Origin: a virus
DNA length: 64,000 bases
UHGV virus genome: UHGV-1430915
Direction: 5' to 3' (one strand)
The notes beneath the pieces were generated by a model. The model was not told the DNA's origin, did no database searches, and saw nothing but the letters and a program-made list of their open reading frames with translations. How positions within the stretch are numbered: the stretch's first letter is position 1; the number at the start of each line of letters is the position of its first letter. This document shows, in pieces, positions 1 through 64,000 of this stretch. The translations under genes were made by a program, and so were the position numbers.

Positions 1-571
1 GGTTTTCTGCAGTGTTCCCAGAGAAAGCCATAGAGTATTGTAAAGTCTGGTTTCCAAAACCAACAACCCTACCTTTTGGCAAGTTCATATCCTTCAGCAG
101 GTCATTAAGCACAGAGTTCAGAGGTGTACCTTTCTGATAAGATCTTGTGCTTTGGCACTTAATGATGTTCTCAGTACCATCCCCAAAGATGAACTTAGTT
201 TTTCTGGTCGGACCTTCCCATCTGTCCTCAACAAACTCTACAGTTCCGGAGAATATCAACTGGTTCTCATTATCATAGCCAGCCTCAAACATAACTGCAA
301 GAGCATCAGCTTGATGCATATCTAGATAGTTAACTGTATCGTCAGACAGGTTGTAAACTGTCACATAGCCTTTGTTTGGCTCTTTGGTATTATCCTTTTG
401 TATGTCAAACTCTATATTGGCAGCACCAGTGTCCGAGCTAATCTCATAAACTCCGGAATCACTCTCTCCTTTCTTTTCAACAGATTTTGGGATGTTGGTT
501 TTTGATTTACCGCCATGCTCTACAGGACGACCAAATAACAATCGCCATGTTCTACGTCTGTATTCTGCCAT
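1..571 (-). CDS. putative baseplate/tail protein, partial (3-prime end lies beyond window start)
   Basis: Open frame on minus strand from ATG at 569-571 (TAATG overlap with upstream stop) to window edge with no stop; sits after tape measure and two tail genes; no motif recognised. Confidence 0.4.
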   Translation of the reverse strand, partial: MAEYRRRTWRLLFGRPVEHGGKSKTNIPKSVEKKGESDSGVYEISSDTGAANIEFDIQKDNTKEPNKGYVTVYNLSDDTVNYLDMHQADALAVMFEAGYDNENQLIFSGTVEFVEDRWEGPTRKTKFIFGDGTENIIKCQSTRSYQKGTPLNSVLNDLLKDMNLPKGRVVGFGNQTLQYSMAFSGNTAEN

Positions 572-951
572 TATTCTAACCCTTGCTGTTCCTTGTAAAG
601 ATCAACTGGGGTGCCGTATACAAGTTGTAGCTCAGATCTTGCTCCAAGGTTGTATCTTCCAACCCTGCCCCAATATTGATCATCTTTAAACGACAGCGCC
701 ATCAATCTACCTTTCGGTAAATCGTCTCTGTAATGCAGTCCGTCTAAGATATCTTGACAAGCTGTTACTTTTCTTGTTACTAAAGGGCTGTCACCTACCG
801 GACCAAGGGATAACCACCAAGACTCATCCCTCTCATTCCATTGCATACGCATTTCATACGTTTCATTGTCTAAAACAACACGCATGGTTTGATCAGGAAA
901 GCCGTCAATGTCCCACACAAAGGTGATTATGCACCAATCTTTAAGCTCCAT
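571..951 (-). CDS. hypothetical tail/baseplate protein
   Basis: 126-aa ORF in tail operon downstream of tape measure; function by position only. Confidence 0.4.
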   Translation of the reverse strand: MELKDWCIITFVWDIDGFPDQTMRVVLDNETYEMRMQWNERDESWWLSLGPVGDSPLVTRKVTACQDILDGLHYRDDLPKGRLMALSFKDDQYWGRVGRYNLGARSELQLVYGTPVDLYKEQQGLE

Positions 952-962
952 TGCACGCCCCC

Positions 963-1874
963 TTATTTTCCGTTAACTTTGTTGTAGTTTCCCTGCTCAG
1001 ATGGAACTATGGTAGAAGGTCTTCCATATTCCTGATAGTACCAATCCGCAGCAGATTGGGTGACACCGTTTTCATCTGTCCACATCATAGATTTGTATGG
1101 CTGCCACTCTTCTGCGGCATTTGTGGATGCAGTGTCTGCAAATGCTCCTGTGTCCCTTTTGTTACCCACGTTACTGCCATTCTTACAATCGTTGACAGCG
1201 CCTTTTTGCTGTGTCTTGCCTACTTTCTTAGGATTGCTGTATACAGTTGCATTAACAACCTTATTCAAGTAGAATGTGCGGAACTCTGTAAGCTCTACAT
1301 CAAACACCATTGCAGCGCCTTCACCAACAGACTTGTTGGCAGAAAGACTGGTTATGATGTAGTTCTCAAGAAGTCTCTCCTCGGTAACCAAAGAAACCAA
1401 CTGGCGCTTATTAATGATCTCAGTCAAAGCCTCCAGTGCAGCGCCTGGTCGCATAGATGCTGCAGGGTTTTTAGAGTCAGTATTCCTGTCAATGTAGTTT
1501 TGCTCATAAATTATATGTGGAGATGTATTTACCCTACCAGTAAAAGAAAATACACCATCTTTAATTACAGCGTGGTCTGACAGGGTAGATTTATCTTCTA
1601 CCGCAAACCCGGTCTTATCAACAGAATGTTTGAAAGAGTAGTTCTCAACCTGATCGAAGATAATGGCAAGATCGTTAGTAAAGTTTTTACCCTTCATCTC
1701 CGTATTGCGACCACCATAGTTAAGACCACTGACAAACATAGTGTACTTTACATCGCTTTCAGTTTGCTGCTCTGCCTTTTCAGCCTTTGGAGATTTAACC
1801 TCTTGAGGCTTGTACAGGTCTTTTTCATCAACTATATTGCTTGGCATAACCTCTCCAGGACACTCCGATACCAT
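963..1874 (-). CDS. putative tail/baseplate protein
   Basis: 303-aa ORF immediately downstream of tape measure gene; position only. Confidence 0.4.
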   Translation of the reverse strand: MVSECPGEVMPSNIVDEKDLYKPQEVKSPKAEKAEQQTESDVKYTMFVSGLNYGGRNTEMKGKNFTNDLAIIFDQVENYSFKHSVDKTGFAVEDKSTLSDHAVIKDGVFSFTGRVNTSPHIIYEQNYIDRNTDSKNPAASMRPGAALEALTEIINKRQLVSLVTEERLLENYIITSLSANKSVGEGAAMVFDVELTEFRTFYLNKVVNATVYSNPKKVGKTQQKGAVNDCKNGSNVGNKRDTGAFADTASTNAAEEWQPYKSMMWTDENGVTQSAADWYYQEYGRPSTIVPSEQGNYNKVNGK

Positions 1875-1910
1875 CTAGATATTGTATCATAAAATAGCCG
1901 TTTTTACAAC

Positions 1911-1940
1911 ACCGATAAAATAAAGGGGGCCGGAGCCCCC
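1911..1940 (-). terminator. candidate intrinsic terminator (minus strand)
   Basis: GGGGGC-cgga-GCCCCC hairpin followed on minus strand by a U-rich run, just after the tape measure stop. Confidence 0.4.
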
Positions 1941-1953
1941 TATGTGCCGTTTA

Positions 1954-4287
1954 TTACCAAAGATCTGTTGACATAAAGTTAATATCTTTGTTGTTCTCCC
2001 ACTCAAGTTTTGCATCAATTATTTTGTTAAACTCGCCCTCATTTATTGAAATAGTGATTTTCCCATCACTGATCTCTAAAGGTAGCATTTCCATAGTTCT
2101 TAATTGAGAAGCAAAACCAGGGCCACCTGGCAACGGAAGAGTACCGCCCGGTAAGGTGTCCAAAGGATCAACAAACCCGTTACCTCCAGATATAATATCT
2201 TTGCGAATCATATCGCTGATAGTATCCAGTTGCTGATTTCTTTCACTCAGCGGGTTGAAACGGTCATTAAATAACTCTCCGGCACTCAATATTGTGCCGA
2301 TAATGCCCAGCTTGCCAAGTATGCCAATTTTACCACCAGGTGTCTTGAGGCCACCTCCACCTTTTCCTGCCGCGCCGCCACCAGATCCTTCTGCAGTGGC
2401 TGCACCTGCTGCTCCAGCTGCACCTCTTAGAGAACTAAGGAATTTAAAGGTTTTTACAAGCATGGATGCCATGACAAAACCTTTTGTCAGGGCGTTGACG
2501 ACCAGCATGATGGCAGCAGCAAACCCTGCCCATTTAGCATAGCTAAAGGTGTCATGAAGCTCTTCAGAATATTCCTTCGTCTTAGCTGTTATGAATCCCC
2601 ATTTAATCCCCCATTCAAGGAAAAACATGCGGATCTTGACTATAGTGTTGTTCAGTTCACCAACTACCCAGTTAAGACCTCTCACAAACCCGCTAACAAA
2701 ATCACCAGAGGCATCCCACACAAATTGCAAAGTCTCACCAGTGCGGATCAGTGTATAATAGAACTCTGTTAGTTCGTCAGCCCAACGGGTGAACAGTTTC
2801 TGACGGGACAGTTCGATGAAGGTTTTCAGCCTGTTTTCTGCCAGCACGTTAGACTTCTGCATTCTCTCATAACCAGCTGCAGATGCCTCGTTCATGTACT
2901 TAGCCACATACTTCATGATCTTGGCTGTTTTAACCTCGCCTTTCTTCATCATGTCCATGAACTGATCCATGGAGAGCTCAGAAAGACCAAAAGCCTCTTT
3001 GGTGGCCTTGATAAAAGGTTCATATGCCCCAGGTAACGCTTCAGCAAGCTGTTGCTTAAGTTCTTCAGACATTACCTGTCCTTTACCAAGCATTTGCTGG
3101 ATTGCCATAATACCGCGCTGGTATTTTACCTCATCGGCACCATAAGCAGCAGCATACTGTGAGTATGCAGAGAATAGCTCATGGACCTCTTGGTTTGTCA
3201 TCTGATTTTTGGCGTTCACCGCCATCTGAGAATAACCCTGAAGACCAGATTTGAGATCAAAACCAAGACGCATAGCCTCCTGCTGGACAAACGCAACTTC
3301 ACTGTTGGCTTTGTTTGGATCTCCAGTAACAGCAGTAAGAGCAGCACTTGCCCCCTCCATCATGTGACCGGATCTGTTCACCGCAGCAAATCCAGAAAAA
3401 GCTGTATACGCAGCTGTTGCATTAATAACAGATCTACGTAAGTCTCTCAGGGCATCGCCTAGTGTAAGCGTTTGGCTGGTGGCGCTTTTAAACCCAGACT
3501 GCAGAGCTGACAGGTGGGCGTTAAAGGTTGACTTTTTCATCTCTCCGCGAGCAAACCTGGACTCTAACTCTGAGTATCCTGGCAAGCTTCCACGGAATCC
3601 AGCCCCATACTTGGCAGAAAGTCTTATCGCAGAGTTGTAGAGGTGGGTTCTTCTTGCCTCACGATCCGACATAAGCCTATTATCCATACCAGCTTTACTG
3701 TCCCTTCTTAGCTGCCTATGGTAACGGTTCATAGCCGCTGTCTGAGCTTTCACAAGATTAGGGTCGGAAGCCACACCACCCATGTTAGGGTTACCGGGGA
3801 TATATTTGAAAGATTTGGCATTAGCCAAAACTCTTGCCTTAGGTGCCTTATACCCGCCGTAAGACACTGGTGCAGATTTGGCAGCCTTTTTGGCCTCTTT
3901 AGCTTGCTGCTGGTAGAACTTACGCATCCTAGCCATTTCTGGATTTTTAGCGGTAAGATTACCCACAGCTTGTTTACGTCTCGCGTTCTCCCTACGTTCT
4001 ATTGCAGCCCTTACTGCAGCCTCTTTCTTGGCTTGTGTTACGCTCTCCCTGTGCAGTTTAGCATTTGCCTGAGATTGCTGCCTGGCAACCCGCTGCATTG
4101 TTTGCTGGGTTTTAACAGCCACTGCCTGCCATCTACTCATTGGGTTGGCTGAGTTAAAATCCTCGCCCAGTTTCCTGAACTCCCTCCCAATACTGCGAAT
4201 TTTCTCTACAGCTTTTTTGTAGGAGGAGTTCTCTATCTCAAAGCCAATCTTGTTGACTGTTGTGGCAACTATTTTGTTTGTAGCCAT
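1954..4287 (-). CDS. tail tape measure protein
   Basis: 777 aa, alpha-helical/coiled-coil composition, Gly-rich hydrophobic segment near C-terminus, located directly after chaperone pair. Confidence 0.7.
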   Translation of the reverse strand: MATNKIVATTVNKIGFEIENSSYKKAVEKIRSIGREFRKLGEDFNSANPMSRWQAVAVKTQQTMQRVARQQSQANAKLHRESVTQAKKEAAVRAAIERRENARRKQAVGNLTAKNPEMARMRKFYQQQAKEAKKAAKSAPVSYGGYKAPKARVLANAKSFKYIPGNPNMGGVASDPNLVKAQTAAMNRYHRQLRRDSKAGMDNRLMSDREARRTHLYNSAIRLSAKYGAGFRGSLPGYSELESRFARGEMKKSTFNAHLSALQSGFKSATSQTLTLGDALRDLRRSVINATAAYTAFSGFAAVNRSGHMMEGASAALTAVTGDPNKANSEVAFVQQEAMRLGFDLKSGLQGYSQMAVNAKNQMTNQEVHELFSAYSQYAAAYGADEVKYQRGIMAIQQMLGKGQVMSEELKQQLAEALPGAYEPFIKATKEAFGLSELSMDQFMDMMKKGEVKTAKIMKYVAKYMNEASAAGYERMQKSNVLAENRLKTFIELSRQKLFTRWADELTEFYYTLIRTGETLQFVWDASGDFVSGFVRGLNWVVGELNNTIVKIRMFFLEWGIKWGFITAKTKEYSEELHDTFSYAKWAGFAAAIMLVVNALTKGFVMASMLVKTFKFLSSLRGAAGAAGAATAEGSGGGAAGKGGGGLKTPGGKIGILGKLGIIGTILSAGELFNDRFNPLSERNQQLDTISDMIRKDIISGGNGFVDPLDTLPGGTLPLPGGPGFASQLRTMEMLPLEISDGKITISINEGEFNKIIDAKLEWENNKDINFMSTDLW

Positions 4288-4341
4288 GCTTTCCTCATAA
4301 TAAAAAGGGCCAGATCCCAGAAAAGGAATCCGGCCCTTAGA

Positions 4342-4716
4342 TTATCCTCTCCTGCGCTTAGCTTTCGCAGCAGCTGCGGCAGCCTTCTGCTCCCGCTCCA
4401 TTTCCCTGTTTTGGACGGTATCTAGGAATTCTTCGATATCAAGATACTCACAGAGTTTCAGGAAATACGCCATATCTGCAAGATTTAGCGATTCAAAATT
4501 TTCCCCTTTGAAATTCTTGAGCACCCTGCACCAAAGAAAGTCGAACCAGTTAAGTGAACTGTTCTTGGCTGCCCACTCACTGGCCCTCACAACAACCTTG
4601 CTTATTCCTGCTCTTCCGGAGCCTGATCCAGATTGTTCACCTGCTGGATCATACCCATCTGCTGTAACATCTCCAGAAGGCTTCCTAAACCGTCTTGTGT
4701 GAAAAAACAGCCGTAG
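4342..4716 (-). CDS. tail assembly chaperone -1 frameshift extension (G-T-like product)
   Basis: Frame open from 4716 to 4342 in the -1 frame relative to chaperone; overlaps chaperone 3-prime region containing slippery heptamer. Confidence 0.45.
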   Translation of the reverse strand, partial: LRLFFHTRRFRKPSGDVTADGYDPAGEQSGSGSGRAGISKVVVRASEWAAKNSSLNWFDFLWCRVLKNFKGENFESLNLADMAYFLKLCEYLDIEEFLDTVQNREMEREQKAAAAAAKAKRRRG

Positions 4717-5075
4717 TTAACCTCCAGAACCTTACCTGCCAGCTTAATCATCTCCAGCAGATGCCCTGCAAACACAACATCAGGGTTAAGCTTATCCACA
4801 CCATCCACGGTAATATCTTCGAACAAGATTTTAAATAACTCTTCAATAGAGTTATCATCAAGTTCTTGAAACAGGTAAGCCAGGGCTGTAGGAAGGACCT
4901 CTGCCATATTCTGACCACCTGAGAGAATAGATCCGCCGACAGCTCCTAGCGGGACAGCTACAATCTTACCGATTTTAGGCATGTTTTTCATTGCTTTCAT
5001 CGGTCCCCAGTGGGTGATCACAAAGTTGTGCCCTGCTAAATCAATCTCTGTTGTAGGTCTAAAGTTTATAGCCAT
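4602..5075 (-). CDS. tail assembly chaperone
   Basis: 157-aa acidic ORF between tube and tape measure genes; contains C-F-F codons TGT TTT TTC forming slippery site. Confidence 0.5.
   Translation of the reverse strand: MAINFRPTTEIDLAGHNFVITHWGPMKAMKNMPKIGKIVAVPLGAVGGSILSGGQNMAEVLPTALAYLFQELDDNSIEELFKILFEDITVDGVDKLNPDVVFAGHLLEMIKLAGKVLEVNYGCFFTQDGLGSLLEMLQQMGMIQQVNNLDQAPEEQE
4701..4707 (-). promoter_or_regulatory. candidate -1 programmed ribosomal frameshift slippery site T-TTT-TTC
   Basis: Minus-strand heptamer TTTTTTC in zero frame TGT-TTT-TTC of chaperone; -1 shift enters the ORF ending at 4342. Confidence 0.45.
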
Positions 5076-5194
5076 TTTATAGCATCCTTATTAGTCATGT
5101 TGTGCACCATATTTGTGTATTTTACCATGATTATGGTGCATTGTCAATTTAACCTTTCAAGCAATCCAAAAGAGTTTGTCAAAACCATAAAAGC

Positions 5195-5221
5195 AAAAAG
5201 CCCCACCCGAAGGTGAGGCTT
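5195..5221 (-). terminator. candidate intrinsic terminator/attenuator (minus strand) after tube gene
   Basis: GC stem-loop (gcctcacc-ttcg-ggtggggc) followed by UUUUU on minus strand. Confidence 0.4.
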
Positions 5222-5237
5222 ATACTAAAGTGTGCCC

Positions 5238-5711
5238 TTAGATAATACCTGCAAGACCTGCGAGGCCAGTGAGAGCACCAGTGATGTTGTCACGGTTGAG
5301 CCATGCATCCAGAATACCGATATCCCAGTCCAGCTGACCTACTTCGGTTCCGTAAGTGAGGTCAGGCTGTTTTTGGATCCAACCGATTGTAGCAATACCA
5401 GGACCCTGGCTACCTTCCAGCAGAACCGGGAAGAATACCAGACCAGTAATAGATGCCTGTTTCTGCCAGTCAGAAAGGTAAGCGTTCCATACAGAAGTGT
5501 TCTGCAAAGACACAGTCATAACACCAGATTGGTTACGAGACAGGGCTGCAGACATTTCGCCATCCACACCAACGTGAGGGTAGATGTTGTCTTCGTTTCT
5601 TGAAACAACGATCTTGGTGTCAGCAGCGAAGCCAGTGACACGCTGCTGCATCAGGTACAGTTTGACCTTTTTAGGGTCATAAGCATAAGGAGTTAAAATT
5701 TGAGTTTCCAT
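5238..5711 (-). CDS. tail tube protein
   Basis: 157-aa ORF immediately downstream of sheath gene, upstream of chaperone; canonical myovirus order. Confidence 0.55.
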   Translation of the reverse strand: METQILTPYAYDPKKVKLYLMQQRVTGFAADTKIVVSRNEDNIYPHVGVDGEMSAALSRNQSGVMTVSLQNTSVWNAYLSDWQKQASITGLVFFPVLLEGSQGPGIATIGWIQKQPDLTYGTEVGQLDWDIGILDAWLNRDNITGALTGLAGLAGII

Positions 5712-5721
5712 CTAGTCTTCC

Positions 5722-7098
5722 TTATTCAGTCATTGCAACAGCATTGGTGGATTTAGAACCAACTTTGTCCAGAAGGACGTTGATCCGGATACGAACGAAG
5801 TGCAGGGCGTTGTTATACACCAGTTCTACTTTCACACCTTCCAGAACACGAGCAGCCAACTGATTGGTTGGGATCTCTGCACGTTTAGGAACTGTGATGA
5901 TCGGGTCGTAGAACACATTGTTGTCTTCGTCAAAACCTGTCAGGATCGCGCCATTCTTAATGCCAGTATTGATCGGGTTGTTCATCAGAACAGATTTGAT
6001 AACCGGAAGATCATCATCAGACATCTTCATGCTTAAACCCATGTTGGAGCGGCGATGCATGTACCCAAACATGGATTCTTCAGATCTGAACTTGATCCAG
6101 TGTGCAAAACGAATAGCGTCTGCATACTGACCTGAAGCACACTTACCTTCCCAGAAAGCGCCAACACCGTTAATCATTCTGTAGAAGTTAACGTGGTTTT
6201 CCCAAATCGCCATACGCTGAGTTAAAGTCAGAGATGGTGCAATCACACCCGGCATCTGTTTTAAGTGCAAGCTGTCACCGTAGGACGGATCGTTGGATGC
6301 CATAGCACCTATGATACCACCCTCCGGGAAGTCCTTATCTGCACGAGGATCGTACATGCCAACACTGTCATATTGTGCAGCTTTCAGTTTGGTAGCGATG
6401 TTACTATCTTTGCCAGTCACATCTTCTGCAGTAGAGTAGACATGGAGCTTGTAGTTAGCCTGAGCCCACTTAGCACATGCTTCAATGTCGGTGTGGTCTT
6501 CATGGCACAGGAAGTACCAATTGTCACGCTCAGCATTGATCTTATCAACTACTGTAGAAGGTTTTTCAGTATTGGCGATATTTTTGATTGTATAGTTACC
6601 AGTATGATAACCAACAGTACAGTCACCAGTGATGGTGATAACACCTTCAGAAGCCTCCACAGTGATATCTTCCAAGTTATCATCTGCTTCGATTTTAGTC
6701 TTCATTGATTCTGCAATCTGAGTTGCAGCTGTTCCACCAGAGATAGGAACTATCAAAGAGGTATTGTAGCCACCTTTTGCAATAGTCATTACGACATCGG
6801 TATCGGCTGCGGCAGCAATACCCTTAAAGTCTACAGTGGTTTTTTCTTTGGCCTGTCTGCCGATCATAACATATTGTGGAGGGAATACACCACCAAAAGC
6901 TTTTGCTGCAAACTCATACGCTGCAGAGCCTTGTGCGAAACCATCTTCCACCATCTGATCCAGCTCCGCATATACGCGAGCTCGCTCAGTAAAGTTGTTG
7001 TGGATAGCGATGAACAGGGGAGTTTCGAAACCTACAGTGTCAATAGGTTGGGTTCCGAGGTTAACTGTAACATCTACCACTTTATCTAAATATGGCAT
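5722..7098 (-). CDS. tail sheath protein
   Basis: 458-aa ORF preceding tube gene in sheath-tube-chaperone-tape measure order. Confidence 0.6.
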   Translation of the reverse strand: MPYLDKVVDVTVNLGTQPIDTVGFETPLFIAIHNNFTERARVYAELDQMVEDGFAQGSAAYEFAAKAFGGVFPPQYVMIGRQAKEKTTVDFKGIAAAADTDVVMTIAKGGYNTSLIVPISGGTAATQIAESMKTKIEADDNLEDITVEASEGVITITGDCTVGYHTGNYTIKNIANTEKPSTVVDKINAERDNWYFLCHEDHTDIEACAKWAQANYKLHVYSTAEDVTGKDSNIATKLKAAQYDSVGMYDPRADKDFPEGGIIGAMASNDPSYGDSLHLKQMPGVIAPSLTLTQRMAIWENHVNFYRMINGVGAFWEGKCASGQYADAIRFAHWIKFRSEESMFGYMHRRSNMGLSMKMSDDDLPVIKSVLMNNPINTGIKNGAILTGFDEDNNVFYDPIITVPKRAEIPTNQLAARVLEGVKVELVYNNALHFVRIRINVLLDKVGSKSTNAVAMTE

Positions 7099-7170
7099 TT
7101 GTTTCCTCTTAATATCTGTGCACGGATATCAAACACGCAGTGTAATCATTACACTACACAATTATAACGA

Positions 7171-7722
7171 TTACTGACCACTGTCTGTAACCGCTTTACC
7201 AGAATTGGGTGAAGGGAAATGTGTGGTTATTTCAGCCTTAATTCCCTGAAGATCCTCAAAAGCCCCAATGTCTGTCTCAACAAACCTTACGTTAAATGTC
7301 AGCATTACGGTAGCTCTATTTTCATACGTCTGCTTATTCAACGGCACCCTTTGAGGTGAAATTGTTGAATTGTTAGAGTAGGCAAAGCACGATCCCAGAG
7401 GGAAATACTTGTCATAAAACATTGGAAGGTTTATTGCTTGCAATACTCTGCTAAGTGCAGCATATGCCCTGCCGCGATAAGCTGTTAACAGATAAGTAAC
7501 AGTATAACTGTGGGTGACGTAAGCATTACCCTCCGCATCTTGAAACTCATTATCTTCCCAAGTGGTGGGATTGATCGCCAGGGTTTGCAAAAGTACAAAC
7601 TCACCTTCCGGCTTCGGTATGGTAGAGCTTTCTGCCAGAACTACAGTTCTTCCTGTGGCAACCTTGACAAGCTTAGCGATGGTTGTTTCAAGATCAGAAA
7701 AAACTTTTTCGAAAGCTTCCAT
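7171..7722 (-). CDS. hypothetical neck/tail completion protein
   Basis: Position between head and sheath genes; ATGA overlap with upstream gene. Confidence 0.4.
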   Translation of the reverse strand: MEAFEKVFSDLETTIAKLVKVATGRTVVLAESSTIPKPEGEFVLLQTLAINPTTWEDNEFQDAEGNAYVTHSYTVTYLLTAYRGRAYAALSRVLQAINLPMFYDKYFPLGSCFAYSNNSTISPQRVPLNKQTYENRATVMLTFNVRFVETDIGAFEDLQGIKAEITTHFPSPNSGKAVTDSGQ

Positions 7723-8147
7723 CAGTTTTCTCCTTCAGGCTCTTCTACCACAAAAAATCTATATCTTCCACCACCAGACGTGACATAAGAATCGCATTTT
7801 AAAACGGTAAACCACTTCAGGTCACCACGGATGTCAGGCAGTTGAATTTGATCAGCCATTGCATATGTTCCTTCGTCTGGACTATACAACTTGGTTGAGG
7901 AGTAAACTGTAAAAGCCTCGTATTGTCTGTCACCTTCAGGATTTATCTGGGAGGAGTAATCTTTAGCTGCCCTTCCTGTCAACGGCTGCACAACACACTC
8001 TAAGACATCAAACTCTTCATACTCAAGTTCTAACCCCTCGTTAGCAAAAGGACCACCAACTGTTTTGTTATACACTCTGTGGCGACCTTTGAATGTTTTA
8101 CGAGGTATTAGCCTGTTCTTTCCTATCAGCTTATAACCTGCTGCCAC
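7722..8147 (-). CDS. hypothetical head-tail joining protein
   Basis: Position; translational coupling. Confidence 0.4.
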   Translation of the reverse strand: MAAGYKLIGKNRLIPRKTFKGRHRVYNKTVGGPFANEGLELEYEEFDVLECVVQPLTGRAAKDYSSQINPEGDRQYEAFTVYSSTKLYSPDEGTYAMADQIQLPDIRGDLKWFTVLKCDSYVTSGGGRYRFFVVEEPEGEN

Positions 8148-8163
8148 TCAACCCCCTTATTTT

Positions 8164-8622
8164 TTACTGTCCAATTTTAAAGGTTGCAGATTCAAGCAGC
8201 ACATCGTAATGCCGCATAGCCTCGTTGAAGCCCTTCTCTTGTGCCCACTGCTCACTAACAGTAGGGTTACTAAACTGACCAGCCTCAATAACAAACTGGA
8301 TAGCTTTGGCCCCTGTGTCCCCCATCTGCCTAAGAACAGCCTCTGCACTTGATCCTCTAGCCATAGCTCTCAACAATTTTTCTGTTAAGGTCTGCAGTTG
8401 CGTGCTGTGAAATGCAAAGGCCGTCTCCATGAAATTGCGAACAGGCAGCCCGTTCCAACCGAAGTTGTGAATAGCTGCCAATGTTGCCATATTTAAGCCT
8501 GACGGGTGAGGTTCATCATAAAAGCCGTAGGTTATTGTTTTGCTTTCAAGTTTCACAAGGTCTTTATAAAAGCGATCTAAACGCTTTAGGTTGAACCTTG
8601 TTTGACATTTAACCTTTAGCAT
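8164..8622 (-). CDS. hypothetical head-tail connector protein
   Basis: ORF with GAGGA RBS before ATG at 8620-8622; position. Confidence 0.4.
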   Translation of the reverse strand: MLKVKCQTRFNLKRLDRFYKDLVKLESKTITYGFYDEPHPSGLNMATLAAIHNFGWNGLPVRNFMETAFAFHSTQLQTLTEKLLRAMARGSSAEAVLRQMGDTGAKAIQFVIEAGQFSNPTVSEQWAQEKGFNEAMRHYDVLLESATFKIGQ

Positions 8623-8675
8623 TATATTCCTCACTAATGTATTTTACCACAAAGATACATCAAAAGCAACAATTT

Positions 8676-9296
8676 TTAAAAACTGCGTTTGCGTCTTGGG
8701 TGGCGAGGAGGTTGATTATTTAGACCACTAATAGGTGTAATCCCCTGAACATCGAACGGGCCGTTACTGTTTTCATTAAATTTAACCCGAATTCCTTCGT
8801 CTACACGAACACCGCCAATGATAATCATTCTGCTATAAGCATCTAGCTCAGAGTCTACATAATCTGGGTGTGCCAGCAGCCAATCAAGAAAATCTTTCCA
8901 CTGAGCGTAGGAAGATCCACCACGAATCTCTATGGTCTCATCACCTATTTTTTCCAGACGAGAAGTTATACTTGCATTACCGCTGGAAACTTCCTGCATC
9001 ATCAGCCACCGCACAAGCTGCACAAGCACATTGTACTTAAGCAGGGGTAGCTTATCAGGGTCTGCCGGATAATTTAGTTTCAGCTTCTCCATGTCAAGGA
9101 ATGTTTTAATTACCTCATCAGGGAGTGTTTCCTCATCAACATTGCCAAGCAATAACCTCATAATATCGATAAGAGGTTGGTCTGGATCAGGTTCCGGAGG
9201 CACAGGATCTTCTTTTGGTGGTTCTTCTGGGGTATCGACTACACCATCATGGTTAGGCGGTGACGGGATAATCTCTTCATCTTCATACCATGCCAT
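8676..9296 (-). CDS. hypothetical head/neck protein
   Basis: Start chosen at Met preceded by GAGGT RBS; very acidic N-terminus. Confidence 0.4.
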   Translation of the reverse strand: MAWYEDEEIIPSPPNHDGVVDTPEEPPKEDPVPPEPDPDQPLIDIMRLLLGNVDEETLPDEVIKTFLDMEKLKLNYPADPDKLPLLKYNVLVQLVRWLMMQEVSSGNASITSRLEKIGDETIEIRGGSSYAQWKDFLDWLLAHPDYVDSELDAYSRMIIIGGVRVDEGIRVKFNENSNGPFDVQGITPISGLNNQPPRHPRRKRSF

Positions 9297-9355
9297 TTGA
9301 AAATACCTCGTAAAAATAAAGCCCCATTCCTGATTTGGAAGGGGCCTTAACAAAA

Positions 9356-10210
9356 TTATGCCAGTGCAGCCTCAAAATCTTTCATCATATTTTGGAAAGT
9401 TTTTGCCTTACTTAAGGTAACACCGTGCTCTTTAGCGAAGGTTTGGAGTGCATCTTTCGAACCACTCTTGTCATCTTCGTTGTTAAGAGCTGCGGCTTGC
9501 TGCAGTATGGCATCAACATCGCCGTGAGAAGATCTTGATTCTTGTGCCTGTTCAGGATCCTGCTCAGTACCTTCCGTACCCTCCGGTGCGGTCGGACCTG
9601 GTGATTCCTCACTGCCACCACCAGGTTCAGTAGGGCCTACAGGTGGCTCCGGCTCTGGTTCAGGTTCTGGGGCTACTGTAGAAGTCAGCCCAAGATTTAC
9701 AACCTGAGAACGTTTCTTAGGCCACTCAATGGTGAAAGTCTGGGTATCTTCTGCATAAGCAACATCGCATTGCTCATCGTTTATGGTCACTTTTTTAGGC
9801 ATCCCTTCAGGGTCCCACAGATGGCCCTCTGCCACTGAAACTTTGAAAGCGGCATCTACCTCTTTAAACACTGACGGGGTGAGTGTGATATTGACATCAC
9901 CGCTTTGCAGTGTTAAAGTGCTTTCATCAAGGTTCTCTGTGAAGAACAGAAGAATAACACCCATACGGATAGTTGAAATACCAGTATCAATTGGCAGACC
10001 TGTGTGTTTTGCAATCTTCTCGAAGAAGTCTACAATCGTTCTGCATGGATAGTGAACACTGCCAATAACGAACTCTGTTGGTGGCAGCAGGGCTGATAAA
10101 CCAACATTGATTTCTGGATTGTATTGTGCTAAAAATTGATAAAAACTTAACTGATTGTTGAAAACTCTTAATAGAGGATCATACTCGACTGGATATACGG
10201 CTCTCTTCAC
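9356..10210 (-). CDS. hypothetical structural protein with PEPEPEPEP linker
   Basis: 284-aa ORF directly after major capsid gene; internal Pro/Glu-rich repeat linker. Confidence 0.4.
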   Translation of the reverse strand: MKRAVYPVEYDPLLRVFNNQLSFYQFLAQYNPEINVGLSALLPPTEFVIGSVHYPCRTIVDFFEKIAKHTGLPIDTGISTIRMGVILLFFTENLDESTLTLQSGDVNITLTPSVFKEVDAAFKVSVAEGHLWDPEGMPKKVTINDEQCDVAYAEDTQTFTIEWPKKRSQVVNLGLTSTVAPEPEPEPEPPVGPTEPGGGSEESPGPTAPEGTEGTEQDPEQAQESRSSHGDVDAILQQAAALNNEDDKSGSKDALQTFAKEHGVTLSKAKTFQNMMKDFEAALA

Positions 10211-10291
10211 GGGACACTCCTGTTAAACCCTAATAAATAAAAAGGGGAGGGGGAGAACCCCCTCCCCATATGGGATGAATCACCTTAGTGA

Positions 10292-11299
10292 TTAGTCACC
10301 TTTCAGAGTTGCTTTAACAACCAGCTCTGGGCGGGTGTTAACTGCCAGCATTGAAGTTTCAGATTCAATCTTCTCTTCACGCAGGTATGCAGAGTGTTTA
10401 TACCACATGTACAGTTCCTGTGCAGGGGTATTTGCTTCGTTAACATCATCTGCCGGAGCAAAGTGCAGCTGGAACATCTGATCAATACCCATCGGCAGGA
10501 TGCGAGCCTCTTTCTTAGGAATATTGCCAGAGATATCTTCGATAAAGGTGATACCTTTATGTTCAAACACACGGTATACGCTGTCTTGACCGCCAGCACC
10601 CAGACGGCGACGCAGAGGTTCCTGAGCAGAGCCGTAATAGGTGTATGCCAGTTCTACCAGTGGGTGATGGGTAATAGCACTGAAGAACTCCGGTGAGCAC
10701 AGAGCTACAATACGATAGCCAGCTGCGTTATCGCCAGCTTGCAGCGCGATGTGCAGACGAGCCTCTTCCAGAACCTCCATAGGATCCTGATCTGCTTTTG
10801 CAGGGTCAATCTCAACAGATTTCTGTTCAACACCCCACAGAGTGTAGTAGTCATACTGACAGGTGGTGTCACCAGGTGCATAGGATTTACCCAGAATAGC
10901 CTGGAACAGTGCTTTCTCACGCAGTGCTTCATGAGAAACACGGATACGGCGAACAACGCGGGTTACTACGTCCTGAACAGTTTTCGGAGCATCCGGGGTG
11001 AAGTAACGACGGAAGTTCTGAACATCTGCGGCAGTGATGCCTTTGTCCAGAGGGAAGAACGGGATGTTCAGGTTTTTAACCTGGGCACGTTCACTACCAA
11101 CGTAGTTACGCTCACCGCCACGACGGCGTGCCGGAATGTCGGTTACAACTTCATCAACACGCTCGATCTGAGCAATTGTTGAGGTGCCGAGACGGGTTTC
11201 GAACAGATCCATACCAGTAATCAGTCGGAATTGGCGCGGAACAAGTTCCAGAGTAGCACCTAAATCAACAATGCCAAATTCATCTTTACGAGTAATCAT
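10292..11299 (-). CDS. major capsid protein (lambda gpE-like)
   Basis: 335 aa, follows scaffold and decoration-like genes in lambda-like B-Nu3-D-E order; size and sequence character resemble lambda E family. Confidence 0.65.
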   Translation of the reverse strand: MITRKDEFGIVDLGATLELVPRQFRLITGMDLFETRLGTSTIAQIERVDEVVTDIPARRRGGERNYVGSERAQVKNLNIPFFPLDKGITAADVQNFRRYFTPDAPKTVQDVVTRVVRRIRVSHEALREKALFQAILGKSYAPGDTTCQYDYYTLWGVEQKSVEIDPAKADQDPMEVLEEARLHIALQAGDNAAGYRIVALCSPEFFSAITHHPLVELAYTYYGSAQEPLRRRLGAGGQDSVYRVFEHKGITFIEDISGNIPKKEARILPMGIDQMFQLHFAPADDVNEANTPAQELYMWYKHSAYLREEKIESETSMLAVNTRPELVVKATLKGD

Positions 11300-11346
11300 T
11301 TATTTCTCCAAAGTAAAACTTAAATATTTCCCGAACAATTTAGGGC

Positions 11347-11736
11347 TTACTCATCACCAAGGGTCTGGACTTGAACCTTGTTACCCAGAGCCTCAAGCTT
11401 GTCTAACACAGCCTGTGCTGCTTTAGCGCCACCAGTTGCCAGCAATTTATCCTTGGCAAAAGTAACACCACGCACAGCAACAACCAGTTTATATTTCTTT
11501 GTGCCAAGAGGTTCAGCGATATGCACTTTACCAGCGGAGTCTGGAATTAAAGCACGATCCACCAGAACGCCGTAAGCGTCTGAACCGTCCTGATTGGCAA
11601 TGCTACCATCTTTGGTCACAACCGTGCCAGCGTGGTGATGCTCTGTCAGTGTAATTTCCATCTCTTTAAAATTGTAGCCAGCATCGCTAGAATCAACTTT
11701 GCCGAGCACGATATCAGAATATTGAGTGGTAATCAT
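11347..11736 (-). CDS. putative head decoration protein
   Basis: 129-aa ORF between scaffold and capsid genes (lambda D position). Confidence 0.4.
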   Translation of the reverse strand: MITTQYSDIVLGKVDSSDAGYNFKEMEITLTEHHHAGTVVTKDGSIANQDGSDAYGVLVDRALIPDSAGKVHIAEPLGTKKYKLVVAVRGVTFAKDKLLATGGAKAAQAVLDKLEALGNKVQVQTLGDE

Positions 11737-11756
11737 TTATTTCCCCCGTTAATGTC

Positions 11757-12734
11757 TTATTTGGCAGATTCTGCACGTGCACGAGCAAGTGCTTTTGCAA
11801 CGTTTTCAGCAAGAACTTCTTCTGCGGATTTTGCAATATCATCCACAACAGGTTCGCCATCATTACCATGTTCAGTGGTGGCAAACTCTTCTTTGGTTTT
11901 ATGCACCTCTGCTTCCAGCTCTTTAATTTTGGCTTGAGCTTTCTCCAGCATAGCTACGATAGGTTCGTTAGCTTTTTCCAGCATGAAGTCAACCAGGGTT
12001 GCATGATCTTCTTCACCAACAAAGCTTAAAGCTTGAGCTTTAGCCAGCATTTTAGCTTTTTCAACTTCAACCTGGGCCTTGATGATTTCTTCAGCTTTAC
12101 TCTGGGTTGCTTTCAGCTCTTCTACTTGCTTCAGCAGATCCAGATACTCTTTAGTTTTGGTTACGTCCACCGGATTCTCCTCGGTATTTGCGGATTTTGC
12201 AACATCATCCACCTCGGTAGTTTTATCCACCTCAGCAGGTTCCTGTACCGCCTTGATCAGGTTCCCTTCTTTATCGAAGAGATCAGCGGTTACTTGTTCA
12301 AAAATCTGTTGTGTTTTTAACAGACTGTACTGATCTACCACGCTAAGCTGCTTGCCTTCTTTTGCAGCTTTATGAATGGTCACGTTATCACAACGCTCTT
12401 CCAGCCATGCAATGCAAGACTCTGCGTCAGCTTGCGCCCATTCCCAATCAGGATGCTCTTTAGCCCAAGCTTCCTCTTCAATCTCAAAACCAAGCATGTG
12501 TGCGAGTGCTTTGGCATCGTCATACCACATATCGAAGAAACGACGCAGGTATTCTTCAAAACTCAGCTCCACAGTAACTTGGCGAAGTGCCTTAACAATA
12601 TCGTCTGTTAACTGCTCAGGCTGGAGATCACTCTTCATCAAAAGAGATACAGGTCTGTTGTTAGCGCTATAGCCTTGCGCCTTATGGCACAGGGCAATCC
12701 CCTTCTCTTTAATAGTGATTGTTTTTTCAGACAT
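11757..12734 (-). CDS. scaffolding protein
   Basis: 325 aa, highly charged E/K/A-rich coiled-coil sequence between portal-side genes and capsid. Confidence 0.6.
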   Translation of the reverse strand: MSEKTITIKEKGIALCHKAQGYSANNRPVSLLMKSDLQPEQLTDDIVKALRQVTVELSFEEYLRRFFDMWYDDAKALAHMLGFEIEEEAWAKEHPDWEWAQADAESCIAWLEERCDNVTIHKAAKEGKQLSVVDQYSLLKTQQIFEQVTADLFDKEGNLIKAVQEPAEVDKTTEVDDVAKSANTEENPVDVTKTKEYLDLLKQVEELKATQSKAEEIIKAQVEVEKAKMLAKAQALSFVGEEDHATLVDFMLEKANEPIVAMLEKAQAKIKELEAEVHKTKEEFATTEHGNDGEPVVDDIAKSAEEVLAENVAKALARARAESAK

Positions 12735-13138
12735 TATTCATTGCCCTCTTCTACAACACTGATCCCGAAATTTACGTTGGTAATTTCGCCCGTCTCTTCA
12801 TCAACATTACCTGTTGCCTGAATGCTTAGGCCACCAACAATGCCAGCCTTCTTAGCTTCCCATAATTCAGGATTATTGTATTTAACTTTAGCAACCCAAG
12901 AGCCAGCCTTGATGACCTGCTCAGTACCAATTACTACAACATCAAACTCTTCTTGAATCCACGTCTTTTCAATGGTGAAAGCATCTGTGGAGGTCAAGTG
13001 GAAAAGGTTTTCAGAAACTAGGCCTGCGGCGTATGCTGCGTCCCAATTATCTTTAGCCTTTTTGATGGTGTCTTTACTCATCCACTCACCGTGAGCATCT
13101 TTAGTGTCAGGTTCGTAGATGATTTCGTAGGAAATCAT
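12734..13138 (-). CDS. hypothetical head morphogenesis protein
   Basis: ORF after portal; start placed at Met with AGGAAG RBS downstream of portal stop; no protease motif recognised. Confidence 0.35.
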   Translation of the reverse strand: MISYEIIYEPDTKDAHGEWMSKDTIKKAKDNWDAAYAAGLVSENLFHLTSTDAFTIEKTWIQEEFDVVVIGTEQVIKAGSWVAKVKYNNPELWEAKKAGIVGGLSIQATGNVDEETGEITNVNFGISVVEEGNE

Positions 13139-13220
13139 TTCTTCCTGTGGCATCTTATTCCCCATGTGGATTATTTTATCACGCCAAAGGAGGTTTTGCA
13201 ACCCCCTGTGTTGATAATTT

Positions 13221-14777
13221 TTAATTTTCCATGTTAGATATGGAATTATCTCTGGTCGATGACATCTTAGAAGTGCCGTTGCCAGTGGATCCTGCAGCCA
13301 TACCATCACCAGCCCTGCTGATGTCCTGGCCCAAGAGCTTCATCAGCTCTTCCTGATCCATGTCTTCGTCAAATCTTTCATCAAACCCGCCTACCTCAAG
13401 AATCTTATTAATTACTGCAGGAGTTTTTGGCAAGTAACCTACAGCACCGATCCTCTGGACAAACTTGGAGAAGCTCTCCATGTCCACTTCTTCAATCAGA
13501 CCAGGTTTCAGTTTAGGCATATCATCATCTTCAAGGATGATACCATTCAATGCCAGAAGCTGTGGAATAAGATCTTTATTGAAGGCCTCAGTGATAATAT
13601 CTATATCACGCTGAACAAAATGACCATGAATGGACTGTTTTGACTCAGACAGAGAGAAGGATCCGACGTTATCGTTACCGAGGTTAATAAATCCAGCACC
13701 GAAACGGTCAAGAATCGCCTTCTTACGGGCATCAATCAAATCTTTAGTAGAATACTGCTTACCCATACCATCAACCCCCTTCAGGGTCATGGAGTAAAGC
13801 TCTTTACCAGACTTATCTCTATCAGACGGAAGTATAAAGAAACTTTGCTCCCCACTATGGGCGTTTGCTGCGTCCAACATAAGATCTGCAACCATTCTCC
13901 CTTCCATCGAATTCGGGTCAATGCTGGCCTTGTTCAAAATATTGGAAGGAATTTTCAGCTCAAGCACACCACCAAGGTCTTTGGAGCAGCCAACAACCTC
14001 AAGGTTTTCAATCAAAACTTTCTCACGGAAAGATCTGTAGCAACCTATCATCGGTGACACACCTGCAGGATTAGATTCTGTTCCTGACAGAGTCATGAGC
14101 ATAAGCTTTTTAGCAGGGATGAAAATTTCAGGCTCATTAAAGCCTTTTGAAGGCATTGCAGCGAGAGGTCCAGCCCAGCGTGCATTCTGAGTGTTTAGAA
14201 ATGCATTAGGTGACTGATAAATACCTGTCAGTGTTCTGCTATTCTTGTCAAAGACAAACGGCTCTGATCTGGACAAACTGGCCTGTGGTCGGAATGCAAT
14301 TTTATCAATAAGAAGCATCCCGGCATATTTACCTTCTTTCTCTCTGCGGTATACTTTCTCAAACAGTGAAAAACCATACTCGTTAAAGGTAGCTGCGCTT
14401 CTTGCAATATCTCGAAGAGTTTGTTGGTTTGCCAAATTACGCAAAGAATACTCTATAAGCTCGGCGGCTTTCTTAGAGTCTTCACTTTTAACATTATAAA
14501 GGATCTTAAAATCATTGAATGCTTTCGTGATGAAAACATATTTTGTATCTAAGGCAGTAGCAACTGTGGAATCACATTTCATAGTCTCCACTGTGGCAAT
14601 CAGCTGAGGCCAACGCAATTCCTCAACCATCATAGATTGTGATTCTGCCATAATTTGGGAAAGTGCGCCAGAACCGATCTCACTCATACGAACATTATGA
14701 GTTGGTGCGCCTGCGTTCCCAGATTTATTCACAGTTTTGGCTGTGGCGTTGTGTTTCCTGCGGTTCTTTTTGGACAC
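13221..14777 (-). CDS. portal protein
   Basis: 518-aa ORF immediately downstream of terminase large subunit. Confidence 0.7.
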   Translation of the reverse strand: MSKKNRRKHNATAKTVNKSGNAGAPTHNVRMSEIGSGALSQIMAESQSMMVEELRWPQLIATVETMKCDSTVATALDTKYVFITKAFNDFKILYNVKSEDSKKAAELIEYSLRNLANQQTLRDIARSAATFNEYGFSLFEKVYRREKEGKYAGMLLIDKIAFRPQASLSRSEPFVFDKNSRTLTGIYQSPNAFLNTQNARWAGPLAAMPSKGFNEPEIFIPAKKLMLMTLSGTESNPAGVSPMIGCYRSFREKVLIENLEVVGCSKDLGGVLELKIPSNILNKASIDPNSMEGRMVADLMLDAANAHSGEQSFFILPSDRDKSGKELYSMTLKGVDGMGKQYSTKDLIDARKKAILDRFGAGFINLGNDNVGSFSLSESKQSIHGHFVQRDIDIITEAFNKDLIPQLLALNGIILEDDDMPKLKPGLIEEVDMESFSKFVQRIGAVGYLPKTPAVINKILEVGGFDERFDEDMDQEELMKLLGQDISRAGDGMAAGSTGNGTSKMSSTRDNSISNMEN

Positions 14778-14879
14778 AAGCTTTACCCCTCAAAACAGTA
14801 TAACAAAATAGCCCTCGTGTCAGAGGGCTAGTATCTCCGATTACTCTATTCTACCACATCTAATTAAGATTGGCAACAC

Positions 14880-16427
14880 TTAGATAAAACGCTTGAACAT
14901 AGAAGGTGATGAGATTGATGGAATCACACAAGGCAGCGCTACCTCCTCTTTCTCCAGGAAATTAATCGCAGAAGCTACACAGTCGGCCCAGTCGTCTTTT
15001 CTGTTAAATGTTGATCTTTCCCCGTTGAACTTTTCAAGTTCAGTCAGAAATGCTTCCAGAGTGTCAGGATGGAAACTGGATTTTACAATCCTCACCATTC
15101 CTTGTTGGGCAAGATTGGCAAAAGGTGAGAACCTTGTCAGTTTAGATTTGTTGGAAGGCATTGGATCTTCTTCAACCCTGAACCCTTCGGCGAGCAAGGA
15201 TCTGGACGAGGTTAAGAATTCACTCTTACCTGCCTGACCGGGGTCCACAGAAAATACGATTATGCAATCATCTCCATCAAACTGCGCCTGTTTCCTGATG
15301 ATCACATCTCGTTCCCCAGCCTTTTTACAGAACTTGCCTTCCAGACCTGTGGAATACCTACCGTCATCCACGTTCTCAGGACAATAATCCCCGGACAGGT
15401 AATAAAAGCCGTCGCTATCTTTACTTACCTTAACACTGGCGGTAAAGTCAGGAAATTTATTACCGGAAGTTCTCTCGGTTCCTGCCTTATCCCATGCCCT
15501 GCAAGATACTGATCCAAGAGGTACTCTATCGGCATCCCGAAGGAAAGATCTTTGGAAATAGTTTGCACCTTCAGGTTTGGCAAACCAGTTGCCATGAAGA
15601 AGCTGGGCTTTTTCAAGCTCGGGCAGACCTTCAAGGAAAGCAAGGTATTCTGGGTTGTCTCTCAAGCAGACAGGATTATCGAAAATTGTTGCGCCTATAA
15701 ACGAGAATGACAACGGTCTTGGCTTGATCTCCACACCCAGTCCGTTAACCGTGGTGTATTTCTCTATTAACTCCTCTTTAGAGTCTCCCCAGATAAACTC
15801 ACCGTCGCGTCGGATAAAATATCTTTTCTTACCACATTTCTCCGGGTCTGGATACCCTTCATCGTCCAACCACCACCTAACCAGTTTGGCAAGCATGTGT
15901 TCTGAGTCTGGGTTACAGCTGATAACCATTCTTGATGGATACTTTGACTGAGATCGCAGACGAGACATCAAATAGTCTATCTGCTCCCATTCGAATTGCG
16001 TGCCTTCATCGAAGCAAACCATGGTGTACTCAAGGCCTTGATGGTTAAGCTTATCTTGGACATACTCCATGTGGCAGTATTTTACAACGGCCCCTTTTTT
16101 GCTCCTGTCCCACTTGCCAGTGCTCGGATCAAACCGTGGAAAAATAAACTTATGATCCTTCTCTCTGAACTTTGGTTTAATGTTTTCAGGCAGATCACTG
16201 TAAATAGCTACTGCTTTAGGCCATAGACCACCCTCACCTTCCAACTGTGGAGTTGTTCTTCGGAACATAACCACAGAGCTGTGCGGGTCATCAATAATTT
16301 TAAGCGGCATTAGCTGCAAGAGGAACGACTTGCCAGACCCAGCTGCACCTCCGATCACCAAAATATCTGCATCGTTCTCTAGGATCATCTTCTGCTTTTC
16401 AGAACACGGTCCGTAAATCTTAGACAT
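14880..16427 (-). CDS. terminase large subunit
   Basis: Walker A motif VIGGAAGSGKSF near N-terminus, 515 aa, precedes portal. Confidence 0.85.
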   Translation of the reverse strand: MSKIYGPCSEKQKMILENDADILVIGGAAGSGKSFLLQLMPLKIIDDPHSSVVMFRRTTPQLEGEGGLWPKAVAIYSDLPENIKPKFREKDHKFIFPRFDPSTGKWDRSKKGAVVKYCHMEYVQDKLNHQGLEYTMVCFDEGTQFEWEQIDYLMSRLRSQSKYPSRMVISCNPDSEHMLAKLVRWWLDDEGYPDPEKCGKKRYFIRRDGEFIWGDSKEELIEKYTTVNGLGVEIKPRPLSFSFIGATIFDNPVCLRDNPEYLAFLEGLPELEKAQLLHGNWFAKPEGANYFQRSFLRDADRVPLGSVSCRAWDKAGTERTSGNKFPDFTASVKVSKDSDGFYYLSGDYCPENVDDGRYSTGLEGKFCKKAGERDVIIRKQAQFDGDDCIIVFSVDPGQAGKSEFLTSSRSLLAEGFRVEEDPMPSNKSKLTRFSPFANLAQQGMVRIVKSSFHPDTLEAFLTELEKFNGERSTFNRKDDWADCVASAINFLEKEEVALPCVIPSISSPSMFKRFI

Positions 16428-16714
16428 TAACCTCTCTCCTTTGGAAACAGTGTTCTTATATAGTCTTGCAAAATGATCAATTTAGCTCTATCATTACTAC
16501 AAGACAGGTTATTATCCCTCATAATGCCAGAATTCACCGCATCTGGCGCACCTTTCTTCAAAGGGATAGCTTTAGCAGGTGGTTTCATAGCACCCTCGGG
16601 AGGTTTAACAATCAACCTTCCTACATCCGGAGGGTCAATCTTGTATTCTCTCTCAACGCTGGTTGCACACCCACACAATAACAAGCACAAAACAACCAGT
16701 GCAGTAACTCTCAT
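16427..16714 (-). CDS. o-spanin (Rz1-like outer membrane lipoprotein)
   Basis: Signal peptide with lipobox-like LLLCGC, proline-rich mature region, overlaps i-spanin by 4 nt. Confidence 0.6.
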   Translation of the reverse strand: MRVTALVVLCLLLCGCATSVEREYKIDPPDVGRLIVKPPEGAMKPPAKAIPLKKGAPDAVNSGIMRDNNLSCSNDRAKLIILQDYIRTLFPKERG

Positions 16715-17109
16715 CGAACCTCCTGATTGATACTCTCATTATAAATATCTATTAGCTGATCAGGAAGTGTTGACTTCTTACCTTCAGGAGATTGGAGGTA
16801 GATAATCTGCTTTTCTTTACCTGCCTTCTCAGCCATATTTAATTTATCCTGTAGATCAGAAAGAGATTTTTCAAGGTTTTTAACCTCCTCTGCGTGGCCC
16901 ATTTTAATTTTGTCGGCCTGCTTTTGTTGTTGGTCAAGGATCCGTTCCCACTTTAACTCTGTTGCTGACACACCTTCTTGATAAGCATCATTGAGCTTAG
17001 AGTTAAACCAATACACGGCCCCAAGATAAGCCATGCCTATAGCCGCTGCAAAAACTAAACCTTTTATGATCCCTCTGTGTTTACTCATCAATGTTAAAAC
17101 TGAAATCAT
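16711..17109 (-). CDS. i-spanin (Rz-like)
   Basis: N-terminal transmembrane helix followed by charged coiled-coil; adjacent to lipoprotein partner. Confidence 0.6.
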   Translation of the reverse strand: MISVLTLMSKHRGIIKGLVFAAAIGMAYLGAVYWFNSKLNDAYQEGVSATELKWERILDQQQKQADKIKMGHAEEVKNLEKSLSDLQDKLNMAEKAGKEKQIIYLQSPEGKKSTLPDQLIDIYNESINQEVR

Positions 17110-17123
17110 TTTTAAGGCTCCAG

Positions 17124-17160
17124 AAACGAAAAAACCCCGCAGCTATACAGCTAACGGGGC
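17124..17160 (-). terminator. candidate intrinsic terminator (minus strand)
   Basis: CCCCG stem with palindromic loop followed by UUUUUU on minus strand. Confidence 0.45.
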
Positions 17161-17215
17161 GGGTTAAAATTGAGTAACCTAAATAGATCGAAACTAACTA
17201 AAAGGAGACTAATAC

Positions 17216-17485
17216 TTATCGAGGCACTCGGTGGATGATTCTGACAGTAACCGCATTCTCATTCATCAAGTAAGCATCCACATCTCTGTAAATATAAAAC
17301 TTCTGCTCGCTATCAACAACACAAGCTACTGCCCCTTCAGAGTTGTCTTCAAAGAAGACCACAACTGCATCGCAGCTTAGTTCATGATACGACTCTCGAA
17401 GATTTACAGCAAGAGGGTTAAAATCGTCACGAAGATCTAAAGTATGGGTTGGATTTACACGTTCTACAATTTTAAGTGTATACAT
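17216..17485 (-). CDS. hypothetical protein
   Basis: 89-aa ORF downstream of tRNA cluster. Confidence 0.4.
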   Translation of the reverse strand: MYTLKIVERVNPTHTLDLRDDFNPLAVNLRESYHELSCDAVVVFFEDNSEGAVACVVDSEQKFYIYRDVDAYLMNENAVTVRIIHRVPR

Positions 17486-17531
17486 TTTAAAGGTTCCTTT
17501 TGTGTGTATATATTTAAAGTATAACTAAAGG

Positions 17532-17608
17532 TGGTCTCCACGGAGTGATTCGAACACTCGACCTCCTGATCCCAAATCAGGCGCTCTACCAAGCTGAGCT
17601 ACGCGGAG
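17532..17608 (-). tRNA. tRNA-Pro (anticodon TGG)
   Basis: Cloverleaf by hand: acceptor stem paired, D-arm GCTC/GAGC, anticodon loop TTTGGGA, T-loop GTTCGAATC, encoded CCA. Confidence 0.8.
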
Positions 17609-17619
17609 TATTTATTATT

Positions 17620-17694
17620 TGGTGGCCCTGGGTGGAATTGAACCACCGTCTGGCGATTATGAGTCGCTTGCTTGAACCTTCCAGCTACAGGGCC
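17620..17694 (-). tRNA. tRNA-Met (anticodon CAT)
   Basis: Acceptor GGCCCTG/CAGGGCC, anticodon loop CTCATAA, T-loop GGTTCAATTCC, CCA encoded. Confidence 0.8.
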
Positions 17695-17695
17695 A

Positions 17696-17771
17696 TGGTG
17701 CTGATGGCAGGACTTGAACCTGCAACCTATTGATTACAAATCAATTGCACTGCCAATTGTGCTACATCAGC
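17696..17771 (-). tRNA. tRNA-Thr (anticodon TGT)
   Basis: Acceptor GCTGATG/CATCAGC, anticodon loop TTTGTAA, T-loop GGTTCAAGTCC, CCA encoded. Confidence 0.8.
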
Positions 17772-17775
17772 AAAA

Positions 17776-17878
17776 GGTGCTAGGTGATGGAATCGAACCA
17801 CCTATGTATTCAACGACTACCTCGTCTATTTTCAGGATTAAAAATCCTCGCCCTTGCCAAAGGGCTTACCTAGCGCAA
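17776..17878 (-). ncRNA. tRNA-like element (perfect acceptor and T-arm; Lys-TTT-like anticodon loop; about 30 extra nt before T-arm; no encoded CCA)
   Basis: Acceptor GCTAGGT pairs with ACCTAGC, T-loop GGTTCGATTCC present, but region between anticodon and T arms far exceeds any normal variable arm. Confidence 0.4.
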
Positions 17879-17880
17879 TA

Positions 17881-17972
17881 TGTTGACCATGTGGCTAGTC
17901 GGCGATGACGACTGTAACATTTGATAATCCGGTTCTGCTTCCGGCTTTCGCTTAATTACAAGGTCAACAATG
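17881..17972 (-). ncRNA. candidate small structured RNA within tRNA cluster
   Basis: 8-bp closing stem TGTTGACC/GGTCAACA enclosing two hairpins (AGTCG..CGACT and CCGG..CCGG); lacks T-loop signature. Confidence 0.3.
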
Positions 17973-18063
17973 TGGCGGAGAGTAATGGAATCGAACCATC
18001 ATCGAGTCATCCTCAACGGGACGGTTTTCAAGACCGCTTGAGCACCATTGCTCCCTACCCTCC
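17973..18063 (-). tRNA. tRNA-Ser (anticodon TGA)
   Basis: Anticodon loop CTTGAAA, long variable arm, T-loop GGTTCGATTCC, acceptor GGAGGGT/ACTCTCC, CCA encoded. Confidence 0.8.
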
Positions 18064-18177
18064 TTTATAAATTACACTGATAATGACACTGATTTTCGAG
18101 CAGTTAGTGACTAGTATAAACGACGATAAATATCAATGTCATTATCTGTATGATTTATGCATTTAAAAATATAAATT

Positions 18178-18264
18178 TGGTGGGGAGTGGTGGAGTCGAA
18201 CCACCCGAGTCGCAATGACAATAGATTTACAGTCTACACCGCTACCTCTACGGGATAACTCCCC
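18178..18264 (-). tRNA. tRNA-Tyr (anticodon GTA)
   Basis: Anticodon loop CTGTAAA, long variable arm, acceptor GGGGAGT/ACTCCCC, CCA encoded. Confidence 0.8.
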
Positions 18265-18268
18265 AATT

Positions 18269-18343
18269 TGGCACCCCGTACTGGACTCGAACCAGTGTCA
18301 ACGGCTTAGAAGGCCGCTGCTTTATCCACTAAGCTAACAGGGC
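18269..18343 (-). tRNA. tRNA-Arg (anticodon TCT)
   Basis: Anticodon loop CTTCTAA, D-arm GCTT/AAGC, acceptor with G-U pairs, CCA encoded. Confidence 0.75.
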
Positions 18344-18401
18344 ACTGGGTGGCTTTCTTTTACACCTGAGCCGCCAGAAAAGGTGGGAGACCATGTTTAT
18401 A

Positions 18402-18430
18402 ATATTACACTGTTAGGCAAAGTTTGTCAA
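18402..18430 (-). promoter_or_regulatory. sigma70-like promoter for tRNA cluster (minus strand)
   Basis: TTGACA-N17-TAATAT on minus strand about 50 nt upstream of tRNA-Arg. Confidence 0.45.
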
Positions 18431-18439
18431 GAAAATATT

Positions 18440-18778
18440 TTAACTATTGCCAACAGGCTGTATTTCTGTGGTAAATGGCATAAAAGGTGCTGGTTTTTCA
18501 GCCTCTTCTACTACCACCTCTTCCTCTTCACCAAACATCTCATCATATTCTTCCTGCATTCGGTCTGCCTTATCAAGAACATACTCTGCAATGCTTTGAC
18601 GAATATTTTGTTTGGTTTTCGGGTCCAACATCAGCTCTCTTAAAACTTTGTGAGCTTCTGGAACCATCGCTATAAAAGATTCCTTCATATCAAGAATGTT
18701 CTTCTCTAGCTGAATGGCGTTGGACTCCTCTTTCAGAGGTCTGCCTCTACGGCGACGCTTTTTAGTTGTATCCGCCAT
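18440..18778 (-). CDS. small DNA-binding-like protein (basic AT-hook-like N-terminus KKRRRRGRP, acidic C-terminus)
   Basis: ORF from ATG at 18776-18778 with GGAGGAAAC RBS; own promoter and operator palindrome upstream. Confidence 0.5.
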   Translation of the reverse strand: MADTTKKRRRRGRPLKEESNAIQLEKNILDMKESFIAMVPEAHKVLRELMLDPKTKQNIRQSIAEYVLDKADRMQEEYDEMFGEEEEVVVEEAEKPAPFMPFTTEIQPVGNS

Positions 18779-18789
18779 GTTTCCTCCAT

Positions 18790-18801
18790 TATCACGTGAT
18801 A
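18790..18801. promoter_or_regulatory. operator-like perfect palindrome TATCACGTGATA
   Basis: 12-bp perfect palindrome between -10 and RBS of gene 18440-18778; second half-site TATCACGG at 18811-18818. Confidence 0.45.
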
Positions 18802-18806
18802 GGTGG

Positions 18807-18835
18807 ATTTTATCACGGCAAATACTGATTGTCAA
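18807..18835 (-). promoter_or_regulatory. sigma70-like promoter (minus strand) TTGACA-N17-TAAAAT
   Basis: Consensus -35 and near-consensus -10 with 17-nt spacer upstream of 18440-18778. Confidence 0.5.
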
Positions 18836-19030
18836 GTTCGCCGCAGGGTGGTATTCCCTGCGACTTGCCCAGCGTCCTGGACCAGCAAGACCCAACAAGT
18901 GGGTTACCAGATACCCATTACCGCGCTCTGGCTCGACCTTATTACAGGTTGGCTGGGGTCACATCGTCATGTGCTGGCTGCCCCTACCATTTTAAGTGTG
19001 GTGCACTATCAAGCCCTCTAAGGGGAACTC
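18836..19030. repeat. GC-rich noncoding element, copy A
   Basis: GC-rich island in AT-rich genome; shares colinear blocks with copy B (ttgtcaagtt, gcgctctggctcgacc, gtgtggtgcactat..gccc); contains 7-bp perfect stem CGCAGGG-tggtatt-CCCTGCG. Confidence 0.4.
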
Positions 19031-19123
19031 AGACTTCTCCGAACCCTGTTTCAAAGCATCCGGAGATAAAGCCATCAAACTCATCTTTAAATTGGATATT
19101 CATCATGATACACGAAAACAACC

Positions 19124-19366
19124 TCATTGTAAAGCACAAATAAATAAAACATACTTAATTTGTTTGTTATCGGGCTCAGGGTAGAAGTAGAAGATCTTGC
19201 TATCACCAATCTGAACACCACCATCCCAACAACATAAACCATAACCAGTATTCATACAAGCTAAGTCGTTGGCAAAATCTATTGCATCATCTAGTGCACG
19301 AAATTCACCTTCATCTTCTAAATAATCCTCATTCATGGAACGGAAAACGAGCTTAACCTTAAACAT
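19124..19366 (-). CDS. hypothetical protein
   Basis: 80-aa ORF. Confidence 0.35.
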   Translation of the reverse strand: MFKVKLVFRSMNEDYLEDEGEFRALDDAIDFANDLACMNTGYGLCCWDGGVQIGDSKIFYFYPEPDNKQIKYVLFICALQ

Positions 19367-19442
19367 AGCATTACCTGTAGACCTCGTAAGTTAAAATTGT
19401 ATCACATCATATTGCAGATCTTATCAGGTAACATTATTTTTG

Positions 19443-19631
19443 TCAACAGATTCCGGCCTTATCCTTCCTGTCTGCGTATTCTTTAATCGCAACCTCACCT
19501 GCATTGGTAACCAGATCTTCAAAGTAATTCTCAAGCTCCTCGTCAATGTCCGGTGACCAGCTCTTTTTCCTGTCAGTGTGAATTGCAGACTTGTTGAACT
19601 TATTACAATTCTTTGCTACCGGATTGTTCAT
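19443..19631 (-). CDS. hypothetical protein
   Basis: 62-aa ORF. Confidence 0.3.
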   Translation of the reverse strand: MNNPVAKNCNKFNKSAIHTDRKKSWSPDIDEELENYFEDLVTNAGEVAIKEYADRKDKAGIC

Positions 19632-19641
19632 TAAGCTCTCC

Positions 19642-20220
19642 TCAACGTTCGTAGTAAATCTTATTCAACATTACCTCATCGTTTGCAGAAAGGATATCAA
19701 GATATGCATCACCAAATCTGCCTGCAACAACCTCTGCATGATACATCACTTCGTTAACATCGTCAAGAGTGATAACAGGATGACCATATCTTTCTGAATA
19801 TTGTCTCAGTGTGCGATGCAACGAGTCGTCATCATATGCAGACTTTTTAATATCACAAACACGACGAATGGCCTTGATGTCGAAAAAACCTGTGCGATAC
19901 CACCCAAGAAAAAAGTTCCGTGTAGTGTCAACATCTACATCAATACCATTAAGAACCTTATCTACAAGATAGCTGTCATCCTTTGGACTAGCGTCCTTAG
20001 TGCGAATGTAGTTGCCATCTTTTCCAGGTGATAGCTCCTTCTCATCACCAACCTGCATGCCATCATTTGGCGGTGTTAGCCACTTATCAGGATGCTTACG
20101 ATCACGAGCGTTAGAATGATTACGCTGGAAACCTGGCTTCCACTTGAAAGTTTTCTCCATCTGTTCTTCATTCTGATAACGTTTTGCAATCTTTTCGCTG
20201 GCATCTTTGCGTGAACTCAT
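19642..20220 (-). CDS. hypothetical protein
   Basis: 192-aa ORF with AGGAGG RBS. Confidence 0.5.
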   Translation of the reverse strand: MSSRKDASEKIAKRYQNEEQMEKTFKWKPGFQRNHSNARDRKHPDKWLTPPNDGMQVGDEKELSPGKDGNYIRTKDASPKDDSYLVDKVLNGIDVDVDTTRNFFLGWYRTGFFDIKAIRRVCDIKKSAYDDDSLHRTLRQYSERYGHPVITLDDVNEVMYHAEVVAGRFGDAYLDILSANDEVMLNKIYYER

Positions 20221-20344
20221 AGCAGCCTCCTCTTCAAGTTATAGAAAAACTCACTGTATCGCTTTGTAACGAGCTTTTCTATCAAACTGGTGCGATTGCC
20301 TTACTTGGTATAGTTTATATAGCTGTGGAGCGATTTAGGGGCCT

Positions 20345-20590
20345 TCTTGTCAGTTTCCACACATAACTTTATCCGAACTCGCGCGGGAGGCTCTCAACCG
20401 ACTCCTTCCGGCGCTGGCAAGCTTTCGTCGGTGGTCCACATTAGTGCTCGGCCTTTGGCCTGCGCTATCGCTTCGCTCCCACACATGTTAACAGTCCTGC
20501 ATGTATGCACTTCTGTTATTGTGTGCACTATGGAGGCCCGGCATCTCGCCCCCCCGTAGGCGAGTGCCAATGAAGGGCCGACACTACCCA
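20345..20590. repeat. GC-rich noncoding element, copy B
   Basis: Diverged duplicate of element A in same orientation; ORFs through it look spurious. Confidence 0.4.
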
Positions 20591-20723
20591 TAATAAGTAA
20601 TAAATTTAAAACATGGTACTTAGGATCTAGTATATTCTACATAAGTTAAGTATATGTACTTTAGTACCATAAGTACTAGATCTTTTATTTTTATTATTTA
20701 GTTATTTTAGTTATATTCTTTAT

Positions 20724-20806
20724 GTGTCCGTATCACGGACAGTTAGTGTCCGTATTACGGGCAGATGTGTCCGCGTGACGGACAGTAGTGTCCGTATCAC
20801 GGACAG
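20724..20806. repeat. iteron/operator array: four tandem palindromic units GTGTCCGT-ATC-ACGGACAG (period 21-22 bp)
   Basis: Four copies starting at 20724, 20746, 20767, 20788; units 1 and 4 identical; each has 7-bp inverted arms; adjacent AT-rich block with nested inverted repeats at about 20600-20700. Confidence 0.6.
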
Positions 20807-20880
20807 TTACTAACCTCTGTTCCAGAGTGAACATAAAACATACAAATCCTTATAGTACAGATGTTTAAGTTTTTACTGGT

Positions 20881-21231
20881 CTAACCAGTTGTTGACATTC
20901 GAATAACTTCTTCTGGTGGCAAAACTTTGGAAAATGTGCATCTTTTACCTCTCCCTTGTGTGGATATTTCAACCACTCCTGCACATTCTAAAGTTTTAAC
21001 GCACGCTGCTGCTTTTGTTTTCTTTATCCCAACATCTGCTGCAATTTTCCTTGTGCTTGGTGTGAAGCGTGAATTTTCTCCAAGCTTATACCAGTTGTGC
21101 AGGTAGCAGTATACGATCTTGTCATATAAGTCAAGAACAACAACCTCCCCAGTTGTGTCATTCAAAACTTTTGACATAGACAGTATTTCAAGGGGGACTT
21201 TAAGATATAGCAGCTTATCCCCATCTTTCAT
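20881..21231 (-). CDS. putative HTH DNA-binding protein
   Basis: 116-aa ORF ending just before iteron array; helix-turn-helix-like segment TRKIAADVGIKKTKAAACVKTLECAG. Confidence 0.4.
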   Translation of the reverse strand: MKDGDKLLYLKVPLEILSMSKVLNDTTGEVVVLDLYDKIVYCYLHNWYKLGENSRFTPSTRKIAADVGIKKTKAAACVKTLECAGVVEISTQGRGKRCTFSKVLPPEEVIRMSTTG

Positions 21232-21278
21232 ATCTCCTGATTCTCCTTGTGTGGCAATTTTCTTTAAAATAGCAGGGA

Positions 21279-21833
21279 TTACTCCCCGCTGTCAATAGCA
21301 AGACTCATTGCAATACGGTATGCCTCTTCTAATGGTAAGAGTCTCCCCCACACATCCCAACCGACATCAAACTGCCTGCCAAACAACTGCTGTGTGGTTC
21401 CGTGAGCATGACCGAACAGTTGGACTGATCCGTGAGGCTTTCTGTTCCACTTTGCAAACTGGTAATGGCTCATACAGATCAAATTCTTGTTGTGGCGAAG
21501 CTCGTAATAATCTACAACCTCATGACCGAACTCTTTCATAATTCTGACAGTCGTCCTTGTGTCATGGTTACCACGAACAAGAATAATATGTCCGTTCAAC
21601 ATATTTAGAACATCTGGAAGCAATTTGTTGATATTCTTATCATTAGTGCACGCAATATCCCCCAAGTGAAACACAGTGTCTGCAGGTGACACAACAGAGT
21701 TCCACTTGGTGATGATTCCCGCATTCATACTGTCAAGATTGTGATCATACTGAGATCTGTGTTTTTGACATGAGTCGAACTCCATTACCCGCTGGTGGAG
21801 AAAGTGTGTGTCGCTTGTTACAAAGTATTTCAT
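21279..21833 (-). CDS. calcineurin-like metallophosphoesterase (putative RNA 3-prime phosphatase / phosphoesterase)
   Basis: Motifs SDTHF, GDIA, GNHD, GHAH typical of binuclear metallophosphatases; start set at MKYFVTSDTHF. Confidence 0.65.
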   Translation of the reverse strand: MKYFVTSDTHFLHQRVMEFDSCQKHRSQYDHNLDSMNAGIITKWNSVVSPADTVFHLGDIACTNDKNINKLLPDVLNMLNGHIILVRGNHDTRTTVRIMKEFGHEVVDYYELRHNKNLICMSHYQFAKWNRKPHGSVQLFGHAHGTTQQLFGRQFDVGWDVWGRLLPLEEAYRIAMSLAIDSGE

Positions 21834-21840
21834 ACATTCC

Positions 21841-22251
21841 TCATTTAAGTTTAATGCAGTTTTTAAGCTGGCGTTCCATACGATCCACAACCCTGTCTGG
21901 AACATCATGAATGCTTTTATTACCATGGCGGTTTTCAACCACGATCACGGTATAACTATATCCATGACTGATCGCCATGTCAATATATTCTTGCACATAT
22001 TTTTCTTTTGTAAACGTATTACTTACCACGATACGGTCGTAGCCCATACGCATCATATCTTCTACGTTATCTTTGCACCATTTTGCTGCAAGTGTTACTT
22101 TACTTGCATCCCAATTGTAATTGCCGTCATCGTCGTACCAGAACATATCGTTCTCAAAATGTGGATACAGACCTTCTAAAGATAGCGCATTTGCCAGTGT
22201 TGATTTGCCAGACCCTGGTAGACCACGCACGATATATAGCATTTTAGACAT
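21841..22251 (-). CDS. polynucleotide 5-prime kinase (Pnk-like P-loop kinase)
   Basis: Walker A GLPGSGKST; C-terminal region resembles T4 Pnkp kinase domain (HG..SIHDVP..V..RM); start at MSKML with RBS. Confidence 0.65.
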   Translation of the reverse strand: MSKMLYIVRGLPGSGKSTLANALSLEGLYPHFENDMFWYDDDGNYNWDASKVTLAAKWCKDNVEDMMRMGYDRIVVSNTFTKEKYVQEYIDMAISHGYSYTVIVVENRHGNKSIHDVPDRVVDRMERQLKNCIKLK

Positions 22252-22279
22252 AGTAACTCTCCGTTTTAATTTTAATGAT

Positions 22280-22308
22280 AGTATACCTAACTGTTTTGTT
22301 AATTTCAA
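22280..22308 (-). promoter_or_regulatory. sigma70-like promoter (minus strand) TTGAAA-N17-TATACT
   Basis: Upstream of kinase-phosphatase operon, back to back with plus-strand TTGACA at 22312-22317. Confidence 0.45.
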
Positions 22309-22351
22309 GTGTTGACACCAAGTTATTTGTGTGGCAGGATAAAGGGACAAA

Positions 22352-23287
22352 ATGACAAATGAGGAATGTATAATGAAGTATTTTAATGCAGACGACCTAG
22401 TTGACAAAGGTCTTGTAACCAGCAGATATTACCCGGATCTTGGGTTAAAGATCTATAAATATGCCAGAAAAGTATTCTACAACAATTTATGGCATTTGTC
22501 TCCTCGTTTGCTGGAGTGCCGAGGCATTGTTGTCGGTAATGAAGGAAATGTTGTGGCATGGCCCTTCACAAAAGTGTTTAACTTGGGAGAAAATTCCACC
22601 AACCTGCCTGACAATAAACTTGTGACGGCGGTAGAGAAAAAGAACGGATTCCTTGGTGTGGTATCATCTCATAAAGGTGAACTATTGTTCTCAACAACCG
22701 GGTCTCTTGATTCTCCATATTGTAACCTTGCAAAGGAAACAATCCAGGAGCAATGTGGTAATTTAGATCTTATCAAGAGGGTTATGGGCCATGAAAACAT
22801 GACATTCATGTTTGAAATTTGTCACCCTTCAGATCCGCATATTGTTCAGGAAGATCATGGCGCATATTTGATAGGTTGCAGATATAATGATTCTGGAATA
22901 ATGCTACCAGAAGCAGCTTTAGATGGGATTGCCAAATACCTTGGTGCAAAACGTCCTCACACTGTGCGTGAAATTCCGTTCAGCTATGCAAAAGAATTAG
23001 CTGCAGAAACAAGAGGTGAAGGGTATATGATTCGTAAGCCTTACTACCCTTATGATCTGCAGCTGAAGATCAAGTCTCCATACTATTTGGCACGGAAGGC
23101 CGTAATGAGGGGTAAAGCTTGGAAGATTTGGGATGATGATATCTTTAAACGTGTTGACGAAGAGTTTTATGGCATGGTAAACTTCATTCGTAGCAATTAC
23201 ACAGAAGATGTGTGGAACTGCCTCCTGGAGCAAGAACGTCGTGAGATACTTGACTGCTATTTCCACAACGAGGACTATATGCAATGA
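22352..23287 (+). CDS. RNA ligase, Rnl1 (T4 RnlA) family
   Basis: Blocks LECRGI, KVFNLGEN, KKNGFLG, STTGSL align with T4 Rnl1 LECRGI, KFFNLNEN, KEDGSL, KSKGSI; motif I has Asn in place of Asp. Confidence 0.65.
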   Translation: MTNEECIMKYFNADDLVDKGLVTSRYYPDLGLKIYKYARKVFYNNLWHLSPRLLECRGIVVGNEGNVVAWPFTKVFNLGENSTNLPDNKLVTAVEKKNGFLGVVSSHKGELLFSTTGSLDSPYCNLAKETIQEQCGNLDLIKRVMGHENMTFMFEICHPSDPHIVQEDHGAYLIGCRYNDSGIMLPEAALDGIAKYLGAKRPHTVREIPFSYAKELAAETRGEGYMIRKPYYPYDLQLKIKSPYYLARKAVMRGKAWKIWDDDIFKRVDEEFYGMVNFIRSNYTEDVWNCLLEQERREILDCYFHNEDYMQ

Positions 23288-23634
23288 AGAAGTTGATTGT
23301 GTGGCTGGATGACTTGAGAGATCCGTCAAATTATGGGCTCCCAGATGCTCTTTGGCTAAAGAATTCCTCTGAGTTTATGGATTTTATTAACGATAAGGGA
23401 AAGCTCTACAGGCGCGTTTCTGAGTGGCACATGGACAACGATCTTGGAGAGGTATTTGAAGGGTACGATTGCCTATCTATGTTGGAGGAAAAATTTGTAT
23501 TTGGTAAGCCTCCTGTAGTTGACAACGTGAAGATTTTCGTGCATACTTCTAACCCATCAGCGGCTCGTAAATTCATGATTGCTGCTGACTCGTTTAAAAA
23601 GTTTGGAATAGAGATTAAACAAAACATCTACTGA
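23284..23634 (+). CDS. hypothetical protein, translationally coupled to RNA ligase (possible receiver-like fold)
   Basis: ATGA overlap with RNA ligase stop; N-terminal LIVWLDD acidic pair; no confident family assignment. Confidence 0.5.
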   Translation: MKKLIVWLDDLRDPSNYGLPDALWLKNSSEFMDFINDKGKLYRRVSEWHMDNDLGEVFEGYDCLSMLEEKFVFGKPPVVDNVKIFVHTSNPSAARKFMIAADSFKKFGIEIKQNIY

Positions 23635-23642
23635 GGACACTT

Positions 23643-24404
23643 ATGCGACGACTGATCATTATCTCCGGTGCTGGTTTGAGCGCTGAATCTGGTATCCCCA
23701 CTTTCCGATCTGGTGGCACTGCAATGTGGGAGAATTTCAGCATCGATGAGGTGTGTAACATCCACACCTTTGCCAAGAACTACTATAAGGTGCATGACTT
23801 TTACAATGCACGGCGTGTAGCTCTGGGCAGTGTTGATCCTAACCTTGCACATCTCCGGATCGCTGAGTGGTATTCACGCTGGTCTGGTCGTGTGATCAAC
23901 CTGACAACCAATGTAGATGATTTGCTGGAGCGTGCTGGTGTAAAACATGAAGATATTTTACATGTCCACGGATATTTGCCAGAAATAGTCTACGAGGATG
24001 ATGAAGGGAGTAACGTCATTAAAGACATTGGATACTCTGAGGTAGACGCAAGCAAGTATACTTGGGTTAAGCCTAATGTAGTGTTTTTCGGAGAAGTAGC
24101 TCCAAAGTATACAGACATGTATGACCTGTTGACTTCTCTGACGAGCAATGATATGGTTATCCTTGTAGGGTGCTCCAACACAGTTATCAATTTTAACTGG
24201 GAGCTATTCCCTGCCTGTAATAAGGGAACCAAACTGCTGATCGTTAACAAATACGACTCACAGCATTTAGGGGAGAATGGCATTTCACGTAGTGACATTT
24301 ACCAGTATGAGGATCGCGGCATCCCAGTTTGGTTTAACGGGGCGGTTGACGCTTTCTCTGATAAAACATTTATTGACATCGTAGAAAACTTTATGGAACT
24401 GTAA
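23643..24404 (+). CDS. Sir2-family NAD-dependent protein (sirtuin-like)
   Basis: Canonical sirtuin motifs GAGLSAESGIPTFRS, TTNVDDLLE, catalytic-His block LHVHG, VKPNVVFFGE, ILVGCSNTV; no zinc-ribbon Cys pairs. Confidence 0.8.
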   Translation: MRRLIIISGAGLSAESGIPTFRSGGTAMWENFSIDEVCNIHTFAKNYYKVHDFYNARRVALGSVDPNLAHLRIAEWYSRWSGRVINLTTNVDDLLERAGVKHEDILHVHGYLPEIVYEDDEGSNVIKDIGYSEVDASKYTWVKPNVVFFGEVAPKYTDMYDLLTSLTSNDMVILVGCSNTVINFNWELFPACNKGTKLLIVNKYDSQHLGENGISRSDIYQYEDRGIPVWFNGAVDAFSDKTFIDIVENFMEL

Positions 24405-24418
24405 GCGGAGGCCTTTTA

Positions 24419-25132
24419 ATGCTGAATACTAAACTGATCGACAACCTGGAAAAACTGTCTCAGCCTGAAAACTACCTTTGGTCTGCCAACTGGGTGGAAA
24501 ATTGGAACCGTGTAGCAGCTAAAGTGAAAAAATCATACACACCATTCGAACTTCAGCTGAGTTTCATTGAGGAAGAGTTCAATGAAGTTTTGGAAGAGTT
24601 GGAGAAAGGTGATGGTGGGGATCATCTCCTAAAAGAGGCCTGCGATCTTCACGTTGTCACAAGTTATGCCGCTTATCTTGTTAACGATAACCATGAAAAG
24701 TGGTCAAACCTGTTTGATAATCCGCGAGGTCTTAAGTTTAAGATCGGTGAATTTTATGATACACTGATCGCTGCGAAAAATACCTCTAAGCAAAGAGCGT
24801 CCGCTTACCGCTTAGCAGAGCTGTCAACGGCTTTACTGTTCCAGCTTCGCGGTGATGTGTGCGGGATGATGCGGAAGGTTCTAAAATCTAATGACAGCAA
24901 GTTTGCACGTGTCAACCATCTGCGGCATTCACACGGTGCCAGTGCAGATATGCCTGCTGAACAACTCATCGAGTTGGAGATTAAAGATCTTGAGCGACGC
25001 TTTGATGGTCGCTATGAAGGTTTTGTTGCTAAAGAAGAATTCTACAACGGAAATAAAGTTATCATATTCCTCGACAGTAAAGGTAAGATTATGAAGCCTT
25101 CAAGCTTCAAGGATGTAACAGAATATATTTAA
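24419..25132 (+). CDS. possible MazG-like nucleotide pyrophosphohydrolase
   Basis: Acidic helix IEEEFNEVLEELEKGD and EACDLHVV reminiscent of MazG/HisE all-alpha NTP pyrophosphatases; weak. Confidence 0.4.
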   Translation: MLNTKLIDNLEKLSQPENYLWSANWVENWNRVAAKVKKSYTPFELQLSFIEEEFNEVLEELEKGDGGDHLLKEACDLHVVTSYAAYLVNDNHEKWSNLFDNPRGLKFKIGEFYDTLIAAKNTSKQRASAYRLAELSTALLFQLRGDVCGMMRKVLKSNDSKFARVNHLRHSHGASADMPAEQLIELEIKDLERRFDGRYEGFVAKEEFYNGNKVIIFLDSKGKIMKPSSFKDVTEYI

Positions 25133-25196
25133 TAACATAGCCGGGGCGATCCCGGCTTTACTTGTTTCGGAAAGTATGCAAGTGAGGTAGAAAGTT

Positions 25197-25505
25197 ATGT
25201 ACAAGCACTCCAGAGATCTTGAAAACGATGATGTGTTTGGGGATCAGATGAAAGAATTGGTTAAACTTATAGGTAGGATAGAGGATAAGTTTGACACTAA
25301 GATCTACATCGACAGCAAAGTATTCAACCACAAAATATGGACAAATCTGTGTGTTGGACTGCATGGAGATAAAGATGTGGTAAATTTAGTTGTAATTAAG
25401 TTCATAGTGTGGCAGAATAAAACTATAAATTATTACGATCCACACCTACTTGTTTACCCGATAAAAGACCTATTAGAGAAGGAGGACTGCAATGCCGTTA
25501 TTTAA
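25197..25505 (+). CDS. hypothetical protein
   Basis: 102-aa ORF. Confidence 0.4.
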   Translation: MYKHSRDLENDDVFGDQMKELVKLIGRIEDKFDTKIYIDSKVFNHKIWTNLCVGLHGDKDVVNLVVIKFIVWQNKTINYYDPHLLVYPIKDLLEKEDCNAVI

Positions 25506-25761
25506 TCTTGCTAGACCTGTAGAAGCACACCAGTTTGACGGAAGCTCTTCATCAGTATCTGATCTGCAACGGTGGATTGATACAGGTGTGTTTACACCGT
25601 CACCTGTTCGGACCAGAGATATTCTTCGCATGTGTGAGCTTGTCGAGCCGTTTGGTAACCTGGTCTTGTACCAAGGGGATTGGTTAGTTGACTTTATGGG
25701 AGACTGGTTGGTAATGAGCAAAGAAGAGATGTTTAAAATTTTTAAGGAAGAGGCTGAGTAA
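25492..25761 (+). CDS. hypothetical protein
   Basis: 89-aa ORF, overlaps neighbours by a few nt. Confidence 0.4.
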   Translation: MPLFNLARPVEAHQFDGSSSSVSDLQRWIDTGVFTPSPVRTRDILRMCELVEPFGNLVLYQGDWLVDFMGDWLVMSKEEMFKIFKEEAE

Positions 25762-27044
25762 TGCATCAGATCAAAACAACACTGTACGCACTGAACAAAG
25801 ATGGCAGCTACCAACAGTGGAAAGTATTCACGGATGGTGATAAGGTTATCGTAGAGTTTGGCAAGCTTGATGGTAAACTGCAATACAAAGAGACGATCTG
25901 CACACCTAAGAACGTGGGTCGTGCCAATGAAACTACAGCTGAGCAACAGGCTGAGCTGGAAGCGATCAGTAAGTGGGAAAAACAAGTCCGTCTGGGGTAT
26001 GTTGAAAATATGGAAGATTGCGAGCAGGGTGTTGACCTTTTACCCATGTTGGTGCATGACTACCTGAAGCGTGGAAAGGCACTTAAATTACCTTGCTGGA
26101 TTTTGCGTAAGTTAGATGGCCTTCGTCTACTGGTTGTTTTCCAAAACGGTGAGCCTAAATTTATTTCCCGTGGTAATAAGTCCTACCCTATTCAAGGAAA
26201 GCTTCTGGAGCAACTTCGTTCTTTCCACTTCACCACCGGGATTAAACAGCTCGACGGAGAGATCTATATTCATGGTCTGCCTCTGCAGAAAATAGTGTCT
26301 CTTGCTAAACGTTGGCGCACACAGGAAGAGATTCAGGCCGAGATCGATAAAGACTACGAGGCAGATAAAAAACGCCGTCATGCCGCAATTAAGGCAGGCT
26401 TATCAACATACAAAAACTTCAATAAGGTAGATATTCCTGTTGATGTTGAGCCTGTTCGTGATGATTTGCGTTACGGAGGGTACTGTAGCTATGACTTAGA
26501 GTATCATATTTTCGACATCCCTAGTGACAAGGTATGGTGGGATCCAGAAACAGAATCTGGACGATGCAAGGATCTTATGGATGCAGAAGATACCATTACC
26601 ACCCTGATGCTTGACCATATCAAGGTTGTTGACGCAGAGCTTGCGTACACAGTTGATCATTGCGAAGAATCTGTTGGTGTATTCATGTCCGAAGGATATG
26701 AAGGTACTATCATGCGTAACTTCTGCGGTAAATATGAATATGGTCAGCGAACATCTGAAGCATTGAAATGGAAAAAGTTCAACGATGCTGAGGTGAAAGT
26801 TATTGACGTTGAGAAAGATAAGAATGATGAAGGTGTTCTTATCTGCGTTGACAAGGAAGGTATCGTTGTTAAAATGAAGATGAAAGGCACGCACGAGGAG
26901 CGTAGCTATGACAGGATGCAGGAAATGATCGGCAAGTTTGTCACCTTCAAATATCAAGCAAGGACAGAAGACAACAACTACCAATTCCCTGTCGGCATCT
27001 GCGTCCGAAATGTTAACCCTGACACTTGGGAGGTTCTGGAATGA
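25761..27044 (+). CDS. ATP-dependent DNA ligase
   Basis: Nucleotidyltransferase motif I KLDGLR, motif III-like EGYEGTIMRN, motif V LKWKKF; 427 aa. Confidence 0.7.
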   Translation: MHQIKTTLYALNKDGSYQQWKVFTDGDKVIVEFGKLDGKLQYKETICTPKNVGRANETTAEQQAELEAISKWEKQVRLGYVENMEDCEQGVDLLPMLVHDYLKRGKALKLPCWILRKLDGLRLLVVFQNGEPKFISRGNKSYPIQGKLLEQLRSFHFTTGIKQLDGEIYIHGLPLQKIVSLAKRWRTQEEIQAEIDKDYEADKKRRHAAIKAGLSTYKNFNKVDIPVDVEPVRDDLRYGGYCSYDLEYHIFDIPSDKVWWDPETESGRCKDLMDAEDTITTLMLDHIKVVDAELAYTVDHCEESVGVFMSEGYEGTIMRNFCGKYEYGQRTSEALKWKKFNDAEVKVIDVEKDKNDEGVLICVDKEGIVVKMKMKGTHEERSYDRMQEMIGKFVTFKYQARTEDNNYQFPVGICVRNVNPDTWEVLE

Positions 27045-27168
27045 TGTAGGAAGGTTTAGTAGGTAACGGTAGCCAATTGAATGATGGTTTTTCAATTGGC
27101 ACCTACATAACCACATTATGCAGTGTTGTTGATCGGGTTAGTTATGAGTAAATTGGAGAGTATGAAAA

Positions 27169-27639
27169 ATGAAACTTGATAAAAATGTTCAACGAAAAGC
27201 TTTCTTGGATATGATCGCATATTCAGAAGGTACAGATAATGGTAGACAACCTACCAAGGATCGGGGCTATGATGTCATAGTCGGTGGCAAGCTGTTTAGC
27301 GATTACAGTAAGCATCCAGGTGTGTACGTTAAGCTAAATGCTAAACTTACCTCCTCTGCTGCGGGGCGCTACCAAGTTTTGGAGAAGTTTGCTAAACACT
27401 ATATGAAACAGTTAGGATTACCAGATTTTGGCCCTGCCAGTCAGGATAAGATCGCACTACAATTGATCCGTGAGTGCAAGGCGCTCGATGATATTGATGA
27501 AGGTCGTATTCATCAGGCCATCCATCTTTGCAGATCCCGATGGGCAAGCCTTCCTGGTGCAGGGTATGGTCAGCACGAACAGAAGATCGAAAAGTTGATC
27601 GAGGTGTTTAAAAAGTCAGGCGGTGTTGTCCTAGATTAA
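27169..27639 (+). CDS. endolysin, lambda R-like lytic transglycosylase
   Basis: Near-colinear identity to lambda R across the protein (QRKAFLDM, SEGTDNGRQ, GYDVIVGG, AGRYQ, KQLGL, WASLPGAGYGQ). Confidence 0.85.
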   Translation: MKLDKNVQRKAFLDMIAYSEGTDNGRQPTKDRGYDVIVGGKLFSDYSKHPGVYVKLNAKLTSSAAGRYQVLEKFAKHYMKQLGLPDFGPASQDKIALQLIRECKALDDIDEGRIHQAIHLCRSRWASLPGAGYGQHEQKIEKLIEVFKKSGGVVLD

Positions 27640-27642
27640 TCA

Positions 27643-27671
27643 TTGACATGACCACACGGATGTGGTATTGT
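27643..27671 (+). promoter_or_regulatory. sigma70-like promoter TTGACA-N17-TATTGT with spacer hairpin CCACA-cgga-TGTGG
   Basis: Consensus -35, 17-nt spacer. Confidence 0.45.
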
Positions 27672-27702
27672 TACCCAGTAAAATGTTAAGGAGAGTTTAA
27701 CC

Positions 27703-27909
27703 ATGAAAGATTTTCTGTTGGCAATTTTATTCATGGCAGCATGCTTTGCCTGTGGTGTCGTGTTTGCAGGTGAAACAGCGTATCTTGTAGATGTATATCG
27801 GGACAATGGTAAACGTATTTGCCTTTATGAAACAAGCCAAGGTGAGCTCTACGAGCTTGTGAAACAAGGCGAGGCTGGATCTTGTCCTCGGACTCACTTC
27901 TTCGAATAA
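27703..27909 (+). CDS. small secreted/lipoprotein-like protein
   Basis: N-terminal hydrophobic segment with Cys (MAACFAC) then soluble domain; 68 aa. Confidence 0.4.
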   Translation: MKDFLLAILFMAACFACGVVFAGETAYLVDVYRDNGKRICLYETSQGELYELVKQGEAGSCPRTHFFE

Positions 27910-27919
27910 TGGTGGTAAT

Positions 27920-28138
27920 ATGGCTTTAGAAGGCACTGATTATATTCACGATTATCGTGGGAGTGCAGTGTATGTGGGAGATACTGTTGCAGTATACTAC
28001 GGTTATGGTTCCCTAGAAACAGCGAAGGTCATACAGATCAAGAATGACCGTGCTAAGCTTGAAGTTTATTACTCTAATGGCGAAAGATCGATTTCTAAGT
28101 GGAAAGATGGTCATTGTATGGTCAAATTGGAGGGCTGA
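27920..28138 (+). CDS. hypothetical protein
   Basis: 72-aa ORF. Confidence 0.4.
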   Translation: MALEGTDYIHDYRGSAVYVGDTVAVYYGYGSLETAKVIQIKNDRAKLEVYYSNGERSISKWKDGHCMVKLEG

Positions 28139-28602
28139 TGGAAGACGGACGTTTAATGAAGTCTGAACGCAGGCTTATTGTGCAACTGATCCCGGAAACA
28201 GCTTGGTATAATAACCTCAGAAACGCTGTGAAGAAGAGTGAGTGGGATAAGATCCGTAAGAAGTGCTACAGAGAAGCCAACTACACTTGTGAGGTGTGCG
28301 GTGGTAAAGGCAGCAAACATCCGGTGGAGTGTCATGAACTTTACACTTTCGAAGAGGGAGTGATCCGGCTTGTCGGACTGATAGCGTTGTGCCCAGATTG
28401 TCACACATCGGTGCATCCTGGTTTAGCAAATATCCGTGGAAAGTATGCTCAGGCAGTTAATCAGTTGGCTAAGGTGAATAAGATCACCAAGGGTATGGCA
28501 GAGGCGTATTACCGAGACTGCTTTGCAGAGTGGCGTGAGCTTAGTAAAGTTCCAGAATGGAAGACTGACTTTTCGTGGATAGAGGGTTACCTTGATGGCT
28601 AA
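28138..28602 (+). CDS. HNH-type endonuclease-like zinc-finger protein
   Basis: CEVCGG ... VECHEL ... LCPDCH arrangement typical of HNH nucleases; start at ATG overlapping upstream stop (TGATG). Confidence 0.5.
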   Translation: MEDGRLMKSERRLIVQLIPETAWYNNLRNAVKKSEWDKIRKKCYREANYTCEVCGGKGSKHPVECHELYTFEEGVIRLVGLIALCPDCHTSVHPGLANIRGKYAQAVNQLAKVNKITKGMAEAYYRDCFAEWRELSKVPEWKTDFSWIEGYLDG

Positions 28603-28885
28603 GAAACCTGTAAAAGAGAAATTCGATAAGACAGCTTTTGTATTTGATACGCCTCTGGACGACATTATCAGAGGTATGCAAGCACTGTATCGAAAGGCTG
28701 AATCTGAGCAGTTGTCTGAATCAGAACTTTACTGGCTTGGTTGGTGGGAGTTAAACCTGCCTAAAGCTGAAAGTTCTTGTCTGAGAACTGTTAAAACGTG
28801 CGCCCAAGAAAACGCCGCACTTGGAATCTACCACAAAAGGAAAAGACCAACAAAAAGCTCTCCAAGAAAGACTAAAAAGTCTTGA
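28592..28885 (+). CDS. hypothetical protein
   Basis: 97-aa ORF with basic C-terminus. Confidence 0.4.
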   Translation: MMAKKPVKEKFDKTAFVFDTPLDDIIRGMQALYRKAESEQLSESELYWLGWWELNLPKAESSCLRTVKTCAQENAALGIYHKRKRPTKSSPRKTKKS

Positions 28886-28911
28886 CAAAAGTGCTATTAA
28901 TCTGATATTAT
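28882..28911 (+). promoter_or_regulatory. sigma70-like promoter TTGACA-N18-TATTAT
   Basis: Consensus hexamers upstream of 28945 ORF. Confidence 0.45.
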
Positions 28912-28944
28912 CAGTCAGATATTTATAAACTAGGAGAACTAGAC

Positions 28945-29253
28945 ATGCTTAAAATTTTTATTGTTGAAGATAAAGATATTGTCCAGTTGTATGCAAACGA
29001 GAATCATAAAGGTATGATCCTGAAGAAGGCAAGCAACCTTCATGAAAACACCATTCAACCTGGCGATGTAATTAAGATCTGTGGCTATCTGATACCAGAC
29101 TCCTTGATGAAAATAACCCACCACTGGGGGTCTAATCCGTTCCTTTTTGAAAAATATTGGGATGTTGAGTCACTTATTGCAGAGAGTGATGATGCATTCC
29201 ATTACAGCATCCAACCATCTTGCAGAATAACTAACAGGAGGGTCTTTGAGTAG
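28945..29253 (+). CDS. hypothetical protein
   Basis: 102-aa ORF with AGGAGA RBS. Confidence 0.45.
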   Translation: MLKIFIVEDKDIVQLYANENHKGMILKKASNLHENTIQPGDVIKICGYLIPDSLMKITHHWGSNPFLFEKYWDVESLIAESDDAFHYSIQPSCRITNRRVFE

Positions 29254-30385
29254 AGAATATCCGCTTATTGAGTCCATAGATTGTCTAGCTGATCTTCTTG
29301 AACCTGACGCTATAGTTTATTATGACTTCGATCAGGTTGCATATCAAGCTGCAGCAAGTTGTGAAAAAAGGACAATTGAGGTAACACATAAAGCCTCAGG
29401 ACGTAAGAAGGTGTTTAAAACACGAACAGAGTTTTGGGGGAGACAGAAGAACGCAGTTGGTGGTTGGTTAAAGGCTGAGAACACCAACCGTGAAGCTGCA
29501 TGTAAAAAAGCTGGTAAGGAGTTTATTCCGTGGACACGAGAAGATTTCGATGTCTTGGATATCCAAACCCCTGATCCTGTAGAGAACTGCTTGCACACAA
29601 TTAAGTGTAAAGCTAATGCAGTCCTTAACTATCTCGGTATTCCTGAAGATCGGTGCGTAGGAGTGCTTGGGGGTACTGGTAATTTCAGACTAGATCTTCC
29701 CATGCCGGAACGATATAAAGCCAACCGTAACAATACTCTTCGACCACTGTTGCTTGAAGATGCAAGACAGTATCTCCAAAAGCAATATAACGCTCAAGTG
29801 ATCAACGGTATTGAAGCTGACGACTGGTTAGCTATCCAGCAATTTGAAGGTTGGAACCACTACCAGAAAACAGGCAAGTTCAACAAGTTTATTATCTCTA
29901 TAGATAAGGACCAGCGAACACTTCCTGGGCTTGTATTCGATCCGATGAGGAACGATAAAGGTGATTTTGTAAGAGAGACACCTATGCTCATTGATAACGG
30001 TATGGGTAACATATTCATGAAACCAAACGGCGATGTTGGTGGGTATGGAATGTTGTTCTTCGGTTATCAAATGCTATGTGGTGACTCAGCTGACAATATT
30101 AAGCCTTACCAAGGTCTTATTGGTAAAGGGAAGTTTGGAGATGCATCTGCATTCTCCTTGCTGTCCCAGTGCAGCACACCGAAAGAGATGTGGTTAACAA
30201 TCATTGATCAGTATAAAAAATGGTTTCCGAAAGGTGCTGTTAAGTATACCGATTTCAATGGTATCGACCGTAGGATTTCCGTAGGTCAGTGGATGAGTAT
30301 AATTTTTGACTGTTTGTATATGAAGCGAACATTCAATGATCAAACAAAACTTGTTAACGTTCTTAGAAATGTTGGAGCAATTTGA
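29246..30385 (+). CDS. 5-prime-3-prime exonuclease / flap endonuclease (FEN, RNase H-like)
   Basis: Motifs GIEADDWLA and LCGDSADNI characteristic of the Pol I 5-prime nuclease / T5 D15 family. Confidence 0.7.
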   Translation: MSREYPLIESIDCLADLLEPDAIVYYDFDQVAYQAAASCEKRTIEVTHKASGRKKVFKTRTEFWGRQKNAVGGWLKAENTNREAACKKAGKEFIPWTREDFDVLDIQTPDPVENCLHTIKCKANAVLNYLGIPEDRCVGVLGGTGNFRLDLPMPERYKANRNNTLRPLLLEDARQYLQKQYNAQVINGIEADDWLAIQQFEGWNHYQKTGKFNKFIISIDKDQRTLPGLVFDPMRNDKGDFVRETPMLIDNGMGNIFMKPNGDVGGYGMLFFGYQMLCGDSADNIKPYQGLIGKGKFGDASAFSLLSQCSTPKEMWLTIIDQYKKWFPKGAVKYTDFNGIDRRISVGQWMSIIFDCLYMKRTFNDQTKLVNVLRNVGAI

Positions 30386-30708
30386 TGACTAAAAATTCTG
30401 TAGATAATGCAATTATGGAAGCTGTTTTTGAGGATGATCATACAACAGGGAACCTTAAAACAAAAAATACATTTATTGTTGCTACAGGTATGTGGCGGTT
30501 GTATGAAGATGACACTATTGCATACATCTTGTATACTGATGATTACGCAGATGATCGTGTATGGTCTGCTGTTTTAAAAGAAGATTGTGAGCTGATTGAG
30601 GGCGAGCGGTTATGCATGTTTACCAGCGTGGAAACAGACGTTAAGCTTTGCTCTCTTGTGCTATTCAAAGACAAAGCTTATTCCCCAGATGAAGAGGAAA
30701 CAGCATGA
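30382..30708 (+). CDS. hypothetical protein
   Basis: 108-aa acidic ORF. Confidence 0.4.
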   Translation: MMTKNSVDNAIMEAVFEDDHTTGNLKTKNTFIVATGMWRLYEDDTIAYILYTDDYADDRVWSAVLKEDCELIEGERLCMFTSVETDVKLCSLVLFKDKAYSPDEEETA

Positions 30709-31334
30709 GAGAAAGACTGCTGTCTATAGACCAGTCTCTTACCCACACAGCCTGTGTTGTATGGGACGATGGTAGGCCTGTTCATAAGGTTGTGTTACGC
30801 ACCCAAAGCTCATCTGCAAAAGAGAAGAAACCAGGGACGGTTTCTTTTGCAACAGCGGCTGAGCGTATTGACTGGATCTGCAAACAGGTTAGATATTATA
30901 TCCACACGCACGGCGTTGACACCGTGGTTATGGAAGGGCTCTCCTTCGGATCGCGAGGAGATGCCACACGTGAACTGGCTGGGTTGTTTTACGGTCTTGA
31001 AGTTATGCTTTGGGATGCTTTAGCAGATTGTGAAAATGACGGCCTGTTTAAGGTTCACACAGTGACACCAACAACTGCCAAAAAGTTTGCTCGTAGTCAT
31101 CTTCCTGAAGAACTTGCTTTTGAGGAGAAGAAAAAGCTTGACAAAAGGACAGGTAAAGAGCATACTGTGAAGAAACCTGTTACGATGGATAAAAAGTTGA
31201 TGGTTAAGGCCTGCGAAGTATCTGAACCCGGGTTCCTGGATGGGATCAACTTGGTACAAGGTAAGGCCGATCTCGCAGATGCTTATTGGATAGGTAGGGC
31301 GCATCTGGAGGGATTATCGCAAAGCGTAAAATAA
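30705..31334 (+). CDS. RuvC-like Holliday junction resolvase
   Basis: N-terminal LSIDQS..ACVVWDD strand with Asp, VVMEGLSFG Glu block, C-terminal DAYWIGRAH resembling RuvC catalytic residues. Confidence 0.45.
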   Translation: MRERLLSIDQSLTHTACVVWDDGRPVHKVVLRTQSSSAKEKKPGTVSFATAAERIDWICKQVRYYIHTHGVDTVVMEGLSFGSRGDATRELAGLFYGLEVMLWDALADCENDGLFKVHTVTPTTAKKFARSHLPEELAFEEKKKLDKRTGKEHTVKKPVTMDKKLMVKACEVSEPGFLDGINLVQGKADLADAYWIGRAHLEGLSQSVK

Positions 31335-31411
31335 GAAAGAAAGCTGTCAAAGCCCCCGTCCATAGCGGGTGGCTAAAAGATTCTAAGGACATAGCCGACT
31401 TTCGGAAAGAA

Positions 31412-31891
31412 TTGTCAGAAGAGCAGGATGGTCTTGATCCAATCTTGTGCGAACCACTTCGTAAGCCTTGTTTAGATCATGATCATCTGACTGGTCGTTG
31501 CAGGGGTGTTTTGTCCCAATGCACTAATACCTTTGAGGGGTATGTGCTTAAATACTGGATGAAATACTGTAACGAGTATACAGATTGCAGTTTATCAGAG
31601 GCGTTACGCAGGATGGCTGACTATCTGGAGAAAGACTACAGCGACTTCCCGCTCCACAAAAACTACAGAGATGATATGACAAAGTTCTTGAGGAGATGCT
31701 CTAAAGCTACGATTATTGCACGTGCAGAATCAGATCTCGGTCTTGTCATTAATTCAGAGTATACCAAGCATGAGGCTATTGAGTCCTACATGCAGGAGTT
31801 TATAAAGAAAACTGAGGAGAGAGATTTCTATGGGGACGAAAAAGGTATTCAATCCTTGCGATTCAGTTCTGATCAGGATGAAATACCGTAA
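31412..31891 (+). CDS. endonuclease VII-like (T4 gp49 family) junction-resolving nuclease
   Basis: Signature C-x3-C-LDHDH-x-TG-x-C-RG-x-L-x-x-C-N matches EndoVII zinc/HNH core. Confidence 0.7.
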   Translation: MSEEQDGLDPILCEPLRKPCLDHDHLTGRCRGVLSQCTNTFEGYVLKYWMKYCNEYTDCSLSEALRRMADYLEKDYSDFPLHKNYRDDMTKFLRRCSKATIIARAESDLGLVINSEYTKHEAIESYMQEFIKKTEERDFYGDEKGIQSLRFSSDQDEIP

Positions 31892-32063
31892 CTGGAAAGG
31901 TGTTGTTGCAGATCGCTGCGTTACTGAGCCTAATTTATGGTTTGGCTCTACAGAGTATCATAAAGAAGAGCAGTGGTTGATGCATGCATTTGACGTAGAT
32001 AAGGGCGAATACCGTGACTTCGCTTTAAAAGACATTCTTCAGTTTTACTAAGGAATCTTAACG

Positions 32064-33047
32064 ATGATGACAAAGTTAACTCTTGAGCAAATTTTAACAC
32101 TAAAGCAACAGGGATACACTAATAGACAAATTGCTCGTGAATTTTTAGGGCGTGAGTCGCGTGAAAGCTGGATCCGACTACAGCTTAAACGTGCACAAGA
32201 GAATATGTCAGAGATTGTAGGAGAGGCAACGGAGCGCTTCCTTGAAGAACATAAAGGTGCTAAAGTTTGGGTGTATGACACAGAGACATCTCCAACAAAC
32301 GGCTGGTTCTTTGGGCATTATAAGACCAACATTCAAACCTGCGGTATTGAAATTATGCCCTATATGCTGACTTTCGCAGGTAAGTGGTTAGATAGCCCTA
32401 GCGTGGTTGACTGTGGTCTTCCTGATTACAAAATGTGGGACGAGGATATCCACAACGATCTTGAACTGATTCAAGATTTGTGGTATTATCTGGATAAATG
32501 TGATGTAGCAGTAGCGCACAACTCCGGTTTTGACTGTGGGTGGGCCAACCAACGATTTGCATTTCACGGTTTGCCGCCAACAAGTCCATACAAAGAGGTT
32601 GACACCCTCAAGATGATTAAAAAGGCATTCCGTTTGAATGCAAACACGTTAGAGTATGCATGTAAATACTTCCAACTGGCCCGACAGAAGCTGATTGACC
32701 ACACATTTGAAATGTGGATCAAGTGTGTTCATGGTGATCTTGAGGCGTTTAAACAGATGCGGGAGTATAATGTTGGGGACATCTTGTCTCTGGAAGGCCT
32801 GTATTTGCTGGCGCGTCCGTTTGCTAAGCAGCACCCCAACATGTCATTGTACTACCAAGATGAGGAGTCAAAAGTTCGTTGCCCACGTTGTGGTGGAGAA
32901 CACCTTCACGAGGAAGAAGCTTTGGCGTATACTCAGCTGAGTGCATTTAAAACATACCGCTGCGAAGGTTGTGGATCTGTTGTTCGTGATCGTAACAACA
33001 TCCGTACTAGGGAAGAGATGAAAAACACCCTTATTCAGATAATCTAA
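32064..33047 (+). CDS. DEDD-family 3-prime-5-prime exonuclease with N-terminal HTH and C-terminal zinc ribbon
   Basis: Exo I VWVYDTETS, Exo II HNSGFDCGW, Exo III YNVGD; HTH-like TNRQIAREF; CPRCG...CEGCG. Confidence 0.6.
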   Translation: MMTKLTLEQILTLKQQGYTNRQIAREFLGRESRESWIRLQLKRAQENMSEIVGEATERFLEEHKGAKVWVYDTETSPTNGWFFGHYKTNIQTCGIEIMPYMLTFAGKWLDSPSVVDCGLPDYKMWDEDIHNDLELIQDLWYYLDKCDVAVAHNSGFDCGWANQRFAFHGLPPTSPYKEVDTLKMIKKAFRLNANTLEYACKYFQLARQKLIDHTFEMWIKCVHGDLEAFKQMREYNVGDILSLEGLYLLARPFAKQHPNMSLYYQDEESKVRCPRCGGEHLHEEEALAYTQLSAFKTYRCEGCGSVVRDRNNIRTREEMKNTLIQII

Positions 33048-33062
33048 CAAATAGAGGGAGGC

Positions 33063-33899
33063 TTGCGCCTCCCTTTTCCTTTTGGAGGCACTTTGAGCAA
33101 GAAAGAGTCCAACGACAAATATTACACAGACCCCGAGTATGCAGAATATCTTGTTGGTAAAGTAAAAGGTAAGTATGGGAATTGTGCATACGTTGAGCCT
33201 TCTGCTGGAAAGGGTTCTTTTTCAAAACTATTTTCAGAGATACTGTCGTATGATTTGGTACCAGACCCTGAATTTGAAGGCCCAACCCCGTGTATTAAGG
33301 CAAACTTCTTAGAGGTGTATCCCAAGGCCGATGTATTCATAGGTAATCCTCCATTCGGCAAAAATTCGTCTTTAGCTTGCAAGTTCTTTAACCACTGTGC
33401 ATCATTGCTAGAGCCTGGTGGAGCTATAGCCTTCATCTTGCCACGGACTTTTGAAAAAATATTTTTTGCAAACAAACTGGACATGTCGATGCACCTTATT
33501 TACAGTGAAAGGTGCCCCAAGAACTCGTTTTTACTTAACGGCAAACCTTATGACGTGCCATGTGTTTTCCAAATTTGGGAGAAAAAGGTGTGCAGTAGGG
33601 ATCCTGTAGAGATCGGGGAGAATAAGTTATTTTCTTTTGGCACACCGAATGATTATGACTTCTGTATAAGACGTGTTGGGTATAATGCTGGGAAAGTATT
33701 GGGAGATGATGACCCAAAATCTGAAGAATCAACATATTTCATAAAATCTTTAGTTGATGGTATTGACAGAGTGTTTGTTGAGTGCTATTCTTCTTTTCAA
33801 GAAGAAGCAGGTAAGACTGCTGGAATGAAGAGTATAGGCAAGAAAGAACTACAATACATTTTGGAGACCAGGTATGATCAAAAGCATAGACTTGACTAA
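33063..33899 (+). CDS. N6-adenine DNA methyltransferase (NPPF motif)
   Basis: SAM-binding VEPSAGKGSF and catalytic IGNPPF motifs. Confidence 0.55.
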   Translation: MRLPFPFGGTLSKKESNDKYYTDPEYAEYLVGKVKGKYGNCAYVEPSAGKGSFSKLFSEILSYDLVPDPEFEGPTPCIKANFLEVYPKADVFIGNPPFGKNSSLACKFFNHCASLLEPGGAIAFILPRTFEKIFFANKLDMSMHLIYSERCPKNSFLLNGKPYDVPCVFQIWEKKVCSRDPVEIGENKLFSFGTPNDYDFCIRRVGYNAGKVLGDDDPKSEESTYFIKSLVDGIDRVFVECYSSFQEEAGKTAGMKSIGKKELQYILETRYDQKHRLD

Positions 33900-34332
33900 A
33901 GAGCTTTCCGATGCAAAAGCTTTTGGTGAGACAGCCGTGCAAAGGGGGCAGGCTATGGGGCTGGCACTACCTTTTGTCTTAAAAGAGCATTTTACAGATT
34001 TTCAGCTTATCCGGGGTGAAAAGGGTATGCTTATTCTGGAACATAAGCTGAGTAAGAAACGTTATAAAGTTGTTTTTAATTCTAAAGCTCCAACAAAACT
34101 TGGATTCAGAACTTACAATCTCAACCCTTCTTATACTAAGGGTGTTGGAAGAGTGGAGCAGCAGCATTTCAGTGCTAGAGCTTCTTTAGCACCTTTGATG
34201 GTAAATTTCTCAGGTGTGGCTTTAGGATACCTAGATAAGAAAAGAGTTCTTCATGTTCGTTTTACAGACTTTATAACGCTTTTAGCTAACAACGAAGTAG
34301 ATGAAAAGGGACGTGTAAAAACAAACTTCTAA
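33874..34332 (+). CDS. hypothetical protein
   Basis: 152-aa ORF overlapping end of methyltransferase gene. Confidence 0.4.
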   Translation: MIKSIDLTKELSDAKAFGETAVQRGQAMGLALPFVLKEHFTDFQLIRGEKGMLILEHKLSKKRYKVVFNSKAPTKLGFRTYNLNPSYTKGVGRVEQQHFSARASLAPLMVNFSGVALGYLDKKRVLHVRFTDFITLLANNEVDEKGRVKTNF

Positions 34333-34347
34333 TAACGTGCAGTATGA

Positions 34348-34551
34348 TTGGAGACCGCAATGACACCAGAGTTAACAATTCCAGACAGCTTTTCAGAAAG
34401 ATTTATCCCAGAAATGATGAAGAAGATGCGATCACTGCTTGATCAGATTGAGGAGGCTGTTTGGGAAGACGATGCTGTAGTAGCTAACGAGCTGGTAGAT
34501 AAGTGTAAAAGTATTATTGATGCAGTTGAAGAATACCACGGAGGTTTTTAA
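34348..34551 (+). CDS. hypothetical protein
   Basis: 67-aa acidic ORF. Confidence 0.35.
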   Translation: METAMTPELTIPDSFSERFIPEMMKKMRSLLDQIEEAVWEDDAVVANELVDKCKSIIDAVEEYHGGF

Positions 34552-35153
34552 TGGATATTATTGTTCTTAATGCTCCACCAAGTTCTGGAAAAGACCATAT
34601 CGCAGATCTTTTGTTGGAAGCCATTCCAAACTCGCATCACCGAGAGGTAAAGGAAATGCTATTCAGTGTGGCAATTAAGGCAGCTGGTATTTCACCGCAG
34701 TTGTGGAATGCACTCTATGATCGCCGCTACAAAGAAGAACCGTGCCCGTTCTTAATGATAGACGGCAAGCATGTTTCTCCGCGAGAATGGATGATCCATT
34801 GTAGTGAAAATCTGATTAAACCTATCTTTGGTGAAGACGCTTTCGGTAAGGCCGCAGTCGCATCCTTGAAGAAAGATTTCCCTGAAGGTAAAGGGGTTGT
34901 TGTTTACTCCGATGGTGGCTTCAAAGAGGAGCTGGCATGCCTTGGCGAGTACGCATACAGCACAGGTGGCGATCTTCTACTGTTCCGTATCCACCGTGCA
35001 GGATATGATTGGGGAAATGATTCCAGAACTTACCTTAGCCTAGAGAAGAACGGGATAAAAGGTATCGAGTTTGATGTTGTTAACCCTGAGGGGTCTCCTT
35101 GGGAGTGCGCATCTGAGATTGTGTGCAAGTATATTGATGCTAAAGAGGTCTGA
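34551..35153 (+). CDS. deoxynucleoside monophosphate kinase-like P-loop protein
   Basis: N-terminal P-loop LNAPPSSGKD resembling T4 gp1 dNMP kinase start. Confidence 0.5.
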   Translation: MDIIVLNAPPSSGKDHIADLLLEAIPNSHHREVKEMLFSVAIKAAGISPQLWNALYDRRYKEEPCPFLMIDGKHVSPREWMIHCSENLIKPIFGEDAFGKAAVASLKKDFPEGKGVVVYSDGGFKEELACLGEYAYSTGGDLLLFRIHRAGYDWGNDSRTYLSLEKNGIKGIEFDVVNPEGSPWECASEIVCKYIDAKEV

Positions 35154-35158
35154 GAACA

Positions 35159-35752
35159 ATGCTGATCGGAATTGATGTAGATTTAACACTGGTAGACTCA
35201 GGAACAGCATGGTGGGAGTGGCTAGAGCGTTTATATGGTCCAGCCAGCAAGACAGTCGCTAAACCTTCTAACGGACTGATGTATTACGATCTGTCAAAGT
35301 ATTGGCCTGATCGCCCCAAAGAAAACATCATAGGGCCTTTTGATTTCTGGAGTGACCCGTTCCTCTACGACTTTCTTAAGCCTGAAGAGGGGGCTATTGA
35401 GGTTATGAAAGATTTGGTGGCTCGTGGTCACAAGCTTGCATTTATCTCTGTATGCAAGAAAGGTCACCTTGCATCTAAATCAAGGTTCTTAAAGCGTTGG
35501 ACCAGCGATTTTATGGATCTTGACGATCACACCCAGGGCCACGGCTTCTATGCCACACATTTCAAAGGTAATGTGGCTGTAGATGTTATAATTGACGACA
35601 GGCATGAATACCTGAACCAATTCGCTTCACGCCCTGAAGTTATTAAAATCTTAAAAGACACTCCTTATGAGCAATTCGAGGAGTTGAAGGTCAGTGTTGA
35701 CTATACCACCAATAGTTGGTATAAAATAGGAAAGTTTTTAGAAGGTATTTGA
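35159..35752 (+). CDS. HAD-superfamily phosphatase (putative 5-prime deoxyribonucleotidase)
   Basis: HAD motif I IGIDVDLTL (DxDxT) at N-terminus. Confidence 0.5.
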   Translation: MLIGIDVDLTLVDSGTAWWEWLERLYGPASKTVAKPSNGLMYYDLSKYWPDRPKENIIGPFDFWSDPFLYDFLKPEEGAIEVMKDLVARGHKLAFISVCKKGHLASKSRFLKRWTSDFMDLDDHTQGHGFYATHFKGNVAVDVIIDDRHEYLNQFASRPEVIKILKDTPYEQFEELKVSVDYTTNSWYKIGKFLEGI

Positions 35753-35753
35753 A

Positions 35754-35954
35754 ATGGGCAGATGTTCTAAAGGTGGCGATCCTGTAGTCAGATACGGTGA
35801 CTGGCTAGAGGTATATGATCTTGGAGGTAAGCTAGTGTATGCCTCTAGGATCACCCAAGACATGTGCTCTGATATGTTTAACAGATACCTTGCATTTAAG
35901 GCCAACATAAACCCAGACGAAATTTCCAAAATTAAAACAAGGAGAGCTAAATAA
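35754..35954 (+). CDS. hypothetical protein
   Basis: 66-aa ORF. Confidence 0.35.
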   Translation: MGRCSKGGDPVVRYGDWLEVYDLGGKLVYASRITQDMCSDMFNRYLAFKANINPDEISKIKTRRAK

Positions 35955-36937
35955 TGCTAAAACTGTGCACTGCAAAGATTATTGCCGACAGTATTTCCGA
36001 GAAAGGTAAGCGTATCACCACTTTTGAGCTAGAGTATCCTCGAATTATTCACTCAGAGCTTATGACACATCGAGTGTTCAGCCGAAACGCCATGTCTTCT
36101 CGTGCAGTTCCTGTCGGTAAGATGCTGCAGCAGATCGTGGAGAATCCGGCAATGCCAGTTCGCTTCGGTGTAAATAAGCGAGGGATGGAAGATGGTGGGG
36201 AACACGATCAAAAGATCCGTGTAGAGTATACCGACATGGAGTTAACTCCTGAAGAGTTTTGGAAAGAAGCTGCAAAAAACGCCGCGTGGCATGCAGAGAA
36301 GTTCGCCCTTGCTGGTTACCATAAGCAGGTATGTAATCGCTTAGTGGAGCCGTTTCAGCGCATGAAAACAGTTGTAACAAGCACCGAGTGGAATAATTTT
36401 TTCCACCTGCGTTGCTGGCACGATGCTGATCCTACGATTCAGATGCTGGCTAATTGTATGTGGGATGCTCTTATGAATAGCACTCCTGAAACCCTTAAAC
36501 CGGGTCAATGGCACACCCCATATGTAGAGCACGTTTATTTGGACGGTGAGTTTAACTACGCTGTACGTGACACAGAAGGGAAGCTATGCATTCTCGATAC
36601 TAAAGAAGCCCTATCTATTAGTGCTAGTTGCTGTGCACAAGTATCTTATCGAAATATTGACAGCACGTTTGAAAAGGCAGACAGTGTGGCTAAAAAATTG
36701 ATTGGCGGGGATCGTATTCATGCAAGCCCTTACGAGCACCAGGCAACACCTATGGATCACGATAACGCAATGGAACGTTTAAACTACTACCTGTCTTCAT
36801 GTGAAATCACACAGGACAGCTGTGTTTGGCAGGAAGGTGTAACCCATCAAGACCGTGATGGTAAATTCTGGTCTGCCAACTTTTGTGGGTGGGTTCAGCA
36901 CAGACAGCTGCTTAATAACCACTTCATGAAAGGTTAA
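35954..36937 (+). CDS. thyX: flavin-dependent thymidylate synthase
   Basis: ThyX signature RHR-x7-S present as THRVFSRNAMSSR. Confidence 0.7.
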   Translation: MLKLCTAKIIADSISEKGKRITTFELEYPRIIHSELMTHRVFSRNAMSSRAVPVGKMLQQIVENPAMPVRFGVNKRGMEDGGEHDQKIRVEYTDMELTPEEFWKEAAKNAAWHAEKFALAGYHKQVCNRLVEPFQRMKTVVTSTEWNNFFHLRCWHDADPTIQMLANCMWDALMNSTPETLKPGQWHTPYVEHVYLDGEFNYAVRDTEGKLCILDTKEALSISASCCAQVSYRNIDSTFEKADSVAKKLIGGDRIHASPYEHQATPMDHDNAMERLNYYLSSCEITQDSCVWQEGVTHQDRDGKFWSANFCGWVQHRQLLNNHFMKG

Positions 36938-36966
36938 TCCTATCACAGCGATAGGTAACTTTTGTG

Positions 36967-36995
36967 TTGACTAATAGTATTAGATAATCTATAAT
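36967..36995 (+). promoter_or_regulatory. sigma70 consensus promoter TTGACT-N17-TATAAT
   Basis: Near-perfect consensus immediately upstream of 36997 ORF. Confidence 0.55.
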
Positions 36996-36996
36996 A

Positions 36997-37497
36997 ATGG
37001 CTCACTTTGTTGGTGAGCCAGAAATGGAGACAGGTATGAGTAATGTTATGATTCCTAAAAAGACATTTATTTCAGTTACTTTAGATTTCCTATCTACTGT
37101 TCCCGGATTTAACGTTCGCACACGAAACGGTCTCCGAGCTGCACTCTTTGCTGTAGGGTTTGATTTAAAAAATATTGATGTTCTTCGTGGAAAAAACGTT
37201 CGATGCAAAAATAAGCCAACACATTATAGAAAGGCAGATGTATTTGCTGGTGTCATGCGTGCAGACTTTAGATACCCGCAAATGTATAACGGTGTAGATA
37301 TTTTAGATGTAGATAAAGCACCCGATGAGGCAATGCTTGTTCAAGATCTTCCCTATGATATCCCTGTAGAAGATCGTGTTAATGTAAGAAAGTATACAAA
37401 ACAATCTGAAAAGGCTGAAGATATTCATATTGTTGATGAACCTTTCAATTTTGAAGATCTGCATCGCCTGGAAAAATTATTCGGTATTGAAAGCTAA
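36997..37497 (+). CDS. hypothetical protein
   Basis: 166-aa ORF. Confidence 0.4.
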   Translation: MAHFVGEPEMETGMSNVMIPKKTFISVTLDFLSTVPGFNVRTRNGLRAALFAVGFDLKNIDVLRGKNVRCKNKPTHYRKADVFAGVMRADFRYPQMYNGVDILDVDKAPDEAMLVQDLPYDIPVEDRVNVRKYTKQSEKAEDIHIVDEPFNFEDLHRLEKLFGIES

Positions 37498-37507
37498 GGT
37501 GGTGAAG

Positions 37508-37738
37508 ATGAGTCATAACTCCAAGTGGAAGGATCTTGGTTTTGCAAGTCGGGCAGAATATGTTGGTTGGCTTTGGTTCAACGGTCTGACAAACGATATT
37601 AAAATGTATGATGATGTTTACTATGACGAGTATACAGGTAAAATTATAAATATCTCTGTAGAAGAGGATACCTTTGTCCAGCAAGATACTGATACCTGCC
37701 TTGATAAATACGTTGATGAAGTGGAGGAAGCAAATTGA
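37508..37738 (+). CDS. hypothetical protein
   Basis: Start at MSHNSKW with GGTGG RBS; overlaps nrdA start. Confidence 0.35.
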   Translation: MSHNSKWKDLGFASRAEYVGWLWFNGLTNDIKMYDDVYYDEYTGKIINISVEEDTFVQQDTDTCLDKYVDEVEEAN

Positions 37739-40050
37739 TCACCAAGGTAATTAAAAGCAACGGATGTGAAGTGGCATTCGATCCAGAACGTTTAAATAAG
37801 GCGGCTATTTTCGGTGACGACGGTAACGGCAATTGGTCACATATTGCACTGGATGCATACAAGCGGCTGTATGATGGATGTACAACCAAAGAAGTTAACC
37901 AAGCTATTATAGACTCTTGTGTTAGCCGTAAAGACGAAGCACATTCCCGTATGGCTGGTCGTGTTCTTATTGGTCAGATTTATAAAGAGGCTTTTGGAGG
38001 GTTTACAAAGATCCCTTCCTTACCATCATTTTACAATACCATGGTTGAGAAAGGGTATTGGGAGGATATGGGTTATAGCTTTACCGAGCTAAACACTTTA
38101 GACGCTGTTATTGACCACAGTAAAGATCTCGGTTATGGCTATGCAGTCCTTAAACAGTTTCGAGACAAATACGGGATCAAGGATACTCTTAAAGACACCC
38201 TGTTCGAATCTCCACAGATGATGTTTATGGGGATAGCGATGGCTGTCATGAAAAATATGCCGAAAGAACGCCGTATTGACGATGTTGTAAAATTATACAC
38301 TTATCTGTCAGACTTAAAGATCAATGCCCCGACACCGTACTTAAACGGGCTGCGCACAGGCAAGACAGGGTATGCATCTTGTTGTGTAATAAAAGCTGAC
38401 GATACAGCAAAATCTATTGGTGTGGCACGTGAAGTTGCATACACAATGACGGTTAACCAAGCAGGTATTGGCTACTATTTATCATCAAGATCTGCAGGTG
38501 ATGGTGTTCGTGGTAACACTATTAAACATATGGGCAAGATTCCATATTATCGAGGTATTGATGCTGGGGTTAAGGAGAACAGACAACAATCACGTGGCGG
38601 TTCTGCAACAGTATCATTCCTTGCACTGGACCCGCAGATTGATGAGCTAATCCGTTTGAGAAACCCTATGACTGTTGCTTCAAAAAGAATCAACACCATG
38701 GACTACTCTATAGGTATTAATAGGTCGTTTATCAACCGTGTGGCTAAAAATTTAGATTGGATGCTTGTTTCTTATAAGCACGCGCCTCAACTGCATGAAG
38801 GTATCTTCACCATGTCTATGGAGGAGTTTGATGCCGAGGTTGATCGTATCGCTAAAGATGACAGTATTCCTAAAACATGGATCCGAGCTAGAGATCTTGC
38901 TGTTGAGCTGATCACGCAGCGCACCGAGGTTGGAAGGTTGTACGTATACTGGACAGATGAGATGAATAGACATACACCTTTTAAAGATGTGATCTATTCA
39001 AGTAACCTGTGTGCAGAAATAGCCCTCCCGACAAAAGGCTATTCAGATATGCGTAATATCTTCAAGTACGATGTTGATGATGGCGAAGTTGCATTGTGCT
39101 TCCTGTCATCTCTTGTAGCTGGAAGGGTTACCCCAGAGGAGTATGAGGATGTTGCATACTACACGGTGCTTATGATTGACAATGTTATGGAAATCATGAC
39201 ATATCCGTATGAAAATATGGAGAGCACTGTTAAAAAACGCAGATCCATCGGGGTTGGCCTTACCAATGTTGCACATTTTATTGCCAGCCACAAGGTTGCT
39301 TACGGGTCTCCTGAAAGTAAACAGCTTGTTCACGATCTTGCAGAGCTCCACAGCTACAGCTTGCATAAGGCAAGTTTACGATTGGCAAAAGAGCGGGGTG
39401 TCTGTGAGTGGATGCATAAAACAAAATACCCGGAGGGTTGGTTACCAATCGACACTTATAACAAAGAGGTCGATAGTGTGGTGAAAGATCCTTCTCTTAA
39501 GCAGGATTGGGAAGGGTTACGTAAAGAAATCATTGAAAATGGTGGGCTACGTAATAGCGTTCTTGAAGCATATATGCCTAATGAAAGCTCTTCGCTGGCA
39601 ACAAACACCACTAACGGGGTTTATCCTGTCCGTGAGCACATTATCTTTAAAAAGTCGCCACAAGGGCAGGTGCTGTTTATCGTTCCTGAATATGATGAAC
39701 TGAAAGAGTATTATACCTCTGCCTGGGACGTTGATACTAACGACATGATTGATATGTATGCTGTGATTCAAAAATTCACAGGACAGGCAATTAGTGCTGA
39801 CCTATATATTGATTACACCAAGTTGAAAGATGGTAAAATTTCAATGAAGGAGCAGCTGGGGTATCTTATCCGTGCTACTAAATTCGGGATGAAGACATGG
39901 TATTACTTAAACTCTCGGGTTGGTGCTGGTGACTCTTTGACAGAGGAGCTTCACGCGAAGAAACAGGCTGAAGATGAAACCAGAAAGAACTATCCTTTGA
40001 TTGCAGATAGTTCAGTTGAAGATCCATATTGCGAAAGTTGTGCACTGTAA
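37735..40050 (+). CDS. nrdA: ribonucleotide reductase class Ia large subunit
   Basis: 771 aa, N-terminal ATP-cone-like segment, followed by nrdB; typical phage nrd operon. Confidence 0.85.
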   Translation: MITKVIKSNGCEVAFDPERLNKAAIFGDDGNGNWSHIALDAYKRLYDGCTTKEVNQAIIDSCVSRKDEAHSRMAGRVLIGQIYKEAFGGFTKIPSLPSFYNTMVEKGYWEDMGYSFTELNTLDAVIDHSKDLGYGYAVLKQFRDKYGIKDTLKDTLFESPQMMFMGIAMAVMKNMPKERRIDDVVKLYTYLSDLKINAPTPYLNGLRTGKTGYASCCVIKADDTAKSIGVAREVAYTMTVNQAGIGYYLSSRSAGDGVRGNTIKHMGKIPYYRGIDAGVKENRQQSRGGSATVSFLALDPQIDELIRLRNPMTVASKRINTMDYSIGINRSFINRVAKNLDWMLVSYKHAPQLHEGIFTMSMEEFDAEVDRIAKDDSIPKTWIRARDLAVELITQRTEVGRLYVYWTDEMNRHTPFKDVIYSSNLCAEIALPTKGYSDMRNIFKYDVDDGEVALCFLSSLVAGRVTPEEYEDVAYYTVLMIDNVMEIMTYPYENMESTVKKRRSIGVGLTNVAHFIASHKVAYGSPESKQLVHDLAELHSYSLHKASLRLAKERGVCEWMHKTKYPEGWLPIDTYNKEVDSVVKDPSLKQDWEGLRKEIIENGGLRNSVLEAYMPNESSSLATNTTNGVYPVREHIIFKKSPQGQVLFIVPEYDELKEYYTSAWDVDTNDMIDMYAVIQKFTGQAISADLYIDYTKLKDGKISMKEQLGYLIRATKFGMKTWYYLNSRVGAGDSLTEELHAKKQAEDETRKNYPLIADSSVEDPYCESCAL

Positions 40051-40054
40051 TTTA

Positions 40055-40078
40055 AAAAGGGGCTTCGGCCCCATTTTA
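40055..40078 (+). terminator. candidate intrinsic terminator/attenuator
   Basis: GGGGC-ttcg-GCCCC hairpin followed by ATTTT between nrdA and nrdB. Confidence 0.45.
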
Positions 40079-40089
40079 GAGGTAGAATA

Positions 40090-41178
40090 ATGGCTGTATT
40101 TAATACTGAGAACACTGCTCATAAAACTGGTGATTATCCGCTGTTTTTAGGACAGCAGATGGGGATGTACGACTCTATTAACAAAAAGTACCCACAGCTG
40201 TTTGAACTATACAAAAAACAAAAAGAACAAGATTGGGCAGAGGACGAAGTAGATTTGTCACAGTCTATTTCGGATTTCGTAACATGCTCAAAGTCAACTT
40301 ACGATGTGATGGTGCAGACACTTATGTGGCAATGGGAGGCAGACAGTGTTGCAGCAAGATCTATCATTTGTCTGTTTTCACCATTTATCACCAATAGTGA
40401 ACTTTTCACCTTGTTGATGAAGCAGTCTGAGATTGAGGTTCTTCATGCATTAACTTACTCAGAGATTGTTAGACAATGCCTTCCTAATGCTCGTGAGATT
40501 ATAGAAGAGATTCAGGAAAACCAGAACGTGCTGAGCAGATCTGGAGTTATTGTCAAATATATGCAAGAGCTTGAGGTTATTGGTGCAAAATACCGACTGG
40601 ATCCTTCCAGTGTTGAAGAGGATGTTGTACGGAAATGTATCCTTAGAGCACTTTTTGCACTTTTAGCTCTAGAAAGTATTGAGTTTATTGCAAGTTTTGC
40701 ATGTACGTTCGCAGTAGCTGAGCAAGGTATTTTTGTTCAAGTTGCACAACTCGTTCAAAAAATTATGCTTGATGAAATGCTGCATTCGAAAGGCGATTTT
40801 GCTATCATCGATATCCTGCTTGATGATCCTGCATGGGAGCAAAGCTTTCTTGAGATTAAGGGTGAGTTAAAAGAAATTCTTGACGAAGTGCGAATCAAGG
40901 AGTACGGTTGGAGTGACTATATTTTCAGCGAAGGAAGAGCAATTATAGGTCTTAACTCACCATTACTTAAAGAATGGGTTGACTATAACTGCTCACCGAT
41001 TTATGATTACTACAACATCGACAAAGACTTTGTGCCGCCAACAAAGGACCCGTTACCGTTTATGCAGGTGTGGATGAAACCTTCACTGCAACAGACGGCT
41101 AACCAGGAAATGTCTAACACCGACTACCGCGTCAACACAACTGTTAATGACGCTGAAGAAGAAATTTGGGAGTTTTAA
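40090..41178 (+). CDS. nrdB: ribonucleotide reductase class Ia small subunit
   Basis: 362 aa, position after nrdA, helical protein with conserved acidic/His-containing helices. Confidence 0.75.
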   Translation: MAVFNTENTAHKTGDYPLFLGQQMGMYDSINKKYPQLFELYKKQKEQDWAEDEVDLSQSISDFVTCSKSTYDVMVQTLMWQWEADSVAARSIICLFSPFITNSELFTLLMKQSEIEVLHALTYSEIVRQCLPNAREIIEEIQENQNVLSRSGVIVKYMQELEVIGAKYRLDPSSVEEDVVRKCILRALFALLALESIEFIASFACTFAVAEQGIFVQVAQLVQKIMLDEMLHSKGDFAIIDILLDDPAWEQSFLEIKGELKEILDEVRIKEYGWSDYIFSEGRAIIGLNSPLLKEWVDYNCSPIYDYYNIDKDFVPPTKDPLPFMQVWMKPSLQQTANQEMSNTDYRVNTTVNDAEEEIWEF

Positions 41179-41181
41179 TAT

Positions 41182-41460
41182 ATGAGTTGTGAAAAATCTT
41201 TTTTCATTATCATCTACGGTAAGGATAACTGCCCACATTGTGTAAGAGCAAAAGAATTTGCAGTAAGCAAAGGTATACCTTTCGTATACAAGACGCTCGG
41301 TGAAGGATACACAAAAGAAGAGCTTATTGAGAAGTGTAGTCCATTTGTTCCCAGAACGTTGCCTCAGATCTTCTTGGAAAGCAACCTTGATAGTGTCCAC
41401 ATAGGTGGTGCTGACGATTTCATCTCTTTTGTTAAGAATGGTCTTGGAGAGAAAAAGTGA
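41182..41460 (+). CDS. glutaredoxin/thioredoxin-fold redoxin
   Basis: Active site CPHC at N-terminus of 92-aa protein in nrd operon. Confidence 0.7.
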   Translation: MSCEKSFFIIIYGKDNCPHCVRAKEFAVSKGIPFVYKTLGEGYTKEELIEKCSPFVPRTLPQIFLESNLDSVHIGGADDFISFVKNGLGEKK

Positions 41461-43580
41461 AAGTTGTAAAACGGGACGGCAGAGAAGAGGTCTATAACGG
41501 AGTTAAGGTAATCAAGGCGGCAGAGTCCGCCTTACTTGAGTCTGGGCATACTGAAGAAGAAGCTTACCGGATCGCTTGTGCGGTTAATGAAGTTGTTGCC
41601 AACAATCTACCAACCGACCAGTGCACGATCTCTGTAAAAAATATCCATATCCTTGTTGAAGATGCTCTTATGGATATGGGTTTAAAATGTGCAGCCAGAG
41701 AATATATCCAGTATAGACAGACAAGAGATAATAACAGAGAGGCAGGTGGAAAACTGCTTGCAGATATTAGTGGCTTCTTGGATCGAACTTGTGATGAATT
41801 TACAAAAGAAAACGCAAATAAGCCCACTAATCATGTACATACTCATCGTGACCTGCTTGCAGGTATCCTTAGCAAACACCTTGCATCAACACAGATACTG
41901 CCAGATCGTGTCTCCGAAGAGCACAACAAGGGATTCATCCATGTGCATGATCTTGACTATCTGATCAGTCCGTTAACAAACTGCTGTTTGGTGAATTATC
42001 CGGATATGCTGGAAAACGGATTCAACATTGGCAACGCCCATGTCAGTAAGCCGAAGTCAATAGGGGTTGCAACAACAATCCTCAGCCAAATCTCTAGTGC
42101 AGTAGCTAGTGCTCAATATGGTGGTCAGACCATGAGCCATATTGATCATTATCTGGCGCAGTATGCTGAAGCAACCTATGAGAAGAATCTTAAATTTTGT
42201 CAGGAACATTGGTTGCCGGATGCTGAGACTGTTGCAATGCAAATGACGGATAAAGACGTGTTTGATAGTATGCAAACTTTGCTATACCAAATCAATACGT
42301 TAACTTCTGTCAACGGGCAAACTCCATTCATCACATTAAGTTTAGGACTGGATACCTCAATCTTTGGTAGAATGATTACCAAAAACTACCTGAAAGTCCA
42401 CAAAATGGGTCTTGGTGAAGAACGTATCACACCTGTGTTCCCTAAGGTGTTGTTCTTCCTGGAGGAGGGTATCAACATGAACCCCGAGGATCCTAACTAT
42501 GATTTGAAACGATTAGCTCTGGAATGCTCTGCAGAGCGGATTTATCCTGACTTCGTATCTGTACCACTAAATAGAAAAGTGACAGGTTCAACAGAAGGTA
42601 ATGTCACAAGCATGGGTTGCCGGAGTTTTCTTAGCAAATACAATGACTTGGAAACAGGAGAGGAGAAATACCTTGGCAGATTTAACTTAGGTGTTGTTAG
42701 CCTTAACCTACCAATGATTGCAGCCAAAGCTAAAACGGAAGGTGTTGATTTCTTTGCAGTTCTTGACGAGTACTTGGATCTGGCCTACGAGGCTCACCTT
42801 GTAAGGGTTAACCGTCTAAAAGGAACAAAGGCAGGGCAGAACCCCATCATGTGGTGTGAAGGAGCCCTTGCTCGCCTGGATCCTGAAGAGAGTATTGATA
42901 AACTCTTCTATGACGGGTATGCTTCCATAAGTATTGGATATATTGGTGTGTATGAAACCTGCCAGATTTTAGGCAGAGAGGGAGACAAGTCCTTAGCTCT
43001 TGGGATCCTTCAGCACATGAAAGACGCTTGTGATCGGTACAAAAAAGAAAGTGGTCTGGCATTCAGCTTGTACGGCACTCCTTCAGAGAGCTTGTGCTAT
43101 AAGGCTGCAACATGTCTAGATCGTGAATATCCTGAAGTGTTGAAGCACGAGCACGAATACCTTACCAACAGTTTCCACCAGCCCGTGTGGATCAATAGTT
43201 CACCTTTTGACAAGTGGAAGTATGAGGAAGGTTTTGCTATGATCTCTTCTGGCGGCAACATTGGATACATAGAAACACCTAACCTGAAAAACAACCTGGA
43301 TGCTTTGGAAGCCCTTGTCGATTTCGGGTATAAACACATTATGTATTTTGGTATTAACCAACCTGTGGATAAATGCCTTAAGTGTGGATTCTCTGGTGAG
43401 TTCAGTGCAACAGCTAAAGGCTTTGTATGCCCAGAGTGTGGAAACCATGAAGAAGGAACGATCAGCGTGATTAGACGTGTATCTGGGTATTTGTCTAGTC
43501 CAAACTCCCGTCCTTACAACAAAGGTAAGCAAGCGGAAGTTATAGAACGGGTTAAGCACTACGGAAGTTGTGGTTGCTGA
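41457..43580 (+). CDS. nrdD: anaerobic ribonucleotide reductase class III
   Basis: 707 aa, C-terminal glycyl-radical motif RRVSGYL preceded by Cys zinc site CLKCG...CPECG; followed by nrdG. Confidence 0.85.
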   Translation: MKVVKRDGREEVYNGVKVIKAAESALLESGHTEEEAYRIACAVNEVVANNLPTDQCTISVKNIHILVEDALMDMGLKCAAREYIQYRQTRDNNREAGGKLLADISGFLDRTCDEFTKENANKPTNHVHTHRDLLAGILSKHLASTQILPDRVSEEHNKGFIHVHDLDYLISPLTNCCLVNYPDMLENGFNIGNAHVSKPKSIGVATTILSQISSAVASAQYGGQTMSHIDHYLAQYAEATYEKNLKFCQEHWLPDAETVAMQMTDKDVFDSMQTLLYQINTLTSVNGQTPFITLSLGLDTSIFGRMITKNYLKVHKMGLGEERITPVFPKVLFFLEEGINMNPEDPNYDLKRLALECSAERIYPDFVSVPLNRKVTGSTEGNVTSMGCRSFLSKYNDLETGEEKYLGRFNLGVVSLNLPMIAAKAKTEGVDFFAVLDEYLDLAYEAHLVRVNRLKGTKAGQNPIMWCEGALARLDPEESIDKLFYDGYASISIGYIGVYETCQILGREGDKSLALGILQHMKDACDRYKKESGLAFSLYGTPSESLCYKAATCLDREYPEVLKHEHEYLTNSFHQPVWINSSPFDKWKYEEGFAMISSGGNIGYIETPNLKNNLDALEALVDFGYKHIMYFGINQPVDKCLKCGFSGEFSATAKGFVCPECGNHEEGTISVIRRVSGYLSSPNSRPYNKGKQAEVIERVKHYGSCGC

Positions 43581-43583
43581 TAC

Positions 43584-43613
43584 TTGACAAAAGCCACAAG
43601 GATGTGGCATATT
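43584..43613 (+). promoter_or_regulatory. weak sigma70-like promoter with hairpin CCACA-agga-TGTGG
   Basis: TTGACA followed by hairpin and TATTGT-like element; weaker -10 spacing. Confidence 0.35.
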
Positions 43614-43643
43614 GTTATCACACAGTAAACTAGGAGGTGCAGT

Positions 43644-43760
43644 ATGTCTACAGGTATTTATAAAATTTGCAAGTGCGGTTGTCATTGCAATCTTCGTTGG
43701 TGTAAGGCACTGGACGATTTTATTTGGCATTGTCCTAAATGCGATGCGGAGTACTTATGA
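43644..43760 (+). CDS. small Cys-rich zinc-ribbon protein (38 aa)
   Basis: ATG after AGGAGG RBS; sequence MSTGIYKICKCGCHCNLRWC...HCPKCDAEYL; stop overlaps nrdG start (ATGA). Confidence 0.4.
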   Translation: MSTGIYKICKCGCHCNLRWCKALDDFIWHCPKCDAEYL

Positions 43761-44230
43761 ATATTGTCGGATACACAGAAATATCCTACACCGAAGGGCC
43801 GGGTCTCAGGACGGCCTTGTGGGTATCTGGGTGCCCACACGCTTGTCCTGGTTGCTTTAATCAAGCATTTTGGTCAAAAGATAAGGGAAGAGAATTCACC
43901 GAAGAAGATTTGCAGAGAATTTTGTCAGATTTAGACAATGAATCTATATGCGGTATTTCTTTGCTTGGTGGAGAACCTTTGGCTACGTATAATGAGCCCG
44001 GTATTATTAAACTTATGAGGAGAATTAAGGAAAAGTTTGGTGACAAGAAAACTATTCTTGTGTATACTGGGTTCACATTTGAGCATATCTCTAGTGATGT
44101 TCTTGAGCTGGCTGATATCATCATTGATGGCAAGTATGTAAAAGATTTACCAACAAAGAAACCATTCCGAGGCAGCGATAACCAAAGAATGTTTAAAAAG
44201 GTAGCAGGCGGTTGGGTTCAGGTTGACTAG
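43757..44230 (+). CDS. nrdG: anaerobic ribonucleotide reductase activating enzyme (radical SAM)
   Basis: N-terminal Cys cluster GCPHACPGC typical of NrdG; follows nrdD. Confidence 0.75.
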   Translation: MNIVGYTEISYTEGPGLRTALWVSGCPHACPGCFNQAFWSKDKGREFTEEDLQRILSDLDNESICGISLLGGEPLATYNEPGIIKLMRRIKEKFGDKKTILVYTGFTFEHISSDVLELADIIIDGKYVKDLPTKKPFRGSDNQRMFKKVAGGWVQVD

Positions 44231-44233
44231 TCG

Positions 44234-44263
44234 TTGACAAAGCTTTGGTAAGTTGGTTATAAT
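44234..44263 (+). promoter_or_regulatory. sigma70 consensus promoter TTGACA-N18-TATAAT
   Basis: Consensus hexamers downstream of nrdG. Confidence 0.5.
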
Positions 44264-44292
44264 TATCGTAATGAAAGCAGAGGAGGTGCCAA

Positions 44293-44406
44293 ATGGCTAA
44301 AAAAGCCTTGAAGAAGGCGTACAAGAAAGAGATTGCGCTTGAGCTTAAGAAAAAACACAAGCGTGAAAAGAAATGTCATGAAGATGAAGAGGGGGTGCAA
44401 CAGTGA
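44293..44406 (+). CDS. small highly basic peptide (37 aa)
   Basis: GGAGGT RBS, MAKKALKKAYKKEIALELKKKHKREKK...; stop overlaps GTG start of next ORF. Confidence 0.35.
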   Translation: MAKKALKKAYKKEIALELKKKHKREKKCHEDEEGVQQ

Positions 44407-44753
44407 CACAAGAGCGTATTGATTTAGCCAGTAAGTTTGTAGATCTCATTTTGCCACGGTTGGTTACTCAACATGCAGACGCTATTTCTACCAATCTTGA
44501 TGGCTTACGCCTAATGCTGAACCGAACAGATGATCCACGTATTCGGGCCGATTTAGAGGCCTCTGCCAACAAACTGGAAAAGTTCTTGCAAGTAGATACG
44601 CAAGAAGCCTTGCACAAGATTATGGTGGAAGGTTTCTCTAAAGAATTCACCGTTAAAGAGCTTAAGGAGCTGATCCGCCAAGAAGAGATGAATATCCGAG
44701 TTCAGGCTGTTGCAAGCAGCATGGAAGCGGCTATTGAAAAACTGTTGCAGTAG
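44403..44753 (+). CDS. hypothetical protein
   Basis: 116-aa helical ORF. Confidence 0.45.
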   Translation: MTQERIDLASKFVDLILPRLVTQHADAISTNLDGLRLMLNRTDDPRIRADLEASANKLEKFLQVDTQEALHKIMVEGFSKEFTVKELKELIRQEEMNIRVQAVASSMEAAIEKLLQ

Positions 44754-44791
44754 AAGTTCTTGACACATCTCAATCTGAAAGGAGTCCCAAC

Positions 44792-45580
44792 ATGGGTCGA
44801 GCTAAAGAAACAAAACGCATGCGTGATGAAGCCAAAGAGGCTCGCAAATCTGATCGTCTGCGTAAGGCTGCTGAGAAATTTGCTGACGAACGAGAGCACA
44901 CAGCTCCAGCTCTCAGACCAATGAACAAAAAGCAGCAAAAGTATCTTGATTATCTAGGATCGCGTAAGATTATTATTGTAAACGGTGTGTTTGGATCCGG
45001 TAAGACATTCATGGCATCCGCATATGCAGGTGATCTTTTGCGTAAGAACGAGATTGATAAGATCATTGTTGCACGCCCTTACGTTCAGACAGGAAAGACT
45101 TCAGGGTTTAAACCTGGAAACGCAATGCAGAAACTGTGGCCCTATCTCCGAAGCATGATGGACACGATTTGTCGTCGTGTTGGCAAAGGTGCTTTTGCCG
45201 CAATGCTGGGGGATGGTCAGAACAGTCGTATCGAGATCTGTGAAGTTGAAAGCATTCGTGGTCGTAGTTTCGATGAGCGGTGCTTTGTCCTAATTGACGA
45301 GGCACAGCAAACTAACCCTGAAGAAATGTTATCAATTATCACAAGGATCTCTGATCAGGCCACACTTGTAATCATGGGTGATAATAGCCAACGTGACATC
45401 CCTGGTAAGTCTGGGCTTGCATGGGTAACGGATTTCTTTACTCGTCATCCAGATCCTGAGGTTGGGATGATTAGCTTTGATAGTCCAGACGATGTCGTTC
45501 GTTCTGGGTTGGGTCGTCAGATCGCACTCAATCTTATTGAGGATCGTGCAAATCATATTTGGACCCCTGTTTCCGAGTAA
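44792..45580 (+). CDS. phoH: PhoH-like ATPase
   Basis: Walker A VNGVFGSGKTFMA and overall PhoH-family architecture, 262 aa. Confidence 0.8.
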   Translation: MGRAKETKRMRDEAKEARKSDRLRKAAEKFADEREHTAPALRPMNKKQQKYLDYLGSRKIIIVNGVFGSGKTFMASAYAGDLLRKNEIDKIIVARPYVQTGKTSGFKPGNAMQKLWPYLRSMMDTICRRVGKGAFAAMLGDGQNSRIEICEVESIRGRSFDERCFVLIDEAQQTNPEEMLSIITRISDQATLVIMGDNSQRDIPGKSGLAWVTDFFTRHPDPEVGMISFDSPDDVVRSGLGRQIALNLIEDRANHIWTPVSE

Positions 45581-45624
45581 TACAGAAGGGTGGTTATTCC
45601 ACCCTTAAATATCTAAAACAGTTG

Positions 45625-45653
45625 TTGACAAATAGGTAAGCTTTAGATATTAT
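45625..45653 (+). promoter_or_regulatory. sigma70-like promoter TTGACA-N17-TATTAT
   Basis: Consensus hexamers upstream of 45682 ORF. Confidence 0.5.
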
Positions 45654-45681
45654 TATCGGACAAAACAGAGAGAAGGACAGT

Positions 45682-45993
45682 ATGGCTACAATACAAGAGA
45701 AACTGAATAAAATATACTGCCTGTTTGTCTATAACGGCGAGACAATTTTGGCAAATAAGGGATCCAAGAATGTGTGGACCAAGGCCAGCGGTGGTAATAT
45801 AATTAACTTAGCGTTGCTACGTGAGCGCCGACACAGATTCTTTATCGAGTCTCGAATTATTGAAAGCAGCACTTGCTACAGAACAGGCGATAAAGTAATT
45901 GTTGACAATGATACGTGGTATGTGGTAGACTGGCAATCATTGAGCTGTGATGCTTCTGACAATCGTAAGTATTCCATAGTGATTGCTAAATAA
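45682..45993 (+). CDS. hypothetical protein
   Basis: 103-aa ORF. Confidence 0.45.
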   Translation: MATIQEKLNKIYCLFVYNGETILANKGSKNVWTKASGGNIINLALLRERRHRFFIESRIIESSTCYRTGDKVIVDNDTWYVVDWQSLSCDASDNRKYSIVIAK

Positions 45994-46053
45994 AGGTAAA
46001 TGTGAATCAGGTTTAAATAAATAGCTTTCAACTTCCAATATTAAGGATTTCTC

Positions 46054-47103
46054 ATGAATTTAACACCTCGCAGAACCATGGTACACGGCATGAAAGAAAA
46101 ACAGAACGGTTTCGAACCTATGAGTAATAAAATGTTTGGTATGCCGGGCGGTATCATGGAAACATACAGCTACCCAACACCTGTTGTTGACCACGTTCTT
46201 TATATCGACGATTTGGAAGACTTACAAGACCATATGTCTCGTCTGCAGACGATCCGTATGGCTCAGCCGGAAGAAAGCATTCGGGTGATCATCAATAGCC
46301 CTGGGGGTTGCGTGCACATTGCAATGGCTTATCTGCAGGCATTCCGAGAGTCTCAGGCAAGCGTTGTCGTACACGCTGAAGGGATGTGCTGCTCAGCAGG
46401 AACAATCTTATGGCTGGGTTGCAAAGAACGCACTGTGGCTCCGGACACAGAATTTATGTTCCACTACTATCAAGGTGGCACTTATGGTAACGGTGTGAAC
46501 ATGAATACTCAGGTCAGCTACTGGAAAAAACGTTTTGAACGCCTGATTGAAAAATACTACGGTGGGGTGCTGACAGAAGATGAGATCGCATCCATCACAG
46601 CTGGCGGTGAAGTGTGGTTGGATGGAGAAGAGCTGGCATCTAGAACTGGTGCTATCATCTTGGACGATGAAAACATTCAGCGCATTCAGAATGGACAGAA
46701 ACCGAAAAAGCTTTTGGCAAAAAGAGATGAAGAAGGTGTGTTAGGTGAGGCAGGCCTTCCAGAGATTCACCAATGCACATCTTTGGACGAGCTGGTTCAT
46801 GCTGTTGAGTCTGCAAAAGAAAATGGTATGAAAGGTGATGTTCACACTGTGTTCCTGAATCTACAGATGGAGAGTGGTGAGACCGTTAAGATTGCACTAG
46901 GTGAGATTACCTCGGAAGATCTGCAGCGATTCTCTGTGGTAGAGCTTCAGGACATTTTGTCCCAATTGAAAACTACCCTGAACGGAGGTGAAGAAGTTCA
47001 GGTGAAAGATAAGACTCGCAAGCGTCTGGTGGACAATATTATTAAAACAGCAAAAGAGCTTAATGAAAAAATCCTGGGCGCAGGAATTGTCGAAGAAGCT
47101 TAA
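46054..47103 (+). CDS. ClpP-family serine protease-like protein with C-terminal extension
   Basis: ClpP signature INSPGGCV, Ser block GMCCSAG, His block FMFHYY; true start may be an internal Met. Confidence 0.65.
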   Translation: MNLTPRRTMVHGMKEKQNGFEPMSNKMFGMPGGIMETYSYPTPVVDHVLYIDDLEDLQDHMSRLQTIRMAQPEESIRVIINSPGGCVHIAMAYLQAFRESQASVVVHAEGMCCSAGTILWLGCKERTVAPDTEFMFHYYQGGTYGNGVNMNTQVSYWKKRFERLIEKYYGGVLTEDEIASITAGGEVWLDGEELASRTGAIILDDENIQRIQNGQKPKKLLAKRDEEGVLGEAGLPEIHQCTSLDELVHAVESAKENGMKGDVHTVFLNLQMESGETVKIALGEITSEDLQRFSVVELQDILSQLKTTLNGGEEVQVKDKTRKRLVDNIIKTAKELNEKILGAGIVEEA

Positions 47104-47115
47104 ACATTAATTCTA

Positions 47116-47140
47116 AAGCCCTCTTCGGAGGGCTTTTATG
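47116..47140 (+). terminator. intrinsic terminator
   Basis: AGCCCTC-ttcg-GAGGGCT hairpin followed by TTTTAT. Confidence 0.55.
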
Positions 47141-47154
47141 ATCTGGAGATTTGC

Positions 47155-47688
47155 ATGACTTGTGCTAGAAAACCTGACGAACAACGTAACGCCTATGATG
47201 AATATGTGACACCAGAGTGGTGTGCAGAAGGGTTGTATGACCTCATTCCGTTCCCAGAAGATTGGACCTATTTGGAGCCTTGCAGGAATAGCGCCTCAGG
47301 TGTGTTCTACTCCCGTATGCCGTTAGGATCTGCATGGGGAGAAATCCAAGAAGGTGTTGACTATCTGAATACAGAATACAACCATGTTGACTGTATTATC
47401 ACCAACCCGCCGTACAGCCTGGCTCGTGAGTTTGTGGACAAGGCGTTGAAAGATGCCGACGTAGTTATTATGCTTTTGCGTCTTAATTTTCTGGAAAGCA
47501 AGGCCAGATTTGAATGGTGGCTTGATAATGCCCCTACCACTGTGATCACAATATCTAAGCGTCCATCATTCCAATCGAATGGCAGAACTGACGGGCAAGC
47601 ATATGCATATTTTGTGTGGGACAAGAAGAACCGTTTAGACCTACCGCCATTTATGTGGTTGGCACCTCCGGAGGCAGACTTGAAATGA
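47155..47688 (+). CDS. Dam-like N6-adenine DNA methyltransferase (NPPY)
   Basis: YVTPEW N-terminal block and IITNPPYS catalytic motif, 177 aa. Confidence 0.6.
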   Translation: MTCARKPDEQRNAYDEYVTPEWCAEGLYDLIPFPEDWTYLEPCRNSASGVFYSRMPLGSAWGEIQEGVDYLNTEYNHVDCIITNPPYSLAREFVDKALKDADVVIMLLRLNFLESKARFEWWLDNAPTTVITISKRPSFQSNGRTDGQAYAYFVWDKKNRLDLPPFMWLAPPEADLK

Positions 47689-47969
47689 AAATGAGTGCTA
47701 AGGACAAGTTGCACCAGTTAGCGCTAAAACGTCCTGTAACTCTCCCTGACGAGCTTAACTCCATTTATGATGCGATTGTAGGGGAGATACAAAATAAGGC
47801 GTTAGCAGGCTTTCTGGGATGCGGATTTTCGATAAATCTTCCATCACACCTCTCAGACTACTTACCACACATCGTTGGGGATTTGAGGGCAGGAGGTCTG
47901 CAGGTGGATGTTGTTGGCATCTCCCCGGAGAAAAATAACACAGTTGCCTACTTGACAGTGACCTGGTAG
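47685..47969 (+). CDS. hypothetical protein
   Basis: ATGA overlap with methyltransferase stop. Confidence 0.4.
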   Translation: MKMSAKDKLHQLALKRPVTLPDELNSIYDAIVGEIQNKALAGFLGCGFSINLPSHLSDYLPHIVGDLRAGGLQVDVVGISPEKNNTVAYLTVTW

Positions 47970-48004
47970 TAGTGTATTTTGTTTTCAACAAGAGGGGGTC
48001 ATCT

Positions 48005-48244
48005 ATGTATAAGTCATTTTCAATCTACTCAAGACAGACAAAACACTACACAGAGATTCTGATCACTCAGAAAAAATCTGTGGAAGGTGAGTGGGAATAT
48101 CATCATAAAATGTTGCGTCCAGACTGGGTTTTTGATAGGCTTATTGCTATGATCCCTCTTGGAGAAGTATACCCTCTGACAGGTCATAGGGATGCTTGGG
48201 ATTTAATTGACTATATAGATTCATTTAAGGAGCCTAGATTATGA
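48005..48244 (+). CDS. hypothetical protein
   Basis: GAGGGGG RBS before ATG. Confidence 0.4.
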   Translation: MYKSFSIYSRQTKHYTEILITQKKSVEGEWEYHHKMLRPDWVFDRLIAMIPLGEVYPLTGHRDAWDLIDYIDSFKEPRL

Positions 48245-48639
48245 AGATTGAGATTACTGAAGAAGGTAAGAAAGTCTCTGGTAACTATGCAACAGTTATC
48301 CGTGATGTAATGTTCGAAGTCACTAAGATTGGCACATCCAAGGTTGGTCAAACGGTGAGTGTGCAAGGTAATATCACCTCAGGAGAGAAGATATTCATCG
48401 TAATAAAAGGCCAGGACCCTGTAGAAGGGACAGTTGGACGTGGCGGATACCTGTGTATCTCTGAAGAGCCTCGCATGCTAGTTGCTGATAACTCTACAGG
48501 TAAAAAGCGGGTATGTAACACGGACGAGGTGATGATTATCTATCCAGTCAACCCGGATGATCCGGCAACATGGATTGTGGGAAATGAAATCTTCTCTTTA
48601 GAAGAGTTATCCTTCCCAGCTCCGCGATCTGTTCAGTAA
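48241..48639 (+). CDS. hypothetical protein
   Basis: 132-aa ORF, MKIEIT start. Confidence 0.45.
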   Translation: MKIEITEEGKKVSGNYATVIRDVMFEVTKIGTSKVGQTVSVQGNITSGEKIFIVIKGQDPVEGTVGRGGYLCISEEPRMLVADNSTGKKRVCNTDEVMIIYPVNPDDPATWIVGNEIFSLEELSFPAPRSVQ

Positions 48640-48678
48640 TAATTTATCTTACCAGGGACGGTAAAAGTAGGAGGTAGC

Positions 48679-48912
48679 ATGAAAGTTAAATTTCTTACAG
48701 ATTTAGGGTACCCTTCCTTGGTTGACTGTGTTGGTAAAATTGTGGAAGCAAAACGGCTATCTGCAAACGATAATGTTGTCATGGTTAAGGGAAAAGATTT
48801 ACTAGCTGCAGGTGCAGAGTCTGGCAGGATCTCTCCTGACTATACGTATTACCTGTCTTTAAGTAATCTACCAGAACGAGGCGGCAAAGGCCTTGAAGTT
48901 GTGGAGGAGTGA
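48679..48912 (+). CDS. small protein, MKVK paralog family
   Basis: Shares MKVK..D..Y.G....GK.....KG.DL.AAGA pattern with ORFs at 52236, 52453, 54590. Confidence 0.5.
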   Translation: MKVKFLTDLGYPSLVDCVGKIVEAKRLSANDNVVMVKGKDLLAAGAESGRISPDYTYYLSLSNLPERGGKGLEVVEE

Positions 48913-49454
48913 CAGGTATGCTTCTGATTAACTGGGAAGACCTCTATGGGGACAAAGACCCTGTTGCGTTTGTTGATCGTAGGTGGAGGTACACTGAAGA
49001 ACAACTGGCTGCAAAAAATTTAACTGCAAAACGCAGAAAGATCATCCAGTGCAAGTACAAATACGCACAGTTTGCTGCAAAAGTGTCTCCACAAATCGAG
49101 AGTTTTGTACTTAAATTGTATGACGAGTACCTCAAATTCAAATTGGATTTTGTACAGGTATACCGTGCACAGGTACGTCCAGATACCAACATCTGTAGAT
49201 GGAAGGTTGTTTGTGATGGTAAAGATTTGCCGCTCAGTTTGACAATTGAGTGGCGTTGGGGGTATCATGAGTGCGGTTTGTATGATATTTGGGATGTCAT
49301 TGTAGATCCTGCTAAGTACCTGAACACAGAGGAGCTGGAATATATCAATAAGGTTATTCTAGATATGTTTTTCAGCTACACCCATGAAAACTCTGAGAAA
49401 GAACGGGATAATTTTCTTGACACCCTCGGCAACCACCTGCAGTGTACAATTTAA
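48909..49454 (+). CDS. hypothetical protein
   Basis: 181-aa ORF. Confidence 0.45.
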   Translation: MTGMLLINWEDLYGDKDPVAFVDRRWRYTEEQLAAKNLTAKRRKIIQCKYKYAQFAAKVSPQIESFVLKLYDEYLKFKLDFVQVYRAQVRPDTNICRWKVVCDGKDLPLSLTIEWRWGYHECGLYDIWDVIVDPAKYLNTEELEYINKVILDMFFSYTHENSEKERDNFLDTLGNHLQCTI

Positions 49455-49472
49455 CCTACAAAGGAGGAGCCA

Positions 49473-49709
49473 ATGAGTATAGATGCTGTGCTGATAGGTT
49501 ACCTGGTAGTAGCTGTTATAACAGCAGTAATCTTGGCAGGTATATGCATCGTGTCTACCCGAAGGGTGAAGTTTGATGATTTTATCACCATCATCACTGC
49601 TGCGCCCTTTTGGCCTGTTGTTATCTTCATCGTAATAATGTGCCTAGTTGATTACCACAAGAATATCCGTAAGGAGAAAAAGGAGAGTAGGGATGGATAC
49701 CGCACCTAA
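49473..49709 (+). CDS. small two-transmembrane protein (holin-like)
   Basis: Two hydrophobic helices and charged C-terminal tail KNIRKEKKESRDGYRT; 78 aa. Confidence 0.35.
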   Translation: MSIDAVLIGYLVVAVITAVILAGICIVSTRRVKFDDFITIITAAPFWPVVIFIVIMCLVDYHKNIRKEKKESRDGYRT

Positions 49710-49928
49710 AACTGTTTATACTGTTCTTAAAGAGATTGCATTCTACGCAGATCTTAGCCGGGCACCTTTATGGGAAAAGAATATGTATTTAAAATGGTGC
49801 GTGAAATTAGGGGGGCCTTCTAATGTTTCAAGCCATGTTTATTGAAATGCTCTCTGGGGTATTACTGCTGGTAGCCATTTTAGGTGGCGCGGCGCTGATG
49901 TATAATTATCTTGAAAAAGGGGACAGTA

Positions 49929-50114
49929 ATGACAAAAAATAAATCCTTAGAACAGGCTGAAAACCTTCTCCACGAGCTGGTAAAGGAGTGGAAAGTTGAA
50001 TACTCAGATTTTAATGCAAGAGAGGGGGAAGATTATTGGCCTACGGAGCGCTCAGAGGGAGAGTGGTATCAAGATTTCATAGAATGGCTATATCAGACGT
50101 GCGATGAGGGGTGA
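49929..50114 (+). CDS. hypothetical protein
   Basis: Start at ATG MTKNK; acidic. Confidence 0.35.
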   Translation: MTKNKSLEQAENLLHELVKEWKVEYSDFNAREGEDYWPTERSEGEWYQDFIEWLYQTCDEG

Positions 50115-50572
50115 CGATGTTTGTTAAATATGTAAAAACGTGCCTCAACAACCTTGGTAGAGAGCATTGGTACACACTGCTTGAAAAAGGAGAAATTTTA
50201 ACAAAATCTGGAAAGATAACTTTGATACCTTTGGACGATAAAGACCCGTCACTACTTGTCATAGATGATTACGTTACAGGTGTGTCGTACGAGGTATCTG
50301 TGGAGAGGTTAATACGCAGATCTGGAGGTCCTTATGACCGAAGAGAGTATGTTTTCGATTCCGTTACAGAGAAGGAAGATCCGTCTCTAATGTTTAGGAT
50401 GGTAATCAGGGATATGAAATCATCTATAAATAGGATCGTAAAGGACATTAAGGAGCCTTTTAGGGTAAAAGTTAAGAAGTTTTTTGATTCTAAGATCAAC
50501 ATACTTGCAGTTGTGCTAGGCGTAATTCAACTTCTGTTAATTTTGCACTATTTTGAACTGTTGTTTAAGTAA
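50111..50572 (+). CDS. hypothetical protein with C-terminal hydrophobic helix
   Basis: 153-aa ORF. Confidence 0.4.
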   Translation: MTMFVKYVKTCLNNLGREHWYTLLEKGEILTKSGKITLIPLDDKDPSLLVIDDYVTGVSYEVSVERLIRRSGGPYDRREYVFDSVTEKEDPSLMFRMVIRDMKSSINRIVKDIKEPFRVKVKKFFDSKINILAVVLGVIQLLLILHYFELLFK

Positions 50573-50632
50573 TGTGCATTATGGCACAAAGGATGTGCCA
50601 TAACTAAATAAACTAAGAAAGAGGTAGAGAGA

Positions 50633-50980
50633 ATGTCAAAGATTAAATCGATATTAATGTGGGTGGCTGTTGTAGCTTTTGTAGGATACTGGACTTGGGA
50701 AACTGAATTAAAAGATATTGGGTATACCAGTCTTGAGAGTAAGGCGTGCATTGGCATAACCGATGCATTCAGGCAGAATGCTATGGATCACGAATGTGTC
50801 GATGCAGATATAGATGAGAAACTGTCTAAGGACAAAGATTTTTACCATGGTCATGCCTTGCTTGATAGTGGTGATACTGTAGAATTCTGGTCGTGGTTCC
50901 GTGAAGATGGGACAATAAAGACAGCAGTAAAGATTTCCAACAAAGAGTTGATGCTGTTGCAGCAGAAGGAGGTGCAATGA
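50633..50980 (+). CDS. hypothetical membrane-anchored protein
   Basis: N-terminal TM helix; RBS AAGAAAGAGG. Confidence 0.45.
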   Translation: MSKIKSILMWVAVVAFVGYWTWETELKDIGYTSLESKACIGITDAFRQNAMDHECVDADIDEKLSKDKDFYHGHALLDSGDTVEFWSWFREDGTIKTAVKISNKELMLLQQKEVQ

Positions 50981-51264
50981 TCTGGATATCCTACGCTGAT
51001 GGCACTATGCTGTATACTGCAGGTACTAGATATGAAGTTAAGGAGGACGATAAAAAATTTATCGTAAAAACATTTGACAAGGACGACAACCTTTTGCTAG
51101 AATTGACTTACAAGGTTGGGGATGTATCTAGCATCCAATTGGATTGCGGTCATAAAGATAACCCGCTCAAGAAACCTGGGGTAGGTAAAGCTTCAGAAGA
51201 ACGCCTGTCTCGTATTGCAGAAAGCGTTTCTGCACAAAAATCTAAAAAGGGGACTAGAAAATGA
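50977..51264 (+). CDS. hypothetical protein
   Basis: 95-aa ORF, overlapping start/stop. Confidence 0.4.
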   Translation: MIWISYADGTMLYTAGTRYEVKEDDKKFIVKTFDKDDNLLLELTYKVGDVSSIQLDCGHKDNPLKKPGVGKASEERLSRIAESVSAQKSKKGTRK

Positions 51265-51455
51265 AAAACTTACATTTTAACACTTATTACTACAACACTT
51301 TGAATGATTTGTATTATATTGTTCGAAGTAAAAATCCTGAAACAGTCCTATTCTGCCGCGAACCTTTCAAAGGAGAGGAAGTGGAGTCTGAGATGAATGT
51401 TAGCCAGATTACCTCTTTGTTGCTCTCAGGTGCAATGGAAGAAGCAATATTCTAA
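51261..51455 (+). CDS. hypothetical protein
   Basis: 64-aa ORF. Confidence 0.35.
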   Translation: MKNLHFNTYYYNTLNDLYYIVRSKNPETVLFCREPFKGEEVESEMNVSQITSLLLSGAMEEAIF

Positions 51456-51473
51456 ACCAGGCGGGAGGGTTTT

Positions 51474-51662
51474 ATGAAGCACTATTGTCTGTCTGGTAGG
51501 ATGGGGGTGGATTGTGATTGGGTTTTCTTAAAACTTGTCAGCGTTCGAGAGTCCATCCCAGAGGAAGAGCAAGAAAGCGAGCTGATGTCATGGATCAACC
51601 ATTACGGTAACACTTTTCGGCATGTTAAGGTAGAAGAGTTGCCAAGCGAGGCTGAATTATGA
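51474..51662 (+). CDS. hypothetical protein
   Basis: 62-aa ORF. Confidence 0.35.
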   Translation: MKHYCLSGRMGVDCDWVFLKLVSVRESIPEEEQESELMSWINHYGNTFRHVKVEELPSEAEL

Positions 51663-51955
51663 AACTTTTTGAGTGGTTTAAAAAGTTTAAATATAAAGCT
51701 GTAGCCATCGTGCCGTGGTCCATTCAGTGGGTTGATGAAGGTGGTCTACCGATACCTGGTGACAAAGATACTGGGTACTGGATTATGATGGAGAACGGGT
51801 TTGGAAAGCGAAAGTATACGTGCACAAACTCTACTCGATCTGCACTTAATAGAGTGCCTGGTTACAAACTTATGGTTGTGTGGAAAATGTCAGGCGTGCC
51901 TCCAGCCAATGCTCAATTTCTTACTGACAATCCGACCACGGTAGAGGGAGATTGA
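51659..51955 (+). CDS. hypothetical protein
   Basis: 98-aa ORF. Confidence 0.4.
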   Translation: MKLFEWFKKFKYKAVAIVPWSIQWVDEGGLPIPGDKDTGYWIMMENGFGKRKYTCTNSTRSALNRVPGYKLMVVWKMSGVPPANAQFLTDNPTTVEGD

Positions 51956-52239
51956 TAATGAAAAAGATTAACAGTAGTGAAGTAGAGTTTAAACTTGTCG
52001 GAAAAGGCACTTACTGGGAAGTTCGTCAAAAGGTATATTTGTTCGGTCTTATTCCCTACTGGTCTAAATTCTACTGGGGAGCTAACGAGTTGGGAAGATA
52101 CGCCACCAAATCAATGGCACTTATTGGTATAGCAGAGTACATTGCAGCCCGAGACAGGGTTGGAACCACTTATTACTACACTGCTGACGATATTCGTAAC
52201 AGTGTTTACGTCCCACAACCACCTGATGGAGACCGTTGA
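51952..52239 (+). CDS. hypothetical protein
   Basis: 95-aa ORF. Confidence 0.4.
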   Translation: MIMKKINSSEVEFKLVGKGTYWEVRQKVYLFGLIPYWSKFYWGANELGRYATKSMALIGIAEYIAARDRVGTTYYYTADDIRNSVYVPQPPDGDR

Positions 52240-52463
52240 TGAAAGTTAAAGTTTTAGATTCAAGCTTCTATATTGGTCAGGAGCCTTTAGTAGGAAAAGT
52301 GTTTACTGCTGTCCCTAACGAAGATTACCCTGACCTTTTAAAAATAAAAGGAGCAGATCTTATTGCCGCTGGTGCATCTCAGGAATGCTTTGACAGTCAG
52401 TGGACCTATAACTTTGCCCTAGGTGAGGATGTAGAGGTAGTGGAGGACGATCATGAAGGTTAA
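52236..52463 (+). CDS. small protein, MKVK paralog family
   Basis: Paralog of 48679, 52453, 54590. Confidence 0.5.
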   Translation: MMKVKVLDSSFYIGQEPLVGKVFTAVPNEDYPDLLKIKGADLIAAGASQECFDSQWTYNFALGEDVEVVEDDHEG

Positions 52464-52707
52464 AATTCTTGATTCTAACGTCTACTTGGGACAATCCTTC
52501 CTGAATGGAAAGGTCGTTCCTGCGGTATACTTTGAAGGGTTGCCGTGGGATGATCCTGTGCGGCAACATCACAGTTATGTAGGCCACAACGTGGTGTTTA
52601 TCTTGGGATCAGACCTGATCACCGCTGGTGCACCTGAATATTATTTCGGGGAAGAGTCCTACTATGCCTTTGGGGTAGGGTCAGATGCAGATATTGTAGA
52701 GCTGTGA
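52453..52707 (+). CDS. small protein, MKVK paralog family
   Basis: Paralog of 52236. Confidence 0.5.
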   Translation: MKVKILDSNVYLGQSFLNGKVVPAVYFEGLPWDDPVRQHHSYVGHNVVFILGSDLITAGAPEYYFGEESYYAFGVGSDADIVEL

Positions 52708-52719
52708 TGGGTAACCGTT

Positions 52720-53109
52720 GTGAAAAATAAACTGTTTAAAGTTACAATGAAAATTCGCGGAGCTTGGAGCGTAAAGCAAGGGCGCATCCCAGAGTTTGAG
52801 AAAGACTTCTACGTAGTCTCCACCTCTGAAGAGGCTGCATGCTGGCAGGCTGGATATGCCTATGCAAGAACCTGGTACGAAGGATACCAGACTGGAGGCT
52901 ATGACGGAGAAATTGTCAGCAAGGGTGTGGAAGAAATTAATGTGTTGACAAGTGAAAAAGTTTTTGTTATAGTGCATCCTGATTCTAGAGTGAAGCATTA
53001 CTGGAATGCCAGAACAAAAACCTGGACACCGTTTGCAGATTCTGCTACACCGCTTTTAAACCAGAAAGCTCTTGACTCTGCCCCAAGCTATGTGTTGAAG
53101 AAAAGATAA
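52720..53109 (+). CDS. hypothetical protein, paralog of 54922-55317
   Basis: Shares VHPDSRVKHYWNARTKTWTP versus MRHPHSNIAYYWDVLNNEWTP and other blocks with 54922 ORF. Confidence 0.5.
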   Translation: MKNKLFKVTMKIRGAWSVKQGRIPEFEKDFYVVSTSEEAACWQAGYAYARTWYEGYQTGGYDGEIVSKGVEEINVLTSEKVFVIVHPDSRVKHYWNARTKTWTPFADSATPLLNQKALDSAPSYVLKKR

Positions 53110-53193
53110 GCTGAAATAGTGGGGTACTTACATGATGGATTTAGTTTTGGACACTGATAACACCGAATCGTTTAAAAAGATGGTGTAATAAGC

Positions 53194-53421
53194 ATGGACC
53201 AACCCTGCCATGCCAAGATTGACTCAAAATGGACCTACAAGTTTGACGGTGAGATCTTCGCAAATGATGAGAAGGTCGTGGATGCTGTAGCCATTTTAAA
53301 CGCTTTAGGGTATGACCCTGTGAACTCATTGATCAAGGATCCTGTTGAGTTTGCAGAGTATGTTCGTAAAATGGCAGATCTTGCAGTAGATATTTTAAAA
53401 ACTATCGACGACAAGCTGTAA
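53194..53421 (+). CDS. hypothetical protein
   Basis: 75-aa ORF. Confidence 0.4.
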   Translation: MDQPCHAKIDSKWTYKFDGEIFANDEKVVDAVAILNALGYDPVNSLIKDPVEFAEYVRKMADLAVDILKTIDDKL

Positions 53422-53427
53422 AAACTG

Positions 53428-53456
53428 TTGACACAACACTTGATCTTTAGTATCAT
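53428..53456 (+). promoter_or_regulatory. sigma70-like promoter TTGACA-N17-TATCAT
   Basis: Upstream of HPF-like gene; followed by 5-prime UTR hairpin at 53465-53485. Confidence 0.5.
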
Positions 53457-53503
53457 TATTTTCAAAGAGGGTTTGGTTCCCTCTTCTTTAAAAGGAGCAC
53501 GTT

Positions 53504-53821
53504 ATGCAGATTGAAATCACTGGCAACGTAGATATCACTGAAGGTATGGTGTCTTTCATTTCCCACAAAATGTCCAAACTGGAGCGTTTGCACCCATCTG
53601 CCAACTATGCACGTGTGAGTGTAAAAGTTGAAAATGATCACCAGGAAGTTATGGCTTTTATTTTTGACAATTCTGGGAAAGAAGTTATCGCCAAAGCTAA
53701 AGGTAGCGATGCTTACGAGGCAACTGACCGTATGGTGGATGTTGCAGCACGCCAGTTGGCTAAATGCGGTGGAAAGAAAGGTAAGGGAAAAGGTAAAGTA
53801 AAGATTGACTTTTTAGATTAA
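53504..53821 (+). CDS. ribosome hibernation promoting factor / RaiA (YfiA) family homolog
   Basis: Colinear match to E. coli HPF: MQIEITGNVDITEGM...KLERL...VSVKVE...GKEVIAKAKGSDAYEATDRMVDVAARQLAK versus MQLNITGNNVEITEAL...KLEQY...VVLKVE...GGEIHASAEGQDMYAAIDGLIDKLARQLTK. Confidence 0.75.
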   Translation: MQIEITGNVDITEGMVSFISHKMSKLERLHPSANYARVSVKVENDHQEVMAFIFDNSGKEVIAKAKGSDAYEATDRMVDVAARQLAKCGGKKGKGKGKVKIDFLD

Positions 53822-53959
53822 GGTGCTACAATGGGCATGATTAAGAAATTAGTCCCAAATGTAGAGATTGCATGCTTTGAAATTATGTTTGCAATCGCAG
53901 TTGTAGTTAATGTGTTAGGTTACGGCTATTAATTATCAAATAATTGAGGAGACCTCTAA

Positions 53960-54229
53960 ATGAAAATTAAATTATTCAAAACTGAGCTGGCAGACAAAAA
54001 CTGCGGACTGGTTGAAGGCATGATCGTTGAAGCACAACCAGTTGACTACATGAAGGTGGTTCGTGATGCCCTGGGTGAAGGTTTTGATCTGATGGAGCCA
54101 GCTCTGCGAGAAGATGTCATCGAGATGGCTAAAAAGCACACACCGGAAGGTTTGGTAGTGTTTGTTGCACCAGGTAACGGGGAAGAGTTGATTGTAACTC
54201 CGGATGTGTATGAGGTTGTAGAAGAGTAA
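53960..54229 (+). CDS. hypothetical small acidic protein
   Basis: 89-aa ORF. Confidence 0.45.
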   Translation: MKIKLFKTELADKNCGLVEGMIVEAQPVDYMKVVRDALGEGFDLMEPALREDVIEMAKKHTPEGLVVFVAPGNGEELIVTPDVYEVVEE

Positions 54230-54321
54230 TCCTGCTTGGGTTGGAATACTTTCCTCGACAAGAAAGGTTTATAATTATTTGTGGGAAAGGAATCCCCATC
54301 TCTTACCAGAGGTGATACTAT

Positions 54322-54585
54322 ATGATTGTTTATTTTAAAACTTCAGGTGGATACCCTGATTCTCAAAGCTTGATTGGAAAAACGTGCACAGCATACTCCC
54401 CTCTTGATGAGGAGGTAAGTGGTATCCTACGAGATATGTATCGGATTGATCCACAAGAAGCTTTTGATCAAAACCTTGTATTTGTCAAGGGATCAGACAT
54501 AAAGTCTTTGGGGGCATTCCCTGAAGCAGATGATGATGCTGTTTATTCGTTTATGACACCTTTTGAAGCTATGGTTGTGGGGTAA
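54322..54585 (+). CDS. small protein, related to MKVK family
   Basis: VFVKGSDIKSLGAF resembles family core. Confidence 0.45.
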   Translation: MIVYFKTSGGYPDSQSLIGKTCTAYSPLDEEVSGILRDMYRIDPQEAFDQNLVFVKGSDIKSLGAFPEADDDAVYSFMTPFEAMVVG

Positions 54586-54589
54586 GAAT

Positions 54590-54922
54590 ATGAAAGTACG
54601 CTTTATTGGTGAAACAATTCCTGTGCATCTCCGGTCTCCTGAAGACTCTGCAGATCTTGCATCTCAAAAGGCGAGAGGGTATGATAAGAAAGTGATCTCA
54701 AGCAATGTAGAGCTTGAGGCCACCAGTCTGCCTGACCCAGCTGCATTCTTCAATCATTATGGCTACTATTTTAGCAATCTGATGAATATTGGTGAGCTTG
54801 TGTTTATTAGTGGTGGAGAGATAGTTAGCAAGCTTGGTGGAGATCCGGATATCTTTCATGAAACCTGTCCTTTTGCATTTGTGGTGGGTTCAGATGTGGA
54901 AGTTATTGAGGAGGTTCGGTAA
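54590..54922 (+). CDS. small protein, MKVK paralog family
   Basis: Start at MKVRFIG. Confidence 0.45.
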   Translation: MKVRFIGETIPVHLRSPEDSADLASQKARGYDKKVISSNVELEATSLPDPAAFFNHYGYYFSNLMNIGELVFISGGEIVSKLGGDPDIFHETCPFAFVVGSDVEVIEEVR

Positions 54923-55317
54923 TGGTAAGTCTATACCGTGTTGAGTATAGCTCGGATACTGTATACAACGTAAGAAGCAAAGATCGCAGTGATAGAGTGC
55001 AAGAAATGTATGTTCTTGCAGATAGTCCGTTATCTGCAGCGTTCAAGGCAGGAGCTCTTGCATCTCGTTGGAAATTTGAGGGTGGATCTTTCTATGAAGA
55101 AACCCTCGAAGATTCTGTTGTTATTTCTTCTGTAGAGGTTTCAACCGACTACGAAGGGAAAAAGTTCGTAATGCGGCACCCACACAGCAACATTGCGTAC
55201 TACTGGGATGTTCTGAACAATGAGTGGACCCCTGATCTTCAGAAGGCCACTGTTCTAACCCCATTCCTGGCAGATAAGTTCCCACCAGAAGGTAATTTAT
55301 CTGCACTGTTTCAGTAA
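54922..55317 (+). CDS. hypothetical protein, paralog of 52720-53109
   Basis: See 52720 entry. Confidence 0.5.
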   Translation: MVSLYRVEYSSDTVYNVRSKDRSDRVQEMYVLADSPLSAAFKAGALASRWKFEGGSFYEETLEDSVVISSVEVSTDYEGKKFVMRHPHSNIAYYWDVLNNEWTPDLQKATVLTPFLADKFPPEGNLSALFQ

Positions 55318-55335
55318 TTTTATGCCACACAGGTG

Positions 55336-55364
55336 TTGACAACACCAACCCTGTGTGCAATAAT
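55336..55364 (+). promoter_or_regulatory. sigma70-like promoter with flanking inverted repeat CACACAGG / CCTGTGTG
   Basis: TTGACA at 55336-55341; 8-bp perfect inverted repeat 55326-55333 and 55350-55357 brackets the -35. Confidence 0.4.
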
Positions 55365-55396
55365 ACCTTCATCTTAACAAGATAGGAGACCGATTG

Positions 55397-55654
55397 ATGA
55401 AGATTAAATTGAAAAACCTTGAAACGGCAGAGATTCAGGAAGGTGTTGATTTCCGTTCTAAAGATGGAGACATCCTAGAGGCGAATGTCCCGACATATAA
55501 GTTGATTAAAGGTTTTGGCAACGTTCCGGAGGAGGATATTACAGACATTCTTATGATGTTGATCCTTGACGGGACTGTGTTTGTAGGTGAAGGTGAGAAC
55601 GCTATTGCAATCCCGAGCCATTTTTATGAAGTAGTTGACGAAGAGGTGCTGTAA
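55397..55654 (+). CDS. hypothetical small acidic protein
   Basis: AGGAGA RBS; MKIKLKN start. Confidence 0.45.
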   Translation: MKIKLKNLETAEIQEGVDFRSKDGDILEANVPTYKLIKGFGNVPEEDITDILMMLILDGTVFVGEGENAIAIPSHFYEVVDEEVL

Positions 55655-56005
55655 ATGAAAGTAGAGATCACAGGTTTTGATATGAATGCGGTTCCGGAAG
55701 ATATTTTAGCTAAACTCCCGGAAGGTTTTGGTAACGGTGTTGTGGTTGATGCTGTTCCTCCTACCAAAGACATCCTGCTGCAGTATGGTGTGGCAGAGGA
55801 AGATGTTGATAAAGTTCTTACAATGATGGCAATCGACCGTGTTGTCGTTGTTAAAGGTCTTGAAGGTTTTGATAACGATCCTCTGATTATTCGTGGTGAT
55901 GACTATCGTATCATCGACAACGAAGGTCAGGGGTTCTACGAACCTTCTGCTGAAGATGTTCTTAACTTACTACTGGAAGCAGGTACCGTAGAGGAGGCAG
56001 AATAA
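55655..56005 (+). CDS. hypothetical small acidic protein
   Basis: 116-aa ORF. Confidence 0.45.
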   Translation: MKVEITGFDMNAVPEDILAKLPEGFGNGVVVDAVPPTKDILLQYGVAEEDVDKVLTMMAIDRVVVVKGLEGFDNDPLIIRGDDYRIIDNEGQGFYEPSAEDVLNLLLEAGTVEEAE

Positions 56006-56334
56006 TGAAAATTGATCCGTTACTGAAGGCTCGTGCAGAAAAAGCATACACTATTAAGCTGACCTCTCTGGTTCCTACTTGTCATCCAGATGTAGGTTGG
56101 CCTGAAGGTCTGGTAGAGGGGACTGTAACAGCCGCATATCTCCCTAACATCAAATACCTCATGGAGATCTTGGAGATGGATGAGGAAACGGCAGAACAGT
56201 TCCAGTTAGACATGAAGCAAAGTGGGACTCTGGTTATTCACGGGTGGTATAATACTAAAGATGCAGAAGATCCCCTGGTAACTTCTAATCTGGCATATGA
56301 GATCTTAGGGCCTTTGAACTTGGGGGAAGACTAA
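56005..56334 (+). CDS. hypothetical protein
   Basis: 109-aa ORF. Confidence 0.45.
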   Translation: MKIDPLLKARAEKAYTIKLTSLVPTCHPDVGWPEGLVEGTVTAAYLPNIKYLMEILEMDEETAEQFQLDMKQSGTLVIHGWYNTKDAEDPLVTSNLAYEILGPLNLGED

Positions 56335-56621
56335 TGAAAGATTTGGTTAAGATCAAGATTAAAGACACCAATGGAGAACTCAGCCATTTTGGAATTAACG
56401 ATGGTGACGAGCTGATCGCCCACCTGCCTACCAAGGAAGTTGTAAGCAAAGCGGTTGCCGGAGAAGAAGATGCAATGCAGGCTGCAGGTGTGGATGAAAA
56501 CTATGTAGCAATGTGTATGTGCCGAGATCAGGTTGTTCTGTATAAAGCGTATCGACCAAATGGAGCACCTGAGTGGCTTGTTTTCCGACCCGAAGGATAT
56601 GAAATTTTAGAGACGCTATGA
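56334..56621 (+). CDS. hypothetical protein
   Basis: 95-aa ORF. Confidence 0.45.
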   Translation: MKDLVKIKIKDTNGELSHFGINDGDELIAHLPTKEVVSKAVAGEEDAMQAAGVDENYVAMCMCRDQVVLYKAYRPNGAPEWLVFRPEGYEILETL

Positions 56622-56710
56622 TAAATCTTGCCAAGGTTGCAACGGCACTGTTAATTATTTGCTGGATAGTGACCTTGGCACTATGTCTTGTATTTCATTA
56701 AGGGGGCTGT

Positions 56711-56974
56711 ATGAACATCTTGGTGTGGGTTGTAGCAGTAGCGTTTGTTGCGTGCCTCTCTTGTTGGGTTGCTGTGAGGATTTCTATAGCCACTCTTCGG
56801 AAATTAGGGTTCTCAGAGTGGGATATTAATATCCTTTCTTTTCGCAATGAGACAATCTCAGCCGCCCTGCTGTGTAAGAAGTTTAAGTGGGAACCTTGTG
56901 AGGTCATGAACTATCTAAGAACAGGAGATATTCCTGAGAGATTTAAAAAAGTTCTTGACGGCAAAGACAAATGA
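56711..56974 (+). CDS. hypothetical membrane-anchored protein
   Basis: N-terminal hydrophobic helix. Confidence 0.4.
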   Translation: MNILVWVVAVAFVACLSCWVAVRISIATLRKLGFSEWDINILSFRNETISAALLCKKFKWEPCEVMNYLRTGDIPERFKKVLDGKDK

Positions 56975-57129
56975 TAGTATAGTGACTAACAAGAGGTGAG
57001 GAATGACTGATTTTACTGAAGCTTTAATGATGGCCTTATCTGTTTTAGCGCTATCGGTGTGTTTTGGGGCGTTATTCACATCTCTGGTTAAAGTTTTACA
57101 TACCATATTCTCACCCAAGGAGCACAGTA

Positions 57130-57381
57130 ATGACGAAGATTGACTTAAATGCTGGCGACCATGTTGTTGTCAAATGCATCGGGGATTATCTTGGATTCAC
57201 AATCGGCAATACTTACGAGGCAGTGGTGGCGAAGGTTTATCATGATAAAGTCCTTAGCCTTGTATTTGACTGTGATGATGACGGAGATGACCGCTACGTC
57301 TGTGAGGTGCTGGCACGTGACGATAGTGAAGACCAGAAATTCCTGGTTATCGAACTGAACGGTATTTTTGTAGAACGTTAA
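57130..57381 (+). CDS. hypothetical small acidic protein
   Basis: Start at MTKIDLN. Confidence 0.4.
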   Translation: MTKIDLNAGDHVVVKCIGDYLGFTIGNTYEAVVAKVYHDKVLSLVFDCDDDGDDRYVCEVLARDDSEDQKFLVIELNGIFVER

Positions 57382-57409
57382 TTTAAAACAATATAAGGAG
57401 ACTCTTACT

Positions 57410-57715
57410 ATGGCTAAATCTAAAGTTGAACTGTTCACCTCTCTGCCTTCTGACACTGCAGAGCGTGATCGCCTCCGTAAAACAATTGAAGAGCTGGTGG
57501 AACTTCAGCTTCAGATTAAAGATCTGAAAGACGCTATCAAGGATATTATTCTTGTAGAGAAACAGGATCACCTATATTCTCCTAAGTTTATCAAGTCATT
57601 GGTGGCTACCGAATTCGATATCCGCTATGAAGCTGAAAAACGTCGAGCTAAAATCGAAGAAGAGGTTGAGCACATGTCTGAAGCAGACATTCTGTTCAAA
57701 CGCTCTGCAGAATAA
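57410..57715 (+). CDS. hypothetical coiled-coil protein
   Basis: 101-aa ORF followed by terminator. Confidence 0.45.
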   Translation: MAKSKVELFTSLPSDTAERDRLRKTIEELVELQLQIKDLKDAIKDIILVEKQDHLYSPKFIKSLVATEFDIRYEAEKRRAKIEEEVEHMSEADILFKRSAE

Positions 57716-57720
57716 CAACG

Positions 57721-57746
57721 AAGAGGGGTCTTGGCCCCTCTTTTTT
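57721..57746 (+). terminator. intrinsic terminator
   Basis: AAGAGGGG-tcttgg-CCCCTCTT stem followed by TTTTAC. Confidence 0.55.
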
Positions 57747-57769
57747 ACTATCTATGAAGGAGATTAGAG

Positions 57770-58096
57770 ATGCTAATGCCGATTACTGTAAAAGAACTAA
57801 ATGAACGTGATGCAGGAGGCCTGTGGCCTGCACGGAAAATACGCTGCGTTTATATGAAAGAGAATCTTGAACACCTTGATCAACAGATTGCGGTTGGCGA
57901 TATTTTCGAAGTTCTCTATTCTAATCGTCGCAACTGGGAAACCATTCAACCTTCCGGTTTTGTTCTTGCCAGACTTGATACCGGAGAAGTGATTATCCCT
58001 GGGCTGGATATTGTCTTCGAAATTATCCAGGAGTGGGATCCTGATAAGATTAAATATGAAGAGTTATTCGGTGAAGGTATTATCAAGCCTGTATGA
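57770..58096 (+). CDS. hypothetical protein
   Basis: GGAG RBS, 108 aa. Confidence 0.45.
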   Translation: MLMPITVKELNERDAGGLWPARKIRCVYMKENLEHLDQQIAVGDIFEVLYSNRRNWETIQPSGFVLARLDTGEVIIPGLDIVFEIIQEWDPDKIKYEELFGEGIIKPV

Positions 58097-58404
58097 GGTG
58101 GATTATGTCTACAACGACAGCTAAATACTCCTATATGCCAGCAACCTCGGCAGAAATAGACTTCAGTTTTGATGTGTTTCCATTGTTTGAGGTGGTTCTG
58201 GCATACCCAACAATACTATCTACTCCTGAATCCCTTGTACCTGTTAAGTTGCAGAACGCTATGCATTCCATGCATTACAACAATAAATGTAGGCACAGAT
58301 GGTGTCAAGACGAGGAAAAAGATCTGGAGAGTTTGAAAGATTTTGACAGTCACCTTTTGACACCTTTTAGTTACTCAAACCTAGACAAGCCTTCATGGGT
58401 ATAG
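58093..58404 (+). CDS. hypothetical protein
   Basis: 103-aa ORF. Confidence 0.4.
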   Translation: MRWIMSTTTAKYSYMPATSAEIDFSFDVFPLFEVVLAYPTILSTPESLVPVKLQNAMHSMHYNNKCRHRWCQDEEKDLESLKDFDSHLLTPFSYSNLDKPSWV

Positions 58405-58429
58405 CAAAATATCAAATTTAAGGCACATA

Positions 58430-58455
58430 GGACGCTATGTGGCGTCCTTTTCTTT
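58430..58455 (+). terminator. intrinsic terminator
   Basis: GGACGC-tatgtg-GCGTCC stem followed by TTTTCTTT. Confidence 0.55.
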
Positions 58456-58563
58456 ATCTGGTGCACGATTCCATACCTTAAGCAGTTAATCTCATTACAG
58501 AGCGTTTAAAGGCGGCTTACAAGCAACTCTCTATTTCGAGCGTAGCGAGAACGCACGTCCGTT

Positions 58564-58977
58564 TTGACCCAAATCACCATACGCTCGGATTTTAACCAAA
58601 CCCTCGCGGCGTTTCTGTTGACACATTACCGCTCCAGTGATAATATCCACACATCATTTGGAGAATATGGGATACACAATGAAAACATTGTCAGAGGTTT
58701 TGGTGGTGATCCTGATGATCATTACGTCCATAGTGGCTGTTGCCGGAATACTCACGGGTGGAACATGATAAACACACATGCATCTGAAGAGACATCCAAA
58801 GGAGTGACTATATGTCCCTTGGCTGAGCCAGTGAAAGAGGAAAACTTAGATTCTGAAGATTCTCCATCTTCGCTCCAGGTAGATCCTGAGGCTGATGACC
58901 TAACGTGGGAAGACATCGTAGACATCTGGTTCTCCATTATGCCTGAGCACGAAGAGTTCAGAGGTGGCAGACTATGA
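58564..58977 (+). CDS. hypothetical protein
   Basis: 137-aa ORF. Confidence 0.35.
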   Translation: MTQITIRSDFNQTLAAFLLTHYRSSDNIHTSFGEYGIHNENIVRGFGGDPDDHYVHSGCCRNTHGWNMINTHASEETSKGVTICPLAEPVKEENLDSEDSPSSLQVDPEADDLTWEDIVDIWFSIMPEHEEFRGGRL

Positions 58978-59098
58978 AGCACCGAGCCCACACAGGTTCC
59001 TCATGCTAAAGCATGGCCTGAAGAGGCAAACGTGCATAATTCCTGTGCATTGGAACGTATAAAACCCTGTTCACACTCTCATTTCTAGAGGAGATTTC

Positions 59099-59314
59099 AT
59101 GAAGATAGAAATATTTGGTGGAGCTGACAACACTTGTGGCCTGATTTACCTCGAATTCGATGAATCGTACCTGCCAGAAGTGTTAAACATGGATTCTGTT
59201 GCTGAGGCTTTGGGAGTAAGTCCTAAAGATCTCTACTCTGGTGCTGAGATTGATGGTTGGGAGGAGACCATGAACATCGATTTCAGTGAAGTAGGTGATG
59301 AACCGCTGGACTGA
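59099..59314 (+). CDS. hypothetical small acidic protein
   Basis: 71-aa ORF with GGAGA RBS. Confidence 0.45.
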   Translation: MKIEIFGGADNTCGLIYLEFDESYLPEVLNMDSVAEALGVSPKDLYSGAEIDGWEETMNIDFSEVGDEPLD

Positions 59315-59439
59315 CACACAATTAGTTGCCCGGCTAAAGTGCTGGAAGCACCCATAACATCTTCCAACTAAATTTCCTACCAACACAGTTACTTACCCAC
59401 CACACATGACTGTTTGCTTGTTTAGTGAGCAGTCATCCC

Positions 59440-59467
59440 TTGACATTCTTGCCTATCTTGATAAAAT
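59440..59467 (+). promoter_or_regulatory. sigma70-like promoter TTGACA-N16-TAAAAT reading into ORF-free region
   Basis: Consensus -35; no ORF of 60 aa or more on either strand between 59314 and 60089. Confidence 0.4.
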
Positions 59468-59469
59468 TA

Positions 59470-61810
59470 AGTTCTTCTCTTTTCTTTTACCGAGTAATTC
59501 GGGTTTTCTGTTCTCTTCGGTTTGAAGGGGTATGGAGATACACCTGAGTGAACAGGGTGAACAACCGAACCTTTAGCTATGGCATTAGCATGGCGAAGCG
59601 GACGGGTGACGAAAGAGGGGCCGGAGGACACCAGTCACTGCCATATAGTATATGGGTGATAACCTGAAGAGTCTGAATAAGTGTTTAAGTACCAGTCAGA
59701 GGAAAAGGTGAATGGTAGCCGAAGGGGGAGGGGGGTTTCTTATATCTTTAATTTGTATACTTTATATACACTTGTAAACCAATTCAATTAGGATCTGTTT
59801 ACCACACAAAGTGGATGGAGACAAATATCACCTATTAAACTTGAATTATTTATAGAAAATACCACAACACTACTTAAGTCTTTGATTTTACACACAAATC
59901 CTACAGATATTCACCCTCCATATTTAACATACTTGTAACATATCCCATACTCTACCTGTCTGATCAATTTACCCAACTACATCCCCATATTTTTCCTGTC
60001 TGTACTACCCCTGCCCCGCCGGGAGTCTCGTCATATCTGGCTTCCCAGCAAATATCACACCCACAAATATCATTGCCTGAAGAGGGTTTCATCCCATAAT
60101 ACATGCCTTACCTGAAGAGGGTTTCATACACCACGTAAATTTTTTAATTGACCTCCCCTGCCCCGCCGGAGAGGTTGGCTTTTCCCACACAGACCTGAAG
60201 AGTCGGCCAGAAATATCTGAATAGGTCCAGTTCTGCCCTGTCATGAGCGGTAGCGACTGGAGTGCTGCCAGGCGGACGGAATGGGAATACTTCTCATTTT
60301 TATAATAATTCTCAAATATCGAGGCAGTGAGGCAAATTAATAGGTCAGGCCGTTCACACAGTGGCACAACATTTGCAATCTATCTTGTGGGAGTGAATGA
60401 GAATACCTATCATTGTGAGAATGGTTATCATTACGGGCAATTTAACATAATACCCATTATGCGCACCACTGGCGATACATACAGGGATTGATAACATGGG
60501 TTACTGTTTACGCACATAACAATTATATTTCTTACTATTTGTGCGGGATATAGTTAGCAACCAATAGATTAGATATTGACCTGCGGACTTCTGACCGTCC
60601 AGACGTCTAAACGCCCACACAATAAGGGTTATACATACATTCCTGAATGTAAACAGGGCCGCAAAAATGCTACCATACCAGTTTGTAAATTTTTCATGCA
60701 GCACTTGACAAAGAGGAGAAAAACTTGTCTGACACTTTTGCCACTTTTGACACAATATGACACAATAACGGCTGTTACTATTCCATATCTCACTGTTTAC
60801 GCATAGACTGTTTACGCCTGAATAGTTTACGCCCAAACTGTTTACACAGAGATGATAAGCCATGCCATTCGTTTGCATGAAAACAATTAACAAGATAACA
60901 ATTAACAAGTTAATAATCTTTCGCTGGCTATGCCAGGTGACTAGGTCACCCCTTCGGGCGTTTATATGACATAATATAAAAGCAGGGCAACTATTAGAAG
61001 ATCTATAGTTGCCTTACTTGTTATGTCATGATTAACTAAATACAAGGCAACTATGATCTGAGTAATAGATTGCAGAAAAACTATCACGGGGGTGATGGTT
61101 ACTGCTTTTATATTATGTCGCGACTCCGTCGCGCCATGCCATTCGTTTGCATAGTTGCCTTATTGTTACAGGTAAAATAATTACATTATTAATTATTTCT
61201 TATCTTTCTCTTAGTCATCTAATGATTCCAGTCAGTATAGTAATGTACAGTAAACATTAGACGACTAAAGATTTCTCTGTTTATGATAACTCATCGTGAT
61301 AATTTCGGGCTGTTTACGAAAAATGTTGACACCTGAGCTGATTTATGTTATGCAGTTTACACGAATAATTATTTTATGCAGGTATTAACTATTCCGTTAT
61401 TCTGTGGTTGGAATAAATACTTTGCAGGCTATAGAATGGCGTGCGTACGTGAATTCTGAGATCTGGCGGCTATAGTTATACTCGATTTTTCGCGTAGAAC
61501 ACGCTTTAGATGCTGTGTAAGTGTATGACTTATAAAGATTTTTAGTTGTTGACAAGATATTGGAGATGTGCATCAGGTTAAAATTTGTGCAATAGCGGCA
61601 TTACGTGCACTTTTGGGAGAGAAAACGGGTAAAAATGGACTTGCTACCACACAATGAAAAATTATGCAATAGTTATTTTCCATGTATATTTGTACAGTAT
61701 GTGGGATTGATGGCTAGTCAATTATTCCACTTGCCAGGTAGGGCCGTTTATGGTAGGAGAAGAGCAGACAAAAAGAAAGGGGCCTAAGCCCCTTGATAAT
61801 TCAGTTAAAA
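59470..61810. repeat. repeat-rich region without convincing ORFs (candidate origin / packaging / regulatory / sRNA locus)
   Basis: Multiple direct and inverted repeat families (see findings); sits between convergent gene blocks. Confidence 0.5.
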
Positions 61811-61812
61811 AA

Positions 61813-62232
61813 TTATAATGATTCGTATATTTCAAAAATCCGATTTGCCAGGTCGTTACGGTAGCTGAATTTTTCCTCACGTTTGATCATAAGATCTTTA
61901 TAGCCGTACTCTTTAAGCACTTCATTAACTTTATGGCGGCATACTTTCATATTATCCTGCGCGTCACCAATAAATCTGTTGCTATGGTGCATGGCTTTAA
62001 TTTCTTCTTCCAGGACCAGGGCAACTATGCGGACCGGATCAAGCTGATAGGCGGTAACATCCATGCGGCATTGTAAACGGCTTTTTACGTCTGCCACCGG
62101 ATATACTGCAACCTCTTCCCCGTCAACATTGACAATAATTAGTTTACCATCGATTTCGAATCCTTTCGCCGCCGGACCGTGACAAAAAGCGTTATCAAAG
62201 CTATATGCCGGATTATTAGATTTAATGTTCAT
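61813..62232 (-). CDS. hypothetical protein
   Basis: 139-aa ORF, last gene of leftward operon. Confidence 0.45.
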   Translation of the reverse strand: MNIKSNNPAYSFDNAFCHGPAAKGFEIDGKLIIVNVDGEEVAVYPVADVKSRLQCRMDVTAYQLDPVRIVALVLEEEIKAMHHSNRFIGDAQDNMKVCRHKVNEVLKEYGYKDLMIKREEKFSYRNDLANRIFEIYESL

Positions 62233-62376
62233 GGTGTTTTTACCTCTTAGTTAATTTTCTTACAACTTCCCTTCAAAAAAGAATATAGCAAAACTGCCGA
62301 TCCCTGTCAACCAGGGATAGCATAATTTTTATGTGATCAAGGGGCTTTATTGCCCCTGACCATGTAACTTGTTGTA

Positions 62377-62640
62377 TTATTTGTTGCTCATCCAGTTTTC
62401 CCAAGCTGCCTGATAATCTGCCTCACTACGGCGGATCTCTTCTTGCTCTTCAAGGCGGATCTCTTCTTCCAGGTACCCCAAGATGTCAGCCTTTTTAGTC
62501 TGGCGTAGCATCCAGTCATCTTTTTTGCGAGTGAAGATCTTATAAGCTTTCTCGCAAACCTCTTTTTTGCTACCTTTCTGGACTTCAAGAACACGATAAG
62601 CCATATATTGAACTAATTTGAGCTGATCAAGACGTTTCAT
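62377..62640 (-). CDS. hypothetical protein
   Basis: 87-aa charged ORF. Confidence 0.4.
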   Translation of the reverse strand: MKRLDQLKLVQYMAYRVLEVQKGSKKEVCEKAYKIFTRKKDDWMLRQTKKADILGYLEEEIRLEEQEEIRRSEADYQAAWENWMSNK

Positions 62641-62700
62641 GATGTTTACCTCTTTGTGCGGTTCTGATTAGTGGGCCTTTTGGCCCGTGTCATTATCTTA

Positions 62701-62973
62701 TTACTTATGGCGGCAGAATTCAAGCGTTTTTAATTGATAATCTTCCTCAGCTTGGAGTACGACCGCCTCGATCATTTCGTTGGCATTGTTAAAGCCATAA
62801 CCTTTAGCGAACTCATCCGCGCCACCTTCGTGATCATGTTCTGCGTTCATCGCTTCCACAAAATGGAATTCCAAATTGTTGAGGTAGGGGCTTGATGTTC
62901 CGTCCTCTTTTTCGATGAGATCCCAAATAGCATTAAAACGTGATTCGACTTCTTGATTAATCCAGCTTGACAT
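62701..62973 (-). CDS. hypothetical acidic protein
   Basis: 90-aa ORF. Confidence 0.4.
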   Translation of the reverse strand: MSSWINQEVESRFNAIWDLIEKEDGTSSPYLNNLEFHFVEAMNAEHDHEGGADEFAKGYGFNNANEMIEAVVLQAEEDYQLKTLEFCRHK

Positions 62974-63190
62974 AGTGTTTTCCTCTCTCCTGGTTGTTGT
63001 GTGGGCACTTTTGCCCCTTCAAGATAAATGTTACCTCACCCCATGGCAGATGTCAACGGTTTTTATAGTTCTTATATGACAGGCAGGCCCGGTGATTGTC
63101 TCCCCCTGTTCCCAAGTGCCGCCCGTTTAATAAGAATAGCAAAAGGGGCCGAACAAGTCAACCCCAAAATCAGTACCAAAACACTTTTAT

Positions 63191-63502
63191 TTATACGGTC
63201 CGATCATTGGCCTTTGTCCAGGACCTGGCGATCCGTTTCCCGGTCACCTGGAACGGAGGCTGCATTGTGTGTAATGAGTCCAGAGTAAGGGAGGACCGTT
63301 TACGGCGTATCTTCAGGATCGCTAACGTATTGTCCATCTCACGGCCAGGTCCTGGGCGGTATGGTGTGCCTCCAGCGTTAAGGTTGATGATCTCATGTAT
63401 TGAGATCCGGCGTTGTTTTGCTTCCGCATCTTTGAAGATAGCCAGCGGAGGCGCTATGCGTTGCCGATACCAATCTAAAACGGTTGGCGTAATAGCGATC
63501 AT
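63191..63502 (-). CDS. hypothetical protein
   Basis: 103-aa ORF, ATGA-coupled to upstream gene. Confidence 0.4.
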   Translation of the reverse strand: MIAITPTVLDWYRQRIAPPLAIFKDAEAKQRRISIHEIINLNAGGTPYRPGPGREMDNTLAILKIRRKRSSLTLDSLHTMQPPFQVTGKRIARSWTKANDRTV

Positions 63503-63690
63503 ATTTTACCCCCTATGTAGTCCGGTCGGTTTTTCTCTGTCATACGCTTAAGCAATTCTTGCATGTTGCTTATGGCTTGTAGTGTATCCTCTTCAAGGGA
63601 TGAATCAAGATAATCAGGATCATTCTTCACCTTGCAATGATTATGATAACGCAGCACCGCCAGTACTTTTTTAACTTCTTCCGCTGTCAT
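63499..63690 (-). CDS. hypothetical protein
   Basis: 63-aa ORF. Confidence 0.4.
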   Translation of the reverse strand: MTAEEVKKVLAVLRYHNHCKVKNDPDYLDSSLEEDTLQAISNMQELLKRMTEKNRPDYIGGKI

Positions 63691-63835
63691 TATCGCGCCT
63701 AAAACAATGAGTTAATATATAACACCAGATCGCTGACTACCAGGACAACATTAATCAGCACATACCTAACCATAAAGGGAAAGATCGCCAACATTGCCTC
63801 CACGATCCCCATGGTAATAATTATCTTTCTCATGG

Positions 63836-64000
63836 TTAACGGTTCACGTAAGTTTTCCCGTTTACGGTTATCGGCAGATCCTCCAGGTCTGGATCTTCTT
63901 TAAGGTCGTGAGCAAGTTCACCGCACCGAACGCCCTCGAATCCGTAGTACTCTGTCGTGCCATCCTGGAAAGTTTTAGCGGCAAGGCATAGGCGATAAGT
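63836..64000 (-). CDS. hypothetical protein, partial (start beyond window end)
   Basis: Open minus-strand frame ending in TAA at 63836-63838 and running to window edge. Confidence 0.3.
   Translation of the reverse strand, partial: TYRLCLAAKTFQDGTTEYYGFEGVRCGELAHDLKEDPDLEDLPITVNGKTYVNR

Follow-up and report, generated by a model that had tools for sequence, protein, structure and literature searches.

[quoted passage not shown] These authors proposed that the sirtuin removes the 2′-phosphate of RNA in the manner of KptA/Tpt1. Skliros et al. (2016; PMC5107563) named T5 and other phages as carriers of Sir2/CobB genes and favoured deacetylation of acetyl-CoA synthetase as the role of the protein in Vibrio phages. 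According to their published description, the proteins of the Vibrio schizoT4-like phages KVP40, phiSt2 and phiGrn1 resemble the one discussed here in being CobB-like and free of zinc ligands, with the catalytic His and the acyl-lysine tunnel retained; they belong, however, to another phage lineage, and their genes lie in a context of NAD+ salvage genes.

The window analysed here, a stretch of 64,000 nucleotides (UHGV-1430915), belongs to a Vequintavirus, that is, an rV5-like E. coli phage, with 99.3% identity to phage NHEP1 and 95-99% to rV5-group genomes, and the phage origin that an earlier note on this DNA had given its Sir2 gene is correct. The block containing this gene is present in 119 of 121 related deposited phage genomes, where the gene is annotated "Sir2". 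The earlier note had also read the arrangement as pointing to a role not yet on record for such a neighbourhood. This does not hold: the type 2 sirtuin neighbourhood of Iyer et al. has the same components, differs in nothing substantive and comes with a proposed role (PMC9503650). Nor is a phage sirtuin without zinc ligands new, the cases of KVP40 and phiSt2 having been published in 2016 (PMC5107563). Gene and neighbourhood are already in the literature, and the earlier interpretation as a whole is partly supported.

Organization of the cluster

The Sir2 gene is the third of a four-gene unit, in the order RNA ligase, cREC, Sir2 and MazG/dimeric-dUTPase-like protein, on the plus strand. The ligase (22352-23287, 311 aa) is a short, divergent member of the Rnl1 family (Pfam RNA_lig_T4_1 E 1.1e-14; PHROG 562 E 1.6e-65) whose 39 bits fall far short of the 242 bits set for T4 RnlA equivalogs; its translation contains putative K-x-x-G, EG-x-x-x-R and K-x-K ligase motifs. 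Its stop codon and the start of the following gene overlap in an ATGA at 23284-23287. The product of this second gene (23284-23634, 116 aa) had been called a coupled unknown protein; the coupling stands, while the protein is recognizable as a cREC (cyclic-phosphate-processing receiver-like) domain protein (cREC_REC, PF20274, E 4.8e-14, 53 bits with a cut-off of 27) in which the acidic residues D9, D10 and D51-N-D53 are invariant in the alignment. The Sir2 gene (23643-24404, 253 aa) and the next ORF (24419-25132, 237 aa) follow after gaps of 8 and 14 nt, in each of which a Shine-Dalgarno-like GAGGA or GGAGG is found; the earlier coordinates of these three ORFs are all correct. The last of them, previously taken as possibly MazG-like, does belong to the all-alpha NTP-pyrophosphohydrolase superfamily (MazG, PRA-PH or dimeric-dUTPase-like), its structurally nearest relatives being dimeric dUTPases. 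A terminator-like hairpin on the plus strand (25139-25157), found by consensus match, ends the unit; it is GC-rich, with eight pairs, six of them G-C, followed by the T-rich tail TTACTTGTTT. Overlap, short gaps, Shine-Dalgarno-like sequences and hairpin bear out the operon-like position described for Sir2, with an RNA ligase upstream and a MazG-superfamily protein downstream, and from these features we infer that the four genes are co-transcribed.

Two divergently transcribed genes on the minus strand adjoin this unit. The nearer (21841-22251, 136 aa from the MSKMLYIVRGLPGSGKS start) encodes a P-loop kinase with the Walker A sequence GLPGSGKS (Pfam AAA_33 E 9.7e-10; PHROG 2071 E 9e-59; PHROG 505, "polynucleotide kinase", E 9e-10) that adjoins the RNA ligase in 12 related loci and is a candidate RNA 5′-OH kinase. 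The other (21279-21833, 184 aa from the MKYFVTSDTHF start, the start codon being that annotated in FV3) encodes a calcineurin-like metallophosphoesterase (Metallophos_2 E 3.6e-6; Metallophos E 5e-6; PHROG 547, "phosphoesterase", E 5e-52) showing D-x-H, GD and GNHD motifs; it accompanies the ligase in 14 related loci and is a candidate end-healing enzyme for RNA 2′,3′-cyclic phosphates or 3′-phosphates. Ligase, cREC and kinase (E 1e-14, 5e-14 and 1e-9) all lie within 1.8 kb of Sir2, and every partner gene looks catalytically competent and of families that heal or seal RNA ends.

The sirtuin: family, fold and motifs

As had been proposed, the third ORF encodes a Sir2 protein, matching Pfam SIR2 (PF02146) at E 1.1e-26 (94.3 bits, cut-off 24) over profile positions 1-178 of 180. 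Against the PDB, phmmer gives SIRT5 (E 5e-21) and E. coli CobB (E 7e-21), with identities of 28-31% to the two and 31% to CobB. The AlphaFold model (pLDDT 89.5) combines a Rossmann fold with a small domain inserted into it and is CobB-like in shape; the nearest structures in Foldseek are peptide-bound CobB complexes (E 2e-18, TM 0.75-0.84). In its predicted fold the protein comes nearest to E. coli CobB and human SIRT5. Given the Pfam, phmmer and Foldseek scores, the family assignment is far above chance.

All four motifs quoted previously for this ORF are found in its translation: GAGLSAESGIPTFRS (residues 9-23), TTNVDDLLE (88-96), LHVHG (106-110) and VKPNVVFFGE (142-151). In the NAD+-binding motif GAGxSxxSGIPxFR (residues 9-22; 23667-23708, plus strand, as are all positions below), G9, A10, G11, S16, G17, F21 and R22 are invariant in 35 diverse homologues. 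Residues Y54-N-A-R57-R58 (23802-23816) correspond to the class III Y-x-x-R motif, aligning with SIRT5 Y102/R105 and with YNARR of CobB, where the pair binds acidic acyl groups on lysine; Y54, R57 and R58 are invariant. His109 (codon 23967-23969) aligns with the histidine of the CobB/SIRT5 HG motif and is likewise invariant, and in the FGE substrate/NAD loop F148-F149-G150-E151 (24084-24095) only G150 varies, being present in at least 90% of the 35 sequences. N90, D92, G9-A10-G11-x-S13 and F149-G150-E151 also align with CobB and SIRT5, and G9/A10/G11, R22, N90, D92, H109 and FFGE are conserved throughout 35-120 homologues, with the exception given for G150. The homology falls inside Sir2, then, and the catalytic His, Asn and Asp (H109, N90, D92) are kept; judged by its sequence, the product is a catalytically intact, NAD+-consuming sirtuin.

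Could the gene nevertheless be what is left of a cobB taken from the host, now without its zinc site and decaying or no longer functional? A canonical sirtuin deprived of its four zinc ligands would be destabilised, and among solved structures CobB of the host itself comes nearest. Identity to E. coli CobB is, however, only 31%; the 844 homologues share about 50 invariant positions, every catalytic residue among them; the gene is under purifying selection (dN/dS 0.07-0.09 vs related phages); the model is confident, with an ordered hairpin where the ribbon would be; the block is retained in nearly all of the related genomes counted above; and a related Vibrio-phage gene is transcribed. The conservation data effectively refute a remnant, and we consider it extremely improbable.

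The same comparisons bear on a more serious alternative, which we hold possible, if doubtful: an ordinary protein lysine deacylase, a desuccinylase or deacetylase like CobB or SIRT5, that would remodel host or phage protein acylation, perhaps on acetyl-CoA synthetase, translation factors or the repair enzymes themselves. Its place beside RNA-repair genes would then come from early expression or ancestry in common with them and would not imply a common chemistry. The best sequence matches and the peptide-bound complexes are all of class III, the segment TTNVDD...HVHG alone brings up Sir2Af1, CobB and SIRT5, conservation covers the catalytic His and both the N/D and Y-x-x-R pairs as well as the FGE loop, and a deacylase was argued by Skliros et al. 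for the zinc-less Vibrio-phage Sir2, which is transcribed during infection (PMC5107563). On the other side, the protein stays far under all cut-offs of the CobB equivalogs (NCBIfam NF040867, NF001753 and others: 120.9 vs 243, 102.3 vs 320 and 91.2 vs 318 bits), and the E. coli host has a CobB of its own.

Loss of the zinc ribbon and of the TQNxD glutamine

The Cys4 zinc ribbon (CxxC...CxxC) of canonical class I-IV and U sirtuins is absent from residues 110-141 (23970-24065), which contain no Cys, as the earlier note had observed. The three cysteines of the protein (C38, C177 and C192) all lie outside this segment, whereas CobB has four within it and the SIRT5 row of the same alignment shows CxxC twice. 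In place of the ribbon there is a shorter, acidic segment (net charge about -6), which in the model forms a beta-hairpin with strands 110-118 and 124-128 (pLDDT about 95). Among the 120 closest homologues 69 have no cysteine here, 49 have one and two have two, which makes zinc loss characteristic of the clade as a whole and no peculiarity of this copy.

A second change accompanies the first. The Gln of the (T/S)QNxD motif is not kept, the aligned sequence being T88-T89-N90-V91-D92 (23904-23918), with Thr89 at its place. This position is T, A, S or C in the zinc-less clade, and Gln is retained in 81 of 95 zinc-bearing representatives; the two losses co-vary strongly (counts 81/11/14/43, Fisher p = 3e-15), and a rough tree puts the protein within a clade of 20 members, all of them both non-Q and zinc-less. 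Such a coupled, clade-specific change suggests a functional shift. The protein further differs from CobB and SIRT5 in having GCSNxVINF for GTSxxVxPA and an additional C-terminal segment of about 20 residues, while sharing with them the two-domain fold and the GAGxS, N/D, HG and FGE motifs. It belongs to an offshoot of the class III (CobB/SIRT5-like) sirtuins that is zinc-less, of TTN type and found mostly in phages. T5.102 of phage T5 is a relative at the level of an orthologue (about 60% identity, zinc-less, TTNVD).

The two losses throughout a coherent clade speak against an ordinary deacylase, and, as departures from canonical deacylases, for an NAD+ glycohydrolase or an ADP-ribosyltransferase of proteins or nucleic acids employed in host takeover or counter-defence. 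Such an enzyme might modify a host nuclease or defence protein, cap RNA or DNA phosphate ends with ADP-ribose, or consume NAD+-derived immune signals or their precursor, and both activities are possible for sirtuins (reviewed in PMC9503650). The defence Sir2 NADases (ThsA, DSR1/2, Sir2-HerA, SPARSA) share with our protein the superfamily and the missing zinc ribbon. They differ from it in that the latter is a single-domain protein, encoded by a lytic phage within a repair operon, whose nearest relatives are deacylases; no fusion to or pairing with a sensor (SLOG, HerA, APAZ/pAgo or a large C-terminal domain) is seen, its neighbours being RNA-repair genes. No PADLOC defence model, those for defence-type Sir2 (ThsA, DSR, Sir2-HerA, pAgo-associated) included, matches at E <= 0.01, and sequence and fold are nearest to the class III deacylases CobB, SIRT5 and Sir2Af1; the earlier framing in terms of anti-phage defence Sir2 proteins is not supported. 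Against this second alternative there are also the conserved catalytic His and Y-x-x-R pair, which a simple NADase could, we presume, do without, and the harm that NAD+ depletion would do to the phage's own replication. A Macro-domain gene, the mark of the SirTM type, is found neither among the scanned neighbours nor in the FV3 annotation within 12 kb on either side, and NADAR and ARH partners are absent from the window's cluster. We think an NADase or ADP-ribosyltransferase distinctly unlikely.

Related neighbourhoods and a proposed role in RNA repair

Linkage of Sir2 to enzymes of RNA ends recurs across different architectures and lineages. The rV5-like loci have divergent operons; in the Mydo-like and other loci all genes are on one strand, the kinase has moved and a DNA ligase is inserted. 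Ligase, kinase and phosphoesterase occur together in 11 loci, eight of which also have cREC. In T5-like phages T5.102 lies two small ORFs from T5.105, an "RNA-repair"-type HAD phosphatase (HAD_SAK_2, E 4e-20), a pairing seen in 28 loci; unlike in the window, no gene for an RNA ligase, kinase, cREC or MazG-like protein lies within 6 kb of T5.102, two DUF7415 proteins being encoded alongside, and for the T5-like Sir2 genes in general a search of the surrounding 6 kb likewise revealed no RNA ligase. More distant zinc-less relatives adjoin RlaP and NADAR, or Metallophos, HAD_SAK_2 and RlaP; others adjoin a NadR-like gene and HAD_SAK_2, or PTH2. Linkage to genes processing RNA ends or ADP-ribose in at least five arrangements favours a part in RNA repair and is hard to explain for a general deacylase. 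Two of these contexts also count towards an ADP-ribosyltransferase or NADase: NADAR is an ADP-ribose-processing domain, and in a marine relative Sir2 overlaps the NadR-like NAD+-synthesis gene, whose relatives form the NARP3 counter-defence pathway.

In a group of phages of about 150 kb the cassette of cREC, phosphoesterase, ligase, kinase, DNA ligase and MazG-like gene is intact and Sir2 lies 31-33 kb away, a point in favour of a deacylase. Sir2 thus need not adjoin the repair cassette, and it is the cassette, not Sir2, that the MazG-like gene accompanies. Several other Sir2 lineages have no recognisable neighbours, and the "conservation" of the neighbourhood is in large part common ancestry inside two phage lineages.

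Our leading reading, with a probability of roughly 0.35, is that the sirtuin provides the NAD+-dependent step of a tRNA/RNA break repair of the yeast or plant style, as Iyer et al. (2022) propose; a CobB-like protein deacylase is its close rival. The NAD+-dependent handling of RNA-repair intermediates that the earlier note had listed is accordingly a serious possibility, and the sequence does not separate it from the deacylase, ADP-ribosyltransferase and NAD+-manipulation options, as was said there. In this repair scheme ligase, cREC, the MazG/dUTPase-like protein, the divergent 5′-kinase and metallophosphoesterase, and Sir2 would form one module. The cyclic phosphate would be opened by cREC (or the metallophosphoesterase), the 5′-OH phosphorylated by the kinase and the break sealed by the ligase. 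The sirtuin would then move the leftover 2′-phosphate onto the ADP-ribose of NAD+, as Tpt1/KptA does, giving nicotinamide and ADP-ribose 1″-2″ cyclic phosphate, the latter to be broken down by cREC and the pyrophosphatase. Conjectural in this scheme are the RNA substrate, the chemistry of 2′-phosphate transfer and what cREC and the MazG-like protein do.

Sirtuins and Tpt1 share a two-step chemistry: C1″ of NAD+ is first attacked by an oxygen nucleophile, and the transferred group is attacked in turn by the ribose 2″-OH. Yeast Trl1 leaves a 2′-phosphate, which Tpt1 removes, and the ligase domain of Trl1 belongs to the same Pfam family as the ligase of the window. The setting of the sirtuin beside ligase, kinase and cyclic phosphodiesterase recalls that of yeast Trl1 and Tpt1; the folds are unrelated, Tpt1 being of the ART superfamily, and only a functional analogy is proposed, with NAD+ as acceptor of the RNA 2′-phosphate. 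With E. coli KptA as phmmer query, no KptA/Tpt1 homologue was found in any repair locus examined, which leaves the slot for 2′-phosphate removal free. Several points weigh against this scheme, among them the unlinked, ligase-free and neighbourless Sir2 loci and the common ancestry described above. The T4-type Rnl1 pathway requires no 2′-phosphate removal; the protein lacks nothing that a lysine deacylase would require, with the Y-x-x-R pair and the FGE loop both in place; and a pI of 4.9 and a net charge of -13 (clade median pI 5.1) make it strongly acidic, which is not as expected for an RNA-binding enzyme and resembles CobB-S (pI 5.4), in favour of a deacylase, and not E. coli KptA (pI 9.4, +6). 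In the literature searched, no phage sirtuin had been put to a biochemical or genetic test, which also counts against an RNA-repair role.

To the account of Iyer et al. (PMC9503650) our analysis adds the operon boundaries, the co-variation of the Gln-to-Thr change with zinc loss and the charge argument, together with the PTH2, RlaP plus NADAR and NadR-like contexts and the separation of Sir2 from the cassette in the group of about 150-kb phages. If the sirtuin does take part in RNA repair, the module would serve the phage tRNA array, and host tRNAs, after nucleases that leave 2′,3′-cyclic phosphate ends.

Organization of the repair cluster

The sirtuin gene (Sir2; 253 codons) lies on the plus strand at 23643-24404, exactly where the earlier note had placed it, within a run of four closely spaced genes that begins at 22352 and ends at 25132. 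The first of these specifies a short RNA ligase of the Rnl1 family (PF09511, E 1e-14), whose score is well short of the T4 RnlA equivalog cut-off. Its stop codon is overlapped by the start of the gene for a cREC domain protein (PF20274, E 5e-14), the domain reportedly having been defined by Burroughs and Aravind in 2016; the sirtuin gene follows 8 nt past the cREC gene and, after a further gap of 14 nt, a gene for a 237-aa MazG/dUTPase-like protein closes the block. A GC-rich hairpin with a T-rich tail, resembling a terminator, is found at 25139-25157 on the same strand. The minus strand encodes a P-loop kinase (21841-22251), matching AAA_33 and the PHROG family "polynucleotide kinase", and a calcineurin-like phosphoesterase (21279-21833). 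A full complement of enzymes for healing and sealing RNA ends is packed tightly around Sir2. Against two related phages the four plus-strand genes give dN/dS values of 0.04-0.09, indicating strong purifying selection.

The sign of the GC skew flips at about 22,000, where leftward genes give way to rightward ones; around the roughly 100-bp intergenic region at 22252-22351 this change coincides with the divergent gene orientation (interval 21900-22400). Facing the kinase are two minus-strand matches to sigma-70-like promoters (22308-22280 and 22302-22275); ahead of the ligase, on the plus strand, no canonical promoter was flagged. Beyond the terminator-like element are two small ORFs (25197-25505, PHROG 7684; 25492-25761, PHROG 14585) and an ATP-dependent DNA ligase gene (25761-27044), homologues of all three of which accompany the repair cassette in Mydo-like phages.

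Four kb upstream of the cluster, ARAGORN identified an array of seven tRNA genes on the minus strand (17532-18343): Pro-TGG, Met-CAT, Thr-TGT, Ser-TGA, Tyr-GTA, Arg-TCT and one oddity, a tRNA-like gene of 97-99 nt at 17776-17874 with a four-base "anticodon" (atcc) that scores 35.5 bits against the Rfam tRNA model. Rfam, at its gathering threshold, did not support the Ser-TGA call. The record for phage FV3 has five annotated tRNAs, compared with these seven.

The 2.8-kb block at 22352-25132 matches Escherichia phage NHEP1 at 99.3% identity and 121 deposited genomes of rV5/FV3-group phages (Vequintavirus) at 90% or more; 119 of these genomes contain at least 80% of its length. In these records the ligase is annotated as "RNA ligase 1 and tail attachment protein", the cREC protein as "hypothetical" or [quoted passage not shown], the sirtuin as "Sir2 (NAD-dependent deacetylase)" and the 237-aa protein as "nucleotide pyrophosphohydrolase". 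Eighteen records named "Campylobacter phage", 16 of which list Campylobacter jejuni as host, contain this E. coli Vequintavirus block with an identity above 90%; these look like mislabelled hosts or contaminated isolates. Homologues of Sir2 itself number 844, one of which, in Klebsiella phage vB_Kpn_3 (P0068), is misnamed "tail assembly protein".

A sirtuin without zinc ligands

The assignment of this protein to the Sir2 family in the earlier note was upheld by homology: the Pfam SIR2 match is nearly whole-profile (E 1.1e-26; 94 bits against a cut-off of 24), the catalytic His and Asn are kept, and every sirtuin motif quoted there is present. The PDB matches are SIRT5 and E. coli CobB (E about 1e-20). 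An AlphaFold model built with 35 homologues (pLDDT 89.5, pTM 0.87) retrieved CobB as the top Foldseek match (E 2e-18, TM 0.75-0.84), followed by Sir2Af1 and SIRT5. The NAD+-binding active site of a sirtuin is conserved and intact in the protein; the residues that do not vary, whether 35 or 120 homologues are aligned, are G9-A10-G11, S16, G17, F21, R22, Y54, R57 and R58 and, further on, N90, D92, H109, G110, F148, F149, E151, G176, S178 and N179.

The zinc-ribbon cysteines are absent, as had been claimed, there being no Cys between the catalytic His (H109) and the FGE loop. This acidic segment (net charge about -6) comprises about 33 residues, against 36 in CobB and considerably more in SIRT5, and an ordered beta-hairpin is modelled where the zinc ribbon would be. 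Among the 120 nearest homologues the segment contains no Cys in 69 cases, one in 49 and two in 2. The zinc-less state is therefore confirmed and holds clade-wide. Unlike CobB and SIRT5, which also possess the zinc ligands, the query has Thr89 in place of Gln in the TQNxD motif, GCSNxVINF in place of GTSxxVxPA, and a C-terminal extension; ahead of the catalytic HG it reads VKHED, a two-residue insertion relative to the three residues (such as NTN) of CobB.

A defence-type Sir2 was also considered, TTNVDDLLE having been suspected of resembling the "TTNYD" motif of defence SIR2_2 proteins. This reading was dropped, as no PADLOC defence-system model matched the query and a search with the 37-residue TTNVDD...HVHG segment brought up class III deacylases and nothing else.

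When 1.84 billion representative proteins were searched with a profile, 155 representatives came up at E <= 1e-30. Among the best 150 of these, 81 combine the motif Gln with at least three Cys and 43 lack Gln and have fewer than three Cys, the mixed classes containing only 11 and 14 members (Fisher p = 3e-15 for the association of the two losses). A rough neighbour-joining tree places the query within a clade of 20 members, all non-Gln and all zinc-less. Zinc loss and Gln loss thus define a coherent sub-family. It is phage-dominated, and it fits the "distinct clade" of Iyer et al.

Gene neighbourhoods of the relatives

The earlier note suggested a function not previously described for this neighbourhood; that does not hold, the neighbourhood having been treated by Iyer, Burroughs, Anantharaman and Aravind in 2022 (PMC9503650). 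As summarized in that paper, most viral sirtuins form a distinct clade tied to RNA repair, with neighbourhoods of three types: 2H, Nudix-cREC and PIN domains in jumbo phages; in the rV5/Mydo type, a T4-like ligase together with cREC, kinase and MazG, joined in some cases by a calcineurin-like phosphoesterase; and a HAD phosphatase in the SP15 (T5-like) type. The finding is real yet already known: the gene is annotated, and the neighbourhood hypothesis is in print as a prediction from comparative genomics. The literature searched yielded no biochemical or genetic test of a phage sirtuin.

We surveyed 63 distinct viral loci encoding Sir2 relatives. A phosphoesterase, a ligase and a kinase occur near Sir2 in 11, including rV5-like and roughly 146-kb Mydo-like phages, and 8 of these 11 also encode cREC. 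In the Mydo-like loci all genes are on one strand, the kinase separates cREC from Sir2, and the gene directly after Sir2 is that of an ATP-dependent DNA ligase, its start overlapping the Sir2 stop. Three loci have a conserved ORF of 161-162 aa instead of cREC between kinase and Sir2 (L042:5302-5790, L052:5079-5564, L055:5090-5575); Pfam gave no match to the copies in L042 and L052, the two that were scanned, and the ORF may stand in for cREC without being homologous to it. A KptA occupying the Sir2 slot of cREC cassettes by non-orthologous displacement was looked for, and none was found in any locus.

In 28 T5-like loci Sir2 is followed, a few hundred bases downstream, by a HAD_SAK_2 phosphatase ("HAD domain in Swiss Army Knife RNA repair proteins"; E 4e-20), together with two DUF7415 proteins. 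In phage T5 itself (L065, NC_005859) the real Sir2 is T5.102, and T5.105 (7142-7648) is the HAD_SAK_2 phosphatase (E 4e-20); RefSeq mislabels the latter "Sir2 (NAD-dependent deacetylase)".

Distant zinc-less members show further arrangements. One, on a T4-like contig (L070), adjoins RlaP and NADAR (NADAR gene 6732-7181); another adjoins Metallophos, HAD_SAK_2 and RlaP. NADAR (4994-5515) is also found beside a zinc-less Sir2, one that still has the Gln, on the 345-kb jumbo-phage contig of locus L014. The NADAR adjacency hints that some Sir2 members produce an ADP-ribose conjugate for processing by NADAR; that the query is itself an NADase or ADP-ribosyltransferase seems improbable. A marine-metagenome relative (L068:6001-7888, L069:531-2418) overlaps a gene for a 389-aa NadR-like NMN-adenylyltransferase/kinase (CTP_transf_like plus CoaE/AAA_18), with a HAD_SAK_2 gene 1.2 kb beyond; the NARP3 pathway for restoring NAD+, described recently, uses an enzyme of this NadR-like type. 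A distant TTN-type, zinc-less Sir2 gene (L075:6001-7100) shares 4 nt with the beginning of a PTH2 peptidyl-tRNA hydrolase gene, a further tRNA-related context and one that the summary of Iyer et al. 2022 (PMC9503650) does not mention; SNase and RNase_T-like genes lie nearby. One distant zinc-less representative apparently has a cellular context.

Pfam scans of the neighbours took in the about-150-kb phages and several other lineages. They revealed no known domains in L008, L045, L054, L056 and L063 and a DNA ligase as the only match in L062; the neighbours were likewise uninformative in four distant cREC loci (L090-L093). In the about-150-kb phages Sir2 (L010, L009, L039) is located 31-33 kb from the repair cassette (L087, L088, L089) on the same contig. 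The order cREC, phosphoesterase, RNA ligase, kinase, DNA ligase and MazG-like gene is intact in L087 and L088, and no ligase or kinase match was detectable in L089. With the cassette intact and Sir2 so distant, this is therefore co-occurrence without adjacency, and it shows that in these phages the MazG-like gene belongs to the cassette, not to Sir2. Overall, the sub-family is recurrently linked, in several independent arrangements, to genes for RNA-end and ADP-ribose processing.

Proposed role of the sirtuin

We infer that the module repairs tRNAs, both the phage's own and the host's, after cleavage by nucleases that generate 2',3'-cyclic phosphate and 5'-OH ends. In the leading mechanism, the KptA-like model of Iyer et al., the sirtuin would provide the NAD+-dependent 2'-phosphate-transfer step. 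The cyclic phosphate would be opened by cREC or the phosphoesterase, the 5' end phosphorylated by the kinase and the break sealed by the Rnl1-family ligase; the sirtuin would then move the residual 2'-phosphate onto NAD+-derived ADP-ribose, and the resulting ADP-ribose cyclic phosphate would be cleared by cREC and the pyrophosphatase. Sir2 and Tpt1 are alike in that an oxygen nucleophile attacks C1'' of NAD+, after which the ribose 2''-OH attacks the transferred group.

We give this model a probability of roughly one in three, because the query retains all of the residues needed for lysine deacylation, the T4-type pathway needs no 2'-phosphate removal, adjacency of Sir2 and cassette is not universal, and the query is acidic like CobB (pI 4.9 and 5.4), whereas KptA is basic (pI 9.4), whole-protein pI being a crude proxy for surface electrostatics. 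A protein deacylase of the CobB kind is nearly as likely. The Y-x-x-R pair of class III is retained in the query (Y54/R57, which align with SIRT5 Y102/R105), and the query's score lies far below every CobB equivalog threshold. A deacetylase role was favoured by Skliros et al. 2016 (PMC5107563), who listed T5 and other phages as Sir2/CobB carriers, described Sir2/CobB proteins without a zinc site in KVP40 and phiSt2, suggested salt bridges as its substitute, and reported transcription of the Vibrio-phage gene at 20 min post infection. That the gene is dead is excluded.

A stronger form of the KptA-like model is somewhat less likely. It holds that the zinc-less TTN-type sirtuin lacks protein-lysine activity and is instead an NAD+ phosphotransferase directed at nucleic acids, analogous to Tpt1/KptA by convergence, so that rV5-, Mydo- and T5-like phages would run eukaryote-style tRNA repair via a 2'-phosphate intermediate, with cREC and the MazG/dUTPase-like enzyme clearing the by-product. 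The idea is already in print as a prediction.

Gene order is the basis for one further idea, that Sir2 might act on adenylylated ligase lysines, stripping AMP. It is entertained because Sir2 adjoins nucleotidyl-transferase ligases in several lineages, abutting the RNA ligase cluster in the window and overlapping the ATP-dependent DNA ligase in Mydo-like loci, and because class III sirtuins prefer anionic lysine adducts. We know of no precedent for the removal of AMP from ligase lysines by a sirtuin.

As the gene is abundant (844 homologues, 121 near-identical phage genomes), under strong purifying selection and present in genetically tractable phages, its function should be cheap to settle. 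Were it a CobB-like deacylase, a virus would be rewriting the host acyl-proteome. KptA-like activity, if demonstrated, would be a new reaction class for sirtuins, and the nucleic-acid reading, if true, would give the first sirtuin shown to work on RNA. If the prediction is true, nucleic-acid repair has co-opted the sirtuin fold; common coliphages, the model phage T5 included, would spend NAD+ on mending tRNAs cut by host anticodon nucleases, and tRNA cleavage and NAD+ warfare, two themes of phage-host conflict, would become linked.

What the first reader, a model, noticed from the sequence alone, without database searches (positions are those of the whole stretch)
27643..50606. Recurrent hairpin motif CACA-(N)GGA-TGTG embedded in or next to promoters
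Three sites share nearly the same short inverted repeat: CCACAcGGATGTGG (27652-27665, inside the spacer of TTGACA-N17-TATTGT), CCACAaGGATGTGG (43594-43607, again after a TTGACA) and atGGCACAaaGGATGTGCCat (50581-50601, just after a TTGAAC / CATTAT promoter). The conserved GGATGTG core and promoter association suggest a binding site for a phage or host regulator, or an RNA hairpin at the 5-prime end of early transcripts.
Basis: seen in the sequence. Interest (0 to 1): 0.5.

Follow-up and report, generated by a model that had tools for sequence, protein, structure and literature searches.

The report
CsrA-type GGA hairpins overlapping phage promoters
The three repeated hairpins are real, belong to at least five short RNA hairpins between genes of this rV5-like E. 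coli phage, and look like binding sites for the host translational regulator CsrA, two of them built into promoters.

Summary
CACA-N1-2-GGATGTG occurs three times in the window, and nowhere else in the 137-kb genome of a 99% identical phage, against 0.08 expected. All three copies lie between genes, on the coding strand.

The window is a Vequintavirus (rV5-like coliphage). The three sites belong to a wider set: five sense-strand intergenic hairpins whose loops read A(N)GGA(X), against 0.3-0.4 expected, with none antisense.

This loop on a short stem is the published high-affinity CsrA/RsmE site. Site 2 matches the CsrA SELEX consensus at 10 of 12 positions, and CsrB hairpins have the same form. 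Across relatives only loop positions N and X change. One stem shows a compensatory A-U to G-C change, and an alternative allele keeps the AAGGAU loop on an unrelated stem.

In sites 1 and 2 the hairpin fills the spacer of a sigma-70 promoter, and its 3' arm TGTGG doubles as a perfect extended -10 element. T4 and other T-even phages carry the identical 14-mer in the same position.

Best reading (about 0.5): dual-coded RNA sites for host CsrA in read-through transcripts. A DNA operator, another GGA-specific RNA factor, or pure promoter architecture are not excluded. Nothing here is experimental.

The parts
27652..27665 (+). Site 1 hairpin CCAC[ACGGAU]GUGG. It can also be drawn as a 5-6 bp stem with a CGGA tetraloop, extended to 27651-27666.
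   Evidence: Sequence. It is in the minimum-energy fold and found by the loop scan. In Murica, rV5_ev146, naam, Gotham and an IMG/VR relative the only change is loop position X, U to C.
27643..27671 (+). Sigma-70 promoter enclosing site 1: -35 TTGACA (27643-27648), 17-nt spacer, extended -10 TGTGG (27661-27665, which is the 3' arm of the hairpin), -10 TATTGT (27666-27671).
   Evidence: Listed as P090 in rV5 Table S4 and annotated as a promoter in Gotham. The same promoter is present without the hairpin in more distant relatives L005/L007. T-17G-16T-15G-14 is the published extended -10 motif.
27688..27909 (+). Shine-Dalgarno AAGGAG (its GGA at 27690-27692, 32 nt after the loop GGA) and the downstream gene 27703-27909. 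The gene encodes a 68-aa protein with a signal-peptide or lipoprotein-like N-terminus and sits next to the endolysin gene.
   Evidence: It matches phrog_4641, unknown function. The SD GGA is not conserved in all relatives.
43594..43607 (+). Site 2 hairpin CCAC[AAGGAU]GUGG. ACAAGGAUGU is an exact match to the core of the CsrA SELEX consensus.
   Evidence: Invariant in 9 Vequintavirus sequences, except for a U.G wobble at the outer pair in NHEP1. The identical 14-mer is found in T4 and T-even contigs.
43584..43613 (+). Sigma-70 promoter enclosing site 2: -35 TTGACA (43584-43589), 18-nt spacer, extended -10 TGTGG (43603-43607), -10 CATATT (43608-43613).
   Evidence: The block cTTGACAAAAG-14mer-CATATT is invariant across relatives, while the sequence after it varies.
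43632..44230 (+). Shine-Dalgarno AGGAGG (its GGA at 43633-43635, 33 nt after the loop GGA), a 38-aa Cys-rich ORF (43644-43760) and nrdG (43757-44230).
   Evidence: phrog_20137. Annotations.
48649..48664 (+). Site 4, a new hairpin UUACC[AGGGAC]GGUAA. It lies 4 nt before the Shine-Dalgarno AGGAGG (48669-48674) of ORF 48679-48912, and the two GGA triplets are 14 nt apart.
   Evidence: In an IMG/VR relative the loop is AAGGAU and the stem carries a compensatory A-U to G-C change. rV5-type phages have a U.G wobble. All cells are paired.
50579..50603 (+). Site 3 hairpin: a 10-bp stem UUAUGGCACA/UGUGCCAUAA with an AAGGA pentaloop (GGA at 50591-50593). It begins 9 nt after the stop of ORF 50111-50572 and ends 30 nt before ORF 50633-50980.
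   Evidence: Folding z-score -3.7, with 0 of 200 shuffles folding as well. The 17-nt core is 100% conserved while the flanks fall to 77% identity.
50553..50582 (+). Promoter-like sequence next to site 3: TTGAAC-N18-CATTAT. It is not conserved. Relatives instead have TTGAAT-N16-TATAAT, or TTGAGA-N19-CATAGT with the hairpin in the spacer.
   Evidence: Whether any of these is used is not known.
54283..54296 (+). Site 5, a new hairpin GGGA[AAGGAA]UCCC. It lies 7 nt after a TATAAT (54270-54275) and 26 nt before ORF 54322-54585.
   Evidence: In Murica the only change is loop position X, A to G. The downstream gene is a distant paralogue of the gene after site 4.

Best explanation
The motif is the most conspicuous part of a family of short RNA hairpins. 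They lie in the gaps between + strand genes of this rV5-like phage and display A(N)GGA(X) in the loop. That is the form of the high-affinity binding site of the host post-transcriptional regulator CsrA.

Proposed mechanism (inferred, not shown):
- Long transcripts that read through from upstream genes contain the hairpin.
- A CsrA dimer docks on the hairpin.
- Where a second GGA lies in the Shine-Dalgarno sequence 14-33 nt downstream (sites 1, 2 and 4), the dimer bridges to it and lowers, or otherwise tunes, translation of the next gene. That gene is usually a small protein of unknown function; two of the five (after sites 1 and 3) have membrane- or lipoprotein-like N-termini.

In sites 1 and 2 the same DNA also carries a sigma-70 promoter. 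The 14-nt hairpin fills the 17-18-nt spacer, the only part of a packed 63-nt gap where the sequence is free. Its 3' arm TGTGG serves as a perfect extended -10 element. Transcripts started at that promoter therefore lack the hairpin and would escape the control. This gives two classes of mRNA for the same gene.
For: Shown by computation:
1. The exact motif occurs 3 times against 0.08 expected, with no other copy in 137 kb.
2. The CsrA/RsmE high-affinity site is an ANGGAX hexaloop directly on a stem, and AAGGA/AGGGA pentaloops also bind tightly (PMC4005645). [quoted passage not shown] Site 1 is CCAC[ACGGAU]GUGG (9/12). Site 2 is CCAC[AAGGAU]GUGG (10/12). Site 3 has an AAGGA pentaloop.
3. A scan for such loops on stems of at least 4 Watson-Crick pairs found 6 sense-strand hits in the 2.8 kb of intergenic DNA of the + gene block. 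One of them is inside a CDS in the NHEP1 annotation, which leaves 5. Dinucleotide shuffles gave 0.29 +/- 0.54 (maximum 4 in 2000). There were 0 antisense hits and 1 hit in about 33 kb of coding sequence. A per-loop Poisson test gives 4.6e-5.
4. The same detector finds 6 hairpins in the 369-nt CsrA sponge CsrB as a positive control. It finds 0 in 40 kb of phAPEC8, 0 in 40 kb of SSE121 and 1 in 50 kb of T4.
5. Natural variation in the loops is confined to N and X: site 1 U/C, site 4 G/A and C/U, site 5 A/G. The A and the GGA are invariant.
6. Site 4 has a compensatory A-U to G-C change and a U.G wobble. NHEP1 site 2 has a U.G wobble that breaks the DNA palindrome but keeps RNA pairing.
7. In phages naam and WM the nrdD end is a different allele, yet a hairpin with the same AAGGAU loop on an unrelated stem GAGAGC/GCUCUC sits at the same place.
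8. All hairpins appear in minimum-energy folds of the intergenic RNA.
9. There is a precedent: CsrA represses the ColE7 lysis lipoprotein gene cel through a GGA in an intercistronic hairpin loop plus the SD.
Against: - No binding, transcript or expression data exist for this phage. Every step from 'looks like a CsrA site' to 'is bound and regulates' is inference.
- In sites 1 and 2, and in T4 and other T-even phages, the hairpin sits in exactly the same register inside a promoter spacer. This points to a DNA-level role. The dual-coding argument explains the register but is post hoc.
- The loop definition was taken from the CsrA literature only after the motif had suggested it.
- Sites 3 and 5 have no GGA in the Shine-Dalgarno sequence, and the SD GGA of site 1 is lost in some relatives.
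- The family is absent from the neighbouring genus Seunavirus and from Phapecoctavirus, although their hosts also have CsrA.
- Covariation rests on very few independent sequences. The shuffle control for site 4 reached the observed value in 139 of 500 shuffles.
- GGA loops are also what T4 RegB recognises.
Confidence: 0.5

Rival explanations
1. DNA operator. The inverted repeat CCACA-N4-TGTGG in the promoter spacer binds a dimeric DNA-binding protein that switches these sigma-70 promoters. The protein could be a host protein shared by rV5-like and T4-like phages, or a phage protein.
For: Sites 1 and 2, T4 (TTTACT-N17-TATAAT) and three T-even contigs (GTTTAC-N4-14mer-TACTAT) all carry the repeat in the same register between -35 and -10. 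The whole promoter, spacer included, is invariant even where the downstream protein has diverged to 40% identity. The phage encodes at least one annotated transcriptional regulator.
Against: - The distance between arms is 4 nt (sites 1 and 2), 5 nt (site 3), or 6 nt where the inner A-U pair is lost (site 1 in most relatives).
- The conserved centre is asymmetric, and all copies have the same orientation relative to transcription.
- The NHEP1 variant breaks the palindrome but keeps U.G pairing.
- Sites 4 and 5 and the naam/WM allele share only the loop and are not in promoter spacers.
- Many IMG/VR copies of the 14-mer lie upstream of genes without any promoter hexamers.
- I could not recall a known E. 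coli regulator with this site. This rests on my own knowledge and was not tested.
Confidence: 0.15
2. An RNA hairpin read by something other than CsrA. Candidates are a phage-encoded GGA-specific endoribonuclease or RNA-binding protein (as T4 RegB cuts GGAG/U in intergenic regions of early mRNAs), a ribosome standby site, or a processing or stability element.
For: RegB alone recognises the GGA triplet. It cuts efficiently when GGA is unpaired and the fourth base is constrained, and its targets are intergenic GGAG/U sequences of early genes (PMC3014915). The T4 copy of the 14-mer is such a GGAU in a loop. AAGGA loops are partly complementary to the anti-Shine-Dalgarno sequence (my own knowledge).
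Against: - tblastn finds no RegB homologue in the window or in the full NHEP1 genome: best E = 4.3.
- Strong RegB sites have an A-rich 3' context, GGAGRAYARAA, and RegB is inhibited by secondary structure.
- The ACGGAU/ACGGAC and AGGGAC loops are poor Shine-Dalgarno mimics.
- Stems of 4-5 bp without a U-run are weak barriers to nucleases.
- The pattern of constant A and GGA with free N and X is exactly the CsrA/RsmE code.
Confidence: 0.2
3. Promoter architecture only. GGATGTGG is a favoured extended -10 context (TGTGn) of strong phage promoters, and the complementary 5' arm has no separate function.
For: TGTGG directly abuts the -10 hexamer in site 1, site 2 and T4 and equals the T-17G-16T-15G-14 motif. 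Another promoter in the window, at 14876 on the - strand, has GATGTGG-TAGAAT without any hairpin. T4 early promoters are known to hold extra conserved positions (PMC2988021).
Against: - It does not explain the conserved CCACA arm.
- It does not explain the 8-10-bp stem of site 3, which is perfectly conserved while its neighbouring promoter-like hexamers change.
- It does not explain the excess of GGA-loop hairpins outside promoters, or the copies of the 14-mer without promoter hexamers in other phages.
- Relatives L005/L007 keep the site 1 promoter with an unrelated spacer.
Confidence: 0.1

Closest known systems
CsrA/RsmA-RsmE binding hairpins (glgC leader, pgaA, hcnA RBS, repeats of CsrB/RsmZ)
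   Same: GGA sits in the loop of a 4-6-bp hairpin. The loop has the form A(N)GGA(X). The sites match RUACARGGAUGU at 9-10 of 12 positions. Three sites have a second GGA in the Shine-Dalgarno sequence 14-33 nt downstream. CsrB hairpins such as acacc[AGGAU]ggugu have the same shape.
   Different: The sites are in a virulent phage, mostly between cistrons rather than in a 5' leader, and two are embedded in a promoter spacer. Binding has not been tested. My literature searches found no description of CsrA sites in transcripts of lytic coliphages.
ColE7 cel control by CsrA (T1 hairpin loop plus SD)
   Same: It is an extrachromosomal element. The GGA is in the loop of an intercistronic hairpin and a second GGA is in the SD of a small lipoprotein lysis gene, and CsrA represses translation. 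Site 1 precedes a small lipoprotein-like gene next to the endolysin gene. The naam/WM allele has the GGA loop on a terminator hairpin, like T1.
   Different: The function of the phage gene is unknown. Sites 1-5 are not terminators. No experiments have been done.
PeSLs (promoter-early stem-loops) of T4-type phages
   Same: Both are composite intergenic cassettes of a strong sigma-70-like early promoter plus a stem-loop, sitting in front of small genes of unknown function and linked to gene shuffling. The T4 and T-even copies of the 14-mer lie in promoters that fit the PST/T4 PeSL consensus TTTACW-N17-TAYWAT.
   Different: In PeSLs the stem-loop lies just upstream of the promoter and acts as a terminator, and its sequence is variable (AGNA-loop-TCNT, GN-loop-CN). 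Here the stem-loop is inside the spacer, has no U-run and has a conserved GGA loop.
T4 RegB endoribonuclease sites
   Same: Both involve an unpaired GGA followed by G or U, in intergenic regions of early transcripts.
   Different: No RegB homologue was detected in this phage. The 3' context is not A-rich, and the motif is held in a stem-loop.
Extended -10 (TGn / TRTGn) sigma-70 promoters
   Same: TGTGG directly upstream of TATTGT or CATATT, with a consensus TTGACA -35 at 17-18 nt.
   Different: The rest of the spacer is complementary to the TGTGn element and carries a conserved GGA, which promoter function does not require.

Membership tests
CsrA/RsmA binding site | An invariant GGA triplet | tested here: met
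   GGA is present in all five window sites and invariant in all relatives aligned.
CsrA/RsmA binding site | [quoted passage not shown] | tested here: met
   Loops are ACGGAU, AAGGAU, AGGGAC and AAGGAA on 4-5-bp stems, and AAGGA on a 10-bp stem. All are in minimum-energy folds. The definition comes from PMC4005645.
CsrA/RsmA binding site | Similarity to the SELEX consensus RUACARGGAUGU | tested here: met
   Site 2 matches 10/12, with ACAAGGAUGU exact. Site 1 matches 9/12. Site 3 matches 8/12, or 10/12 with a one-base insertion. Sites 4 and 5 match only in the loop. The ColE7 sites accepted in the literature match 9 and 7 positions.
CsrA/RsmA binding site | A second GGA at or near the Shine-Dalgarno sequence, within reach of the dimer | tested here: inconclusive
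   Present at 32, 33 and 14 nt for sites 1, 2 and 4. Absent for sites 3 and 5, and lost at site 1 in Gotham and naam.
CsrA/RsmA binding site | Lies in a transcribed RNA on the sense strand | tested here: inconclusive
   All sites are on the coding strand between co-directional genes, and there are none antisense. No transcript data are available. For sites 1 and 2 only read-through RNA would contain the hairpin.
CsrA/RsmA binding site | Bound by CsrA, with csrA-dependent expression | not testable with these tools
   Needs gel shifts, CLIP or reporter assays.
Sigma-70 promoter with extended -10 | -35 hexamer, 16-18-nt spacer, -10 hexamer with A2 and T6, and TG at -15/-14 | tested here: met
   Site 1 is TTGACA-N17-TATTGT with TGTGG. 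Site 2 is TTGACA-N18-CATATT with TGTGG. Both are conserved. Site 3 is inconclusive: its hexamers differ between relatives.
Operator of a dimeric DNA-binding regulator | Symmetric half-sites at a fixed spacing, with symmetry kept in variants | tested here: not met
   Spacing is 4, 5 or 6 nt. The conserved centre is asymmetric. The NHEP1 variant breaks the symmetry. Other family members have unrelated arms.
PeSL (promoter-early stem-loop) | A terminator stem-loop located just upstream of an early sigma-70-like promoter | tested here: not met
   The stem-loop lies between -35 and -10, or away from any promoter, and no U-run follows. The naam/WM allele (hairpin plus T-run, then a promoter) does fit.
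Intrinsic terminator | A G+C-rich stem followed by a run of U | tested here: not met
   Sites 1-5 have no T-run. Only the naam/WM allele has one.
RegB-type cleavage site | A RegB-family nuclease encoded by the phage, and GGAG/U with an A-rich 3' context | tested here: not met
   tblastn with T4 RegB gave a best E of 4.3. The 3' context is the stem, not an A-rich run (one search gives the definition). Remote homologues cannot be excluded.

The most novel reading that the evidence does not exclude
Unrelated virulent coliphages (rV5-like and T4-like) have independently acquired or exchanged a dual-coded 14-nt module. As DNA it is the spacer plus extended -10 element of a strong sigma-70 promoter. 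As RNA it is a near-optimal CsrA hairpin. Host CsrA then discriminates between read-through mRNAs and mRNAs started at the local promoter for the same gene. More broadly, the phage plugs part of its gene expression into the host's growth-state regulator, or titrates that regulator.
Probability: 0.25. Interest if true: 0.75.

Novelty: new variant of a known kind. Interest (0 to 1): 0.6.

Why it matters
CsrA is a central growth-state regulator of E. coli. In a CRISPRi screen, knocking it down gave the host a broad fitness advantage in the presence of several phages, which was put down to pleiotropy (PMC7553319). [quoted passage not shown]

If lytic phages carry high-affinity CsrA sites in front of specific genes, that gives a direct and testable link between host physiology and phage gene expression. 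It would also be an example of one short DNA segment encoding both a promoter spacer with its extended -10 element and a protein-binding RNA hairpin. The same 14-mer in a T4 early-type promoter means the idea can be tested in the best-studied phage.

For annotation, these promoters should not be treated as plain sigma-70 promoters.

Tried and rejected
1. A phage-encoded CsrA. tblastn with E. coli, Pseudomonas and Bacillus CsrA found nothing in the window or in the full NHEP1 genome.
2. A phage RegB. tblastn with T4 RegB found nothing.
3. Known RNA families. Rfam at gathering thresholds found only six tRNAs.
4. A fourth copy in relatives L005-L007 (CCACAGGGATGTGG). It lies in a CDS at the codons for A-T-G-M-W. 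The homologous codons in this phage lack the GGA, so it is a coding coincidence.
5. IMG/VR as a source of relatives. It holds very few rV5-like contigs, and the endolysin query mostly fetched 40-kb prophage-like contigs.
6. Conservation of the family in other genera. There are none in 40 kb of Seunavirus SSE121 or 40 kb of Phapecoctavirus phAPEC8, so there is no cross-genus covariation.
7. Conservation of the T4 copy at the rIIA.1 locus in distant T-even phages VR7 and JS98. It is absent there.
8. Scanning IMG/VR for the exact 14-mer. Compared with a loop-scrambled control, copies upstream of genes in sense orientation are only modestly enriched: 23/110 against 9/96, p = 0.03, and the hits are not independent.
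9. A common downstream gene. The genes after copies of the 14-mer in different phages are unrelated.
10. The Daegelen and Brody rIIA papers, which might map the T4 promoter, are not in the library.
11. A terminator role for sites 1-5. Rejected because there is no U-run and the stems are weak.

Full report
**What the window is.** The region 27000-31000 is 99.3% identical to Escherichia phage NHEP1 and 87-98% identical to about 120 other Vequintavirus (rV5-like) phages. The finding lies in the long + strand block of DNA-metabolism genes and small unknown genes: endolysin, nrdA/B, nrdD/G, phoH, clpP-like and many short ORFs.

**The observation.**
- The exact pattern CACA-N1-2-GGATGTG has 3 matches on the + strand and none on the - strand. 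Markov simulations gave a mean of 0.08 and a maximum of 1.
- The looser one-mismatch test of the search tool is not significant on its own: 2 matches against 1.2 expected.
- In the 136.6 kb of NHEP1 that I assembled from three fetches, the same three places are the only matches.
- Each copy starts 9-13 nt after a stop codon and ends 30-37 nt before the next start codon on the same strand.

**Promoters.**
- Site 1 is TTGACA-N17-TATTGT. It is promoter P090 of the rV5 paper and a predicted promoter in phage Gotham. More distant relatives keep a promoter at this place (TTGACA-N17-TATACT) with an unrelated spacer and no hairpin.
- Site 2 is better read as TTGACA-N18-CATATT. The block from -35 to CATATT is invariant in nine relatives, while the bases after it vary.
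- In both sites the 3' arm TGTGG abuts the -10 hexamer. It equals the published extended -10 motif T-17G-16T-15G-14. So part of the 'hairpin' has a plain promoter function.
- Another promoter in the window, at 14876 on the - strand, has GATGTGG-TAGAAT without any complementary arm.
- For site 3, the promoter-like hexamers differ between relatives while the hairpin does not.

**The lead.** The shared core ACA-(N)-GGAUGU recalled the CsrA SELEX consensus, and I checked it in the literature.
- PMC4005645 defines the high-affinity CsrA/RsmE site as a hexaloop ANGGAX directly on a stem and reports that AAGGA and AGGGA pentaloops also bind tightly.
- CLIP data show GGA in apical loops in vivo (PMC5207318).
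- Read this way, site 1 is CCAC[ACGGAU]GUGG, site 2 is CCAC[AAGGAU]GUGG, and site 3 is a 10-bp stem with an AAGGA loop.

**A wider family.**
- Using that definition, which is independent of the CACA/TGTG arms, I scanned for A(N)GGA(X) loops closed by at least four Watson-Crick pairs. For the ANGGAX hexaloop alone, the whole window has 7 hairpins against 2.2 +/- 1.5 in shuffles.
- Within the intergenic DNA of the + block (2.8 kb by a crude gene caller) there are 6 sense-strand hits. One of them, at 25670, is inside a CDS in the NHEP1 annotation. Two thousand dinucleotide shuffles gave 0.29 +/- 0.54 (maximum 4). There are none antisense, and only one in about 33 kb of coding sequence. Counting loop matches directly, 88 candidate loops give 0.38 expected stems, and the Poisson P for 5 or more is 4.6e-5.
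- The two new members are site 4 (48649-48664, UUACC[AGGGAC]GGUAA, 4 nt before the AGGAGG of ORF 48679) and site 5 (54283-54296, GGGA[AAGGAA]UCCC).
- Over the whole NHEP1 genome, 7 of 23 such hairpins are intergenic and in sense orientation although intergenic DNA is 6.8% of the genome. Site 2 would be an eighth, but it is missed there because of a U.G pair. Three further copies lie outside this window.
- As a positive control, the detector finds 6 hairpins in the 369-nt CsrB RNA, for example acacc[AGGAU]ggugu.
- As negative controls, it finds none in 40 kb of phAPEC8, none in 40 kb of Seunavirus SSE121 and one in the first 50 kb of T4.

**Variation among relatives.**
- Site 1: the loop's last base is U or C.
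- Site 4: the loop is AGGGAC or AAGGAU. A stem pair changes from A-U to G-C on both sides, and another becomes U.G. All cells remain paired, but with only four distinct sequences the shuffle control is not significant (139/500).
- Site 5: the loop's last base is A or G.
- Site 3: the 17-nt core is unchanged while the flanks drop to 77% identity.
- So the changes seen in loops fall only on the two positions, N and X, that the CsrA/RsmE structures leave free.
- In NHEP1, site 2 starts with U instead of C. That keeps a U.G pair in RNA but breaks the DNA palindrome.
- In phages naam and WM the end of nrdD is a different allele and a 311-aa ORF is inserted. Directly after the nrdD stop codon there is GAGAGC[AAGGAU]GCUCUC followed by a T-run, which is the same loop on an unrelated stem.
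- All hairpins appear in the minimum-energy folds. Site 3 has z = -3.7 and the naam hairpin z = -4.35.

**The same element in T4.**
- The one hit in the T4 control is taCCACAAGGATGTGGta, identical to site 2 over 14 nt. It lies between gene 60 and rIIA.1, again inside a promoter: TTTACT-N17-TATAAT, with TGTGG abutting TATAAT and a GAGGA Shine-Dalgarno sequence 29 nt further on.
It nevertheless includes three further T-even contigs with GTTTAC-N4-14mer-TACTAT in front of a gene that has diverged to 40% protein identity. It also includes several unrelated phage groups where the 14-mer sits 18-51 nt upstream of a gene with no promoter hexamers around it.
- Against a loop-scrambled control 14-mer, sense copies upstream of genes are modestly enriched (23/110 against 9/96, p = 0.03). 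The control's intergenic hits are mostly terminators.
- The T4 copy is not present at the rIIA.1 locus of VR7 or JS98.

**Weighing the explanations.**
- The recurrence of the hairpin in one register inside promoter spacers is the strongest argument for a DNA-level function.
- It can also be explained by packing. These gaps are 54-63 nt and are filled from stop codon to Shine-Dalgarno sequence by a promoter. The spacer is the only free stretch, a 14-nt hairpin fits it, and the UGUGG arm can double as TGTGn. This is an inference made after the fact.
- A symmetric operator is hard to reconcile with the variable arm spacing, the conserved asymmetric centre, the single orientation, the U.G variant, and the members that share only the loop.
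- A promoter-only reading does not explain the 5' arm, site 3, or the excess of GGA loops outside promoters.
- Among RNA-level readers, T4 RegB recognises unpaired GGA followed by G or U in intergenic regions of early mRNAs. This phage has no detectable RegB, and strong RegB sites have an A-rich 3' context.
- The ColE7 cel case is a direct precedent: an intercistronic hairpin loop plus the SD, a small lysis lipoprotein gene, and repression by CsrA. Site 1 precedes a small lipoprotein-like gene beside the endolysin gene.

**What is shown and what is inferred.**
- Shown: the motif is non-random; it is part of a strand-specific intergenic family of GGA-loop hairpins; its form matches the published CsrA site; loop positions vary as that site allows; two copies are dual-coded with extended -10 promoters; the same 14-mer occurs in T-even promoters.
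- Inferred: that CsrA binds, that read-through RNA exists, that translation of the next gene is changed, and in which direction.
- The downstream genes have no known function, so no physiological rationale can be checked.

**Literature.** My searches found no description of this hairpin or of CsrA sites in transcripts of virulent coliphages. The nearest described objects are PeSL promoter/stem-loop cassettes of T4-type phages, in which the stem-loop is a terminator upstream of the promoter.

**Verdict.** This is a real and conserved element, most likely a CsrA-type RNA site dual-coded with promoters. I give that reading a confidence of about 0.5. It is a new variant of a known kind. Interest is 0.6, because it is cheap to test and extends to T4.

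Noticed in passing
L081 (T4 NC_000866) 2433-2450, - strand; IMG/VR loci L100/L157, L104, L185, L152: T4 carries the identical 14-mer CCACAAGGATGTGG in the spacer of TTTACT-N17-TATAAT between gene 60 and rIIA.1. Other T-even contigs have GTTTAC-N4-14mer-TACTAT before a gene that has diverged to 40% identity.
   Followed up: partly
L079 (naam) 18170-19290; L087 (WM) 395-1525: An alternative allele at site 2. The 3' end of nrdD is replaced and is followed by a terminator hairpin GAGAGC[AAGGAT]GCTCTC plus T-run, a promoter TTGACT-N17-TAGTAT, and an inserted 311-aa ORF before the 38-aa Cys-rich ORF. It looks like a mobile-gene insertion that kept a GGA loop.
   Followed up: partly
window 30825-30846, + strand: An 8-bp hairpin aagaaacc[AGGGAC]ggtttctt with a CsrA-type loop lies inside the RuvC-like resolvase CDS (30705-31334). 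It is the only such hairpin in about 33 kb of coding sequence of the block and is conserved in relatives.
   Followed up: no
window 55017-55038: An 8-bp inverted repeat tgcagata-ACGGAC-tatctgca (as read on the - strand) lies inside + strand coding sequence. Its purpose is unknown.
   Followed up: no
window 48679-48912 and 54322-54585: The genes that follow sites 4 and 5 are distant paralogues: both match phrog_5009, one strongly and one at E = 1.6e-4. So two of the hairpins precede members of one small protein family of unknown function.
   Followed up: no
window 43644-43760: A conserved 38-aa ORF with eight cysteines (MSTGIYKICKCGCHCNLRWCKALDDFIWHCPKCDAEYL) lies between nrdD and nrdG and overlaps the nrdG start. 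It matches phrog_20137, labelled 'ribonucleotide reductase'.
   Followed up: no
window 27644-27674: In the predicted fold of site 1 the -35 hexamer (UGACA) pairs with the -10 region (UGUUA), forming an outer stem around the hairpin. Site 2 does not show this.
   Followed up: no
window 14850-14882, - strand: The promoter TTGCCA-N17-TAGAAT has GATGTGG directly before the -10 hexamer but no complementary arm and no GGA. TGTGG seems to be a recurrent extended -10 element in this phage.
   Followed up: no
window 54240-54282: Just upstream of site 5 there is another hairpin (ACTTTCC...GAAAGGT) followed by a T-rich run and a TATAAT. This arrangement of a possible terminator followed by a promoter resembles a PeSL. 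The TATAAT is TGTAAT in relatives.
   Followed up: no
window 17535-18343, - strand: A cluster of six tRNA genes, two of them scoring near the Rfam threshold.
   Followed up: no
IMG/VR loci L114, L118, L156, L163, L168, L206: Six contigs of an unidentified phage group share aaccaccgCCACAAGGATGTGGcattaac about 30 nt upstream of a small membrane-protein gene, without recognisable -35 or -10 hexamers.
   Followed up: no
window 53504-53821: The phage encodes a homologue of the ribosome hibernation promoting factor (S30AE/HPF, as annotated in relatives). In E. coli, hibernation factors are themselves under CsrA control according to the title of PMC10746276. No GGA hairpin precedes the phage gene.
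   Followed up: no

Follow-up and report, generated by a model that had tools for sequence, protein, structure and literature searches.

What might be the role of a ClpP-like serine protease in a phage that encodes it far from the genes for head assembly? The window analysed here is a stretch of 64,000 nucleotides of the viral genome UHGV-1430915, which is that of a Vequintavirus (rV5-like phage), and the gene in question lies on the plus strand at 46054-47103, approximately 30-33 kb from the head genes, which are on the opposite strand. The original prediction, made from the letters of the sequence alone, had recognized both the ClpP family and this separation, and had offered two roles: a remotely encoded prohead protease, the head module having no recognizable protease of its own, or a protease that targets host or defence proteins. 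The gene itself is already known, having been labelled "ClpP-like/ATP-dependent protease" in more than 100 records since the rV5 genome paper. As a sequence feature it is ordinary, and the family of non-head phage ClpP-like proteins is widespread. Searching the literature, we found no experimental study of the non-head ClpP proteins of phages. Should they prove to be autonomous proteases directed at the host, these proteins would represent a new kind of phage effector, serving takeover or counter-defence, and a natural example of a ClpP working without an unfoldase, and tractable models already exist in the BASEL Vequintavirus phages and in ICP1. Our best explanation, to which we assign a probability of about one half, is that the gene product is a non-structural, self-contained and catalytically competent ClpP-fold serine peptidase of rV5-like phages, with Glu186 replacing the usual Asp, that acts on cytoplasmic host or phage proteins and not in capsid maturation.

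A ClpP fold with an additional C-terminal domain

The open reading frame starts with ATG, preceded by a Shine-Dalgarno sequence (AAGGA) 7 nt upstream, and its 349-amino acid product is the orthologue of rV5 ORF122 (rv5_gp117), the rV5 annotation having been used for this assignment. It is 99% identical to the 'ClpP-like protease' of DrSchubert, and PHROG 5410 spans its full length (E=5.6e-155). Membership in the ClpP family is confirmed far beyond chance: PF00574 (CLP_protease) scores 49.1 bits over residues 59-168 (gathering cutoff, 20.2; E=7.8e-13), ClpP chains in the PDB match with E of approximately 6e-8 (HMMER), and the best 50 Foldseek matches to an AF2 monomer model are all ClpP, with a probability of 1.00 and target-normalized TM scores mostly of 0.61-0.74. 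Models of the SppA/S49 and NfeD clades both remain below threshold (SDH_protease, 18.5 bits versus 31.3; NfeD1b_N, 16.6 bits versus 40).

The catalytic core (residues 44-212; 46183-46689, plus strand), delimited by a pLDDT of approximately 90, by Foldseek and by the HMMER alignments to ClpP, contains a Gly-rich strand that resembles the ClpP handle, and a long helix at residues 150-169. This handle region is kept in the HMMER alignment to ClpP and, seen in a monomer model, is suggestive only with regard to a double-heptamer barrel. The core is preceded by an N-terminal region (residues 1-43; 46054-46182, plus strand) that is predicted to be disordered, with pLDDT below 50. Residues 1-23 differ in length between family members, and within residues 24-43 there is a conserved motif, N-x-FG...Y-P (N-x-FG...YSYP), with N25, G29, Y40 and P41 invariant, at the place of the ClpP axial loop and helix A. 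On the other side of the core, the helix at residues 205-212 runs on into a linker (residues 213-243; 46690-46782, plus strand) that varies in length and is modelled with low confidence, as seen from indel-rich alignment columns and from pLDDT below 50 for residues 222-240, and this is followed by a C-terminal alpha/beta domain (residues 244-349; 46783-47100, plus strand). The core thus ends near residue 212 and approximately 137 residues remain, in good agreement with the C-terminal extension of about 130 amino acids that had been described beforehand.

The C-terminal extension has an acidic composition and is helical in part, and its domain, in which F293, E297, R322 and L325 are invariant, is lineage-specific. 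A profile of the domain, searched against 1.84 billion proteins, found it solely in the ClpP-like fusion family; a search for structural relatives of the domain returned none, and comparison with scaffold proteins found no similarity. A 144-amino acid match, P0040, was considered as a free-standing version of the domain, comparable to lambda Nu3, and is instead a fragment of a full-length homologue that starts inside '...WMDENEILNRV'.

Catalytic residues and the docking pocket for Clp ATPases

The ClpP-like blocks pointed out in the original prediction are all present: INSPGG at residues 80-85, GMCCSAG at residues 110-116 and FMFHYY at residues 134-139. Mapping of the triad bore out the catalytic Ser and His. 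Ser114 (codon 46393-46395, plus strand) is equivalent to E. coli ClpP Ser97 and is conserved without exception, both in the 13 family members compared and in the broader set of phages, and His137 (codon 46462-46464, plus strand) is equivalent to ClpP His122 and is also invariant. The third position departs from expectation, for in the HMMER alignment to ClpP, where the cellular enzyme has 'ERD', the Asp171 position is occupied by Glu186 of GGEVW (codon 46609-46611, plus strand). Across the family this column is E, Q or D, with Gln predominating among the close relatives and Asp occurring in the T4-like vibriophage, Sugarlandvirus and ICP1. The prevalence of Gln casts some doubt on full catalytic efficiency. 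The INSPGG, CSAGT and MFHxYQG blocks, together with Ser114 and His137, are strictly invariant at an overall identity of 40%.

The IGF/IGL pocket of E. coli ClpP consists of Y60, Y62, F82, I90, M92, F112 and L114 (bioRxiv 10.1101/820209). In our alignment these positions map to R77, I79, E99, H107, E109, T127 and A129, respectively, of the ClpP-like protein. The mapping was taken from HMMER alignments with an E. coli ClpP sequence in which S97, H122, D171 and all of the pocket residues were checked to be at their expected positions. R77, E99, H107, E109 and T127 are invariant in all 13 members, and the wider phage group is mostly polar at these positions. Judged from the alignment, the hydrophobic docking pocket for ClpX and ClpA has been replaced by invariant polar residues, which is a new point. 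Because of this replacement the "ATP-dependent" label is unsupported, and the database name 'ATP-dependent protease subunit' does not seem warranted.

Cellular ClpP (MEROPS S14, PF00574; E. coli ClpP) and the phage protein have in common the fold, the INSPGG oxyanion block, the positions of the Ser and the general-base His, an acidic side chain (here that of Glu) where cellular ClpP has Asp171, and the Gly-rich handle strand with its long helix. The phage protein differs in its polar pocket, in an N-terminal gate and helix A that appear not to be conserved, in the oligomerization-sensor 'ERD', which has become 'GGE' or 'GGQ' in the ClpP-like family, and in the extra C-terminal linker and domain. 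It also scores far below the cutoffs of the NCBIfam cellular ClpP models (20-41 bits versus 228-361), and the level of equivalog similarity is not reached with TIGR00493 (32.9 bits versus 308.6) or PRK00277 (37.8 versus 249).

The head module contains its own prohead protease

The head module (10292-14777, minus strand), recognized from PHROG and Pfam matches and from the annotation of a relative, includes the portal (13221-14777), scaffold (11757-12734), decoration (11347-11736) and lambda-gpE-type major capsid protein (10292-11299) genes, all on the minus strand. Contrary to what had been supposed, the module does have a recognizable protease: directly between portal and scaffold is a 139-amino acid ORF (12734-13153, minus strand) that is a candidate prohead (capsid maturation) protease of the XkdF/Peptidase_S78_2 type. 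Its score with PF14550 (Peptidase_S78_2, XkdF) is 64.6 bits (cutoff, 24; E=1.2e-17), its D-x-H-G, NLFH and GGxS motifs (residues D19, H21, H52 and S110) are invariant in the alignment, and its counterpart in BASEL Vequintavirus records, likewise between portal and scaffold, is annotated as 'prohead protease'. The above-cutoff match, the D-x-H-G and GGxS motifs and the portal-scaffold slot liken it to the XkdF/HK97-type prohead proteases, which differ in fold and family from the ClpP-like protein, and the two proteases of this genome are therefore unrelated. Since no protease is missing, the ClpP-like gene solves no missing-protease puzzle, and since the normal capsid-maturation enzyme sits in the head gene cluster, it is very unlikely that the ClpP-like gene encodes one. 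A 132-amino acid ORF at 16711-17109, considered as part of a split or intron-containing terminase, proved to be an Rz-like i-spanin, and there is no Rfam intron in between.

Genomic neighbourhood and virion proteome

The ClpP-like gene is part of a block, adjoining the ribonucleotide-reductase genes, in which a PhoH-like ATPase (44792-45580, plus strand; Pfam PhoH, 161 bits) lies upstream and a Dam-like N6-adenine DNA methyltransferase (47155-47688, plus strand; PHROG 799) directly downstream. Of 17 related loci, 16 have PhoH upstream, as does ICP1; the methyltransferase directly follows the ClpP-like gene in all 17, and the PhoH...ClpP-methyltransferase-orf124 order is found in 16 of the 17. 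A promoter scan identified a sigma-70-type promoter, TTGACA-17-TATTAT (45625-45653, plus strand; 11/12 matches), which is annotated as P121 in rV5 and drives both the ClpP-like gene and the co-transcribed small ORF in front of it, orf121 (45682-45993, plus strand; 103 amino acids, PHROG 5456, unknown function); no terminator-like site was found between these two genes. We considered whether either upstream neighbour is a partner of the protease. The small ORF orf121 was rejected as a conserved partner, being detected beside the ClpP-like gene in closer relatives only. PhoH was rejected as a dedicated ATPase partner, its proximity in rV5-like loci and ICP1 not extending to Pakpunavirus, Sugarlandvirus and the T4-like vibriophage. 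PhoH is also not an ATPase of the unfoldase type, and we treat its proximity as inherited synteny.

Mass spectrometry of rV5 virions detected 19 proteins, and ORF122 is not among them. Position alone does not decide the question, for rV5 gp133 (50111-50572 in the window), which is encoded in the same block as the ClpP-like gene, is reported to be part of the virion. In the rV5 major capsid protein the N-terminus is retained from residue 5 onward. Exit from the capsid is common among prohead proteases, and absence from the mature virion leaves room for a transient role in the prohead.

What might the ClpP-like protease do?

We envisage a protease that acts in the cytoplasm of the infected cell. 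Its expression would be early or middle, the host-type sigma-70 promoter giving a transcript that covers the small upstream ORF and the ClpP-like gene. The retained ClpP handle region suggests that the protein probably forms ClpP-like rings enclosing the active sites. Because the pocket is polar (R77, E99, H107, E109, T127) and the N-terminal gate region appears to have been rebuilt, we infer that it would not be a subunit of host ClpXP or ClpAP, and it may act alone or with a non-canonical partner. Substrate choice or gating could come from the orphan C-terminal domain on its flexible linker, together with the polar patch, and the targets during takeover would be proteins or peptides of the cytoplasm, of either host or phage origin. 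The earlier suggestion of a protease directed against host or defence proteins comes near to this and is compatible with all of the observations, but its defence part found no counterpart in a comparison of the protein with the PADLOC models, which gave only a spurious match to Csx1 (E=0.0057).

Counting against this explanation is the likeness of the core, which at the profile level appears nearer to the ClpP-related head-maturation proteases than to cellular ClpP, and which leaves some room for an ancestry or role in morphogenesis. Among the curated models the best match is NF045542 ('head maturation protease, ClpP-related'), although its 62.1 bits are about half of the cutoff of 120, and the PHROG head-maturation families 1684, 94, 2976 and 133 match with E=1e-23 to 6e-15, PHROG 1684 (85 bits) extending beyond the core to residue 259. 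These relatives are phage-encoded ClpP-fold enzymes that have no need of Clp ATPases, and many have C-terminal extensions. In lambda gpC, the C-terminus contains the sequence of the Nu3 scaffold. By analogy, the acidic, partly helical extension could target the ClpP-like core into proheads, making it a second, remotely encoded capsid or virion maturation protease that shares with the XkdF-type enzyme, or takes over from it, the processing of scaffold, portal or internal proteins, and the presence of the gp133 gene in the same block would be in keeping with this. We regard such a role as very unlikely. The canonical slot is taken by an XkdF/S78 protease that is conserved and has its motifs intact, whereas the ClpP-like gene, unlike those of the head-maturation enzymes, is outside the head module, in a metabolic or early-middle block with nucleotide-metabolism and PhoH neighbours and a sigma-70-type promoter, and its product was not detected in rV5 virions. 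The lack of scaffold similarity in the C-terminal domain and the retained N-terminus of the rV5 major capsid protein also argue against it, as do the orthologous short forms found in ICP1 and in T4-like and T5-like phages, which have their own dedicated prohead proteases.

Could the phage protein instead work together with the host Clp machinery? An E. coli host supplies both ClpX and ClpA, and a protein that retains the ClpP fold, a Ser-His-acid triad and the handle region might plug into these ATPases as a canonical ClpP subunit, alone or in rings mixed with host ClpP, and thereby redirect ATP-dependent degradation during infection. This is unlikely in view of the changes at all seven mapped IGF/IGL-pocket positions, five of them to invariant polar or charged residues, the substitution of the N-terminal loop and helix A by a Pro-containing segment predicted to be disordered, the altered 'ERD' and the low scores against the NCBIfam ClpP models. 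Another possibility is a decoy or poison subunit, weakly active or inactive, that co-assembles with host ClpP or occupies its partners and so blocks ClpP-dependent proteolysis, protecting phage proteins or preventing antitoxin degradation, for example. With the ring-forming core kept and the docking pocket lost, its entry into host rings would cripple docking to ClpX and ClpA, and the Gln that most relatives have as the third triad residue would be consistent with weak activity. We nevertheless consider a decoy highly improbable, as the strict invariance of Ser114, His137 and the active-site blocks at 40% identity argues for selection on catalysis.

Related proteases in other phages

The ClpP-like protein has relatives among the short non-head phage proteins annotated as 'ATP-dependent protease' (PHROG 1827), which include ICP1 gp211, the ClpP of KVP40-type vibriophages, Pakpunavirus orf044 and Sugarlandvirus FZ41_8. 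They are 26-36% identical to our protein in the core, have the invariant Ser and His and a D or E at the third position, have lost the hydrophobic pocket, and are encoded among nrd, replication or dNMP genes and not among head genes, as in ICP1, the T4-like vibriophage, the T5-like Sugarlandvirus and the Pakpunavirus. Most are 180-245 amino acids in length, and the rV5-type C-terminal domain with its F293, E297, R322 and L325 is restricted to the Vequintavirus-like clade. A wider and more speculative reading is that unrelated large virulent phages (rV5-like phages, ICP1, T4-like vibriophages, T5-like Sugarlandviruses and Pakpunaviruses) share a dedicated, unfoldase-independent and ClpP-derived protease for host takeover or counter-defence, in which the docking pocket has been turned into a conserved polar surface and which in the rV5 clade is joined to an orphan C-terminal domain. 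Such an enzyme might, for example, degrade particular host proteins in a chamber that is open constitutively, in a manner reminiscent of ADEP-deregulated ClpP. In ICP1, whose own capsid protease is gp125, the nucleotide-metabolism subset, contained in the gp176-gp211 range, reaches its peak at 12 min, ahead of the late structural genes. ICP1 shares with the rV5-like phages the nrdAB...PhoH...ClpP gene order, and its ClpP-like protein (326 amino acids) also has a long C-terminal tail.

The ClpP-like protein and its C-terminal domain

The ORF at 46054-47103 (+) starts with ATG, 7 nt behind an AAGGA ribosome-binding site, and encodes 349 aa. Its original assignment to the ClpP family holds far beyond chance: the protein matches Pfam CLP_protease with 49.1 bits (E=7.8e-13, cutoff 20.2) and many solved ClpP chains with E ~6e-8. 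In an AlphaFold2 model computed from an alignment of 13 family members, residues 44-212 form a core predicted with confidence (pLDDT ~90), and its top Foldseek matches are all ClpP structures (probability 1.0, target-normalised TM mostly 0.61-0.74). The blocks INSPGG (80-85), GMCCSAG (Ser114) and FMFHYY (His137) that led to the assignment are all present, and the proposed catalytic residues, Ser114 and His137, are invariant upon alignment. The ClpP Asp171 position is occupied by Glu186, by Gln in most close relatives, by Glu in the Pakpunavirus homologue and by Asp in those of ICP1, Sugarlandvirus and a T4-like vibriophage, and the "ERD" sensor/triad motif of ClpP is replaced by "GGE" or "GGQ". 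Since the handle region, a Gly-rich strand and long helix, aligns to ClpP without gaps, assembly into a ring or barrel is plausible.

The predicted C-terminal extension is also real, comprising ~137 residues beyond the core. After helix 205-212 comes a linker of low confidence and many indels (~213-243), then a small alpha/beta domain (244-342) with invariant F293, E297, R322 and L325. A profile of the C-terminal region, searched against 1.84 billion representative proteins, gave nine matches at E ≤ 0.001. Five align with the full profile: P0036, P0041, P0043 and the fragment P0040 all belong to the ClpP-fusion family, and P0003 is a homologue of the full-length ClpP-like protein. Of the other four, one is a fragment (53 aa) of a further homologue and three are long proteins with a partial match.

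The gene itself is not new. At the DNA level the window shares 95-97% identity with Vequintavirus (rV5-like) E. coli myoviruses, and the ClpP-like protein shares 99% with its phage DrSchubert counterpart. The gene is known as a feature because more than 100 records, including that of rV5 (ORF122 / rv5_gp117), name it "ClpP-like protease", "ATP-dependent protease" or "ClpP ATP-dependent protease subunit", and because it has its own family, PHROG 5410 (full-length match, E=5.6e-155, 516 bits). Approximately 18 unannotated GenBank records (MG0656xx) named "Campylobacter phage", host Campylobacter jejuni, match E. coli rV5-like phages at 95-97% identity in each of the two regions searched, which suggests a host mislabel or dataset contamination.

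The head module has a recognisable protease

Does the phage need a remotely encoded prohead protease? The original prediction had raised this as one possibility, on the ground that the head module had no recognisable protease at the expected position, a rationale that proved incorrect. The module (all minus strand) runs TerL (14880-16427), portal (13221-14777), a 139-aa XkdF-type ORF (12734-13153), scaffold (11757-12734), decoration protein (11347-11736) and lambda-gpE-type major capsid protein (10292-11299). The XkdF-type ORF fills the slot: it matches Pfam Peptidase_S78_2, the XkdF-type phage serine proteases, with 64.6 bits (cutoff 24); in curated BASEL Vequintavirus genomes it is labelled "prohead protease" and stands between portal on one side and head scaffold, decoration and major capsid protein on the other; and its D-x-H-G, NLFH and GGxS motifs are invariant across diverse homologues. 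Published rV5 virion mass spectrometry includes a capsid-protein peptide starting at residue 5, right behind a tryptic site, so the capsid protein is not N-terminally trimmed, and the head protease probably processes the scaffold.

The best PHROG match of the XkdF-type ORF, PHROG 1530, is labelled "DNA methyltransferase", and several RefSeq and other records (NC_041871, NC_041869) carry this label inside the head module where BASEL has "prohead protease"; it looks like a propagated mis-annotation. A mechanical ORF call at 12734-13309 (-) gives 191 aa from a GTG start and overlaps the portal gene; curated relatives use the 139-aa form starting MPQEEM. TerL is contiguous in the window, unlike in the close relative HeinrichReichert (MZ501073), where it is annotated as a two-piece join with a homing-endonuclease gene between. 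ORF 16711-17109, considered as a piece of an interrupted TerL, was rejected as a Rz-like i-spanin, and an Rfam intron search of 16300-16850 gave no match.

Loss of the canonical ATPase-docking pocket

The best curated model for the protein is NCBIfam NF045542, "head maturation protease, ClpP-related" (62.1 bits, cutoff 120), and the NCBIfam ClpP models score 20-41 bits (cutoffs 228-361). PHROG ranking places the non-head families 5410 and 1827 (136 bits) ahead of the head-maturation families 1684 (85) and 94 (67). These patterns place the core in a phage-specific ClpP clade, somewhat nearer phage head proteases than cellular ClpP, although under the membership threshold of both.

Residues of the E. 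coli ClpP hydrophobic pocket that receives the IGL/IGF loops of ClpA/ClpX (bioRxiv 10.1101/820209) were mapped through ungapped alignment blocks anchored by INSPGG and the Ser and His blocks. Whereas the ClpP pocket is hydrophobic, the phage residues are mostly polar: Y60, F82, I90, M92 and F112 correspond to R77, E99, H107, E109 and T127, all invariant in the 13-member family, and Y62 and L114 to the non-invariant I79 and A129. These positions are also mostly polar in the ICP1, Pakpunavirus, Sugarlandvirus and T4-like homologues, and the N-terminal loop and helix A region of ClpP is replaced by another conserved motif, predicted to be disordered. From these alignments we conclude that the canonical ClpX/ClpA docking mode has probably not been retained and that the label "ATP-dependent" appears unsupported.

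Gene neighbourhood and relatives

The ClpP-like gene belongs to a plus-strand block adjoining ribonucleotide-reductase genes (NrdA/B, glutaredoxin, NrdD/G), in the order PhoH-like ATPase, 103-aa ORF, ClpP-like gene, Dam-like methyltransferase, small ORFs. Of 17 related IMG/VR loci, 16 retain the order PhoH...ClpP-MTase-orf124, at ClpP identities as low as ~42%. A near-consensus sigma-70 promoter (TTGACA-17-TATTAT, 45625-45653, +), coinciding with P121 of the rV5 annotation, lies upstream of the 103-aa ORF and the ClpP-like gene, with no terminator-like site between; a perfect one (TTGACA-18-TATAAT, 12/12, 44234-44263, +; P118 in rV5) stands just downstream of nrdG. MudPIT analysis of rV5 virions detected only 19 proteins, ORF122 not among them. 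The rV5 gp133 homologue (50111-50572, +; PHROG 7821, "virion structural protein") is encoded inside the non-structural block, ~3 kb downstream from the ClpP-like gene. Although gp133 is described in the rV5 paper as a predominant virion protein, the MS table there credits it with just 2 peptides and 2 spectra, and Table S3 with one transmembrane domain. Its status as a structural protein looks weak.

Full-length members of the family occur only in rV5-like large myoviruses (contigs ~120-150 kb). Over the core alone, identity is 26-36% to shorter proteins named "ATP-dependent protease" (PHROG 1827) in several unrelated phages. None of four such genes lies in a head module: that of Vibrio phage ICP1 (gp211, 326 aa) neighbours nrdAB and PhoH, that of the T4-like jumbo vibriophage D484 DHFR and a DNA-repair gene, that of the T5-like Sugarlandvirus FZ41 a dNMP phosphatase, and that of the Pakpunavirus Zigelbrucke small early-type ORFs. 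Dedicated prohead proteases are well known in T4-like (gp21) and T5-like (pb11) phages. In the ICP1 transcriptome (PMC7567579), capsid maturation is assigned to gp125 of the late capsid cluster, and the gp176-gp211 range groups with nucleotide-metabolism genes whose expression peaks at 12 min, ahead of the late genes. This distribution argues for a non-structural protease.

Possible function

We are fairly confident that the ClpP-like protein is not the prohead protease. The reading we favour, at a probability of about 0.5, is that of a non-structural, catalytically competent ClpP-fold protease, which a host-type promoter would drive together with PhoH and the nucleotide-metabolism block. It would work independently of canonical ClpX/ClpA docking, the orphan C-terminal domain and the polar patch would supply specificity or gating, and its targets would be cytoplasmic host or phage proteins. 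That it serves instead as a canonical ClpXP/ClpAP subunit is unlikely, given the changed pocket positions, five of the seven invariant. Exaptation from a ClpP-like prohead protease is possible and keeps a second morphogenetic protease alive as an explanation, at slightly lower probability still; a decoy or poison subunit is the most improbable. A literature search for experimental work on this family found none. Two points remain of interest: what this widespread family of non-head phage ClpP-like proteins does, and its loss of the ATPase-docking pocket.

ICP1 (MW794191, 108154-118588) and the window (37735-47103) have in common the order nrdA, nrdB ... PhoH, small ORFs, long ClpP-like protein. 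This linkage is absent from the Pakpunavirus, Sugarlandvirus and T4-like vibriophage loci, and the ICP1 and rV5-like ClpP cores are only ~36% identical and the PhoH proteins ~22%; the shared order may reflect an ancient module or functional linkage.
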